Positions 1 to 64,000 of a stretch of DNA of 64,000 nucleotides are shown piece after piece. The stretch is from Zancudomyces culisetae HAW-14-8 (Eukaryota; Fungi; Kickxellomycota), in the NCBI GenBank assembly GCA_052426225.1, contig JBNJNM010000011.1, forward strand, positions 1,054,001 through 1,118,000, given 5' to 3'. The number at the start of each line of letters is the position of its first letter. The first letter of the stretch is position 1. The position numbers were made by a program, and so were the translations under genes. The notes below the pieces were generated by a model that did no database searches, had not been told where the DNA came from, and saw only the letters and a program-made list of their open reading frames with translations.

Positions 1-1292
1 AATGTGTTGATGTTGACGTTTTTAACAAACCTCCCTTCTTCAGATTTTACGGCAATTGTTTCATGAACTACACAAACAAATTCCCTGCCATCTCCCGGAA
101 TGTAGTTGTAACATCCTAGCTTTAGCGCCTGCAACAGTGTAGATTTACCATGATACCCGCCACCGCTGATCAACGTTATTTGCCCTTTTTTTATTCCCAT
201 CCCAACAACAGGATCTTTGCTGTTAATAAGGGGTATTTTAACTTCAAGGCTTGGTGGAGACCTGAACCCCACAGCCTTACCCTTTTCCATAGGCAAGTTG
301 GAGTTTCCTGAGGCACGGGGCAGAATAGCGCCATTTCTAATAAACCCTACCAAACCATACTTGTCTAGCTGGCTCCTACAGTATTCTTGATCTTCAATAC
401 TTTCAACAAACTGTAATACCGTGTCATAATCTAAACTACTATTTAGTATAGATGCTGTGACTAGTTGAGGCAACACACTTGTAAACACTTTGGCAGCTAG
501 CTTTCCATTAACTCTTCTCCCAATCCCAGGCAGCTTGATCTTCATCCTTACTTCCATTGTCTTTTCATCTCTTATAAACACGCTACTATTCTCAATTACT
601 TCTTGCCCTGGAACGTAGATGTTTATATCGCCTCCTTTGGGTGCAAAAAAGCTGTTACTATTACCCTGCATAGGTTCAGACAAGATAGTTTTTGCGGTAT
701 TTCGAACAATGTAGTCTTGAAAAGCTGTTTTTCTAATCTTGTTCTTGTAGAATTGTTTAGGGTACTTTTGAAATTCATACTCTTTGATTATTACCCTGAA
801 TTTACTACTGGGCGCAAATGGATCGCTCTGGATGTGATCAAAAAGTACACTGAATCCACCATTTTCATATAGATATTCCTTGCCTGTAATATATATTACA
901 TGTATTTAAAACTTAATGAGTGGAACCTTGATTCAAGAAAAGAAAAAAAACTCTAAATCGAAACTTTGATCTTATCTTGTTTATCATTTATTTTTGTTAT
1001 ATCTATCAATTAAATTTAGAGTTGTATAGATTACAGCAGTATTACCTTGCAAATTTTTATACATTCCATAGCTATTATTGTCTATATTGTAGAGAAAAGC
1101 TCGCAATTCCTCGCTATTCGAGATTCCATGGTTAGCTCGAGAATCAAATCGCGTTTTTTTATTAAATTCCTCCGCATCAAAGTGGTGTGGGTGAGTCGAT
1201 CTATTTTGATTACTTTCGTCTCTAAATCTACCAGGATGATTTTTATGTGAAAATGGATTTTTCTTGTATTGCGGTCTTCTTGGGTAGTCCAT
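1..1292 (-). CDS. ABC-class ATPase (ABC_ATPase / MRB1590-like family), runs off the window start; exons 1292-1046 and 883-<1
   Basis: GT-AG intron 1045-884 joins ...YKNLQG to KEYLYENGGFSVLFDHIQSDPFAPSS. The downstream frame contains Walker A ITLISGGGYHGKSTLLQAL followed by YNYIPGDGREF, motifs typical of this family. Confidence 0.85.
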
Positions 1293-2918
1293 TTCTTGAT
1301 TAATGACTCTTTTTTTTATAGAATTAGGCGGTTATTCGTGAGCTTGTTTGGGCTAGCTTTGTTCTATTTTTTATTTTTGAGAATAATGTTATGAGAATCT
1401 GCAAATTAGTTTACTTTTTTGTTTATAATACCAAAAACAAAAATGTAAAAAAAACAAACATAATGGCCAAATTATTCAACTAAAAAAATTACCGAGTATT
1501 AAAATCCATGCCATATAAATTACCTTTTGCAAAGTTGTTAAAACAAAATATCATCAGGCTAAAAAACACATAGTACCATTAGACATAAAACAAACACAGA
1601 AGAAGGCATCATATAGACTTAATTCTCTTCAGAGAGAGTACATGTGGGAAAAAGGTGAAGGGAGCGAGGGAGTGGAGCGGCTAGCTACTCCTAATCCTTG
1701 AATTTTTGCAATACAATGAGCTGATCAATTTATTTAAAAATGCGATATAACATATCCCTCTTGATCAAGCCATTGTACGGCCAAAGTAGTGAAACATTTT
1801 ATACTTACATCTTTCACACTCGATGATTTCAAAGTTAACTTTATACATGGAAAAGTAGCCTTTTTGCTCTTAACTGTACTCACCATTCTTTGTAAAATAC
1901 GAGGTATTCTTAGCAAAGGTATTCGGGGCAAATTGACACCTCTCTCCTTTCAAAAGTAAAAACTGCGCTGCTTAGCAGTCCAAAGGCTCGTGAGTACATT
2001 CCGCAAAGTTGTAATGTAATATTATCAGAACTATGTTTTGGTGATTTGTATTCTTAATTGAGAAATTTTCCAAACAACTCAAGTGAATGAAAATTCCGAA
2101 ACTATTTAAAAAATGCTATGTGGGCATTATTATCTACACTTTTACTTAATGAATTTGCTTAGTAGATACCGGATGATATGGGGAAACTCGGTAGTCTGCA
2201 ATAGGACAAGTTGGGTAAGCCGACGATTTTTAAAAAGATCGGCATTTATTTATATTATTATTTTTTCGTTGTAGCAACAATTTCCTACTTGTTACAGTAA
2301 TATAGTATAATTTATAAATCTACACTTTTCAGAGCAAGAAAACTGATCTGCATTACTTTTCAATGAAAGCATAAATACCCGGATCACTGCTGAATACTCG
2401 TATATTAATTATTTTTACATAATCTCAAGGCGATAGTACAAACTTTTTTGAAGTATCAGGTTCGTCACTAAAACATAACACTTTTAAGAAGCTTATTTGA
2501 ACATATAAGATTCGGGAACGGAAAAATGGTGGAATAACTTGATGTGTGGGATATGGTCGGCAGTCAAGTTTTATTGGGAGATGTTCTTTTTTAACTTCAT
2601 CGAGTTACCAATTAAATTTAGACTGCTTTTTTCCGCAACATGGATGGTTCAATTTCATGTAATGGCGTTTTTGCACATTTTTATATATTTTACCAAGTTT
2701 AAGCATCTACTAGTGCTAAAAATATCGGTGTAATAAATAAACTAGTTTTACATAGGCTCAATGCAAATGTGTGTTTAATGCTTTTTCATATTGGCAAATG
2801 ATGACAATAAAAACCATACGGTATAACAGATTAATAATTTGATTCCATACATTGAGGCCACCAGGAAGATTCTGATTAGTATACGAGAATTTAATACACT
2901 AATGTAAAAAAATACAAG

Positions 2919-5900
2919 ATGGATAAGAAAACAACTTATAGAGTTATAGAACAAAAGGATATTCAGATGCAAATGATTGATCTGAAAATAAAGGATGCTA
3001 AGACTCTCTCTCCAAATGTAAATCAATTTGATAAAAAAAAACACGAAAAGATACAAAAGAGCGTAGGGAACACCGAAAATCTTCCTACAGCAAAAAAAAA
3101 ATACCAACTATTGAATTCCAAGACGGGAAAGACAGCGCCTATTTTTACAAATCAAAAACCAAGGTTTAATAGAGATCGAGAGCTTGAAATAGGAGAACCA
3201 TACGACTTTAAAGTTGAGTCTCTGGATCTAGAATCGGCAAATGAGAGAGTTGCGCCAATTAGTACAACCCTTACCCCAATAGAAAACGGGAAGAGAAGCA
3301 AAGATACGAAAAAATATGGATTTACAGATTTTATGACAGAAAATGCGGAGGAGAGGGGTGGAGGAAAAGCTGCTAAACAAGTATTGAACATTGGTAGCCC
3401 TTACTCAATACGACACGATCTACATATAGAAGTGGATCAAATTGAGCAGATATTATCCGTAAGTACGAGTATTTTTAAACTTTTGTATATTTTATGTGAT
3501 TTGGGGGCATAAATTGAATTTATACCATTCCAGAGATTTATAATATAGTAGAAAAATAAAAATTAAACTAAACACATAGTTCTATACATGTTATATAGGC
3601 ACTACCAAATGAATATTGGAACTATGTAGGAAAAACCAAAAATAAATCAACTGATGATGATGTTAAAGATGAGAATTTAAATGTAGACGGGAGGTTTTTG
3701 GTAAATGATAAGATTTTGCAGAAAAAGAATTATACACTAGAAGATATCAAATCCCTACGAGGTTTACCAACGAGCAATGAAATAAACGAAGACAGTTTTG
3801 GCGAAAGGGATGGAAATAAGGGAATAAAAGATGCGGCTAATTTTCAGAACCAGGTGGAGGCTCAGTGGAGATCGTCTATTTATGGTAGAAGTGTTGATGA
3901 CAAAAAGTATAAAACATCTGATTTAGAGATGCGTGGGACAAGGCCTTTCGAAGAGCCAGATGATGAAAATAATCATGCTTATCAGGCAGAGGTACTGTAC
4001 GAAGGAAATAAAGTATATATAACAGGTAACAGTTATGAGGAGCTCGCTACAAAACTCGGTGCATTCAATTCAGGCTATTTGAAGGATAAGATGGGTGATC
4101 AAATGGCGAACAGTGGAAAAAGTGACAACGAAGAAAGGTGTATAGAACACGGGAAGCAGTTTCTCGGGAAGGATCAAGATAACGATTATAGCTTAATGAA
4201 TAATATACATAGTCTGAAGCGTATTCCAGTTGGTATAACGGAAAAGAAAAATAGACATATGAGTATATTAAACAACGAAATTATAGAATCCCGCGGTTTT
4301 AAAAGGTCGATTAGCGCAAGAGGCATTAAACAGCTTGATATAGAAACAGCAATATCTTCTGCACTAAACGATCCTTCTCCTAACTCAGCCCAAGAATACT
4401 TTCAAAGGGCTACACCTACAGAATCGAAAAAAGAAATGGGAGCTGAAAAGAACAGCAGTGATGAACAGATAGTATACAGCCACAACCATGCAGCGGGAAT
4501 GTCACCTATAGATAATACTCCGGAGAGCGCGCATATACATTTTACTGTTGACATACGACAAAGGAAAAATACTGCAAGCAGGCTCAATCTAAATTTGAAG
4601 GAGAGCGATAAACCAGCTGAGGTATCCATAACTCCGGATGAAGGTTATTCTTGGCCAGAAAACGGTAGTTCTAAAAAAGTAGATATGTACGAAGACCAAG
4701 TGGCAGCATTTAGTACTTCAAACGAAGATGTAGTTTGTTTGGATGGCGTTGATATGGGAGAGTCTTACCAAGAAAAACATCTATACCCGGTGATTAGTAC
4801 TCAGCTACAGTTGGATCAGTCACAGTATAAGAACATGGTGGTGTTCGCCGAAGGAGAGTCTGGTGATGTTTACTGTGCGGAGGACAAGAAGACAGGGGGG
4901 AGAGTCGCTATAAAAGTGATACCATACTCATCGAAAAATCGTATAAGGGGGATTAATAATGAAATTGAAATCTTACAGGAATCAACCAGTTTCAACACTG
5001 TCTATTTTCTGGGATGCTTAGAAAAAAAAGGGTGTGTTTGGTTGGTTAACGAGTATATGGACTTGGGTTCGCTTGCAGATGTTTTTGAAAGATATCCGCA
5101 GAGTACATTACCTCCTCCAGTGGCCGCATATTGCTTAAATTCGCTTTTTTTAGCATTGAACCATCTTCACTCTTGCTCAATTCTTCATATGGATATTTGC
5201 AGCGATAATATATTATTTAATAGCAAAGGTGAGGTTAAGCTTGCTGATTTTGCTTCCGCTAAAAGATGTTCAAAGAATGAAACGGTGTTGAGAAAAGAAA
5301 TTTCTTCTCTTTATTGGGCTGCCCCCGAAGTTTTGAGGGGGTCTGGATACTCACAAAAATCTGAAATCTGGGCTGCTGGTGTGGTTGGGTACGAAATATT
5401 AACTGGTACACCGCCCTATATCGAATACCCTGAATTAAAGGCAAAATCTTTATTAACATCTTTTGGCTTGACACCCGCCTTGAAGGCTTTTGTATCTAGT
5501 CGTGTTGCACCACCTGTTTCAGATCCATGTTTTTCACGAGGTCAGAAAACTGTAGATGGGTTAATTAAAGAGCCACATCTTAACGTGACTGAAAATTCTC
5601 ATACGAGAGATAAATCTTTACTGAGCCAGGTAGTTTCGGAGAACAAGGAACTCATGTTTGCTGGTAACAAACCCAGATTACCGATAAGTTCAATTGGTTT
5701 TTTGTCGGAAAATGCATCCCATACAACCACCTTTGAATCTGTATCATTAACTTCGCCATTTTGTCTTGACGGATCCACATACTTCTACAATCAGATCAAA
5801 TCGCCTACCTTGCTCGACTTTGTTGTCGATGTTTGTATATATAACGAAAATAATAGGCTCTCAGTTTCGCATATTTTGGGGGTAAGTTGGCTTTTTACTG

Positions 5901-6074
5901 CTATTATTACTATTACTACGAGCATTCAACTCGTCATTGCCATTTTTTCTTTGATATATTTAAGTGATTGTAAAATGTTTGAGTCTTAAAAATATGTTCA
6001 ATATATTGTAGCATCCATTCTTGCGGCTTTCATGTACTCCCTCGACTTTTGTAAATCATATTACTACTGCATAG
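2919..6074 (+). CDS. PAK/STE20-family kinase-like protein with CRIB domain; exons 2919-3458, 3599-5881, 6012-6074
   Basis: CRIB-like IGSPYSIRHDLHI...(S|ALPNEYW) spans intron 3459-3598. Kinase domain has EGESGDVY, VAIK, EYMDLGSL, YWAAPE. The last exon starts with HPFL. Several catalytic motifs are degenerate. Confidence 0.85.
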
Positions 6075-6597
6075 CGTATGCTGGCAAGTGATAAAACTCA
6101 TGCTACTTAGAATACAGGTGAAGGGTATTTCTCCTCTCCAACTTTTTTTCTTTTTTTCTTTTACAAAATGGTTTTTGTATATGCACTTTTTGCTTAAACC
6201 GACTTGTTTTATGTGGAGTTTAGTTTAAATATTGGTTTTTTTTGAACAATAATAGCTGTACCCACACATATCATATGTATATGGGGTTTTAACAGCAGCT
6301 TTGCTGTACTTTGTATTTCTGTATATAAACCATGGTATTTTGAAAATACTATAAACTATCTTTTGTTACTTTTTTTTTGGCTTGGTTTAGCATACCCAAT
6401 AAAAACACAGCAACTATTTTGTAGCCCTTGTCCAATTATTTATCAATAAAAAGTTTTTGAGTCAAAGATTTGACAGATTCAGAAAAAAAAAATGGATACC
6501 GTTTTTTTCAAAAAAACATTTAATGAAATTCGAGATTTCATCTTTTTTAGCTAGAATAATCGTGCTTACGGTATTGTGAATAACTAGAGTATTAAAA

Positions 6598-7628
6598 ATG
6601 AAGAGATCAACAGGTAAGTATAGTCTAATTGATTGTTATATGTATTCAAGATGCCTAGCCGAAGCTGTCTAAAGCTTGGTATTTGGTTTTTTGTTCAAAA
6701 AAGAATGGTTGAGTTGGTGTGTGCATCCGAAATACATCCCTGAAGTTGCGAATCCGAGAATTTTGACTTTGAATCCAGAATAGCGAACTACAGACATATA
6801 GAGTTTGGGGATGTTTTTATATTTTTGAAAGGATAAACCAGCTGATCAAATCGTATTTTAGACCGGTTGAGTTAAATGTTGTCTTGCTTCATTCGAGCTA
6901 TATCTGGATCAAAGTTTATTTTTGTCGGGAGAGTTGCATGGGATTATTTAGGGTGTTATCCATGTGTCTTGTGGCTAAACAACTAGTTTGTTTTTTTTGC
7001 AAGGATCGAAGGGTTTTTTGTTTTTACAAAACTCGACGAGAAATCAAAACACATAGAGTCCGGTCTCCGATACCCGGAATTCTATGCCAGCTAATATATT
7101 GCTGAACGATTCTTTTCACTTGGATAAAGCCAGGAGCTCTGAGAACATAAAGCACATCGTGTTGGGGAATATATGTTTGTGACCTTAGGTAAATTGTACT
7201 AATTTTGTTTTTCTATAACTTTGTACTTTTTTATATGAAAAATTAAAGACGTTTCATCCTCAAGACGCAAGTCGCGCAGAGCTCACTTCACAGCTCCATC
7301 CCACTTGCGCAGAAAGATCATGTCATCTACTCTCTCCAAGGACTTGCGCGCCAAGTACAACGTACGTTCAGTTCCAGTAGTTAAGGGTGATGAGGTCATC
7401 GTTACCAGAGGAACATACAAGGGCCGTGAGGGTAAAGTAGTCAACGTATATAGAAAGAAGTGGGTTATTCACATTGAACGTTTGGTACGTGAGAAGATCA
7501 ACGGAACCTCAGCTCAAATTGGCATCCACCCATCAAACGTTGCCATCACCAACTTGAAGCTCAACAAGGATCGTGAGGATTTGCTCAAGCGCAAGGCTGC
7601 TGGTCGCGAGGCTGCCAAGGCTCAATAA
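6598..7628 (+). CDS. RPL26: 60S ribosomal protein L26 (uL24); exons 6598-6613 and 7249-7628
   Basis: Spliced product reads [32 protein letters not shown]...[13 protein letters not shown]...IGIHPSNV. The 635-nt intron starts GTAAGT and has a TACTAAT branch site near 7197. Confidence 0.97.
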
Positions 7629-8311
7629 GCTTGGTTTATATTGTATAACTTTTACTTTGGTTTTATACATTTTTATATATATTTCTTCTATTTTAATGAA
7701 TAAAGGAGTGTATATTGGATCATAAACTTTGTTGAATACTAACTCGATTTGTTCGGCTTAGAGACTGCCAGTGCTGCTCTCTAAGGATTGAATAAGTACT
7801 GCAAATATGTAGCCATTTTTGTCAGCAGAGAGGAGGGCGATGCAGCTAACTCTTTGGCATGAGGCTGACGAACTAGTGCGTAAAAAACTGAAGGAAACTT
7901 GACCAGATGGATATTTATTACCTTTTCGTCGCCATGCTTGAGGTGTTTATTTTTTTCTATGCTTAGTTTTTGCATCTTTGAAAAAAAAAGGCCAAGATGT
8001 GCCCAGAATTGTCATGTAATTGTTTTTACAGATATAATCAACAGAAAAAAAAACAAGCAAATATTTGCGTTTGGGCTTCCAATGGTAGAGAAAAACAACT
8101 CCCCCTCCCCCAACATAACATCCCTTCAATGTCTCTCGGTATTTTAAAACACATCAAATTACCCGAAAAGCCTGTGTTTTTATCTTTATTTTTATTTTAT
8201 TTTTGGTTTCATTTGCGACTTGCTTATTTTCTGCTCATTTCTTAATTCATAATCTCCTTTAAACCATCAGCTCTATACATTCCACTTAATTCCAGCCCTG
8301 CATTTTTAATA

Positions 8312-10083
8312 ATGAATTTGGCCATCCATAGACACGCGCTCAAAACAAGAATGAAGGCTCTAGAGAAATCCAAGGTTCTACCCTTAGTTATGTTTGCAAT
8401 TTTGTTGCTAGGCCATCAATTTCTGTATTACCCAAACATACTCATCCCAATGTTTAAGAGCAATAAAAAAAAAGGTATTTCATCTTTATATATCTACTTC
8501 AGTATGTTTTTCATATATATATCTGTTATGTAGACTGCTAAAATTTGTATATTATCCCATTAGCTATAATCGTAGTCATACTTTACTACATTCCACAAGT
8601 AATGATGCTCTGGGCTTTTTTTGTTTGCTTTATTAAAGGTCCTGGTTACCCTACGAAGACCATTGAGGTATTTTATTGATTTTTTTTATTACATTTGTGG
8701 GCTTAGTCTAATTCTATTGTTTCACAAAATAAAATAAAAATTATTATCTTTGCATAGATAGGTCCAAATACTATCATAAAGGAGCTCGAACGAGGAAAAT
8801 CATTCGAGTCAAACTCTTTGTTAGGGGAGGTGAGCGATGTCCCACTTGCACATCTAAACACAGCAGCCAGAAGTAGAACCAATAGCCCCCACAAAGACAG
8901 GGAGAGTGATCTATTTGTAGAAGAATCAAGTGCTAGGCTTATGCAACATAACAACGCACAATCTTCTGTGATACTCTGTGGAACATGCAACACAGTTAAA
9001 CATGAAAGGACGCATCACTGCAGCAAATGTAATAGGTAGGGCCTCCTTTTATTCCCCACGTCTCCTTTTTATATGCTTGAAAACTTAAACAATACTAATA
9101 TAACCACACTTTCACTATTTATGTACTTAGATGCGTCTTGAGAATGGATCAGTAAGCTACACAATTAATATTTTACTCGACACTTTAGACCTTACTATAT
9201 TGTTGCTAATTATACTGATTTTTTTATCAAAAAAAATACTAGTCACTGCCCTTGGTAAGAAATCTACGTGTTGGATAGTCTTGATGTATTTTAACTATTC
9301 TCTCTTGGTTTAGCAGAATCATTTCTTTTTTTAACCATTTAACCATTTAATCACTATCTATTTGGCCGACGAATGTTATACCAATACTGTGTTCAATAAT
9401 CATTAGGATAGGTAATTGCGTTGGATTTAGAAATCAAAAGGCCTTTATAGTGTTTATACTCTGGGCCGCGCTCATCCCGTTTGTAATCCTTATCACTGTG
9501 GTAGATAAGTTTGTGGAAATTTACAGCCACCCAACAGTAAGTATCTATCTCAGTAACCAAGTGGGTATAAAGTCAAAAATCATGTAACTGCTTGATTAGC
9601 TTATTTTTTTTAAAAAAATAAAAATACAAATATACTCTTGTAGAAAGTTGTCGACTATAGCCTTCCAATTCTTATTTTTGGGCTAGTGGCTTCGCTGAAC
9701 TTTACTCTGACCTTGTTGGGGTTCGCTGGATATAACATCTATCTTGTTTTATGCAATCTAACAACTTTGGAGTCCATGAATGTGAGCTTGACTCCTCGTT
9801 GCTGCAAACGTAAAGACTCGTTTATATCCTCTGATAAAATAAATATTTACGACATTGGTTACAGGTATGTTGAACTGGAGTTGTTTTATAAGAATAGTAT
9901 GTACTTACCTTTAACTTTGAAGTAGAATAACCAAAATGTCTTGTAAATTCATATTAACTTAGAAAAAACTTTCTTGAGATTTTTGGCGATAACTGGGTAC
10001 ACTGGCTCCTACCCACATTCACATCAAAAGGAGACGGGACCGAATTTCCCAAACTCACCCGAATTCAAGAACCATACGCTTGA
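8312..10083 (+). CDS. DHHC palmitoyltransferase (Pfa3-like); exons 8312-8474, 8564-8667, 8758-9035, 9131-9151, 9243-9254, 9407-9536, 9644-9864, 9963-10083
   Basis: Splicing at canonical GT-AG sites gives [44 protein letters not shown], then the NLTTLE (TTxE) motif and C-terminal NFLEIFG..WLLP..KGDGTEFP. Confidence 0.93.
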
Positions 10084-12024
10084 TCAAACACTGATACGTA
10101 TTTTTTCAGCCCTAAAAGAGCGTGCACTTCGAATCCAATAAGATTGACGTGAGCATCGTGTAGAGGTAAAACTCGAACAGCAAACCTTTTCATGCTGCTA
10201 CGAGCGACACTAAACGTTTGATTTCGAACACTATGTGATATTTCAATTACTGGTTTTTTGCGGAGATCTTTTGATAGAGCCTGTTAACTCTTCTAGGTTT
10301 AAGCATATTTTATTCAGTTATCAATATTTTTCTATTTTGTACTACTATTTATGTGTAATGAGAACTTTTTATCCTCAACGAACATGCAAACAAATATCAC
10401 CCAAATTGGACAGGAAATCTACGAAGTATGGACCTGGCTGATCGGTTATATCTTTGTAAAACCCACATACCACCCGAATACCAGTTCAATGTGAAAGGTG
10501 GGAGTTAGTTGAAAAGCACAAATGATCAGTAAAACTCAGAGGGTTTGATCAATTGAAGTTGTCTGGGGTGCATATCAAGCACACAGTTACGATTAGTAGT
10601 ATATCGAGCTTCAAGCTTATTTATAGTTTATGTGGTTTTGTAACAAATTAACAATCTACCTAAAAAAAGATGTAGTGAAGTATTGTGGAGTTAGTTGTGT
10701 TTGTGACTCGATTTAGTATGAAGTTTATCACTTTTTTTTGGTTAAACTTTTGTGATAACCCCGTTTTCTATAAAATAATAGTAAAACGAGTTAATATAGC
10801 ACATTTCTTTTAATTTTGAGTATTGAGATATTACTAGTCGTATTATACCTTGGAGGTGAGTATTTAGAGACTGGAGTAGAAGATAAATGCTCTATTCGGT
10901 ATTTGGTTAACCTCTTGGTTTACACTTTTACTGTTGGATGAAATAATAAAGTGTGTTGAAAAATGGAAAACCAGATACTAGTACACTTTAAAGTTGCTTT
11001 ACTTCAATTACACAAAACTATAGTATCAAAGTTACCTTCACCTCCTTGAATGCTAAAACACAAAAAACAATATGACAAGGAATTAAAACAGAGTTAATAC
11101 TTACATTGTTAGTTGGTGATGATATTGTTATTACACAGTTAATGGTGAGGTGATATTAAACAGTTAATCAGTGTTGTAGCTTAGTATGCTGATACTTGAG
11201 GCTATACAATTTTTAGTTTGTGTATTTCATGGTTTAACAAACACATTGAATAGACCCAGACATTCAATGTTTATTTACTCCAGTTGGCTTCAGTTTGTGT
11301 GTTCATGTATGCTATTGTAAACCCCATTCTAATTTCTTGTTCCAGCTTAGTAACATCCGAGTCATTTACTCATTATTGAAAATGTTAATACTAGCTTTGA
11401 ATATGTAAATATTCATATCGAGCTACCTTGTGTATGTGTGTCAGTTGGTTATTATTCTTCAAGTTCAAAAAGGTGATAAGTGCTGTTTTTATGACTGTGT
11501 TTGTTAATACATGCATACTTGTTTACCTATTCACACCACAAACTAATAAGAATGGTTTATCACGTCAAACATCATGTTTATTAATAGATAGCTATACAAA
11601 CCATAGCGGTTCTTTTTGCTTACTTTTGTATGCGCTATTGTGTATTTTGTTTTGGGAAAATGGTTACGAATTCCAAACAGCTACCTATACAATATATCTA
11701 TAAATGCAGTATTAAAGATACTGTTGCAATATTAATACCCAACGCAAGTGTTATAGCGTGAAGTGTGGTGTTTGGCGATGAGGGTTGAATAAAAGCATAA
11801 ATAGCTAGAAACTCTTGAATGAACTCGTAAATATTACATTGTATTGAGTACAAGGATTGTATGGTGAATTAAAGCATACATCGTATATTAACCAGTTTGT
11901 AATAGAATAAAGAGAGCATATACTGCACTATTGTTTTTGGGATATACGAAGCAGAGAGACGCTCGTCTAGATAAAAAAAAAGTAAAAGTAACTTGAAAGA
12001 AGATGCCACATAAACATCGAAAGC

Positions 12025-12069
12025 TATATAAGGTGTGAAGAGTGTGAAAAGTGTGAAGAGTGTAACATA
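12025..12069 (+). promoter_or_regulatory. TATA box followed by ~3.5 copies of GTGTGAARA immediately before the ATG
   Basis: TATATAA at 12025-12031, then gtgtgaaga gtgtgaaaa gtgtgaaga gtgtaac. The same arrangement is present in copy B (46562-46606, - strand). Confidence 0.55.
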
Positions 12070-13608
12070 ATGGAAGATATTGGGTCATTTACAGAAGGGC
12101 CAAGCAGAGTAAAAAGGGCTAGAGAGGATAGTGTTGAAGGTGACAGCAGCATTTCTAGTGAAAAGATTAACTCTACAAGTAGGTGGAATGTGAATTATGT
12201 TACTGAGGATCTGTTGATGGGTGTAAACAAGCGCGAGTTAAAATATATATCTGATGGATATAAAATACGTAAATACAACAAAAGAGTCGGGTTTTATCTG
12301 GAGGAAATGGGCAAGAGAATTCGTAGAATTACCAAGGATGAATTAATGCAAAAGTTTTGCATCAATAAAATGCAATATGAAGAATTAACTAGGAATAAAA
12401 AGGTCAAACTCAACTACAACGGTACGGACACACTCGATGTCGAAGATACTCTCAAATCTAATGTTGTGTTATTAAATGGCAAACAAGTTTTATACGACAA
12501 TGAAGAATTAAGATTGGAAAACCATATAACTACATTTTCTGATGAACAGATATTCGGTATTAATAAAAATCTTCTGAAACAGGCAAAGAAAGAATTTATA
12601 AGGTTCATCAACGATGATAAAGATGAGAAAAACAAAATTAAATATATTCTGTCGTTGTCGTTGATGGACTTCTACGATAAACTAGAAGAGACCTATATTC
12701 GCTCCAAGAGTGAGCTTGAAAGTATTAATGAGGATGAAAATATGAGTTTTCCTGACTTGAATTATATAGAAACGCAATACGCTCATATAAACAAATCAAA
12801 AAAGTTGATTTTGACTCTACTTAACTCATGGGTACACAGTAGATACGAAATAACACAATTAATTAATGAGGCTAACACTAATGATATATATGAGTGTATT
12901 GTACCAGTATTAAGGAGCATGAGAGATAATAAAACGTATGAGTCTGTAGTAAACAGTTATGTACAAAACATACTGGATATCTTCAGATTTAATAAAAATA
13001 CCGAATTAAGTATAGCTCAGTTATATCTAAAAATAGATGATTCTGAAATTCATATTGTATCCGAAATTGATGTGGCGATATATAACGAGTTTGGAATTTA
13101 TTGTAACATCGCAATAGAGAACAAGGTGGACAGAAATACTGATGATTTTAACGGCGAAGCGCAGTTGATCGGAGAGATGTTTGTTTTGTACTTAAGCCAC
13201 CTTAAAAATAACAAGTCTTCCAGCACAGAAGAATCTAATGATGTTACTGTATACGGAATCCTTTTTCAAGGATTAATACCTTGTATTTACAAAGCAACTT
13301 TTAATGATGAGATAAAGACAAAAATAATACAAAATCTAAAGAACCATGAAAAGGGAGAGAAGGCCACACATGACTTACCGAATCTGGTAACAAAACTTGT
13401 GTTGTTTGAGAATGAACTAGACTTGATCGAAAATCCTGATTCGAGAAATTTTTCGTATTATATTTTGGAACTTTTAAGAAGGGTAATACTATATAGTACG
13501 AATACGTACTTGGTCTGTAATATAACCCCGAGCAATTCGGAGTTTACAGAAGATGATTATAGTATCGACACTATGGAACCCTCCCAGGAAATAATACGTG
13601 TAGATTAG
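12070..13608 (+). CDS. PD-(D/E)xK restriction-endonuclease-like protein A (Crinkler/CR-REase-like), 512 aa, intronless
   Basis: C-terminal SEIDVAI...IAIENK...EAQLIGEMF...VYGILFQGLIPCIYKATF fits D...ExK plus the AQLIxE helix and G-x-x-P-x-x-Y-K strand seen in fungal REase-fold proteins. Paralog of 45098-46561. Confidence 0.7.
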   Translation: MEDIGSFTEGPSRVKRAREDSVEGDSSISSEKINSTSRWNVNYVTEDLLMGVNKRELKYISDGYKIRKYNKRVGFYLEEMGKRIRRITKDELMQKFCINKMQYEELTRNKKVKLNYNGTDTLDVEDTLKSNVVLLNGKQVLYDNEELRLENHITTFSDEQIFGINKNLLKQAKKEFIRFINDDKDEKNKIKYILSLSLMDFYDKLEETYIRSKSELESINEDENMSFPDLNYIETQYAHINKSKKLILTLLNSWVHSRYEITQLINEANTNDIYECIVPVLRSMRDNKTYESVVNSYVQNILDIFRFNKNTELSIAQLYLKIDDSEIHIVSEIDVAIYNEFGIYCNIAIENKVDRNTDDFNGEAQLIGEMFVLYLSHLKNNKSSSTEESNDVTVYGILFQGLIPCIYKATFNDEIKTKIIQNLKNHEKGEKATHDLPNLVTKLVLFENELDLIENPDSRNFSYYILELLRRVILYSTNTYLVCNITPSNSEFTEDDYSIDTMEPSQEIIRVD

Positions 13609-13821
13609 TTGTTTTATACGTTTCATATATGATAACGTTTATTAAAAGCTTTTTTACTTTTTAGTATTATCATGTTTATTTAATAAACTGATAAAGCGAA
13701 AAAAATAAATGAGTATTGCCTGTTTCTTGACACAATGGAACACACAACACCCACCAAACACAAACGAAAATGGATAAAAACAAATGATCGTATTCTTGGA
13801 GCTTAAATCAAAGTACAGTGC

Positions 13822-16112
13822 CTACAATTTGCTCACTCCAGCACCACTTTTTCCTCCATGAAGTGTAGGTCCAATATACTTTTCAAAGAATCTCTTTCGA
13901 ATCTCATCTCCTGTCCCGTCTCTGTTCAATGGCTCATTCAATGCACGCTGCATGTAATCTTCGTACACCTTGCCGTCATACCGACCAAGACTTGAGTTGA
14001 GTTGTTCATCTGAAATACCAAATGCATCAACCAATGGTACAGCCTGAGGTCTGAGCAACTTGATTTTCTCCAGATACTCGCTCTCAAGATCAGTAACAAG
14101 TTGTGATGTGATTTGGCCGGACTCTGGTAGCGAGTACAATTCACCAGTGTTTCTGGTTAGGAATGACAGTGCAGAAACAGCAAACAACAGGTCCAATACT
14201 GGTCTCAGTGGTGAGTTTGAGGGAAGTCTATTGATAAACCTGCTGAAATACAGACACACAATGTATTCGGAATGAGCTGTACAAACCTGCTGTGAGGTAA
14301 CGAGTAGATCCTCAAAGCTTTCACCTTTGACGTGAATTCTTTCTGTCATGTTGTTTACCATACATACAAATCTATATGCCAGTATGTCAAGAAGAACTGA
14401 GTTGTTGTTAGCAACTTGTTTTGAGCTAAGATTATTCCATGAGTACGCCCCCTTATTCGATGCTCCATTATTTGCAAACTGTCTCATTACATTTGTTGTG
14501 TCATTTTTTTCTACTTCTTCGCCTTTAGAGACACCGTTGGCAGCCTTTACCAAATACTTTGTTGTTTGCTGTGCCAATACATAGTTATCTCCCTCCCAAA
14601 TAATATTGGGATAGATATCAGTAAAAAACTCGTTCAATCCTGAGAACTGTGAGAATCCGTGTCCTCCACACAAGTGACGGCATGTATCTACTCCGTACAC
14701 AGCTGTCTCGGATGACCATCGCTTCAATCCGCAGCTTACAGCGTGCATTTCTTTCAATAAACTAAAATCACCAGAAGCAATGGCGGCTGTGCACTTTATA
14801 TATTGTTCAAAAAACTCTACTGACATACCCAGCATGGCATATGCTTTGGCCAACAACGGAATTAAACGATATTGAACAATTCCGTAGTCCAGTACTGGTG
14901 TTTCTGGCTTTCCTGCCTCTCCAAACTGTCTACGAACAGCAGTGTACCTGGTTGCCACTGTTACAGCCTTTGCAAGCTTTTCGCCCATATTTGAGGCTAT
15001 ATGTGCTCTTACCTCGACCATAGTTCCATACGTAACTCTTGGGTCAATGTTTTTTGGACGTGTAACTACTCCATTTCTTGAAACAGTAATGTATCGTTGC
15101 AACAGATTAAAACGTGGTATTCTAACTCTATCCAGACTCAAAAAGCCATTATCCATCGTATTGAATCCAAATTTGGGACCAATATCGCCGACTGTAACTC
15201 CAGGGAATGGTTTATGATCAACTGTAGATCTGATAGGTACCACAAATGGGAATATTCCATAGTTTTTTCCTTTCACAATAAGCTGGGCAATTACACAAGC
15301 ATGGGTGGACGAAATTCCAAGTGATCCTATCCACCACTTTGTTGACGTCAATGTTGGCGAGTTTATTTCAAACTCGTCAGTTTCCTCGATAAAGGTTGCA
15401 GTGGTCTCTAACGATCTGATATTTGAACCATGGCCCATTTCAGTTTGTGCATAACACCCAATGATTCTGTAATCCAGAGCCGGCTTCAAAAATACCTCTT
15501 TTTGTTCTTCTGTACCCTGTTTCTCAAGTGTTGGAATAAACATTCCTCTGGTAAGATCGTACTAAAAAAATATTAATAATCATAATCGTATTACAAAGTA
15601 TTCAAAATGTTTTTTTTGCATACAAATATTGACAAGTTTAGAGGCTTACTGGTCCTTGAGGTCCAAATGACCCGCTAAATGCCATGATATCTTCCTTTGT
15701 AATGGTTCCTTCTCTATGATATTTATGAATATCGAATAAGTTTAGGTTTACCGAGACTATACATACTTTTAAATAATAAAATACTAGTGTGCCTCCTATA
15801 AAAAGGAAAATGCTGAACAGGAAAAAATAAACAAAAGTGATGCACATACCTCAATAGCTGAACCAAGCGAAGTTCCTGCTTGAAACAATGATCCAATTTT
15901 TCCACTCTGCTTAAGTGGTAAAAGTTTTCCATGCCAAAAATTTCTGGTTCGGCGCGCATCATTTTCAAAAGTTTTTCCCTAGTTTCCAGCTTTTTTTTGC
16001 CAAAAACAAATGTCTCCATCTCGTTTGGAGAAAAAGTCGCTTTCCTGCGCTCATTTTCCAGTGATGTTGCTGTGTTTGGCTCAGCAGGCTTCAAGTGAGT
16101 TGGAAATAACAT
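13822..16112 (-). CDS. Peroxisomal acyl-CoA oxidase copy 1; exons 16112-15850, 15713-15650, 15561-13822
   Basis: Motifs GCYAQTEMGHGSN, KWWIG, GDIGPKFG, CGGHGF, WEGDN. C-terminal PTS1 SKL. Two GT-AG introns restore ...LLREGTIT...GPQGPYDLTRGMF. Confidence 0.96.
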
Positions 16113-17178
16113 TATTTTTTCGTTCTCAGGTTGGAATAAATGTCTCAGCTATTCTTTTCTGGGTTTGCTCGAGTTTTTTTTTTCTTTTTTGTAGAAGAAA
16201 CTCTGCTTTTATATTAACTTTTCTGTTTTATACTTTTCATTATTGAGACATACCCGAGTTGTTCAAATTGACATTGGTAGCTTGGTTCACATTTTTCTTT
16301 GCAACTCCCCCCTTTCATTTCATTTTTTAATAGTTTCAATTTGACTTATCTCTGCATGTGATTTTAGTGGTTTTTGACTCCAGGCCAATGCAGTTCTATC
16401 TTTTTTCAGTTTCACAAGCTTATTTAGTATAAAGCGATTCAGTTTCCCTGAACTATTCTCGTTCTTATGAAGCATAAACTAATTTCATGTGTAGAAAGGT
16501 ATGATTAAAGCTAGAAAAAAGCTGAAACAACCCTCAATACCGGATAAAAAAAATTTTGTTCACATGTATTCCAAAGTAATGTTAACTTGCCTCAACATAA
16601 GCTATTCGGCCTTGGAATTACATTGTCTTTTACTTTTTATTTTGTAAAAAAACAGCGAGTAGCTCTATCTACTTGCGGACTTGAAAAATTAACCACATGT
16701 ACGAGTTTACAACATTAGTGATACAAAGTAATGAAACAAAAGTGCTTTGGTACAGTTCGACAATTTAAGGCTCGAGCTCAATCCAAGACAAATGTTCTGC
16801 TTTTTCTATAGCCGGTAAACTAAATCACGATCTGATGTGTTCTGAATCCCCCTGCCTTATTAACTGACGGTTATAGAAACTTAGTTTTTTTTGTGTCTTT
16901 TATGGAACAGGGTGGTGCACTAACCCGTTCTTGAAAAAAATGAAGTATTTGTGCCTATCTATATTTAAAAGAATCAGACCTAATCATAAGTCTTATAAGT
17001 AACTGTTTATACAATTACGTATAAAGCAAATATATGCCTATACATTGTGGGAATGTGTATGGTACCGCTGGGCTTCCCCACTTTCTATTATTAATAATAA
17101 TAATCTCATAAGAACAGAGCTATGCGTGCTATACTAAAGCAAAACATGCATCACATAAAAATCGTAATATTGCCATAA

Positions 17179-17238
17179 TGGATATTGTAATGAATATTGT
17201 AATGAATATTGTAATGAGTGCTGTAACGGATATTTTAA
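17179..17238. repeat. Degenerate 12-bp tandem repeat (TGAATATTGTAA) x ~4-5
   Basis: tggatattgtaa tgaatattgtaa tgaatattgtaa tgagtgctgtaa cggatattttaa. Confidence 0.7.
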
Positions 17239-17731
17239 AGGGTGTCATCATGTAGTTTTAGCCTGCTCTGAAATAGCATTGCTATGAAACACCTTGCAGA
17301 GTAGTTTCTCCTTTTTTGCTAATCCAATTTGAAGCTATTATAAATGAAATCTAATCAGATGACCAAACATTAAAATTTTCTGGAGTCCTATTTGCCCAAT
17401 ACCCACCCAAACAATCAAAACGTTGAGTGCCCATTTATTATTTTAACAAACGCTGGGGTGGGCTTCGTCGCTCATTGGCAAATGGGAATTTGTTTATGTC
17501 GGGTGTTATCAATTGCGTGTATTAAAAAATTCAATGAAAATTTTTTTTGCCAAACAAATATAACTGTCAAGCTGCAACAAGACTGAACTCAAATACATTG
17601 AGAAATAAGATAGGAAGAAACAGTAACTGAATCTTGATGACTCTTTTATCGAGTTCGTATTTTTCTACTCTCTTATATCACTTTTTTTAGTAAATAGGTT
17701 TATAACCAGAAATAGCGTACTTCTATTTTCC

Positions 17732-18583
17732 ATGTCTCTAAGAGCGGTGAGTAGCCTGAAAAAATCGGCGACCAAGGGGTTGCCTTCAATAAAAAATCAT
17801 AATGTCGCGGACGGGGCCAGGTCTTCGATTTTCAAGAACCAAATCAGAATGTTTTCCGAATCAGAACCGAAAAGTAAAAAGATCGGTTTTGGAGTATCGA
17901 AAAAGACGACGAAAACAACCGTAGCTGGATCCTTTCCGAGAGGAATATCTGGAAAGGATATCGAAAGTAGCCCTTATAATCTGAATATCAAATTGCCCCA
18001 GTGGGCATATGCTTCGTTTTTTGCTATGGATCGACCACTGCTGGATGTTGATGGATTCAGGGAATCCGTAAAGATCAGTCACGAATACAGTCGATGGATG
18101 AAAAAATCGCCACAGCTCACCCAGGAATCACTGATCCCAGAGCTTATAAGGCTTGGTCCTTTTGCCGAGGCTTTATACGATGTGAGGACTAACACGAAGG
18201 CTGGATCGGTAGCAGGAGATATGGAACTTGGTGCAGCGGAAGTAAATGAGATAGTTCAGGAGTTTTTCGATTCATTTGATCGTTCGTCCTATGGGTCTAA
18301 GAGCATGCTGTTGGGAAGGAGCGTACTTCGTACCTTGAATGTCTCTGGAAGTAGGTACATAAATAACATTACCTTTCCTACATTCAAACTCTTAGCGAAC
18401 ACAAGCATTCGAAAAGTTCATACTGCAAGAAAGTCAGATCTCTATGTTGGATTGATCCCAAAGAGTTTCAATAAATACGAACTTTCAAGTGTGCTTAGGA
18501 AAAAGAAGAAGAAGATGAACAAACATAAATTCAGAAAGCTGAGGAAGCGTACCAGAGCACTTAGAAGACGTCTTGGCAAATAG
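17732..18583 (+). CDS. COX24: Mitochondrial small-subunit protein mS38 / COX24-like
   Basis: Basic, Ser-rich N-terminal presequence. C-terminal signature SVLRKKKKKMNKHKFRKLRKRTRALRRRLGK. Confidence 0.85.
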   Translation: MSLRAVSSLKKSATKGLPSIKNHNVADGARSSIFKNQIRMFSESEPKSKKIGFGVSKKTTKTTVAGSFPRGISGKDIESSPYNLNIKLPQWAYASFFAMDRPLLDVDGFRESVKISHEYSRWMKKSPQLTQESLIPELIRLGPFAEALYDVRTNTKAGSVAGDMELGAAEVNEIVQEFFDSFDRSSYGSKSMLLGRSVLRTLNVSGSRYINNITFPTFKLLANTSIRKVHTARKSDLYVGLIPKSFNKYELSSVLRKKKKKMNKHKFRKLRKRTRALRRRLGK

Positions 18584-19194
18584 ACATCACCAGACGCCAC
18601 GTCCTTTTTTTTTGTGTTCCTGTAAGGGGAGAGTGGTAGTTCGTTTTCTTAAACGCTTGACTACAAATCTCCTGCTTTACAAGCCCCCCCCCCTCCCTCG
18701 AAAAACTTATCTTTTTTACTATCTCCATACTTTATACAATCATTTTTATATATTCTTGGTAGAACTATGAAACTTCTTAGTGTATTGTTGAATAATCGTT
18801 TCAAATAACTGTTTTACAATAGACTTTTCTATGAAAATTTACATGTTAAACGGTTTATTCCCTTAACTGTACTCACAGAGACAAAAGATAAAGTGTCCGT
18901 GATACCATTTCAACTCGACATTCGTTATGGGAAGTGATGGGTTTTGTGGTTACTGCCTGATTTGGTTGGGAGGCAGAGCCACAACTCAATTTTTATTGTC
19001 TAAAATCTACTGATTTTATTTTATAAACAGATGTTCCTCATTTAGACCGAGTTCATTCCGAAATAGTTCATGTTGAAAAACATTTTATTGCTTTCAATTT
19101 CTGTGATAAAAAAAAACAGGGAATCAAGCTTGTGCATTCTTTAAACATAAAACAAAAAAAAATACCAAGATAATCACAAAACAAGATTCGCTAG

Positions 19195-21039
19195 ATAAAT
19201 GTAGAACACGGTCAAGAGCACGAATGTATACTGATGTTTGCTGAAAAAGGATTGAGAAATCAGATATGGAGGGAAGATGATTTTGTACCAATGATGTTCA
19301 GAATTATTGCGCAACCTGAACTTAGAAAAAAACGTGTTCTAACAGAACGATCTCGAAAGGTACAAAAAGATAGCGACGGGAGGATAATAGATCCACGGGT
19401 ACTACCCGGGAAGGAAAATTATGCATTGTGTAGATATTGTGGAAGAGAAACAAAAAATCCATACATGACCTTTTGCACAAAAAAAATGCATTGTTGAGTA
19501 TAAGATGCGCAAGGAGCCAGCTTTTATTAGGAAGGCTGTTAAAGAGAGAGACAAGGGTAAATGTGCAAACTGTGGCATCCCTACAGTTCTTTACTACAAT
19601 GAATTGTTACGCTGCGAGACATATAGCGATTTTATTGAAAAACTAGGTAAACTGAGTAGTACAAATTCAACTTGGTATAAAAAGATACTCCGAAAGCTAG
19701 AAGATAAAGAGAAATGGCTCGAGGCATTTGGGGATAGGAACCTCGGTACTTTTATAAAGGAGGGTTATTTTTGGGAAGCTGCACATGAGGTAGATATCCA
19801 ATATGGAGGCGGGCTTTGTGGTTTAGAAGGATACAAAACCCTCTGTGTTCCTTGCCACGAACTGGAAACTAATCGTCACAGACGGAAAAAAAGGTGATTA
19901 GAGTAATCTTAAGATTATTTATCAGACTTTCAAACAAAAGTACTCGATTGAGGTCTTTTCACAATAGCCGAGAAGAGGTGGGATATTGGCATGTTGTGAA
20001 ACGAAATGGGGTGAGAGGGTCAAATTTGGATATTAATATTTACGCTTTTTGGTACACATATAGTGACAAGACTATAGGTAAGACCAGAGAACAACTAAGA
20101 GCAGAGGTCGATGAAGTATTTGTCAATAATTTTAGAGAGTATCTAGCAACAATTGGTTTGAGTTACGAGGAAGCCATGGAAATTTGTGATAAAGAGAAAA
20201 TAGGTAGGGATAATTTTTTGTGTACTACTGCCACTCAGCGCTGAGCTGAGGACTGTTATTGATATTAATACTTAAAAACCAACCATATTCATATCAAAAC
20301 CAAATTTCAATCAATAGATATGCATTCTCAAATCGAGACAGAGTCAGAAACCGATGATGAGATTGAAAGTGATGATAAGGCCGAAACTGATGATGAAATC
20401 GAAAATAATGATAATAAAATTGAAAACAACCCTTCTCAACAGAAAAAGGTACTATGTAATAAACTTATGAGATATGGTGTCAGGAGTTTGTCAGAGTTTT
20501 CGCCATTGCTAGGATTGAAAATCACAAAGGAACTTGTTAAACCGGAACACGTATATGAAATCAGAGAAAGCGCTCATACACGTAAAGTTTCACAACTTAC
20601 CAATGTTTATAGCAGTTCTAGAAACAGGAGCGTAAGTAGTAGCGGGATTGAGTTTGAGGCCCCTTTAAACTACAAAAGTGACAATGACGATAAAAGGGCA
20701 AAAGATGATATTGTGAGTGTAGAGGAGCTTTTGGAAGAAAGGCCCGATAATCTTATTAATAGAGCTAACAAGGGTATTAACTATAAAAATAACACCCTTA
20801 CCAACTTGGGCATACGTAGTAAAAGTATCAATAAAAGCCTCAAAAGTGACATTGGCAGGAGCTCAACAAAGAAGAGAAAGTGGACGCAATCGGAGGATGA
20901 TGCGCTTAGACATGGATACAGGCAGTTCGGTAGGAACTGGGCAAAAATAAAGCAAAAATACGGTACTGAGCTTGTCAACCGCACCAATGTAAACATCAAG
21001 GACAGATTCCGCATATTGTCCAAAACCGAGACATTTTGA
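19195..21039 (+). CDS. HNH-like zinc-binding domain (ZRANB3 C-terminus-like) fused to a telobox-type Myb domain; frameshift in an A8 run; 5' end unresolved
   Basis: Removing one A at 19479-19486 gives CRYC...FCTKKCIVEYKMRKEPAFIRKAVKERDKGKCANCG...WEAAHEVDIQYGGGLCGLEGYKTLCVPCH. Plausible introns 19894-20063 and 20204-20317 link in frame to KRKWTQSEDDALRHGYRQFGRNWAKIK...NRTNVNIKDRFR. Confidence 0.6.
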
Positions 21040-21256
21040 TTCAGCGCTCAGAGATCAGCCTGGTGGGCTACTTATAAATTTTGTGTATTCAGCACAACGG
21101 AAAACAACTCGAATTGTGGGTTTATTATGTCGTTTATTTGTTTTTCTAGGTGAATTCAACTTTAATAATACTACTTTCTCAAGGTCAGTCAAAATTGCAA
21201 TAATAATGAGCCTTGGAAGGCAAAAATTGGTGGGTACAAAAAAAAACGAACAGGGA

Positions 21257-22455
21257 TTACTTCGAGCTCGCAACAACAGCCCAAGTTAAAAGAATTCCAA
21301 GGGCAGCTGCCAATATTTCAAGCCCTGATCCAGTTGCAAAGCTTTTGGAGTATTCAGCGATAGTGTTGACCGAAGGAATCCCAATGCGTATCCCAGCCTT
21401 CTCCTTTGCGCTGGGATCAGCATCATCATCAGAATCGCTAAGCTCAGCAGCATTGTCACTCTTGTTTGTCTTTTGCTTACGGTTCCGTAGTGTTGAAGAG
21501 CTTATGTCATCCTTGTGGTTTTTATCAAGATCAGAAAGCGCGTTTTTAACCACTTTATTGGATGGATCCAGTTTAAGTGATTTTTTATAATGCTCTTTCG
21601 CTTCAAAATACTTTCCTTGGAGCGCGAGTACCCTACCTAAATTAAATTTACCTCAATATTTAATTTCCATCCACTCCAACTTCACAGAGAACCAGTGCCA
21701 AGTATTTTTTTATGAAAGGGGAGGGTGGAGGAATGGTGTAGAATATACTTACCTTGAAGATATGGCCCTTTGGCCCATTCAGGTTGTAGGGTTGCTACTT
21801 GATCTGCATGTCTACCTGCCATAACCAAGTCGTTTTGCTTGATCAAACATAGACAGGCGTTTGAGTGCAGTTTTTCGTTGTACATATCAAATGACAACCC
21901 TTTGCGGTATGCAACAAGCGCATCTTTGATGTTTCCCTGCTTATACAGTACATTCCCCTGTTCGCGGCATTTTTCAGCCTCTCGTTGCTCCTCAGCCGTT
22001 TCACGCTCATCTTCTCCGTTCAGAGTTTCTGAGCTAGACTTGCTTGTGGTGGTTTTACTTTTCTTAAATTTATTTTCAATGGCGTCTTTCTTAATCAGCG
22101 CGGAATTGCTCTTTTCTAAATCACCCAATTCTTTGTAGGCCTTGGCCATTCTAATTAATGCAACCGAATGGATCGTTCTACATCCCTCAGCTACTTTGTT
22201 GTCAATTTCCGTGTTCAAAAACAGCAATACCTTTTCACAATCCTTGATGGCTTCTTTCCACCGTTTCAATTGCATGTTACAGGTAGCCCTGGATAGAAAA
22301 GGAAGTGCTGACTGTACAGGTAATGCGCAGAGCTCATCGAAAAACTTCAATGCACCTTCGTAGTCCTCGCTCCCCAGGCATCTTGAGGCATCGGCTAGAA
22401 TTTCGGTTGAATCCCTATGTATCTCCTCTCTTTTTTGGCTCAGAAACGAAAACAT
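21257..22455 (-). CDS. TPR-repeat protein with C-terminal transmembrane tail; exons 22455-21753 and 21636-21257
   Basis: Two TPR clusters (LSRATCNMQLKRWKEAIKDCEKVL; EQGNVLYKQG..HSNACLCL..WAKGPYLQGRVL). Intron 21752-21637. Hydrophobic tail LEILAAALGILLTWAVVASSK. Confidence 0.8.
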
Positions 22456-23080
22456 GGTATGGTGATATTGTTATTGTTGGATTATACAGTCGCGATTTTC
22501 TCCTGAATGCTTCTTGCTCTTAGCGCAAATATGATGTTTATTTATAGAAGGATACTATTGAAATTGTAAGTACAACCCAAGTTTTTCTATTCTATTTCAT
22601 CCATTTTAAGTTTTCATTTGCCAATTTTGCGTAAAATAAAAGTGCAAAAAAAAAGACTTTGGGGCTTAGAAGCCAACATCACAGTGACAATGCGATTTAA
22701 TTATGTGCCTTGCTCTTGTTGATTTGAAATAGCTTGGTAGCAAACAATCAACCAAAGTGATATTGAGACAATGGGCAACGCTTAGCTTTTAAATATATAT
22801 TTTCTGCCTTTTGAGCATGCTTGAAAAAATAATTTAGAAATAGTAATAACAATGATAGTGGTAAATAGTCGAAATAAATGAATTGAAAGTAACGGAATAA
22901 AACAAGAGACAGTAAAAAAACATCAATTAGTTTCATGAGTCAGATCTTCAAGTAAAAAAGAAAAAATATTTGAAATAAAGCTATATTATATAGTTTTAGA
23001 ATGGGAATAATTGAAATAAAACACCAATAGCAAAATTAAGGGGGAAGAAAACAAGCAAAAGAAGTAAAAGAAAAAAAAAA

Positions 23081-24376
23081 CTATGCAAAATATTGGAGAG
23101 AAGTCTTTTTTCTTGCCTGCACTTCCTGAATTCCTTCCATAAAATCTTCGTGGTTGAGCTGAGATGCCCCACGACGCAGTGCGATCATACCAGCTTCGAC
23201 ACAGATGGCTTTGCACTGGGCACCATTGAATTCGTCACAACTACGTGCAAGTTCATCATAGTTGACGTTAGGAGAGACATTCATTTTCCGGGAGTGGATT
23301 TGAAGGATTCTTGCACGGGCGGCTTGGTTAGGAAGAGGAAATTCGATTTTTCTATCCAAACGACCTGAACGCAGCAGAGCAGGATCAAGAATATCAATTC
23401 TGTTGGTAGCAGCTATGACCTTGATCCGATCGTCGCTACCAAAACCATCCAGTTGGTTAAGCAGCTCCAGCATGGTTCGCTGAACCTCACGATCGCCACT
23501 CTTGTCGCTATCAAATCTCTTTGTTCCAATGGCATCCAATTCATCAATAAATATAATACAGGGCGCCTTTTCCTTGGCCAAAGCGAACGCATCCCGAACT
23601 AGCTTGGCTCCATCTCCTATAAACATTTGCACTAGCTGAGGACCGGCCAGTTTGAGATATGTCGATTGAGTTTGTGCTGCACATGCTCTGGCCAAAAGTG
23701 TCTTTCCTGTTCCTGGTGGACCGTACATTAGTACACCCTTTGGTGGCTTGATGCCCAGATTCTTAAATCTTTCGGCGTGTGTCATTGGCAAAACAATCGC
23801 CTCCACCAATTCTTCAATCTGCTTATCTAGCCCACCAATATCTGTGTAATCCTCTGTAGGTTTCTCATCTACCTCCATGGCCTTAACTCTTGAATCGTAT
23901 TCTGGTGGCAATTTTTCCAAAACAAGAAAACTGTCTTTGTGAACTCCAATCAAATCTCCTGGCTCTAAATCTGCAGAATCCACCAGCCCAATTAGCGGCA
24001 AAAACACGGTTTGTCTAGTAGATGTTTTAATTACTGCACATTTTCCAGCTCTCTGTGAGTCCAAGTCCACATTTGCACCATCCTCCTCTTCGGGATCTGG
24101 TTGAATGTCTAATATCTCCACTACATTTCCCACCAAATACGGCAGCTGTCTATTCATCTCTATTTTCTGTTTGTTATCTTTTGTCTTCTCCGTCATTGCC
24201 TGCTGTTCGTGGTAAATTCGGGAAAACTCACTCTTCAGCACTCTTATTTCATTTTCAATTAGTCTTGTACGATTGACAACTTCTTGGTTGTCCAAACGCA
24301 AAATTTCGCGGTCCAAATCTGAAAAATCTTCAGGAGCATCAAGTGCCTGCTCCAAAGTCCGGGTTCCACCTGACAT
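23081..24376 (-). CDS. RPT5: 26S proteasome AAA-ATPase subunit Rpt5 (6A)
   Basis: [55 protein letters not shown]-terminal LQYFA. Confidence 0.97.
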
Positions 24377-25040
24377 TGTCTTGAATTTTATTTGTTACTA
24401 TACCACTTATTAAATAGTAAAGAAACTATAATTGGAAAGAGATGAGTTTGTTTTTGGTATTCCTATTTTTTGAAAAAAGGATTTAAACTACAACAATTTT
24501 TTGGTGGGGCAAATAAACAAAATTTTAGCTGTAAATTAAATTTTAGTCAGTATTTTTTCATTTGAATTTGGTACGTAATCATTTCGTTTGCATTGTATTT
24601 TTTCGGAAATAGAGGGGTGGGTGGGATTATTAAAAAAAGCTCTATTTTAACTGGGCCTTGCTAACCAGCTCGCAGATTTGAGGGGCCAATTTTAACCCCG
24701 ATTTTTATTTTGGATTTTTTCATCTGAGCATGTATTAAAACAGACTTAGCTAGTACGAACTAGGATGCAATCAATAAATAATAAAAAGAACGCTCAATGC
24801 CATAACAGTCACTTTGTAGGTCTTTGGTACATACACATGCATTATCGTGTGTAGAACATATAGAATGGACAATACGAGCGTCCACACTTAATAAAGCTCC
24901 GTACGTTAGGCTGGCGGATGTTTGGGATTCTTTTATCATTTTTGGTTGTGCAGCTAGATATATCACATATACACTACCACGCAACGTCTATTTGAACAAA
25001 GCCTGTATATATCGAGATCAAAAGCGCGCAGGTGAAAAAA

Positions 25041-25106
25041 TAAACTGTCTTGCTAATATACACAAGTACTACTAACAAATAAACTTCGGTATTGAACTCA
25101 AAAGAT
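25041..25106 (+). repeat. Direct repeat copy 1 (66-bp core; weaker similarity back to ~24997)
   Basis: taaactgtcttgctaatatacacaagtactactaacaaataaacttcggtattgaactcaaaagat; 65/66 identical to 28168-28233. Confidence 0.9.
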
Positions 25107-25689
25107 TAACTGTGAAGCTGTTAAAAAAAAAATCAAAGTTAATATAAAATGGTTGTCATGAATGCATTCAGCGAATTAAAATATTTTAGAATTGAACTTT
25201 CAAAAATAAAACAGGATCTTCAAGAGGTCTAGAAGCGGTTTGAAATATTTCTTGCTAACCTTATGAACTATTTCTCTCAATCCGACTCGATGTAAGTCGG
25301 ACGAGCTAGCAAAGTTTCCTCTCTTAAAGATGCTTTAATTGATATATTTTAAATATTTTAATAGTATACTATCGAGGATTATCGAGATTGCGGATGCCGA
25401 GACTAAAGCATTAAACAATTATTTAATCCTCAATACCGCTCTCTAAAGTTGAATGTTTCCTATAGAATTATACAAGTTTCTTTGATACTATGCAGAATTG
25501 TTTTTTGTAGTTTTATGTTGTATTTATTTAATAAATTTATCGAGATAAAAAAATATAACATGTTTATTAAACAAACTCAATATGAAAATAAGGGAGAGTA
25601 TTAAGGTTATGAAATTAGCCTGGCTGGGATAACAGAAATTAGTTAAATCAAGAATACACTTTTCGCTTAGGTTCATTTCGGCCTATCGA

Positions 25690-26436
25690 TTATTTTCCAC
25701 CAGCAGTTGGCTTTGGGGCGGCTACTGGGGCTGGTGCTGCGGCTGGTGCTGCGGCAGCTGGCGGTGTAGACTCCTTAATTGCCTTTCTCAATTTTCTGTA
25801 GCTTTTCAAGGTGCCAGTACTTTTAAGGTTGGCGAATGCCTTCTTGAGCTCATCAAATACTGGATCGCTGAAGAGCTTGTTTACACGTGCTCTCTTGGAT
25901 CTGAGGCATCTGCTGCACTTCTTGCATGCCTTGAAGCATCTGAATGGTCTGGTGCGTTTCCAGAACTTCTTAGCAGTCATCTTTCTGCATTTAACTTGGC
26001 ACTCATCAGTGCACTTCTCATACTCAGGACCTTCGAATTCAGAGCACTTTCTTTCACATCTTTGCATGCATCTTCTTCTGGCTACTCTGAACAAGCACTT
26101 TCTGAACTTTCTCTTGCATCTTCTAACTCTTCTTGATCCTCTGCGTTTTCCGGCAGCCAACTCATTTCCCAAGGCTCCATCGCAGGACTCGTTTGAATAC
26201 TCACCATTGTTCTCAGCGTAGGTTAGGTCACCCAGGTTTTGGATCCAGTCCCCATTGTTGTTGTTGATGTTTTCGTTTTGGTTGAAAGCAATACCTTCAT
26301 TTCCAGATTCATAAATTTGGTTATCATTTTGGTGTACTGAGTTTTGATACTCGTTGCTTTCTGCCGATTGTGAAGAAGCGGATACGCTCAAGGTGTTTAA
26401 AGCGAGGGTCAGCAAACTAAGTGTAAAGGCTTTCAT
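25690..26436 (-). CDS. Secreted Cys-rich cationic protein precursor (signal peptide, acidic N/Q/E pro-region, KRR site, CX3C repeats, Pro/Ala tail)
   Basis: MKAFTLSLLTLALNTLSVSA signal peptide. 12 Cys in an Arg/Lys-rich segment after GKRR. TATAAATA on the minus strand at 26566-26573. Confidence 0.85.
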   Translation of the reverse strand: MKAFTLSLLTLALNTLSVSASSQSAESNEYQNSVHQNDNQIYESGNEGIAFNQNENINNNNGDWIQNLGDLTYAENNGEYSNESCDGALGNELAAGKRRGSRRVRRCKRKFRKCLFRVARRRCMQRCERKCSEFEGPEYEKCTDECQVKCRKMTAKKFWKRTRPFRCFKACKKCSRCLRSKRARVNKLFSDPVFDELKKAFANLKSTGTLKSYRKLRKAIKESTPPAAAAPAAAPAPVAAPKPTAGGK

Positions 26437-27422
26437 CTTTAGTGTATTTTCTAACAAGGTTTTTTTTAGTGAAGTCTAGCTAAAGGGTTGAATGGTTATA
26501 GTTTTTCTTCTATTAAACTGCGATAGAGCGATATTGAAAACTCAGAATATGGCCGAATTTGAAGCTATTTATACTTTTTTTGCTCATAAATGACCCTCTC
26601 TTGAATAAACACCTTTTTTTTAAAAGTGTATTGAATTAAGGAGAGGAACATTTGGTAGTAGGTATAATTTTGATATGTGTATGTTTGCATGTTTGTGTAT
26701 GGATACACAAATGTACTGTGGGTTAAATTGAATGTTATCGAGATTTATTTCCAATCCAGACCTTATCACGAATTAAAATTCCGGCTACATGTTTATTATA
26801 ATTTTCTAGGGTATATATTTGTTAATCTGGAGAACAAAGTTACATTACAGCACTGTTTTCCATACACGATGATCTGTGCGTATAAAGTGGAAGAATACTT
26901 TTTGGTGGTTAATTGAATTTAAAGCACATTGTTTAGTGAATTTGTGAATAAAAAAAGCACGAATAGAGGATAAATATTAATGCTTATAATACAACCCTAG
27001 AATATTTTTTAAGAGGTGCAGAAGCTTCAGAAGTAAAGCAATAAATACACTTAGTGTTGTATTAAACAAATACTAGAATAACAAGTCACACATACAAGAA
27101 ATAAAAGAGAAGGTGCAAAGAGCAACCATGAGCAACTACTACCTACTAAAAGACAGAAACACCCCACTCTTAATGAAAAAAAACAGTAATTAGGTCAATA
27201 TTCATGAATAGCGGACTTAATACAGAACCCAATTAAGCACTTGAAGGATACCTGGGTTACAGGGTACACACGGTGACAAAAAGATACAACAGAGTCAAGA
27301 TTGATAACATACTAACAGGAGACTGCCCGATTGCAGCAGATGGGACAAAATTGGGAATGACTTACTTTCTGAATTTATAGTTTTTTATAGTTCCTTTTTA
27401 TCTAGCACGATTTCCGAATGTG

Positions 27423-27655
27423 TTGAGCTTTGCAGGAAAATAGTGGGTAAACTCCTGGGGGAGGAGTTAAAGCTCAAACTACCTGGGATTCTTCGGGATC
27501 CAGACGCCACTTGCGTTAGAGCAGTGGTTTCCACAGCCCGGTTTCTTAACGAGACCTTTTTACCTCGCTACCTAGTGTTGAAAGACATTAGTGTAGTCCC
27601 ACTCCCCTTGAACCAATGCCCATCGGGTACGGAGACTCTAGAGAGTCGAAGGGGA
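27423..27655 (+). ncRNA. Candidate structured RNA, family unassigned
   Basis: Consecutive helices with C(UUCG)G and GAAA tetraloops. The G-U wobbles work only on the + strand. Followed by a T9 run at 27682-27690. Confidence 0.55.
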
Positions 27656-28167
27656 ATAGGATGAGTTTAGATTATAGATTGTTTTTTTTTAGAAACTTTT
27701 TATTTTCTAAATAATTTTTTATTCTACTGAAAATAATGACATCCTTCAACCAACACCCATGAGTATAGATTTCATAGAGGTGTAGTGTGGTGTAAATGCT
27801 TAACGTCCTACTTGATAGCTTTTTCTACCAAGTATCACACAAGACGGGTCAATTTCTATAATATTTCACTCTACTATATTATTATTAGCTTCTGAAAAGG
27901 ACAATCTGTTAACTAATTCACAATAAACATATACAAACTAACTCTATAAAACACATCCAATAAAATAACCAATAGGCCATGACGAATCTAAGTTAAAGTT
28001 TTCTAATCGACAAAATGACGGACAAGAAGTGGTTAGATAATGTTTAAGGCCATTTTTGTAGTTTTATATGGTAGTTAATATATAAATACTTTCAGCAAAA
28101 GAATATTGCAACACTTACCCCAGCAAAGTCAGCGTATATAAATGTCAAAAGTGTGCGTGTGCAAAAT

Positions 28168-28233
28168 TAAACTGTCTTGCTGATATACACAAGTACTACT
28201 AACAAATAAACTTCGGTATTGAACTCAAAAGAT
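28168..28233 (+). repeat. Direct repeat copy 2
   Basis: Matches 25041-25106 with one mismatch; offset 3127 bp. Confidence 0.9.
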
Positions 28234-29645
28234 AGTAACTGGTTTACTAAAAATGATGTTGATGTGTGTTATGTAGAAAATAATATTAAATTATATATCC
28301 ATATATCGCTTGGGTTTTTAGCGAGTTGGACCTGGGTGTTTGAAATGGCTTTTGCTGCTTGTATTCAATCACCTTTTACCTCAGATGTGTTTTTTACACC
28401 AAACTGTAAACTTTTTACGAGAATAATAATAGGTGATAACACCCCCCCTGTGGAAAGAAATAGACAGATAACTAGATTGGTTGTTGACAGTACACAGCCT
28501 CAATCACAAGTGTTATATACACTGATATCCACTACTGTTAGATATTACCTGTTGTTCGTTTGCTTGTTTGCTTGCTTGCTTGTTTGTAAGATGTAGTACA
28601 GAAACTTGGAATCTTATGGTTAAATAAGTGGTGCTAGTGCTATACCGTGTATCCGAAAAATAGTATAGCACTTCCTCATTTTATTGGGCTTTTATCCCAC
28701 TTTATTCACTTGATTCTGTAGCATACCAAGAAAAAGAAAAAATTCAAAACTTACTAATAGCCCAAAAAAAGTATTATAAACACTGTAGTGAACCCTCGTT
28801 AAGTTTTTTCTTTCAAAAAACTTCTACTACTGCACGTTTTCGGTTAATATCGTATCCCACCACCTTTAATTTACATTTTCTTTATACAAAGCATCATTTT
28901 ACATACAATTTACAATTCAAAGTTGGTTCAGATTTAACAGTGTACCTATACCAGCCCCCCCCCCCTCCCAAAACCTCACTCCCTCTTCTCTCCGGAAAAT
29001 TCTAGAAAACCTAAAAAATATTATATTAAAAAAAGCAGCACTGATAATGGTACTACAAGCAGGTATACGCTTATAATATTGCATTACACACTCTGACTAT
29101 TCACAGTGAAATTTCTCTACAAATTATCTAGAAAAAAATGAATTTCCCTTTTCTACCCCCCACTTACCTCTGTTGATTAAAACAAACCCGGATATTTTTA
29201 CAAGTATGGTTGTTATTCCTAATTAGTAGATATCTTTTGTTTTGTTTTTGTTAAATTTACATTTAGCAAATATAATTCGAGTTTTAACCATGTAAGCAAC
29301 CATCAATGACGGGTAATTACTCAATATTGACTTTTTTGCAATCAACATTGCTGTAGTATTGCTAAAAAAAACGGAATATTGAACACTTGAATACAAAAAA
29401 GTAGGGCAAAAAAAGGAATATTGTGTTAGAAACACCTAAAATCAATTCATAGAGAGGGGCGTTCATTTAAAAATAAGCATTTTCGATGACAGTATAGACG
29501 ATAACACAGTCCGAACTCCATATAATAGGTATTTAAACAGGTTAAGTGCCGTTTGTGAACCTCAATACCAACACTGGCGTCCAAATAAAAAAAATTAAGA
29601 ACAAAAAATATCACACAGCACAAAAAGTCGTAACTAGTAGTAAAC

Positions 29646-30104
29646 ATGAACGAAAACCTGGAACAGCAGCAGAGACATACAACCCATGCTTTGGGTAAGA
29701 GCAAAAGGGATATACTTCTTATGATATACTATGTCTTACTCCTTATCACAGCCCCGCTGGCCATATTGAGTTTTCTTATCGATCTTATCGCTACCAATCC
29801 CAATACCAAATCAAATATTACTGCGGCTAAGGCGGGAGTCGGTATGGTGTTATTTTGTGAGATTCTGTTTATAGTCTCGGCAATCTTTTTAGGTGTATAT
29901 GTACACATATATGAAAAAACATACGCTTTGGATTCCAGTATATACCAGGGTGAGTTTAAGAAGCTTGGTGGATTGGTTCCTATCAAGCTATTCTGTATAG
30001 CAGTCGCAGTAATCATGGTACCATGCTTACACCATACAATCGATCGCTTGAAATTCTACAGCTCTCTTAAAAGCTTAAGTGACTTATTAAAGTTCAGGTC
30101 TTAA
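29646..30104 (+). CDS. Hypothetical membrane protein (~3 hydrophobic segments)
   Basis: 152-aa ATG-initiated ORF with three TM-like stretches; no recognisable family motif. Confidence 0.5.
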   Translation: MNENLEQQQRHTTHALGKSKRDILLMIYYVLLLITAPLAILSFLIDLIATNPNTKSNITAAKAGVGMVLFCEILFIVSAIFLGVYVHIYEKTYALDSSIYQGEFKKLGGLVPIKLFCIAVAVIMVPCLHHTIDRLKFYSSLKSLSDLLKFRS

Positions 30105-31025
30105 ATACCAGTGTTACCATGATCATAAGTTCATTTCTCGAAATACATGTACCTGTATACCTTTGTTTCTAATCTAGTTTGATTATCTGTCATATCTGTT
30201 TAATAAAAATTTGAAATTTTAACAGTAATAAACCTTAATATTATTCGCCATGTACAAGTGAGGGAGGGGGGGGGGGGGTATTAGTAATGATAAATCGTGT
30301 ATTCGATATAGGTAGGGTTAGTGTAGATGGTTGATCAGAAAATACGTGTTTTAGTAGCGATTTATGCTGTGTAAAGGTAGAAAGGGAATAATTTGTTCTT
30401 TTTATTTGTAATTAGCAGCTGGATAGAGAACATTCTCTGTTGTATGGTATGGCCACATTATACTTTCTTTCAATGCTGCGATTTGCACTAGAAAATGACA
30501 AGTTTCTGGTGACAGGCGACAAAATCGAGTACAAAATCACCATAGTTACTATTATATGTCTGTTCACTCTCAACACCTTTTTATACCCGAAAACAGATAT
30601 ATTATCCTGTCTACTTTGGAGCTGATCTCCCTATCATCAGTAGAACTACAGAAAAGTATCCCCCCCCCTGCCTCGACACTTGCGAGCACAAATTAATGAG
30701 ATGCCCCTTTAATAGCTTTTTTTGTTGATTACACAGTTTTGTCTTTCCATGTTCACGAATGAGAACTGCAAAAAAACTGACGCAAAAAAAATTTTTTTTT
30801 CAGTAACGAAAAAAAAAATCGTGCATCTAAATAAAGTGATCAAAAAAATAAAGGCAAAAAAAAAATTAAAGGCAAAATAGCCGTTGGTCGAGTATAAGTA
30901 TATACCCAAAATTTTTGTAAAATATAAAATCACAGACATACAATTTAGAATCCTGTGGTTTGTGTACGAACGTCTCAGCATTCTTCAAGTGCATATATAA
31001 TATAGACGAAAAGCAGCAGATCAAG

Positions 31026-32663
31026 ATGTCCAAACGACAAGCAACTGATACCCAGGCCTTGGAAAATGGTATGGAGATAGATTTACCCATCAATGGAGGT
31101 GAAAGAATCACTGGAAATATTGAAAAGGGAGAAAGGAGGAAAAAGAAGGCAACAGGGAATGATGTGGGTGTGGGAGGGGACGATGAAATGGGAGAATTTG
31201 AGGATATGTTTGAGGATGAGATGGAATCAGAGGATGAGGTTGTAGAAAGCGAAGGCTCAGCAGAATCAGATTTGGAGGAGCTGGAGGATGGTAGATATAT
31301 ACAGAAAAACATGCTGAGTAGAATCAAGGAGGAACAGGATCGTGAAAAGGAAGAGGAACAAGAGGAGATGGGGGAGCGGGAAAGTAAGGTGTATTTACCA
31401 GGAGATAAACTAGAGAAGGATGAGGAGCTAGTAGTAGACAATACAGCATACCAAATGCTTCACTTTTTGAATGTATCATGGCCTTGCCTGAGCTTTGATG
31501 TTGTTAGGGACGGTCTTGGTGAAAATCGGACCAGATTTCCACAGACAATGACAATATTTACAGGAACACAGGCAGATGAAGCCCACAAAAATGAAGTTAT
31601 GCTGATGAAAATGACAAAGCTGCATCGGACAATTAACGATGGCAAAGAGCAGGATGAAAATGACGATGATGAAATGGACGAAGACTTGGATGAAGACCCA
31701 GTGGTGCAGGTACGAACGATGAAGCACCGGGGAGGAGTCAACAGAGTGAGAGTTAAACAAAGTTACGACAGTCCACTTGGAGCAACATGGTCAGATGAAG
31801 GGAAGGTATACATTTGGGATTTGAAAGAGCAGCTCAATTCGCTGGAGACATCAACTTATAATCTTCAAGCAAAAGCCAGAGAGCCAGTGTATACAGTCAG
31901 TACTCACGATGTTGAAGGGTTTGCACTTGACTGGCATTCTGATGGTAGACTACTAACAGGTGATTGTGACAAATTTATTTACTTGACACAGCAGCGAACA
32001 GATAATGGTCTGTTTGTGACAGACAAGTCAGCGTTTAGAGGACACAAACAGTCTGTAGAAGATCTCCAATGGTCACCAAGTGAACAAAATGTCTTTGCGT
32101 CATGTTCAGCCGATCAGACAATAAGGATTTGGGATACTAGAGCTAACAACCGGAAAACATCAAGACTTTGTGTGAGCCAGGCACACAACAGCGACGTTAA
32201 TGTGATTTCGTGGAACAAGGTATCGCAGTATCTAATGGCTAGTGGTGCAGACGATGGCAAATTTAGCATTTGGGATCTGCGGACATGGGGTGGTGGTGCT
32301 TCTGGGCAAAAGAGAATCTTGCCCGTAGCCACAATGGACTGGCACAAGGCCCCTGTAACATCTATCGAATGGCACCCAACTGACGACTCTGTTATTGCTG
32401 TCTCGGGTGCAGACGACCAGCTGACCATATGGGATCTGTCTGTTGAGTTGGATCCTGAAGAAGAACAAAATGGTGCTGGCAGCAGAGCTGTCAATGAATT
32501 TGTTGGCGCAGATGGGTCCAGGCGCACTGTTCCTCCTCAACTGCTCTTTGTTCACCAAGGCCAGCGTGATATCAAGGAGTTACATTGGCACCCTCAGATT
32601 CCTGGTGCTATTGTTAGTACAGCTTATTCCGGGTTCGGAGTTTTCAAAACCATTTCGGTTTAG
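31026..32663 (+). CDS. RRB1: Ribosome assembly WD40 protein Rrb1/GRWD1
   Basis: Acidic N-terminus, WPCLSFD, HRGGVNRVR, EGFALDW, SVEDLQWSP, PPQLLFVHQGQ..KELHWHPQIPG, C-terminal FKTISV. Confidence 0.95.
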   Translation: MSKRQATDTQALENGMEIDLPINGGERITGNIEKGERRKKKATGNDVGVGGDDEMGEFEDMFEDEMESEDEVVESEGSAESDLEELEDGRYIQKNMLSRIKEEQDREKEEEQEEMGERESKVYLPGDKLEKDEELVVDNTAYQMLHFLNVSWPCLSFDVVRDGLGENRTRFPQTMTIFTGTQADEAHKNEVMLMKMTKLHRTINDGKEQDENDDDEMDEDLDEDPVVQVRTMKHRGGVNRVRVKQSYDSPLGATWSDEGKVYIWDLKEQLNSLETSTYNLQAKAREPVYTVSTHDVEGFALDWHSDGRLLTGDCDKFIYLTQQRTDNGLFVTDKSAFRGHKQSVEDLQWSPSEQNVFASCSADQTIRIWDTRANNRKTSRLCVSQAHNSDVNVISWNKVSQYLMASGADDGKFSIWDLRTWGGGASGQKRILPVATMDWHKAPVTSIEWHPTDDSVIAVSGADDQLTIWDLSVELDPEEEQNGAGSRAVNEFVGADGSRRTVPPQLLFVHQGQRDIKELHWHPQIPGAIVSTAYSGFGVFKTISV

Positions 32664-35247
32664 TTTATCTTTATTGCAAACTTTAGTTTCTTATTTTTCA
32701 AGTTTGTACATATTGCAAAACCTATTCCAAGGATTCTTCGATTGTTATATACAACTATTTATAAAAATTTTAGGCCAACTTAGATTTTGGAAAACACAAT
32801 AAACTTTATGATCGTCTCCAAGTATAAGGAACTAACCAATAGGAATCATTATCCATTTAATTAGTTAGTATATAAACCTTTACCAAAGCTTATTAGTAAA
32901 CTTTAAGTCTTTTAATCTCGTTTATTTAGTATCTATACTATTACAATAAAGACAATCATAACAGTATAAGACTAGGGGATTTAAAAAAGTGAAGTGGTCA
33001 TAATCATGTAAACACCTCTAGCCGGAAAGCTAATGACTGTAGCGGAATGTGTGTAGACTAGTAAAGTGTGATACTTTTTGGAAATTATCAATTTCGAGTG
33101 TAATTTGCTTGATATGTTTATTTTTGGATATTTTGGTAATGGACCTTCATCTGTCTTGAAATAATATAAATAATGGGCTATGTTGACGCAATATTATATT
33201 TTAGTTTAAGATGATTAATTTTACGATTGAATTTATGAATAGTCACAACATATCAACATTACGGCCTAAAACTCTCAAGTTTAGTATGAATAAAAACAAT
33301 TATATATTGAGGTTGTGAGCAGTAAACCATGCTCAAGTCTTTGTTGTCTTGCACAAGCTGGTATTCTAACCATTTTATTATTATTTTAGATACCTTTTCC
33401 TTCAAAGATACCACCTTTATGGTTAATTTAATTCGAAAATCTTGATAACCATTTCTTGAAAACAAAGGCAAATATGCTATGTCAATAAAAGGGTTCAGGT
33501 AGTTGCTATTATTCGTCTGAAAAAAAACAGTAATACAGATTTTGTATAATGTTGTCGTTTACGAGTTGGTCGAATAAAAAAATACAACTAGTCACGCTTT
33601 TCAAGACTCATTTTTGATAGCACTTGAATCGAATATGCTTGCTCGGGGGTTGTGTATGTGAATTCAAACTAGGAAGCCAACTATATTGGTTAAATCAATT
33701 TATTTATTGATTCAATTGTATTTGGCAATGATATACAGTATATTTAGCCTCTCAACGTTCAATTCTAAATGTTAAATCATTTTTAAACCCAAATGAATAT
33801 ACATCGCCGCATAAGTAAAAATATTACCAGGTCAAGTCTATAGTTCAAAATTGGTTTTATCTGAAATATAAAACTATAAAAAAAGAATAAAGATAGTCCA
33901 AATGTCCAAAGAATCTACAGCTCTTACCCAAGTGCTAGCCTTATTTTTGATACCATTATATTCTAGTTTAATGACAGTACACAAAGACATTTAATACTTA
34001 ATATGGCCTACTCAATGGCGTAGCGATATTGGCGCGCCCAATCGCCATCATATGTATTTATTACATCAGAATTCTTGCAGATTAGAAATTAGAAAAGAAG
34101 AAAGCAGAAAATAAATACAAAGAGATAATTCGACTTGAAGATGCTCGAACTCCAGACAAAACACGGGTTGCTTGGAAAGGATTTCAATAAAAAGAAGGAT
34201 GATTCCGAAAATGTAAAATACGACAGCTATTGGAATGTGATAACCAAAGGTTAGTATTTTCTACTAAAAGTTGCTTTTCACTCTTGAAGTTAAGAGATTC
34301 CTGATTCCTTGATCCTCCAGGTGCAACTAACTTTTAAGTAATTCTAAGTTTATGTCTATTATGTCTGGGATATCTCTTTTCTATTGAGGACTTCTTCTAA
34401 CTTTATTTCTTTCAGAGTAATCTTGTTGTTTTCACTTGATGATATGTCATTTGGATATTTACAGTCTTTTCCTTTTTATATTTTTACTCGGTTTTTTTTT
34501 GAAGCATGAATATAGTAATAGTTGGTCATTGTATAGTAAAGTCAGTATCGACATTAAACATTAGTGATAGGCGATACTACATGTTTCTATAAAATGAATG
34601 GGAACACATCCATTTATACCACACAGTGTAGAAGACAGACGGATGAGAATTAGCCCCGTGTATTAGTTATAGAAAGTATAAAAAAACAGGCTGTTTTCGA
34701 CGTGATATCTTTTGGAAAAAGTAAAAATTACTATTGATACTTTCGTGACACTAGCCTTCGATACAGTATTACTGACAACTTTGAGTATGATAATACTTTT
34801 TCTAGTATCTTTTATTTTTTGTTATCCACAAACCCGTACATATTCTGTAAATGTCATTAAACTCATGAAATAAACGCGATTACATAAACAGACCAGATCT
34901 TGAAAAAAAAAAATTTTTTTTTAATAGTTTATACAAAAAAATTTTCAGCAAAAAGAAACCCACCAATTACAACATAATGAAGTTTGGATGGATCCTAAGC
35001 AAAGTATTTGAACATCGTATATACTCCATAAATAAAGCTGGACCAACTTGTAAATAAAAAGTGCCTTTAAATGTGTACTTTTTGGGGGTTAAAAATTGCT
35101 TTATTTTAAATATAGATTTTTGCATATAGAAAAAGATACCTTTTTTATTAATACGCAACTGCGATACTAGCGATTACTACAAGAATAACAAGAATAGACA
35201 TTCTAGAGAAAAGATTCAAGAGAAGTAGAGAAATTCAAGCGAATAAA

Positions 35248-37333
35248 ATGGATCAACAAGTGATATTGAAACTGGAGAAAGAACCAGAATTACTGTTGCT
35301 TCCCAACAAGGAAATTAGCCGAAATTGTTTTGACATATCCAAAATTGCCATAGAAAAGGGTAAGATTTAAAGAAGGAGTTACTACTTTTTTAAAATAGAT
35401 CTTTGTTGCTCAATTCTATGTTATACGCATAAAAAAATATGACTGTAATAAACTAAATCCAGGTAATTATATTGATGTTGTAGCTAACAAGGTACGGAAA
35501 CTTGGAAAGTTGTCAGAATTGTATGGTGAAGATGAGGGCTTTGTTTTGGCAACCCAGGTGTGGGAACTGTTGCAGCTTAGGAATCAGTCGGTTATTGGAT
35601 ATGCGGCCAATTTGATCAACAAACTAGAAAAAGAACAACTCAAAAGTCTTGAAAGGCTTGCGGAAAAACAAAAGTTGAAAAGTGATGAGAAGGACCAAGA
35701 CGAAGAAGAGGACGAAGACGACGACGAGAACGATATGTCAGAGGAGGAGGATGTAGAAAACGAGGACGAGGACGAGGAACAAGAGGATGAAGAAGAAGAA
35801 GAAAAAGAAGAGAATATGGATGATGAGGAACTAGATTCAGAAACATTTAGTGACCTGGATGGCGAAGGAGAATATGAAACAAGCGCAACAAACAAGCGCA
35901 AGAACAAGAGCGGCGAAAGCGAGACAAAACGGTCCGTTGTAGATGATGATTTCTTTTCACTAGACCAAATGCACAAATTCACAGAACAGGCCGAAATGCT
36001 GGAGGAAAAGCGATTGGGCATGTTAAATGATGATGAAAATCAAGAGGACGATGAAGAAAATGAGGACGAGGATGAGGGGGAGAGCGAGATAGATTATTTT
36101 GAAGATGATGCGGGTGATGATGATGGTTTTGATGCATCCAAGATAAAATATGGTGACTTTTTTAAACCACCAACACTCGCTGGGTCGTCCAAGGGAGTAG
36201 TAAGGTCAACCACAGAATCCAAAAAAAGAAAGGCGGAAAGCGTCGAGAAAACGGTAGAAGAAGAAGAGGAGGAGGAAAAAGAAGAAGGAGGCGAACAATC
36301 AAATATGAGTGATGATGAAGGTAAAGGTAAAGAAGACGAGGATGGGAACGATATTGAGGAACATAAACGCAAAAGAGTAAGATTTGAACAAAATGATGAA
36401 GGTGAAGATGATGAAGAAGAAGAAGATAGCAAAAATGATGATAGAAATAAATCTGAATTCGAAAAATACACCGACCAAATGGGAAAAAGGATCAAAACAC
36501 TAGAACAACAACTAGTTGCCAAGAAGGACTGGACAATGATTGGAGAGGTTAACAGCAAAATGCGGCCGGTTAACAGTTTGCTAGAGGAACATTTGGAATA
36601 TGACTATGTACAAAAGCCGGTTCCAGTGATTACCCAAACAGTTACGGAAGCACTAGAAGATATGATCAAAAATCGGATAGTAGAGCAGCAGTTTGATGAT
36701 GTAGAGAGAAAGAAGGCCACGCAGCAAACAGAAAGATCGTCTTCAAACAAAGAGGATTTTGAACTCCTTGATGAAAATAAACCAAAACAGTCGCTAGCGC
36801 AGGTTTATGAAGAAGAATACAAACAGCAACAACAGCAAAAATCAGGAACAAAAGCTGCCCACAAAGACGCAGCCCTACATGCTGAAATTGAGGCACTATA
36901 TTCTAAGCTTGCTTACACTCTGGATTCACTTTCCAACTTCCAATATACACCCAAAATGGTTTCACCAAATACAACCGATCCCTCTATTCGTCCTGACCAG
37001 CCCGCCATTGAAATGGAAGAGGCCCTACCAATTCTTGTCAGCGAAGCCAACCGAATGGCACCCAAAGAAGTCTATTCAGGCATCAAGGGAATCAAAAAGA
37101 CCGACGATATTAGCAGCGATGGTAAATCGGCCCCCACTGCACCTGTTATTCCATCGAATAACGTAATCCATGGAAAGGGCACTGGTATTCTTATCTCTTC
37201 AACTGAGGCGTCAAAGGCCGATAGAAGAAGATGGAGAGCCGCAAAAAAGAAGGCCAAGGCTGCAGCAAATGCTGACAAAAAACCTAAGTCCAAACCGGAG
37301 CCAGAATCCAAACCCAAGCCTAAATCTCAATAA
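35248..37333 (+). CDS. MPP10: U3 snoRNP protein Mpp10; exons 35248-35359 and 35484-37333
   Basis: QVWELLQLRN, long acidic tracts, DDDFFSLDQM, KDWTMIGEV..RPVNSLLEEHL, LDSLSNFQYTPK, AIEMEEALP, MAPKEVY. Confidence 0.93.
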
Positions 37334-37482
37334 AGTGTCCAAAATCTGGTTTTAACATATTCTAAATTCCAGACTATTTTTTACTTTTCTTTGTTGTTTA
37401 ATCTTCTATTTCTTGTTTATATGTAATAAATGTTGAATAGCCAATAAAACAAATAAATTACGATACATTCCACTCCATTAAT

Positions 37483-39500
37483 TTACAGCCGCAACGCTTG
37501 AACGGTCCTTCCATAAGCAATACCAATCCATTCGCTACTGACCCTACTCCAACTTAAACACCCGACTGGCATTCTGGCAGCGTACGACAGATTAGGCGAA
37601 GCAGCAACCGGTCTATTAAATGCCGTATTGAGAAGGCTACCTGGCTGCTGTGAAAGTGGAGGTCTCCGCCGGTCCAGCATGTTGGCATCACCGCTGATCA
37701 TTTGCTGCAGCTCATTGTTGCTAGCGCTGATTGCCCGGTTGATATCCCACACCAACACACGACTATCTGTTCCACTTGTGCACAAACTGTTGCGTGTAGT
37801 TGGACTCCACTCCACCGCCGTTACAGCGCCCTGGTGCCCCATCAGCTCCACCACTGCTCCACCTGGCATTCGCACATCCACTATGCTCACTTTGTTGTTG
37901 TCTACACTCAGTGCCGCTACATAATTCACATCCATCTGGCTGGTTGCTATCCTTAGAAGCGCCGGTGTTTCTCCATACTCCCTTTGTTGCTGCTGCTGTT
38001 GTTGCTTTTGATGCGTTATATTTTGCATTTCTGCTCCGTTCTCATAATTATAGTAATAATATCCCCCGTTGATACTATTAGGGTCGTTATTATCGCCAAT
38101 ATTTCCATTGTTGCCATTAAAATTTGCCCCATTAGGCTGCTTCAACTGTACTGCTTTTTCCTCATATAGTATCGTACTGTGATCCAATGCTCTCAGATCA
38201 AACATTCGTATGGATCCATCCGCCCCGCATGTGAAAAACATATCGCTACTATTTGTCACAAACACCACATCATACACCTCCTTATCGTGTGCTATTAGTT
38301 GTGTTTTGGCTTGCTGTGTTTCAATATCCCATACCGTACATGTCGTATCAACGCTACTTGTTATTATTACCCCTTTGTCCATTCGGTTCCAATCAAACGA
38401 CGTCAGCGGTGATTTCTGCCCTAGTTTCTATTTTCATACCCCCCCCACAATCATACATACATACATATATCTAGTTAGTTTTTAAGAATAATCCTTTTTT
38501 TATCTGTTACCAGTAAATCAACTTCTTTTCATATATTACATGTATACATACCGCTTTTAGTTTGATCCTATCATAGATCCCTTGCTTTCTGCTGCTGGTG
38601 CTACTTTCGCCGCCTTTTTGTCTGTCCCATCGTTTATCTCCCCATTGTACCATCATTCCTTTTCCTTCACCCCCTTCTTCACGTTCAGTCCTCTCAATTC
38701 CATTCCCTATATCCCCACTGCCAGTGCTTACATCTCTGTGTAATTTGTTTCTCCTGTCCATCTCACCCCCCTGCGCCATCCCATCCATTCCCATATTACT
38801 CCCCTCCCTCATCTGATTTCCACCCCTTTTCTCTTCCTCTCGCTCCCCATCCATAAACTCATCGTCATCAATTTCATCAAATGCTACCTCATCTTCACAC
38901 TCTTCTTGTTCATCTTCCTTGTCCCAATCGCTCTCATCTATCGTTTTATATTCCCATAGTCGCAACATATCTCCTGTTGTAGCCAATAGCTCTGTACCTT
39001 CCTGATAGCTCTAGTGTTGTAAAACACAGCTTTGTTACGACTTTGCTCACTTTTCACCAGCTTGATTCTCCTCTTAGCTCTTGAAATGTTAATAATACCA
39101 CCATGTCTAATACTTGCTTTTTTTTTCATATACTACTTACTTGGTCTGGCTTCCATTTTATTTTGGTAACTGGGTACTCCACCTTAGCTCGCCCAGTTAC
39201 CTGGTAATCTGGATATATTGGATCCGATAACCTTGAATACTTCCTCGATAGTTCTACCACTTGAATCTATTTCAAATATCAGTTTGCTCTTAGTCGGTCG
39301 ACCTGTTTGCCCATCCAAGTAATTTAAAAATAAGCAATATCAAATGTTCACGTTACATAATTAACCGGTTTTTCCATCAGGCTCCCTAAAGCCAAGCGAT
39401 GTTCATTCAATCCCTCTGTTTCAGCCCAGTTGAGCGTTCCTATCGTAAATGGTGCATAGTAGTTCAATATTTCTTTATTCACCTTTGATTTCGAGTTCAT
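37483..39500 (-). CDS. WD40 protein, DCAF7/AN11/WDR68 family (multi-exon; internal exon boundaries approximate)
   Basis: EYPVTKIKW, LLATTGDMLRLW, PLTSFDWN, SSVDTTCTVWDI, KTQLIAHDKEVYDV, GADGSIRMFDLRALDHSTILYE. ATG at 39500. Confidence 0.88.
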
Positions 39501-39855
39501 CTAGAGTTTGACCTATGTCCTAGTGTTTGAATTTGCTGCTATTATTGTGGTTTATGTATATTGATTGGGGGGGTTTTTTATTAATACATTTTAATCTTAT
39601 TTTTCAAGAAATAGTTGGATAATTTTTGAGTTGCACTCTACTTAAATACCAAAATTCGAATTTCAAAACAATATTTCCATTTTGCGCTTGTATTTTTTTC
39701 GTGTTTTACATTATAGTCAGCCGTAAAAACCATTCTCCTCCTACCTCTAAATCCCGAGGAAAAAAAGAAAAAAACTATGCTATAACACCATCAAACCCAC
39801 TATAAAAAAAAAGCAATACTAGATATTTAAATACTATTTATTTCTCGGCTCTTAT

Positions 39856-41176
39856 TTATTTAGACTTGGGCTTTCTGACAGGACGAGTATGTTCATTCAG
39901 TACCACCGATGGCAAAAGCCAGTTTTCTATGTAGATCCGCCCAATTGCATAGCATATGGTCGCAGTTAGCAAACATAACAACACTGCTGCCGTTGTTGTG
40001 ATATTAGCCGAATCCTTGAACTCTGGGCTACCAGACATTGGCAAACTAGGTGTAAATCCTTCAAACCATAGTACATTGATATTGAATGACGCTAATCCCA
40101 CCACCATAGTTGGTACTGGCCGATGTATTACTATGTTTGTTGTTTTTTTTTTCAAGTTTTTGAATACAAATTATCTCGATGTGATTAAATAGTATTGCTA
40201 TTTACCTGGATAAACCGATCCTGAGACTATATATCCACTTTGTCCGTGGAGAACCGCATTTAGGTTTCCAGAAACACGAATCTCGTTTTTTTCACCCTCG
40301 GTTTTCTGTAAAGGTATAAAAACAGGTAAATATTCCGGCTTGGGATCCTTACTTGCCGCGATTCTGCACTTGAGTGGTTCTACAACAACAACAACAACAG
40401 CAGCAGCACAAAAAAAGTCAATAGGTATATTATTAAATGCATCGTTAACTTCTCACATGAATAAACCCATGATTATTTGCAATAAAAACAATAGATACAA
40501 CAATATATAGAGTCAAAAAATAATCGATAACTAAACCCAAGACTTACTATTTAAAGATACAAGTTTTAGCATTTGTTGATAGAACCCACTGCTTTCGGGA
40601 AATGAACAGTGTACTACTTCGTCGGCCCCATAGTTAAATGCTAATGATTTTCGCGACTATTTGTGTTATCGCAAAAATATAAAGCTTACTCTGCTGATTT
40701 CATGTCAAGACAGTACCATGAATAACATAAAGATAATAAAAGTTAAAGCGCACCTCTAAACAATTGGGAAGTTCAAAATACTTTTCTTCTCCATCAATGT
40801 CTTTTACTGCCTCTCCATCTTCCTTATAGACTAGGCACTTTAGCTCAATACGATCATTCTTTTCGTAAACTATTTTCAGTATTCAAATATATGTTTTACG
40901 TGTTCTATTCTCTCGTTTCCCCTATCTAACTATATAGTATTTTTTTAAAAAAAGCGAGATGAAAAAATAGAAATAAAAGGGAAAAAAGTGTTACTGCTAG
41001 GTTTGTACTGATCTATAGCCGTTGCCAGTCCATTCACCAAGAAAAGTGCTAGAATCTATAGAATTATCCTCAACTAGTTGTCAAATTATTCATTTAAATT
41101 TCATTTCATCGGTCCATGTTTATACTATTACACAAATGATCAACGTATAGTCACTTACTAGTTTACAGCAAAACAT
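39856..41176 (-). CDS. Uncharacterised secretory-pathway single-pass membrane protein (multi-exon)
   Basis: Spliced N-terminus MFCCKL|ILALFLVNGLATA looks like a signal peptide. Internal exons read DRIELKCLV..ELPNCLE, FNYGADEVVHCSF, PLKCRIAA..NAVLHGQSGYIVSGSVYP. C-terminal TM AAVLLCLLTATICYAIG. Confidence 0.65.
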
Positions 41177-42537
41177 ATTAGCAGCGTCTTTTTAATTTGC
41201 AATTTGTCTGCTGAATTTAAGTTTCCGATTTCTATAAATCTCAAAAATACACTATTCAACTTGGTATGGTACTGTCGTTCGTAAATCGTTTATTTATAAA
41301 CACTATATTTGTTTTCAGATGACAATTTACTACATAAACATTCTTAATTTATAAATCAACAAATCTTTGGTAAAATAGAAACGATAGTGAATAATGAGAA
41401 TATCCAAAATACGCAAAATTAAAGTCCGATATATCTTGCTACTACTCGCATACCAATAGGAATTACTAAATTTTTTATTCGCGTATTTAGAAGCATAATG
41501 AATCTATAAATAACAGCAAACCGTGCTTTTAAATCTTTATTTTAGCACATACGCGATTTTTTAGCAAATAAACATGAGCTCTGAGCATGGCTTTGGTAGC
41601 TGCTTTTTATAATTATATGCTAACCCACATTTTTTGACTAAATATAATTCATAAGGATTAAAGATGTGGTCCCGCTCTGTCTTCATTTAGTATTTTTCTC
41701 TACCTTATATAACTAATTAATAACTTGGCCCGCAATATTTGCTTCCTTGTGTCTTATTTATTGTTGATGCTGTCGTTGTATAGTTACGAACTAACTTTAT
41801 CATGATGTATTTCAACTGAGATATAGAGTATTCCACATTCGACATATGGTGCTAACATTATACTAGAATACAGTCTAATCATTGGCTGTTAACTGCACCA
41901 AAAAAAACAAAAATATAAACCACCACAAAAACTCGTTAAGGCAATATTACTCTGATTGATAGTTTCGAGGCAAAGGTACTTATCATGCCTGGAGACAAAG
42001 CCATCAGCAAATGTTACAATTGCTTAGTTGGTATCACATTTCATCGGTTTATTTTGTTTTTTGTCGTTATATACTTTCCCCTGCATGTGCTTGAAAAGAA
42101 AAGACTGAGTTTGGACGCTAACACATGACTTGATTCTGTTTTATTTTTTTTTCAAGGCATATTAAAAGATGACACTTTGACAAGTGAATAGGTAGAGGTG
42201 GTTAAAGTGAATTGGAAAAATGGAAAAATGGAAAAAAAACCTGCACAATTTGAGCTAGTTTTACCATTTTTGAACCTTTTGATGTAACCAAATTATAAAA
42301 CCAGTTTGAAAATATAGCTGTTGAAGTGCGAATGTGATGAATGCTTTAGTGTCAAAATAATTTCATCTGTTTCCTTGTTTCAGCTGAACTATTTGGCTTT
42401 TGAAGGCAGATGCAGATTTGAATGGCAAATAATTCCTATATATAACCAACACCATTCCACACCAAAAAGGAATAAAGCGAAAAAAAAACAATAAATAGTC
42501 AGAGTTGAGTTTAGTACTATTATTCAGTTCTCTAGCA

Positions 42538-42563
42538 ATAATAATAATAATAATAATAATATT
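42538..42563. repeat. (AAT)n microsatellite upstream of acyl-CoA oxidase 2
   Basis: Run of ~8 aat units. Confidence 0.8.
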
Positions 42564-42616
42564 GATTTAATTACTGCTGTTCAAGTAAACCACACCAAGA
42601 CTATTTGGAACAAAAA

Positions 42617-44857
42617 ATGAGCCTTCCTCTTGAAAAATTCAAAGATACTTCACTAACTAAAGAAACACTCGCAAGTGAAAGAAAAAAGGCGAGGTTTTCA
42701 CCAAATGAACTTGGTGATTTTATTTATGGCAAGGAATATCGCGAAAGAGTTGCAAGAATACTCAAAGTTCTCAGAGCTGAACCAGAGATATTCTCTAACG
42801 AGGATATATACTTTCTGAATAGAAGTGAGCTGATAGAGAGATATTTAAAGCGAGAACGTAGACTTGTTGAACTCTACAGGTAGTTGTTGTTAACATTATA
42901 CTTGCTCTTATCCAATGTCCATATATATATATATATACCTGTACCATTTTCACTAATATAGTATTACGGTCTGAGATCAATACACCTTGGTATTAGAAAT
43001 TAAAATATAATAATTTAACTCAACTTTTACTTTTAAAAAAATAGAAGTGGTAAAATACAGAATGAAGATATTGAATTCACATTCAAGCTTTACGGCACTA
43101 TGGGCCCTTACACTTTATCACGTGGAGCATTTTTACCCGCAGTTGAAAAACAATCAAACCCAGAGCAAATTGAAAAGTTTGTTAAACCAGCAGAAGCATA
43201 CAGAATCATTGGATGCTATGCACAAACCGAACTGGGTCACGGATCTAACGTTCGTGGGATGGAGACCACCATTACCTTTGTTGAGGAAACTGACGAATTT
43301 GAGGTTAACTCGCCGAGTTTAACGTCGGCAAAATGGTGGATTGGTACTATGGGTGTTCATGCAACACACGCGGTTGTGATGGGGCAGCTGATTATCAAGG
43401 GAAAGAATTACGGTGTCTTCCCTATTGTTGTGCCCTTGCGATCATTGGAAGATCATAAACCACTTCCAGGTGTGTATATTGGTGACATTGGACCCAAATT
43501 TGGGGTAAACGTAATGGATAATGGATATCTATACCTCGACCATGTGCGCGTACCACGAATTAACCTGTTACAAAAATACATAAACGTTTCACGAGATGGG
43601 ACGTTTAGTCGGATAAAAAGTGCCGATCCCCGAATGACATATATTTCAATGGTTCAGTTGAGAACAGGAATAGCCTCTGGGATGGGTGTTCTTTTGGCAA
43701 GAGCCGTTACTGTTGCCACCAGATACACTGCTGTACGCCGACAGTTTGGAAAGGTAGGAAAACCAGAAACGCCAGTAATAGATTACGAAATTGTCCAGCA
43801 TCGAATAATCCCACTGATTGCTCAGGCCTATGCCATGATCGGAATGACTCATGAACTTAAGAATCAATTTGTAAGAACCACAGATGCAATCGCAAAGAAT
43901 GACTTTAGTTTGTTGAAAGAAATGCACGCAACAAGTGCTGGTCTAAAGAAGTGGAGTACAACAATAAGCATCTATGGAATTGATACCTGTCGTCATGTAT
44001 GTGGTGGCCATGGATACTCGCAGTTCTCTGGATTGAACCAACTGTTTACAGATAATTATCCTGGTATTATATACGAAGGCGATAATTACATTCTTGCTCA
44101 GCAAACCACAAGATATGTACTAAATATTGCTAGGGATTTACTTAAGGGGAGCAGTGACATTGAAAATAATGATACAACCAGGTATATGCAGCGATTCATC
44201 ACTAAGAGTAATGTCAGTCCTAGTACATCAGCGTTGACTTGGGTTGGAAGAACTGCCAGCCAGTTAATTTCAAACAGAACCACACTTATTGATCTTCTGG
44301 CATATCGCCTGGCATCTATGACCTCAGATTTGGCACAAAAAATACACTTTAAGGGACATAAGTTTGAAGATTCTCTTGTAACCGCTCAAGCGATATCAAT
44401 GGCACATTCAGAGTTTATAGTCGCCCTGTACTTTGACCGCTACCTCAAAACACTTCCACAAAGTTCACCACTAGCACCAATCCTCGATTTGATGTTTGTC
44501 ATATCGGCGCTGACTTTCTTGACCAGAAATATTGGAGAGTTACTGCTATTGCCAGCAGAAGCACAAATAAACAAGCAATTTATTGAAGACCTGGAAAGTG
44601 AGTATGCCAAAAGGATAAAAGAAGCTAGAGAACAAGCTGTACCACTCGTTGATGCATTTGATATTCCTGATGAAATATTAAACTCGAGTTTGGGCCGTTA
44701 CGATGGTGATGTATACAGAGACCATGTCAGGAGAGCATTACAAGAACCGCTTAATAGTGAGGAACTCGGAAATGAAATCCGTACAAAATTCTACAACGAG
44801 TATACACGGACAGTACTTTCTAGTGGAAATAACATCATGGGAAGTGCAAAGCTTTAA
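42617..44857 (+). CDS. Peroxisomal acyl-CoA oxidase copy 2; exons 42617-42879 and 43045-44857
   Basis: GCYAQTELGHGSN, KWWIG, CGGHGY, YEGDN; PTS1 AKL. Its single intron is at the same position and phase as intron 1 of copy 1. Confidence 0.96.
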
Positions 44858-45029
44858 CTAACATTTGAATGTACGGCTTTTTGCATCTGACTTACCCTTG
44901 AAACAACTTACTGGTATATCTGTTACTCCTCAACCTTTTATAACCGGCTTTATTGGAAAGTGAATGAGATGTGTATCCTAGACACATCAAAAACAAGTAG
45001 GTAGATGTTGTGTAAACATTTGGTTTTTA

Positions 45030-48000
45030 AAGATGCTATTAAGATATAAAATATATAAAACGAATAAAAAACTAATTCAAAACTTTTCATGTCATATTCA
45101 TGATTGAGCGATATTGCACACCAAGTGTGAATTGGAGCCATGCAAGACAACTCTTCTAAACAACTCTATAATAAAGTAGGAATAATTACGAGCACCTGGG
45201 CTCGTAATTAAGTTCTCTATGCCTTTAAAAAGCACAAGCTTTGATACGACATTCGATACTTTTTCTGTAATCTCCTCGTAGTTCTGATACTTTTTATGAT
45301 TTTTTATGATCAGCTCTGCTGTTTTACTGTCGAAAGTAGCTTTATAAAACGTTGGTCTTAAACCGATAAAAACAATCCCGTAAACTGTTTTTTCCTTTAA
45401 CCTATCCAAATTGATTTTATTATCCACAGTGAATTGGCTCATATATACGGAGAACATCTCTCCAATAATCTGCGCTTCAGCGTTTTTGATATTGTATCCT
45501 GTGTCTGTTTTGTCTTCGACACCGAAGCAATAGTTAGTTACATTTTCTTTGAATAGACTCACATCCACTTGGGATGATAGGCTTACGTTATTGGTGTTAA
45601 TCCTGAGATTTAAGCTACCAATGTTTATACTGTTGTTTTTGTTATAGGAAAAGATTCCTAATATGCTTTTTACGTAGTCATCAATGACTTTTTCATCCTT
45701 TTTATTGCCTGTCATAGCCCTTAGTGTTGGTAGAATACATTGATATGAGTCGTTTCTGTCAGCTTCATTCATTAGCTCGATCATTTCATCTTTGTTTTTT
45801 ACTCTTGAGTTCAGAAGAGTCAAAATTGATTTTTTTGATCCGTTTATGTGGGTGTATTCTGCTTCTATGTTATCTAATTTAGGAATACACAGTATTTTAT
45901 TCCCATTAATCCTTTCAAGCTCACTCTTGGAACGAATATAGGTCTCTTCTAGTTTATCGTAGAAGTCCATCAACGACAAAGACAAAATATATTTAATTTT
46001 GTTTTTGTCCTCCTTTTTCATACCAAAGAACTCCATAAATCGCTTTTTAGCTTTATTGAGAAGTTCTTCATTGATACCAAACAACTGCTCATCAGAAAAT
46101 GTAGTTCTAAAATTTTCCAATATTAGTTCACCATTGTCATATATCAGTTGTTCAGAATCGATCAAGACAACATAATACTTTAGTATTGCTTCAGCATCAT
46201 CTGCGCCCGTACCGTTGTAGTTGGGGTTGAGCTTTTTGTTTTTATTTAATTCTTCATATTGCATTTTATTGATGCAAAAATTTTGCGTTAATTCATTCTT
46301 GGTCATTCTACGAATTCCCTTGCCCATATAATCCCGATATCGACTGATTTCTTTGTCACCTATACACTCGACTTGTAAATCGTCTGGATATAATATCTCG
46401 TGCTCAGGAAATGTTGAAAAACAAGCTTCAATACTCTCCACAGTCCATGTAATTGTAGAGTCAAGCTTTTCACTAGAAATGCTGCTATCACTTTCGAAGC
46501 TATCCTCTCTAGCCCTTTTTACTCTGCTTGACCCTTCTGTAAATGACCCAATATCTTCCATTCTGTTACACTCTTCACACTTTTCACACTCTTCACACCT
46601 TATATAGCTTTCGATGTTTATGTGGTATCTTTTTTCAAGTTACTTTTACTTTTTTTTTATCTAGACAAACGTCTCTCTGTTTCGTATATCCCAAAAACAA
46701 TAGTGCAGTATATGCTCTCTTTATTCTATTACAAACTGGTTAATATACGATGTATGCTTTAATTCACCATACAATCCTTGTACTCAATACAATGTAATAT
46801 TTACGAGTTCATTCAAGAGTTTCTAACTATTTATGCTTTTATTCAACTCTGATTGTCAGAAACCACACTTCACGCTATAACATTTGCGTTGGGTATTAAT
46901 ATTGCAACAGTATCTTTAATACTGCATTTATAGATACATTGTATAGGTAGCTGTTTGGAATTCGTAACCATTTTCCCAAAACAAAATACACAATAGCGCA
47001 TACAAAAGTAAGCAAAAAGAACCGCTATGGTTTGTATAGCTATCTATTAATAAGCATGATGATTGACGTGATAAACCATTTGCATTAGTTTGTGGTGTGA
47101 ATAGGTAAACAAATATGCATGTATTAACCAACACAGTCATAAAAACAGCACTTATTATTACTTGTTGAACTTGAGCATTATTACTAACTGACACACATAC
47201 ACAAGGTAGCTCGATATGAATATTCACATATTCAAAGCTAGTATTAACCTTTTCAATAATAAGTAAATGACTCGGATGTTACTAAGCTGGAACAACAAAC
47301 TAGAATGAGATTTACATTAGCATTCATGGATACACAAACTAAAGCCAACTGGAGTAAATAAAGATTAATGTCTGGGTCTACTCAATGTGTTTGTTAAACC
47401 TTGAAATACACAAACTAAAAATGACATGGTAAAAAAAATGACATGGTCTCAAGTATCAGCATACTAAGCTACAACACTGATTAACTGGTATAATATCTTT
47501 CCACCATTAACTGTTGGATAACAATATTATCACCAACTAACAATGTAAATATTAACTCTGTTTTAATTACTTGTCATATTGTTTTTTGTGTTTTAGCATT
47601 CAAGGAGGTGAAGGTAACTTTGATACTATAGTTTTGTGTAATTGAAGTAAAGCAACTTGAAAGTATACTAGCAACTGGTTTTCCATTTTTCAACGCGTTC
47701 TATTATTCTATCCAACAGTAAAAGTGTAAACCAAGAGGCTAACCAAATACCGAATAGTGCATTTCTCTTTTATTCCAGTTTCTAAATACCCACCTCCAAG
47801 GTATAATACGACTAGTAATATCTCAATACCCACAATTAAAAGAAATGTGCTATATTAACTCGTTTTACTATTATCTTTATAAAAATGGAACCACACAAAA
47901 GTTTAAACCAAAAAAAGGTGACAAATCTCATAATAAATCGAGTCACAAACACAACCAACTCCACAATAATCCACTACATCTTTTTTTAGGTATATTGTTA

Positions 48001-48272
48001 ATTTGTTACAAAACCACATAAATCATAAATAAGCTTGAAGCTCGATATACTACTACTCATAATTGTGTGCTTGATATGCACCCCAGACAACTTCAATTGA
48101 TCAAACCCTCTGAGTTTTACTGATCATTTGTGCTTTTCAACTAACTCCCACCTTTCACATTGAACTGGTATTCGGATGGTATATGGTTTTTACAAAGATA
48201 TAACCGATCAGCCAGGTCCATACTCCGTAGATTATCTGTCCATTTTGGATGTTATTTGTTTGGAACAGTTGA
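45030..48272 (-). mobile_element. Repeat cassette copy B (inverted relative to 10375-13650)
   Basis: Base-by-base similarity to copy A across the non-coding leader. The near-identical spurious ORFs 11428-11703/46928-47227 and 11888-12088/46543-46743 reflect this. Mobility is inferred. Confidence 0.55.
45098..46561 (-). CDS. PD-(D/E)xK restriction-endonuclease-like protein B, 487 aa, intronless
   Basis: SQVDVSL...FGVEDK...EAQIIGEMF...VYGIVFIGLRPTFYKATF. Shares MEDIGSFTEG and KNKIKYILSLSLMDFYDKLEETYIRSKSELE with protein A. Confidence 0.7.
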   Translation of the reverse strand: MEDIGSFTEGSSRVKRAREDSFESDSSISSEKLDSTITWTVESIEACFSTFPEHEILYPDDLQVECIGDKEISRYRDYMGKGIRRMTKNELTQNFCINKMQYEELNKNKKLNPNYNGTGADDAEAILKYYVVLIDSEQLIYDNGELILENFRTTFSDEQLFGINEELLNKAKKRFMEFFGMKKEDKNKIKYILSLSLMDFYDKLEETYIRSKSELERINGNKILCIPKLDNIEAEYTHINGSKKSILTLLNSRVKNKDEMIELMNEADRNDSYQCILPTLRAMTGNKKDEKVIDDYVKSILGIFSYNKNNSINIGSLNLRINTNNVSLSSQVDVSLFKENVTNYCFGVEDKTDTGYNIKNAEAQIIGEMFSVYMSQFTVDNKINLDRLKEKTVYGIVFIGLRPTFYKATFDSKTAELIIKNHKKYQNYEEITEKVSNVVSKLVLFKGIENLITSPGARNYSYFIIELFRRVVLHGSNSHLVCNIAQS

Positions 48273-48821
48273 CAGCACTAAAAACAGTGCCACGATTGAA
48301 ACATAGAATTTGCAGCTAGAACTAGTTCTGACATTGAAATGAAATTGACACATGAAAAAGACAATTTTTCTTTCCATTTTAATATTTTATTTCCACACAC
48401 TCTAGATTTCACAGACCAAGTGTTGTTTCATAATTTTCATCCTGGAACGCGTAGATTTTTTTAGAGAGGATAAAAAAAAAACTAATCCCGGTTAAAGATG
48501 CTCTAAAAGCGACCAAACAGAACTTCACTGCATACGAATACACAGCCATTCATTTGTTGCTGCTACTCCTCATTCCGGGATCGTGAATGTTTAAGTCGAG
48601 TTAAAATTACATCTATATTGCGTAGATTTACAGTTTGTAGAATATTCAATATATTTGATAAGCGTTGACTATAAAACCGGATATTCAAGTAGTAATCATT
48701 ATCTCTATTCAAAATCATTCATATCTTTCTTTCAGTTTTCAAGAAAGAATCTAAACACACAAAATAGTATATCAAAAACAAACCATTACAGTTAATTTAC
48801 AAACGAGAAAAAACCACAAAT

Positions 48822-50897
48822 ATGCTGTTTCCTAAGGAGCTAAAAGTGCCAGAACCCTCGCCACAGACAACCCTTAACAATGAAAGAAAAAACGGCTTCT
48901 TTCCTGTGGAGGACATGGGATTGTTTATTAACGGCGAAGAGGCTGTTGCGCGAAGAGAGAAGGTGCTGAAAATTGTACGCGCGGAACCAGAAATCTTTGG
49001 TATGAAAGAGATATACCATATGAGTAGAACAGAAAAAATTGAACACTTATTGAAGCAGGAGCTTAGAATGGTAGAGTTACTAAGGGAAGATAAGCTTACC
49101 TCAGATGATATGCTTTTGGGTATGTCTACAGTTATTGGACTTTCAGGACCATATCGTTTAACCAGAAGCATGTTTATCCCAACACTTGAGAAACAGGGTA
49201 CAGAAGAACAAAAAGAGGTATTTTTGAAGCCGGCTCTGGATTACAGAATCATTGGGTGTTATGCACAAACTGAAATGGGCCATGGTTCAAATATCAGATC
49301 GTTAGAGACCACTGCAACCTTTATCGAGGAAACTGACGAGTTTGAAATAAACTCGCCAACATTGACGTCAACAAAGTGGTGGATAGGATCACTAGGTGTC
49401 GCATGTACCCACGCTTGTGTAATTGCCCAGCTTATTGTAAAAGGAAAAAACTATGGAATATTCCCATTTGTGGTACCTATCAGATCTACAGTTGATCATA
49501 AACCATTCCCTGGAATTACGGTCGGCGATATTGGCCCCAAGTTTGGGTTTACTGCTATTGATAACGGATTCTTGAGCCTGGATAAAGTTAGAATACCACG
49601 TTTTAATCTGTTGCAACGATACATTAATGTTTCAAGAAATGGAGTAGTTACACGTCCAAAAAATATCAACCCAAGAGTTACGTATGGAACTATGGTTGAA
49701 GTGCGGGCAAGGATAGCTAGAAATATGGGAAACGTATTGGCTCATGCAGTGACAGTGGCAACCAGGTACACTGCTGTTCGTAGACAGTTTGGAGAGGCAG
49801 GAAAGCCAGAAACACCAGTACTGGACTACGGAATTGTTCAATATCGTTTAATTCCGTTGTTGGCCAAAGCATATGCCATGCTGGGTATGTCACACGAATT
49901 TACTGCACAGTACAGGAATTGTGTTGCTGCCATTGAGGCAAACAATTTTGAATTTCTTAAGGATATGCACGCTGTAAGTTGTGGATTGAAGCGATGGTCA
50001 TCCGATACGGCTGTGTACGGAGTAGATACATCTCGCCACTTGTGTGGAGGACACGGATTCTCACAGTTTTCTGGGTTGAATGAACATTTTGCAGAAAACT
50101 ACCAGACAATGATCGTTGAGGGTGATAACTACCTTTTGGCCCAGCAAACATCTAGATATTTGATTAAAATGATAGACAGTATAAAGAAAGGCGAAAAAGT
50201 TTCATCGAATGATACTGTTGATGCGTTGTGTCACTATGTCAGTACAAACAAATCAGCAAACGTCTCGAATTTCTACTCATGGGTAGGGAAGTCGTCCCGG
50301 CAAATATCTTCTGACAAACAAGCATTGCTTAGTTTGCTAGGGTTCAAATTTGTATCAATTGCAGAAAAGATGTCAGATGACGTTTATATTAAGGGTCATT
50401 TATTTGAAGATAAACTGGTAGTGGCACAAAGCCTCGCTACATCACACTCCGAGTTTATCGTCTGTTTGTATTTTGATAGACATATTAACAAACTCCCCTC
50501 AAACTCACCACTGAGACCTGTATTAGACCTGTTGTTTGCTGTTTCTGCACTGTCATTCCTAACCAGAAACACTGGTGAATTGTACTCGCTACCAGAGTCC
50601 GGCCAAATCACATCACAACTTGTTACTGATCTTGAGAGCGAGTATCTGGAGAAAATCAAGTTGCTCAGACCTCAGGCTGTACCATTGGTTGATGCATTTG
50701 GTATTTCAGATGAACAACTCAACTCAAGTCTTGGTCGGTATGACGGCAAGGTGTACGAAGATTACATGCAGCGTGCATTGAATGAGCCATTGAACAGAGA
50801 CGGGACAGGAGATGAGATTCGAAAGAGATTCTTTGAAAAGTATATTGGACCTACACTTCATGGAGGAAAAAGTGGTGCTGGAGTGAGCAAATTGTAG
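48822..50897 (+). CDS. Peroxisomal acyl-CoA oxidase copy 3, intronless
   Basis: Uninterrupted 691-aa ORF with GCYAQTEMGHGSN, CGGHGF, VEGDN and PTS1 SKL. Confidence 0.97.
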   Translation: MLFPKELKVPEPSPQTTLNNERKNGFFPVEDMGLFINGEEAVARREKVLKIVRAEPEIFGMKEIYHMSRTEKIEHLLKQELRMVELLREDKLTSDDMLLGMSTVIGLSGPYRLTRSMFIPTLEKQGTEEQKEVFLKPALDYRIIGCYAQTEMGHGSNIRSLETTATFIEETDEFEINSPTLTSTKWWIGSLGVACTHACVIAQLIVKGKNYGIFPFVVPIRSTVDHKPFPGITVGDIGPKFGFTAIDNGFLSLDKVRIPRFNLLQRYINVSRNGVVTRPKNINPRVTYGTMVEVRARIARNMGNVLAHAVTVATRYTAVRRQFGEAGKPETPVLDYGIVQYRLIPLLAKAYAMLGMSHEFTAQYRNCVAAIEANNFEFLKDMHAVSCGLKRWSSDTAVYGVDTSRHLCGGHGFSQFSGLNEHFAENYQTMIVEGDNYLLAQQTSRYLIKMIDSIKKGEKVSSNDTVDALCHYVSTNKSANVSNFYSWVGKSSRQISSDKQALLSLLGFKFVSIAEKMSDDVYIKGHLFEDKLVVAQSLATSHSEFIVCLYFDRHINKLPSNSPLRPVLDLLFAVSALSFLTRNTGELYSLPESGQITSQLVTDLESEYLEKIKLLRPQAVPLVDAFGISDEQLNSSLGRYDGKVYEDYMQRALNEPLNRDGTGDEIRKRFFEKYIGPTLHGGKSGAGVSKL

Positions 50898-51332
50898 GCA
50901 CTGTACTTTGATTTAAGCTCCAAGAATACGATCTTTTAGCTGTTTTTTGTTCTATTTTATTTTTTTTATATGACTAACATCGCCCGCCATTTCATATCAC
51001 TGATAAAGTTAGAACCGATTTTGCTCATCAGAATTTCTTCACACAGGTTTGGAGTCGTTAGCTTTGGAATTGCTTTATAACATTTTCTTCCTCTCTTCAC
51101 TAGGAATAACAGAAAATAAAAAAAGTGTTTAACTCTCCTAAATCAACTAATTAATTTATCGCCTTTATTTACACAACTCTCCTCCTCTCCAAAAAAAGAT
51201 GAGCCAGAGTATTACTGCGTTTAAAAAAGTAATACAAGTACAATTTCTGGAGTGCAACTTTGCCACAAATAGAGGATATACAGAAAAATTCTAATATTTC
51301 AAAGATGTTGGTTGGTAATTGTATACTAATTC

Positions 51333-52910
51333 CTACTTTGAAAAAACGTCGTCCTTGTCGATACCATTGCTAGGATCAGTGCTGACCTTTGGCGAGTTTT
51401 CATCTTTTTCTTTACTCATTCGGAGTTTATACCTTATAGATACACATAATATTGATAAATTTAGAATCTAGTCATAAAAAAAAGTCTAATTCACGCAAAT
51501 AAAACATTTGAATCGCTCTAAAAGAAATGTAAAAAAAAATGTACTTACAGTATACTACCTGGGTTCTTTTCGGGATTTCTGCAAAAAATCAGCCTCCTAT
51601 CGATTTCCCTAACCTCCTCAGTTTTTGGTATTGTGTGTTTTGATATCACATCTTGGATATCGTCCAGTATTGGATATAATAAGATCAATAGCTGAGCACT
51701 AAACTTTTTCGTTAAATACCTATTCGGGCATTCAAATTTCACAAGTAAAGTAAATATAAAGAAACAGAGTACTCGTAGGCAAAAGGCAAGTTCGATGCTT
51801 ACATATCAATATCAAGTCCGGATTTCGAGCCTGCAAGTTTCCACGCTGCTAATGCTATCTGCGACGGTTGGTATATGAGCCCCAAGTCCGTGAATAGAGA
51901 TATCTCAACATAGCCAAGGGTCAGGTTATAGCACTTTAATAACAGTGACAAGTCTTCAAAGCATGTCTATTTATGTTTAGTTGCATTACTTTTGGTTTAC
52001 ACATTCATTTTTGAATTTATGTTACTAAAATATGATGTTTACCTGGAGTTCAAGATATAAGCCATATGCTGCCTTATACGGATTTTGAATAGAATATTCA
52101 AACTTCAAGCTTTGAGAAACTAGAAATTCATTATCAAGAACGTCATCGGCTGTTGTTTTTGGCAGAGGTTTTATAAAGTCGTTTATCTGAATCGACAGGT
52201 TTTCCACTTTTGTTGCCAAAAACAAACAAGTAAGCATGATTTGTTTTGGCGGATAATCGATAACAGTATTAAGCAAATAAAACCGCTTCATGAACATTAT
52301 TGCTGTTGCCTAATATTAGCACATCACGATAGTATCATTTCAATAATCACATTAACAGCTCCTCAAACTCAAGCTACATTATAACAAGGCTAAAAACTTG
52401 TTTATTTTCCCTTACTTTAATGTTATTCGTAAATTTATACACCCTAGAGTAATCTCTTATTTTAGTTTCGTAGAAATTGATAAGGCGAAGTTCATCTTCA
52501 AGACTGAGGTAATTAATCTCGTTTGAATGTACCTCTTCCATCGCAGAACTTTGGTTTTCTTCAGCGTCGTTCTTGGCATTCTACAAGTTAAATGAGTGTT
52601 TCAGTTAGTATTTTAGTGGGGTCGGTAATTTTGCATACTCAAAATTAATAAAGTTGGTAAGGTTGGTATGGTTGGTTAAGACTGAGAATATATAATGATA
52701 ACAGCAAAATGTAGTTTTTATATTTAAAAAAAAAACATGTGTATTCAAAGGTTGTGGATATTGGTCTAGCCATACCTGCTCCATTATCCTGTTCTGTTTT
52801 GCTCGGTCGATTCCAGATTTATTGACATGTTCTCGAAGATCGTGCAGCTCTTTTTTTGTAAACCTCCAATTCCGATATTGAGAGGTTTGTTCGTACAGCT
52901 CCTTATGCAT
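51333..52910 (-). CDS. CCL1: Cyclin H (TFIIH kinase module), multi-exon
   Basis: LYEQTSQYRNWRFT, YLSLEDELRLINFYE, TAIMFMKRFYLLNTVIDYPPKQIMLTCLFLATKVEN, TDLGLIYQPSQIALAA, FCRNPEKNPGS. Confidence 0.9.
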
Positions 52911-53373
52911 TTTCAAATGCTGTTTTATGTGTATTTTATTTTGATTTTCGAGTCTTAAAACCAATATTTCTGTTTTATTTGGAGTGGATATTATATGTCA
53001 ATAGTTTATATTCATTATACAAAATTCAATCCCATTCAATGTGTGTGGGGGGTGGATGTAGGAAATTAAAATTTTAGCCAACTCCACAAAAAAAAAATCG
53101 GTTAAATGGTGTCCTGAGTCGCACAATCAAACAGAGGCGAATATCGTTGTGTATAGAACTTGTTTAGGGATATAAAAAAATGATCGATTTATTTATAACA
53201 GGGTATTCTAGAATTAACTTGCGATATTTACAAAGAAAAAACAAAGTAGCGGATACAATATAATAGAAATGGTCTATTGCGAGAACCAAGAGTGGTGTCG
53301 ACCAGACGACTTGGGGGGAAAAAAACATGCTCTTGAAGCAGATACAACCACAAAGGTGCTGCTAGATGAAACT

Positions 53374-54296
53374 CTAGAACAGCTTTACGTTGTCTTGGTA
53401 GTGTCTGATCAGAACGGCTTTGTACTCATCCTGATTTTCCCAAAGCTTCGCAGCTTCGTTATTTAGGGGGCTGGCAGGATTGGGTTCTATATAGAAGCGA
53501 AGCTTCACTTTTAGTATAGTCTTTTATATTCCACTCTGAACACAAAATCACATTGAATAGCATGCAAAATAAAACCAAGTAGTTATGAGAGAATAGTATT
53601 AATTGTTAAATACCTCCTAGAAGACTTTGTAACGACAAGAGAATTGTCTGCACGTTGTAAATAGCCGACCACTCTTCCTAGTGATTAAATAAAATTTACG
53701 AGTAAATACTGAGGCATATACATTCTAAATAAACGCGCCAGTATAGAAAAGTAAACATGTCTCAGACTGGATTTAAATGGGTGAAAAAAAAATAAATACC
53801 TTGAGTATATCCAGACAAATATTTCCCGAAAGGTCGACATTGGGATGATAACAGGGTGTTACAAATATTACTTTGGGTGCGTGCATTGGATAGTCTGAGG
53901 GAAAAGTTATTCTGATTTTGTATTTTAACCCTTCATACAAAGTGTCCTTTGCGCCCTCGATGGTACCAAGCCACATTAACATGTTGTCAGATTCAGGAAA
54001 TGCCGTTATCCCTGGTACACTTGACATCTATGGTAAAGTAGATGGTTTTTTATACGGCTTTTTCGACCGAGTTAATATTCCATAAAAATGTATTTACCAT
54101 GAGGCCCATCAATTCATTTTTAAGCCTAAAAGATTTATACAAAATAGTCTTTAGTAGTTATATGCGAAAGGGTGTTACAGGTACACATTTTATAAAATTC
54201 CGTAAAGTAAGGAGAAAAGTGTAGCTAAACAGCCAAGTTGTATGGCGTTTACCTTTTCACGACTGATTGATTTACGCTCTGATTCTGATTCGACAT
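53374..54296 (-). CDS. UBE2C: Ubiquitin-conjugating enzyme E2-C (UbcH10/Ubc11), five exons
   Basis: Spliced product: SVVKRLKNELMGLMMSSVPGITAFPESDN...[54 protein letters not shown]. Confidence 0.93.
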
Positions 54297-55507
54297 GTTG
54301 CAAAGGTTAACAGACAATCCGGTCTTTGAATAGCAGTTATTCCCGAGGTCTCGATTAGTCTCTAATAAAGATATCTAAAACATAAGTATCTGCGTTTCTA
54401 AAAATGCTGATATGGATTTTAATCAAAAAGCTTTTATATTTTTCTAAGCATTAGATTTGCGCTGATTTAAAAAAGAAAATAAACGCTGCTTGAACAATAA
54501 TAGGTCCCTTTTGTTTACATTATTCGCTCTTGTTACATTTATCATAATTCTCAGTTTACTTTGAATTTTATACATCATGGCTCAACCAAGCGATACGCGC
54601 GAATGATATTGCTAAAATGCAATGTCAAGTTGTATGGGATTTCTGAAAATTTCAAACAATTTTCCTTTTTTCACAGTGGGCGTTCCAGTAGTCATTTGAG
54701 AAAAGTATTTGGCTGGTTTTTATTGGGAAGCCGATACCACACAAACAAAGAATTTTTTATTTATTACAAGAGTACCAAAAATACTGACAATACCAAAAAG
54801 GTTGAAAAAAATGGCAAAAATCGTTAATCAGATATGGACAAGAGGATTGGGATGGATACGGGGCAGCGCTCTGATGTCTGCGGGGTTTATAATTGAAATT
54901 GGCCTCTGAAACGTGTTTGTACTAAAATAGGAAAAATGGAATATCGGGATAGTAGTGATATCACACATATAATCGCTATAGTATTGAAAACCGCTATAAA
55001 CTTGTAAAATATAGAAACAGATATCTATATTTCAAAGAATTCACACAGCAAATAGCCAGAAAAAACAATAGATAGTGGTAATAAATCGCGATTTATGCAA
55101 ATATAATTATTTGGATGGATTCCGAAGTAAGCAATTCCGATGACCTTGAATATTTTGTAGCGAAAATATAAAGTTCACTTTTGAGATATTGGAATTTGCA
55201 GCAGAAATTAAAACTATCAAGGTTTGCTTTGGATAGACTGGGTGGCGAACTATAAAGAACCGAAGCTAAGGAGAATAACCCGAAAAATTTAAATTTAATT
55301 GGAGTGCAAAACGAATATAGCTAAAAGAATTGAATCTTGGGCATTATATTTATTATTAAAGCAGGCAGGAACAAATCAGGAAAAACAATATTTGTGCCAT
55401 TTAATTTTCACAGCTTGACCAACCTTAAAAGCACCCTCGAGAACAAAAAATAGGAAAACAACAAAATATTTCTAGAACCCCCAAAAAATCACAAAAGAAA
55501 GGCATAA

Positions 55508-57035
55508 ATGGATCATCACAGTACTCAGACCAACGTTAGCTTTGTAAAAAAGCACCACTTGAGGCGTAAAATAATCTATATCGTGCTGGTTATATTATCA
55601 TGGTAAGGACTTTGCTTCCCTTTTTTTTTGAGATTTAGTATTACATTTTCGCAAAATATGCAAGAATATGTCACTTTATGATACACACTGTTGTTTCTGG
55701 CCAAGAAGCTTATATACTTAAAATCCTTGCTACAAAATAACACAAAATAGGTACTTCTTCTCTCTGATACTGTCGCTGTATAACAAATGGCTGTTTGGGA
55801 AAAAAAACAAGAACTTTTCCTACCCCTTATTCACTACATTTTTTCATATGATTGTACAGTATACGGTTTCAAAGTTTGTGATTAAAATGTACCCACAGTT
55901 TGAGCCACGGACCAGGCCAACACGGCAGGACTATTTGGAGCGTATAGTACCATGTGGCCTTGCTTCTGCATTAGACATTGGGCTTTCCAATCTGAGTTTG
56001 AAAACTATAACGCTAACATTTTATACCATGTGTAAATCGTCGGTGGTTATATTTGTACTATTCTTTGCCTTCTTGTTTGGGCTAGAAAAGGTTAGAATCA
56101 AACTTATTCTGATCATTTTTATGATCTTTGTTGGTGTATTTTTAATGGTATCTGGAGAGTCCGATTTTGTACTTGAAGGGTAAGTGGGGTCTATTATTAA
56201 ATTAGATATAATATATATGCACAGATATATAATTTTACAATTTTTAAAAAAGCAGCACTAGATTAATAGCATCGTCAACATGGCGTAGCTAAACACAGGA
56301 TGTATTTCTTGAGTATGAGTTAAAGTGCACTGTGGCTACTAAAATATGTTCAAATATCTATGTATATATAGCTTTGTAGAGGTTATGTTGGCATGTGTGA
56401 TGAGTGGGTTGAGATGGTCGCTAACTCAGACGCTGCTGGAAAAGGAAAAGTATGGAATGGATAATCCTGCTGCTACCATTTTATTTATCTCTCCCATTAT
56501 GGCCTTTTTCCTTTTGGTTGCATCGTTAATCGTAGAAAATCCATTTGGTATGTTCAAGACACAGTTTTTTGATGGAGTAGGCCAGTCGTTTATCACTATG
56601 TGCGCAATATTATTCGGTGGAATTATTGCAAGCTGCATGGTATACTCTGAGTTTGTTTTAATCAAGCTAACATCCGTTGTTTCACTCTCTGTCGCTGGGA
56701 TATTCAAGGAAGCTCTCACCATTGTGTTGTCAGTTTTAATTTTTGGAGACGTAATGACAGCAAAAAATACACTTGGGCTCATTATTACACTCGCTGGGAT
56801 TGCTATATACAACTATGTAAAGATGAAGAAACATTTTTCTGCGGACACATCCACAATACCTCCAACAAGGAGTATATCGTTATCGACAGAATTGGTATCA
56901 GATTACGCACATTTGACGCCAGAAGCATTAGAGTCGCTTAATTTTGATGGCGAACCAGAAGATTTTGAGTTGAACGAACTCTCAAAAATCCTTTCTATCG
57001 ATTCTCTTGACGAATTACATAAACATGCGAGATAG
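55508..57035 (+). CDS. Triose-phosphate/nucleotide-sugar transporter family (SLC35C2/Ymd8-like); exons 55508-55602, 55751-56179, 56372-57035
   Basis: WYFFSLILSLYNKWLF, FSYPLFTT, ALDIGLSNLSLKTITLTFYTMCKSS, SGLRWSLTQ, VSLSVAGIFKE. Confidence 0.9.
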
Positions 57036-58654
57036 TTTTTTAATATTTATCTCATATTGACAATAGTTTCCTCAACTCTCACTATTTAATGCGTATTATA
57101 AAAGTTTTTTTTTTGGGGGGGGGAGAGGGGTTCGTAACTGATAGGATTGTGGTATACTGATGTTTATTTTTTTCACTTTATGGTTTATTTCATTTGTTAT
57201 TTGTTTTGTGTTATTCATGTGTAATAGAGCTGATTCCGATAAACATTGCCTTTTAAATTAGAGTTTAGTAGCTACGTCTTTCTACCCATAACTGAATATA
57301 TTTCCTAAGTAGAGTGAAAATTCGTTGTAAAAACAGAAAACATTCAACAACACGCAAATAATTAGATAATTAGACCTGTATTGCTACACTTTTTGTATAT
57401 GTTGGTTTAGCTCGCAGGTGATCATATCCGAGCATCATGAAAAATGATGTCTTTAGAACAGATAAAAGCTATATTATATAGTATATCAAAATATTAACTA
57501 GATTCTCGTTACAAGTCGAGTTTGGGTCAGTAAATTGACAAAAATGAGCTTTAAAAACCCTCTCATGACAAAGTATAGCAATTGTGTGTAGTTTTCATGA
57601 ATTTCTCTCCTCATTGTATTTTGATAAAATCATGCTTGCTCAATTTGAATGGGAAATAAACATGATGAATTTTGCTGTGCAACCTGATTAGTTTTCTTTG
57701 GACCTGTTACTATTATATTAAGAGGATAATGGTGCCTGCATCTACTCCTGAGTTGAAGTTTTAACAGAGTATAAAATTAACTATTATTTGCTGGGAAATT
57801 ATTCTTCCAACATGATATCCTTGCCTGTAAAGTTGTACTACTTTCCGCATTAATGATCTCTGCAAGAAATTTAACCGATACTGGATTTGTAGTACTGCTT
57901 GTTATTTGGTGAACAGAGCGGAGAGCACGTAAATTATTTGTCCACATTTTGGCGCTTGTTTATTGTTATTCAAATGATCCCCCCCTCGCATCCCCAATCC
58001 CTTCCCCACTATATACACGTTTCCCATACGCCTGTTTATATTTGTATTTTCCTCACTCTTTTAATTCTCATCCTCCCAATCTGCCAACCAACCAACCAGG
58101 ATCAACTCAAACGCGCTAAAAATAGATATTAGCTGGGCATATACTAAAGCAGGAAAATGTAGAGGCAATTTTACAAGCCAATCTTGCCTTGGTGGCGGAA
58201 GAGTTAATTTCCTGTTACTTGCTATACCCAAAAAAAGATAAATGGCATGGAGCCAATTCCTGATTCCCCAATTTGCTAGAATTAGCATTTGAAAATAAAA
58301 TTCGCGATGAATTCCCAGCACTTTTATTTAGAAATTATGTAATTGGAAAAAAATTGGGAAAGTACCCAATTTTTAGAATAAGCGGAAATGGAAATGGAAA
58401 TGGAAAACAGGGGTTGCTCTTTCTGCAATGCTTTTATTTGCCAGTCTCGGTAAAAGTTATAATTCCGGGATGCTCAAATTCAAACCACACAAACAAACCC
58501 AAGGTTCATTTTATTTTTATATATTTTAAGCTCAGGTGGTGTATTTGGCCTTTTGGATGCGAACTTGATGTATATTATTTATACTTGAAACTTGATAAAT
58601 AGACAAAGTTACAATAAAGTATTTTTACTAACGTATGGTTATTTCTAGCTAAAT

Positions 58655-61600
58655 ATGCCAGAAAGCGTAGAAAAGCCGAAAATCGAAGTGACTCAAGAGT
58701 CATGCGGAGGTAAGACCATACCATTTGTTTTCATCTAATAAGTTTTAAAAAATTAATCAAAACTACTAAATGAATAGTCGGAGATACAGAGAGATATATC
58801 CGTATTCTAAAGGCATTTAAAGAAGGTAAGGGAATGTTTTCGGCTATGAGTAGTACATTTCAACTGATCTTTTTTTGAACTCTTGTACAATGTCTAACAA
58901 AAAAAATATGTATTTTAACCTGGAAAATAGGTGACACCGAGAAGATAGACGATATAGTTATAAAATGGATGGCAATACACGATAAATACGCAAAGAGCAA
59001 AAAAACCGAAAGTAGTAGTGAGACTTTATCTGGGGTGGATTCCGTTTTCAAATTCTCCACACCACTTCATTTGGCTGCACGATGTGCCGAGCCACAAATA
59101 GTCGAGCATCTATTATCTTTAGAGACTCCAAAGTTGGCTGTTGATGCCAAGGATTCTATGGGAATGACACCATTACATTGTGCTGTAAAATTTGGTAGAA
59201 AGGATGTAGTGATTTCTTTGCTTAATGCAGGGGCTGATTATACCATCAAAAACAAAGATAACAAGGATGTGTTTGAGCTTTGTACATCCGAGTCTATCAT
59301 GGAGATATTGAAACAGCATGCAGATGTCGAGGTAAAAAAATTTACCAAGATGATGATTGAGTTTGCAAAGGCAAACGATGTAAAAGGGCTGGAGGGAATG
59401 ATGAATAATGAGCTTGCAGAAAAAAGGATCAACGTTTTAGCGCAGGATCCGGAAAACAAAAAAACACTCCTTCATTATGCTGCCAAGGACAACAACCTTG
59501 AACTTGCAACTTGGTGTATAAAAAAGGGAGCTAATATGTATTTGGTGGATGATCAACACAAGACAGCACAAGATTATGCAAAGATGCCAGCGATTCAACA
59601 GTTGTTTGGGCAGGCATTTATGGGAGGATTGAGCGGAATTGAAGTTGGAATGGCACCAAAATGCAGCGGATCGTTGGAAAAGTGGGGCAACTATGCAGTG
59701 GGATACAAAACGCGATGGTTTGAGCTTGATTCGGGAGTGCTTTCGTATTTTAAGGATAGGAAAAGTACGATCAACTCTTGCAGAGGTGCATTGTTTTTGA
59801 AGAATGCACAGATAACGCTATCAACAAAGGATAAAAAGTGCTTTGAAGTAAACATTAAGGGGTTCAGCAAGCTCCAACTAAAGGCCAAGTCAGAAATAGA
59901 AGCCAAGCAGTGGGTTCATGCTATGAACTTGTCAAAATACTGGGCATCCAAACATGATGTTCCACTAAAGGTCGCTACGCCCTACAGTGCTGATATCAAC
60001 AGAAAAGGGTTTTCGAGCAACGAAAGTACCCCAGAGACCCCATCGGAAGGGTTTGCAAAGAGAGAATTCGATACTAAGAGCGCTGTGACTCAGAAACTTG
60101 AAGCGGCCTCTATTAAACAAGGAGGAGATCACCAACCTTTTCAATATCTGAGTAATGCGGTTGTTAGTGATCTTGGAGAAGGCCTACAGCCTTTGAGTTC
60201 AAAAATCAGTTTGAGTCTTTCACCAAAAATTGGGGAGCTGGAAGTCGACAGCAATGATCACAGGAAATCTCGGTTATTGAGACAAAAGATAAAGGGGGTA
60301 TCGTCCACAGCTTTAAACAAGATTAAAAGTAAAAGATCTCGTAGTAGAGGGAGACCTGATGATGGAGAGGGGGAGATGAGCATTTATGAGGAATACGAAG
60401 AATCAATCACTACAGCAGATACAGGGAATGGATATGTTGACAATGAGGATTCGCTAGAAATGTTGGAAGAAGGAATGTACGAGGATCAATACGTTACAAG
60501 CTATGGGCTTATGGAAAGTCAGATGGACATAATGGACTACATTGTGGAGTCACTGAAAAATGTTAAGGAGGAGGAGCTTAGTGTAGGCATGATACAAAAG
60601 AAGGCCGAGCTTTTGGCAATGGTGTCACAGGAGCTGAGCAACTGTCTTTCGACAATGTATAGTTTGCATAGCAAAATGGCAGCGCTTCTCAAGAAAAAAC
60701 TTGAATCAGAGTCAAGTAGGATAGATGTATTAGCAGACAGTCTACAGTCAGCTGTACTTGATACACAGGAGGTAACAAAGCAGTTTATTAGAGCCAAAAC
60801 ACAGTACCATAAATTGACTTTGGGAACTTCAAAAGAGCAACTAGCAGGCGTACCTGAAGCCGAGGCTGTGGCGAAAGAAGGGGGGGCTGAGTTGACCGAG
60901 GAGTCAGAAGAAGATGAGTTTCTTGATGCTGAGGAAGAGTTTGCACAGACAGCAGAAGAGGCGTCATGGGTCAGCAAAGGGCTAACAGAGGCCGAAATAG
61001 TACAACCACCGGTTTCAGCGACTGGAGCACATGTAGTTACAGCAGAAAGTAAAATTACTGCATACGATCTTGCGGGGTATTTGCCCATAGATGTGAGAAA
61101 GAAACTTCCTGTGCTCACAGGAAAGAAGCCTTCGCTGAACTTGTGGAGTATCATCAAAAGTGCTATTGGAAAGGATCTTACCAAGATCTCCATTCCAGTT
61201 TACTTCAATGAGCCTACGTCGTTTTTGCAGCGGTTTACAGAGGATATGGAATATGAACACTTCCTTGATGTTGCATCCAAGTTTCCAAAGAGCTCTGATC
61301 GTACAATGTTGGTTGCTGCGTTTGCCTTGAGCTCGTATTCATCTGCAGTTGGACGCATTTCCAAACCATTCAATCCACTCTTGGGTGAAACCTTTGAGTA
61401 TGTCAGGCCAGATAAAAAGTACAGAGCATTTTCGGAACAGGTTCTTCATCATCCCCCAACTTCAGCCTTTTGGGTAGAGGCTGAAAACTACACCTATCAC
61501 GCTGACACTGTGATCGCTTCTAGATTCACTGGCAAATCTTTGGATATTGACCCGAACTGTATGTGCCACGTGTTTCTCAAGGTTCCTTTGGCGTTTTTAA

Positions 61601-62493
61601 AGAACGACGAAGAGGCATCGCTTGGAGATTATGTAAAACAGCCAGATATAAACGAGAAGGAAGGCTATTTTGTGGAGCACTATGTGTTTAAGAAACTTCC
61701 TACGTCAGTCAACGGGATTATTACCGGTTCATTCTGGCTAGAGGCATACGGAGACATGGTTGTTAAAAACATAAACTCTGGTGACGCTACTGAGCTGACA
61801 TTCAAGACTGCAGGTTGGACCGGCGATACCAAATATAAAGTTGAAGGCTGTGCCAAAAACAGGGCTGGTAAAAAAACCCATCTGATTCTTGGGAGATGGA
61901 CTTCTTCGATCTTTGCCAAGCCTGTTGACGATAAAACCGCTACGTCTGCATTCAATGAAAAAGATGCTGTTGACGACACTTTTATCAACAGCTCGCTGGA
62001 AACTAATATCAGCTCTTACCCACGTGCGTGTGTTGGCTCGGCCACTGGTGAACACGCCAATGCTTTTCGATTCCCCAAGAAACCGTTTGTCCTGTGGAAA
62101 AAGAACCCTTCTCCCCCTGTTCCGATTGGCTACAACCTAACTGAGTTTGCTGCGTCCCTGAACTACATTCCCGACCACCTCAAGAAATATCTGTGCCCCA
62201 CCGACTCTCGCTTCCGACCTGACCAGAAATGCATGGAGTCGGAAGACTACGACCGAGCAGATATTGAAAAAAATCGTTTGGAGGAAAAACAGCGCGCAGT
62301 CAGACGTGATCGAGAGTCTGGTCGACTTGCTCCACATAAACAGCGGTGGTTTGTCCAAGATGTTGATGCCGATACTGGCGAGTCATACTGGAAGTTTACG
62401 GGTGAGTACTGGGCGGAACGTGAACGAGTCTCTAACCTGGTATCTTCTGGAAGTGCTGATGTTGAATGGAATGATATCTCGGATATCTTTTAA
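58655..62493 (+). CDS. Oxysterol-binding protein Osh1/Osh2 type (ankyrin, PH, FFAT, ORD); exons 58655-58709, 58778-58825, 58931-62493
   Basis: Ankyrin TPLHLAA/TPLHCAV. PH domain KWGNYAVGYKTRWF. FFAT-like EDEFLDAEE. ORD motifs KPFNPLLGETFE, EQVLHHPP, PTDSRFRPD. Confidence 0.95.
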
Positions 62494-62998
62494 GCTACAT
62501 TTTGCTTCATATTTAACCCTTGCCACGCCTATTTTCTTTTTCTTTTTTTTTTCTCTTTAGTTTTTTATTCTATACTTACTTAGCTGAATACACAGATAAA
62601 AAACACAAGTGAGTGTGGGAGTGGTGTGGGAGTGGTGTGAGTCAGGCGATCGGTAGGCCAGTAGTGGGGCCTAGCTGCACTGTTGATGCTGAGAATGCTG
62701 AATGATTCCTGCCTATTTAGAGTTTGAATTTCGACATTTTCACGTAGCTAATCCCAAGACAAGAAAAACAAGATGAAATTTTTTTATATTTCTCAGCCAA
62801 TCGGGTTTGATTTCTTGTGAATAGAACTTTTGATCAGTATCCATTTAATATTTCACTAGTGTATTCTCTATTGCTAAATACAAAAATATACTGAATAATA
62901 AAAGGTAACCGTTGTATTGTAGACTGACACACCTAAAACAATGGCCAACTAAATACCATCCATAAAATTTACTTTATATACTTTATACTAGATTAGAA

Positions 62999-64000
62999 AT
63001 GTTATCACAACCAAAATTTACCAGATTTCATCGGCTTTTTCCAAACCAAACACACTTAAATAGCGGTATAATTAGACATAAATCCGCAGTCAAAAATACC
63101 TTGAACAGTCATCGGAGGTATGTCCCATACTATATGACATTATTTCAGCAACCAGTATACAGGCAAGAAGTAGGACAAAAATTGTATCATAATGTCACCA
63201 GTACAAAGATTGTTTCTAGGCGGTTTTCAACCTTGAAGAAAATATCAGATTCAGAACACAAAAAGACAATTGATGAATCGAAGAACGATGGTCATATCAA
63301 TATTAATCATGCTCAACAGCCTGTAAAGTGCCAACCCAGCGACAAAGTTTGTAAAATAAAGTCGCTGCATTCTGAATTTCAGCATCCCATTTTTCTTGGC
63401 AGCGAACCAGATGAAAATCAAGACATTCTACGAACAGAACTATCTCTACAAAATGACCAACCCGAGGATTTTTTGATTAAAATGATTGATTTTTCCGATA
63501 ATTTTGTATCTTTTACCGGTAACAATGGCGGCTACTGGCGATATTTAAGAAGCGTAATGAAAAGTCCCAACAAAACCAAAAAACACAGCAATGAGAGTTC
63601 GGAAATGATTGATATGAAAAAACATAAAGAATCAGGACTGGAAAAGGCTATAGATCAGCGAAAAAATTTGGAAGCAGCTAATCATTTTCAAAAAGATGCA
63701 GATATACGTGTAAAACAGGATCAAGGCCAGGGCCAGGTTCAAAACCATAGCCAGAGTAAAACGATCAAGGATTATAAGGACGAAACACTCGACATCCCTG
63801 GTAAAAAACATGATGTTTCTAATCAACACTATGACAATTATAACAAAATTGGTAGAAAATTTAAGGAACGAACTACCTATCACTCAAAGAATTTGAGCAG
63901 TGGACTTGTATCGGTAAACGGTAGATACTTGCAGCAACTGCAACTGCAACAGTTAGCTCAAAAAGATTGTAATACCAGTAAAGGACTGCCTGCTAATTCC
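62999..64000 (+). CDS. Hypothetical protein, open to the window end (possible mitochondrial presequence)
   Basis: ATG at 62999 with no stop for 334 codons (MLSQPKFTRFHRLFPNQTHL...KGLPANS). Absent from the ORF track because it has no stop inside the window. Confidence 0.7.
   Translation, partial: MLSQPKFTRFHRLFPNQTHLNSGIIRHKSAVKNTLNSHRRYVPYYMTLFQQPVYRQEVGQKLYHNVTSTKIVSRRFSTLKKISDSEHKKTIDESKNDGHININHAQQPVKCQPSDKVCKIKSLHSEFQHPIFLGSEPDENQDILRTELSLQNDQPEDFLIKMIDFSDNFVSFTGNNGGYWRYLRSVMKSPNKTKKHSNESSEMIDMKKHKESGLEKAIDQRKNLEAANHFQKDADIRVKQDQGQGQVQNHSQSKTIKDYKDETLDIPGKKHDVSNQHYDNYNKIGRKFKERTTYHSKNLSSGLVSVNGRYLQQLQLQQLAQKDCNTSKGLPANS

Follow-up and report, generated by a model that had tools for sequence, protein, structure and literature searches.

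Two units in the analysed stretch of DNA from the mosquito-gut fungus Zancudomyces culisetae HAW-14-8 (64,000 nucleotides; hereafter the window), each made of a non-coding leader and a nuclease-like ORF, probably belong to a nuclease family of conflict type whose copies diversify through ectopic gene conversion, their adjacency to acyl-CoA oxidase (ACOX) genes being a by-product of position; we put the probability of this reading at about 60%. It draws on the fold and motif of the protein, the number and placement of its copies, the mosaicism among them, differences between two strains, and the structures of ACOX chimeras. ACOX-directed homing is unsupported, and the ACOX genes look like neighbours that were carried along rather than targets. 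The family may serve or reflect genetic conflict, be it selfish, toxin-like or anti-plasmid.

Layout of the units and their ACOX neighbours

Unit A begins with leader A (10387..12069, plus strand), 1683 bp of non-coding sequence whose sharp 5' edge is common to other copies. An array of 9-bp, GTGTGAAGA-like repeats (12030..12063, plus strand) stands immediately 5' of the ATG of the REase A ORF (12070..13608, plus strand; 512 aa), which is followed by a conserved 3' tail (13609..13660, plus strand), ~20-50 bp of it common to all copies. Tail-to-tail with this ORF, across a gap of 213 bp, lies ACOX1 (13822..16112, minus strand; exons 16112-15850, 15713-15650 and 15561-13822; two introns; C-terminus -SKL). 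The second group comprises ACOX2 (42617..44857, plus strand; exons 42617-42879 and 43045-44857; C-terminus -AKL), whose single intron matches ACOX1 intron 1 in position and phase; the REase B ORF (45098..46561, minus strand; 487 aa), tail-to-tail with ACOX2 at 240 bp; leader B (46562..48262, minus strand; 92% identical to leader A); a pre-leader (48263..48619) that accompanies units at other loci; and the intronless ACOX3 (48822..50897, plus strand; 691 aa; C-terminus -SKL). ACOX1 has Pfam ACOX domains, and its frames and splice sites were read directly from the sequence. Every feature of the layout proposed in the initial annotation was present, with coordinates slightly corrected, and the two measured gaps agree with the ~210-240 bp it had given between the nuclease genes and the ACOX stop codons.

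The units form an inverted repeat (10387-12941 versus 48262-45693; 86% identity, 2590 bp) consisting of the 1683-bp ORF-free leader and the first ~870 bp of each REase ORF; the REase A and REase B proteins are 52% identical. A passive inverted duplication had been offered as an alternative, and the inverted repeat is real. As an account it is incomplete: the A-ACOX1 and B-ACOX2 spacers are unrelated beyond the ~50-bp unit tail, and ACOX1 and ACOX2 do not resolve as sisters. ACOX2 is the most divergent paralog. In its full form this explanation supposes an inverted duplication of an ancestral ACOX-REase pair, with background gene conversion homogenising the pieces afterwards, and a nuclease whose cellular role is normal and has no selfish or conflict character. 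The shared ACOX1/ACOX2 intron position fits such an old duplication, and the housekeeping genes between units A and B are undisturbed; given the evidence below, we regard this as unlikely.

Across copies the unit spans ~3.2 kb, with 1.7 kb of non-coding leader ahead of an ORF of ~490-520 aa. Leader A is free of ORFs that reach 100 aa and has no match in Rfam. A leader sits upstream of all eight intact copies; leader A is 87-94% identical to those of seven other copies (contigs C8, C9, C11 and C15) and ~70% identical to decayed ones, and the last ~200 bp of leader B are 97% identical to leader A, unlike all other copies. The 9-bp array varies in length, and in 6/8 copies it is in frame with an upstream ATG, giving a potential 27-37-aa (C-x2-C)n extension. 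In unit A the frame upstream of the ATG has a stop, and in unit B the upstream ATG is gone.

Five copies start at an identical first base, and this sharp 5' end holds in copies with unrelated flanks; such a common boundary, unexplained by homologous recombination alone, hints at a dedicated mobility step. The 3' end of the unit is fuzzy, neither a terminal inverted-repeat pair nor a target-site duplication was found at the unit ends, and Pfam searches of the REase units detected no transposase, integrase or reverse transcriptase domain. Classification as a class II DNA transposon was rejected on the absent repeats, duplication and transposase together with the fuzzy 3' end.

The predicted nuclease and its plasmid-borne relative

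The REase A protein starts MEDIGSFTEG... In it an N-terminal basic KRAR motif is followed by a small alpha/beta domain (aa ~85-150), then by a helical linker and lastly by a predicted PD-(D/E)xK domain (aa ~290-480), modelled with pLDDT 81 and pTM 0.80. VIA-align matched this domain model to the BpuSI nuclease domain (Z 10.1, 153 residues) and to two human mitoribosomal large-subunit chains (Z 10.4 over 186 residues and 10.0 over 185), which we take to be restriction-enzyme-like proteins. DrdV (Z 8.5), an HsdR fragment (7.9) and NucC (7.5) also matched, and the lower ranks were mostly restriction enzymes and Cas4/RecB-type nucleases. Foldseek returned the same protein classes, with a best E of 3e-3 and no match at E 0.001. 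The putative catalytic core, D334, E350-x-K352 and Q365 (codons within 13069..13164, plus strand), maps to beta2/beta3/alpha elements of the model. In the family alignment (A1, 13 sequences) D334, K352 and Q365 never vary and conservation of E350 reaches at least 90%, while the E, K and Q of the motif are at least 90% conserved among 30 distant homologs (A2). Model and motif together indicate that the nuclease-like ORFs have a predicted C-terminal PD-(D/E)xK fold with an intact D..ExK..Q motif, bearing out the fold claimed in the initial annotation. The protein would presumably cut DNA in the nucleus.

Pfam gave no family match in REase A or REase B, an HSDR_N_2 match being sub-threshold and confined to one distant homolog, and PADLOC, PHROGs and PDB profile searches with the nuclease proteins gave no match. 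The initial annotation had noted that PD-(D/E)xK REase domains occur in Crinkler/RHS-type eukaryotic proteins, and structural neighbours do include fungal clusters with Crinkler headers; in a Mucoromycota structural-neighbour cluster of the Atlas, Crinkler family PF20147 occurs in 17% of members. REase A and REase B themselves have no Crinkler header/Ubl (PF20147) or LxLFLAK-type motif, as judged by Pfam and by direct reading of the N-terminus, and no hydrophobic signal sequence at either candidate start.

The nearest relative of the family is an ORF on C24, a killer-plasmid-like replicon of 26 kb belonging to this genome, with 32% identity by tblastn and 36% in the genome search, at roughly aa 261-476. 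C24 also encodes a B-family DNA polymerase, an Rpb2/Rpb1-type RNA polymerase, a helicase, DUF5483 and a chitinase-DNase protein. A homolog adjoins a DNA_pol_B_2 gene in Boothiomyces, another lies between RNA-polymerase genes on a metagenome contig, and distant relatives occur both in fungal nuclear genomes and on further contigs of plasmid- or virus-like type, some of these relatives being fused to Crinkler headers. Full-length public homologs come from Z. culisetae only, and the N-terminal half of the nuclear proteins, like the leader, has no plasmid similarity. The nuclear family may have been captured from a plasmid; a plasmid-borne nearest relative and no full-length homolog outside the species both weigh against an ordinary passive family.

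Copies, mosaicism and turnover between strains

A genome search with the protein gave 31 matches, eight of them intact. The family amounts to at least 8 intact and ~10 decayed copies (at least 18 in total, on at least seven contigs), and this number, with so many decayed, also counts against passive descent. The family is not ACOX-specific: four of the eight intact copies touch ACOX sequence and the remaining four adjoin unrelated genes, and of the five decayed loci at which flanks were read none has an ACOX neighbour. Unrelated genes border the copies at C8, C15, C11:999309, C13, C6 and C21, and most leaders point toward the 5' end of the neighbouring gene. For eight units and seven ACOX-family loci among ~8,500 genes, adjacency is above chance under random placement. 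The adjacencies are non-independent events; the four ACOX-touching intact copies derive from the window layout plus a block copied from around unit B. Where copies lie beside a secreted repeat-protein gene, that neighbour was co-amplified, as was ACOX.

Leaders of different copies are separated by JC distances of 0.02-0.11, mostly 0.05-0.09, and the ORFs alternate between divergent blocks with pS of 0.6-1.0 and shared blocks with pS ~0, confirming the patchwork identity described for the nuclease family. Unit A and the copy at C11:999309, whose proteins are 98% identical, show 99-100% identity in the ORF and 91-95% in the leader; REase B matches the copy at C9:417972 with 97-100% identity in its 3' half. 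From these comparisons the ORF blocks appear to be ancient haplotypes reshuffled among copies. Leader uniformity could come from purifying selection on leader function instead of gene conversion. The REase ORFs are intact and, at dN/dS values of 0.24-0.66, apparently under purifying selection, which would also suit a family with a normal cellular role.

We compared the window genome with strain COL-18-3 at three shared loci (A, C8 and C15). The flanks are 97-100% identical between strains, yet the units are 55-97% identical (3-45% diverged), and cassettes lie at differing loci in the two strains; COL-18-3 P0001, encoded at the C8 locus, shares 91% identity with this genome's C15 copy and 76% with its C8 copy. 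Divergence of the units between strains whose flanks differ by ~1% or less and the movement of cassettes between loci argue against passive duplication, although units A and C8 do occupy the same loci in both strains. The junction of unit A is identical in both, so neither of the two has an empty allele there, and none of the three loci showed a whole-unit insertion polymorphism. COL-18-3 was assembled from short reads; the assembly breaks, and may collapse, at these repeats, the B locus is unassembled, and some strain differences, such as a unit apparently absent from L052, may be artefacts of assembly.

The ACOX genes are patchworks as well, as had been claimed: ACOX1 and ACOX3 share tracts of 97-100% identity that alternate with tracts of 43-68%. 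A conversion tract at their 3' ends (13782..14281 versus 50438-50937; 95% identity overall, sub-tracts 97-100%) extends ~40 nt past the ACOX1 stop codon into the 3' UTR, and a second mosaic region (14551..15552 versus 49161-50162; 88% overall) is made up of alternating 100%-identical and ~65%-identical blocks. At its converted 3' end ACOX1 agrees with ACOX3, a gene that lacks a downstream nuclease gene, whereas identity with the 3' end of unit-bearing ACOX2 is just 53-65%. ACOX1 is 99.6% identical to COL-18-3 P0034 over aa 121-627, and ACOX3 99.75% identical to P0046 over its 401 aa, from which it follows that the ACOX mosaic is old. Shared flanks and 100%-identical ACOX1/ACOX3 tracts are the features expected of segmental duplication with interlocus gene conversion. 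The initial annotation was right to invoke gene conversion, which did take place in both families and, among the nuclease cassettes, can be shown to be recent.

On C9, the 3' 1.35 kb of ACOX2 together with unit B is duplicated (86% over 5 kb; 99-100% in the ACOX part alone); C9 also shares a block of 3.6 kb that comprises a unit and the ACOX3 5' end. The chimeras at C9 and at the C15 locus of COL-18-3 join ACOX3 5' to ACOX2 3', and the ectopic fragments, located at non-ACOX loci, carry the ACOX3 5' end with its promoter. Pre-leader sequence 48263-48440 is common to the C9 array, and a 113-bp remnant (48507-48619) lies at the C15 locus. The edges of the C9 array are circularly permuted: leader 743-1677 bounds one side, leader 1-727 the opposite side. 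ACOX3-5'::ACOX2-3' chimeras next to units elsewhere are the cargo expected of a circle excised around unit B, and a circle may have been the intermediate.

Under a gene-conversion model, units would behave as cassettes in which homology for ectopic exchange comes from the leader together with a small number of conserved ORF blocks; conversion would keep the leader near-uniform and shuffle old, diverged ORF blocks among loci and strains. Unit A lies next to ACOX1, and unit B between the direct paralogs ACOX2 and ACOX3, where recombination between the two paralogs would yield a block of unit plus ACOX3-5'::ACOX2-3' chimera, probably via a circle or unequal exchange. Copies of this block would then have arrived at C9 and, in the COL-18-3 strain, at the C15 locus. 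Ordinary interlocus gene conversion across the 33 kb that separate the two paralogs would account for the ACOX1/ACOX3 mosaic, which predates the strain split.

It is doubtful, but conceivable, that leader and nuclease constitute a selfish element of a new kind, derived from a killer-plasmid gene, whose PD-(D/E)xK nuclease breaks DNA within or beside sister units, with repair by conversion, or circle excision and re-insertion, spreading and reshuffling the cassettes. If so, the spread of the unit would carry neighbouring host genes and would have contributed both to the species-specific expansion of ACOX and to the family of secreted repeat proteins. Also doubtful is an autonomous element whose own nuclease breaks sister units or preferred sites upstream of genes, so that repair or circle re-insertion copies the unit and sometimes its neighbours. 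The sharp 5' end amid unrelated flanks, dispersed copies with leaders mostly facing the 5' ends of genes, the permuted C9 array, two co-amplified neighbours and fast cassette turnover would all suit it, but the unit ends, the missing mobility domains and the lack of insertion polymorphism at three loci do not, and most of the observations are explained by homologous recombination alone. WHO-like homing, in which the nuclease cuts ACOX and its gene is copied in during repair along with a substitute ACOX 3' end, tying the element to ACOX and driving paralog conversion, is very improbable: it could draw on the nuclease fold and intact motif, the two tail-to-tail pairs with similar gaps, the replaced-looking ACOX1 3' end and the ACOX fragments by units with presence/absence between strains, but it is contradicted by the units lying away from ACOX, a 3' end matching the paralog with no unit downstream, ectopic pieces that include a 5' end and promoter, ACOX genes stable while units turned over, a unit A fixed in both strains, and a fold neither LAGLIDADG nor intein-like.

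Comparison with known systems

In WHO elements and HO, an endonuclease gene lies downstream of a metabolic gene with a replaced 3' end, and gene conversion is involved (PMC7282813). The diversifying nuclease family favoured here is similar in having a nuclease gene downstream of ACOX, 3'-end replacement and gene conversion. It differs in its nuclease fold and in copies not limited to one host gene; the replaced 3' end of ACOX1 was not brought by the element, host-gene fragments elsewhere carry the 5' end, and no empty and filled alleles were seen at ACOX sites in the two strains, the B locus being unassembled in COL-18-3.

Crinkler/CR effectors, as outlined in a summary of Zhang et al. 2016 (PMC5289972), include REase (PD-(D/E)xK) toxin domains and have a conserved N-terminal part followed by variable parts recombined among paralogs. 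The present family shares with them the restriction-endonuclease fold and D..ExK core in a C-terminal REase-type domain, the conserved N-terminal part ahead of recombined variable parts, and a lineage-specific, multi-copy, fast-evolving character. It is unlike them in having no Crinkler Ubl header, LxLFLAK, signal peptide, or fused NTPase or kinase, and in a conserved recombination anchor that is mostly non-coding, the 1.7-kb leader.

Nuclear capture of genes from pGKL-type linear killer plasmids has a precedent in yeast, and we know of no PD-(D/E)xK gene on pGKL1 or pGKL2. The 26-kb replicon of the nearest relative is like such plasmids in its B-family and Rpb2/Rpb1-type polymerases, helicase, DUF5483 and chitinase-type toxin gene; unlike pGKL-type captures, the nuclear genes are intact, amplified and apparently under purifying selection, and have gained an N-terminal half and a leader.

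Pneumocystis MSG genes, with their upstream conserved sequence, and Plasmodium var genes, with their ups regions, are cassette families diversified by ectopic gene conversion. Their products are surface antigens, unlike the predicted intracellular nuclease-fold proteins described here, for which a single expression site is unsupported by evidence. The likeness lies in a conserved upstream sequence and short conserved N-terminus joined to variable bodies, in mosaic copies, and in strain-specific repertoires.

The paired genes of the window and the nuclease fold

The initial annotation described an inverted pair of nuclease-like genes, each tail-to-tail with an acyl-CoA oxidase (ACOX) gene, together with patchwork identity in both gene families, and these observations are borne out. 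REase A (12070-13608, forward strand) and REase B (45098-46561, reverse strand) are separated by 213 bp from ACOX1 and by 240 bp from ACOX2, respectively. Self-comparison of the window aligned 10387-12941 with 48262-45693 as an inverted repeat of 2590 bp at 86% identity; the two nuclease ORFs are 52% identical and near-identical at amino acids 1-40 and 185-215. ACOX1 and ACOX3 match at 13782-14281 versus 50937-50438 (95% identical) and at 14551-15552 versus 50162-49161 (88%); the identity of ACOX2 to either of them is only ~68%. All three oxidases carry the full ACOX Pfam domain set. ACOX1 has two introns (exons 16112-15850, 15713-15650 and 15561-13822), ACOX2 has one (exons 42617-42879 and 43045-44857), and ACOX3 is intronless; as exon 1 measures 263 nt in both ACOX1 and ACOX2, intron 1 has the same position and phase in these two genes. 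The genes in the 26 kb between the pairs are ordinary (COX24, a Myb protein, a TPR protein, a proteasome ATPase, an RBBP4-like WD40 protein and Mpp10). About 3 kb of this housekeeping block is surrounded by a direct repeat of ~118 bp (24997-25112 and 28124-28241, 86% identical).

Neither REase A nor REase B had a usable family match in Pfam, PADLOC, PHROGs or a PDB profile search. A profile of the nuclease family recovered ~25 distant proteins of 240-330 aa, which aligned to the C-terminal half. The structure model of the whole protein was unusable (pLDDT 46), but a model of the domain (REase A amino acids 230-500), built with the distant homologs, was confident (pLDDT 81, pTM 0.80). Comparison of this domain model with 48,161 chains by VIA-align matched it to two human mitoribosomal large-subunit chains (Z 10.4 and 10.0 over 186 and 185 residues), both presumably restriction-enzyme-like proteins, and to the BpuSI nuclease domain (Z 10.1, 153 residues), DrdV (Z 8.5, 132 residues), an HsdR fragment (Z 7.9, 128 residues) and NucC (Z 7.5, 163 residues). 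Further down the ranking, most matches were restriction enzymes or nucleases of the Cas4, RecB and Hjc types. Foldseek returned the same kinds of protein, yet none reached an E value of 0.001. Residues D334, E350-x-K352 and Q365 are conserved both among family members and among the distant homologs, and the Atlas neighbours are fungal clusters, including one from Mucoromycota in which 17% of members carry the Crinkler family PF20147. These structural matches, conserved residues and neighbours together support the PD-(D/E)xK fold that had been guessed initially as the predicted fold of the domain. Atlas neighbours and structure comparison yielded no recognisable relative of the N-terminal half; its domain at amino acids 85-150 had no Atlas neighbours and no convincing structural match (best Z 3.7).

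A dispersed family with exchanged cassettes

Zancudomyces culisetae is a member of the Harpellales that inhabits mosquito guts, and close public proteins came from this species only. The window is C11:1054001-1118000 of a 27.1-Mb genome in 25 contigs, and a search of this genome with REase A gave 31 matches. The eight intact copies are A, B, C11:999309, a run of three on C9 (408550, 414361 and 417972), C8:125233 and C15:1786049; roughly ten decayed copies lie on C21, C6 and C13, and a 398-aa relative is present on contig C24 in five identical copies. All eight intact copies are preceded by the non-coding leader, which with the ORF makes up what we call a unit. The 1.68-kb leader is 87-94% identical among intact copies and ~70% at decayed ones, and its first base (window 10387) is common to five copies. 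The flanks of unit A and of C11:999309 are unrelated. No terminal inverted repeats were found at unit ends, and the leader had neither an Rfam match to an RNA family nor similarity to C24.

With intronless ACOX3 as query, ACOX-family sequence was found at only seven loci: the three in the window, C9:412304-414115, C8:708662 and two on C10. It adjoins four of the eight intact units (A, B and two on C9). The neighbours of the other four include pyridoxal-kinase-like, thioredoxin-like and ribokinase-like genes, thymidylate synthase and other unrelated genes. The decayed copies examined (C13, C6 and C21) are embedded in repeats of at least 9 kb, in which they face, head-to-head, members of a secreted protein family rich in minisatellites. 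The nuclease genes form a dispersed family and are not ACOX companions, and the association initially proposed from the window does not hold genome-wide.

The decayed units lie at C13:296000-312000, C6:160000-200000, and C21:906000-922000 and 1252000-1268000; the secreted proteins beside them have 750-1216 aa and 21-27-bp minisatellites, and the surrounding repeats are 88-97% identical between chromosomes. Sub-family boundaries on C13 are based on 3.4-kb loci.

The window's strain, HAW-14-8, has a published HiFi assembly (PMC12611240), and we compared it with COL-18-3, for which the public annotated assembly GCA_001969505.1 is short-read and breaks at the nuclease-unit repeats. Flanking DNA is 97-100% identical between the two, so they can be compared as strains. 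Contigs LSSK01000327 and LSSK01000352 of COL-18-3 hold nearly the same 11 kb (99-100% identical), both ending in leader A, which reflects short-read assembly redundancy at a repeat boundary. At the C8 locus the flanks are 98-100% identical and the unit falls to 68% inside the ORF; at the C15 locus the corresponding values are 99-100% and 55-75%. The COL-18-3 protein placed at the C8 locus by synteny (P0001) is 91% identical to the window genome's C15 copy and 76% to its C8 copy, and the protein at the C15 locus (P0003) does not exceed 55% identity with any window-genome copy compared. Between the strains, identity is 99.6% for ACOX1 and 99.75% for ACOX3. Because the units have diverged at shared loci and these oxidases are near-identical, the nuclease cassettes, but not the ACOX mosaics, appear to have been exchanged since the strains split, the COL-18-3 side being read from an assembly broken at repeats. 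The A locus has flanks of 97-100% (mean about 99%) and a leader of 87-95% identity; its junction at 10387 is identical in both strains, so this site has no empty allele in the comparison. The 4.4 kb 5' of leader A (5990-10386) is 97-100% conserved between strains; its sole ORF of at least 100 aa is one of 107 aa, and the COL-18-3 annotation places a ribosomal L26 gene there.

Leaders differ between copies by Jukes-Cantor distances of 0.02-0.11, mostly 0.05-0.09, whereas ORF blocks of the same copy pairs show synonymous differences of either ~0 or 0.6-1.0 (overall dS up to 1-1.7, dN/dS 0.24-0.66). Thus A and C11:999309 have leaders only 91-95% identical and ORFs 99-100% identical, B and C9:417972 are 97-100% identical in the 3' half and 48-88% in the 5' half, and the final 200 bp of the leader come in a variant that only A and B have. 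On this block pattern and the low leader divergence, the ORFs are mosaics assembled from old haplotype blocks; they are under purifying selection and stand behind a leader that is either homogenised or constrained. Just 5' of the ATG, at 12030-12063 and the equivalent site in the other seven copies, lies a 9-bp repeat array of variable length. In six of the eight, an upstream ATG shares its reading frame, and translation from there would add a (C-x2-C)n cysteine-rich extension; the upstream frame has a stop in A, and the upstream ATG is mutated in B.

Acyl-CoA oxidase sequence beside the units

The ACOX gene on C9 joins the 5' part of ACOX3 (96-100% identical, promoter region included) to the 3' part of ACOX2 (99-100%), with a deletion of ~350 bp between the two. 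In COL-18-3 the C15 locus carries a similar chimera, switching near ACOX3 position 49500 and tail-to-tail with a unit; the window genome lacks it there, and of the region upstream of ACOX3 just 113 bp remain at that locus. Between C15:1784549-1789012 and COL-18-3 LSSK01000006 the flanks are 99-100% identical; where COL-18-3 has a 2.3-kb segment comprising a different nuclease 3' half and the 416-aa ACOX chimera, the window genome has 1.1 kb of different sequence.

In the window, unit B is flanked by ACOX2 and ACOX3 in direct-repeat orientation. Recombination between them would excise a circle carrying an ACOX3 5'::ACOX2 3' chimera plus the unit; alternatively, unequal exchange would place the same chimera and unit in the middle of a duplication. 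The C9 array (C9:407422-420526), which adjoins thymidylate synthase, runs in the order leader 743-1677, unit, unit, chimera, unit, leader 1-727. Its ends are circularly permuted, as expected of an opened circle or tandem fragment at a new site; both array junctions also occur in COL-18-3. We read the ACOX fragments beside units as passengers, and infer the circle itself.

The two pairs would arise more simply from one inverted duplication of an ancestral ACOX and REase together, but the A-ACOX1 and B-ACOX2 spacers have only the ~50-bp unit tail in common. The four ACOX paralogs of Z. culisetae group in a clade restricted to the species; the tree, built from single large exons, leaves its internal order open outside converted tracts and does not resolve ACOX1 and ACOX2 as sisters. 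Such a duplication is therefore a possible, not a demonstrated, origin of the two pairs. Homing into ACOX, as proposed by analogy with the yeast WHO endonuclease genes downstream of FBA1, fares worse: the replaced 3' end of ACOX1 matches ACOX3, which has no downstream unit, and is unlike that of ACOX2, although ACOX2 does have one. For the homing claim the result is negative, and the ACOX link appears to be positional, not functional. Retro-copying, with the leader as 5' UTR and 5'-truncated copies, finds no support, as poly(A) tails are absent and the permuted array accounts for the truncated C9 leader.

A plasmid-borne relative

Contig C24 (116 kb, 25% GC) consists of a 26,032-bp unit in concatenated form, which encodes a B-family DNA polymerase, an Rpb2/Rpb1-type RNA polymerase, a helicase, DUF5483 and a 1149-aa GH18 chitinase + NucA/NucB DNase protein; this gene set marks the contig as a pGKL-type killer-plasmid-like replicon. 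The nuclear family has its closest relative in the 398-aa ORF of this replicon (4017-5210 of the contig piece L031), with tblastn giving 32% identity and the genome search 36% over amino acids ~261-476; other homologs are 14-22% identical. Among these distant homologs, one from Boothiomyces (JADIIZ010000166) lies on a 10-kb, 23%-GC contig beside a DNA_pol_B_2 gene, a protein-primed-type DNA polymerase, and another, on metagenome contig ERZ26273096 (87 kb), is flanked on one side by multisubunit RNA-polymerase genes, with a helicase gene at a greater distance on the other. These contexts are plasmid- or virus-like, and the nuclease domain may be a recurrent gene of such elements. Other homologs are nuclear (Conidiobolus, basidiomycetes and Selaginella). 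Capture of a plasmid gene by the nucleus seems the likelier direction.

To our knowledge, nuclear Crinkler-type PD-(D/E)xK genes are widespread in fungi and almost unstudied outside oomycete effectors. The present family offers unusually clear, datable cassette exchange, with different cassettes at the same loci in strains whose flanks differ by at most about 1%, and its closest relative is borne by a resident killer-plasmid-like replicon. Together these make Z. culisetae a usable system in which to ask whether the predicted nucleases are selfish elements, toxins or a defence against cytoplasmic plasmids, how a conserved non-coding leader steers gene conversion, and whether the units promote duplication of neighbouring metabolic genes.
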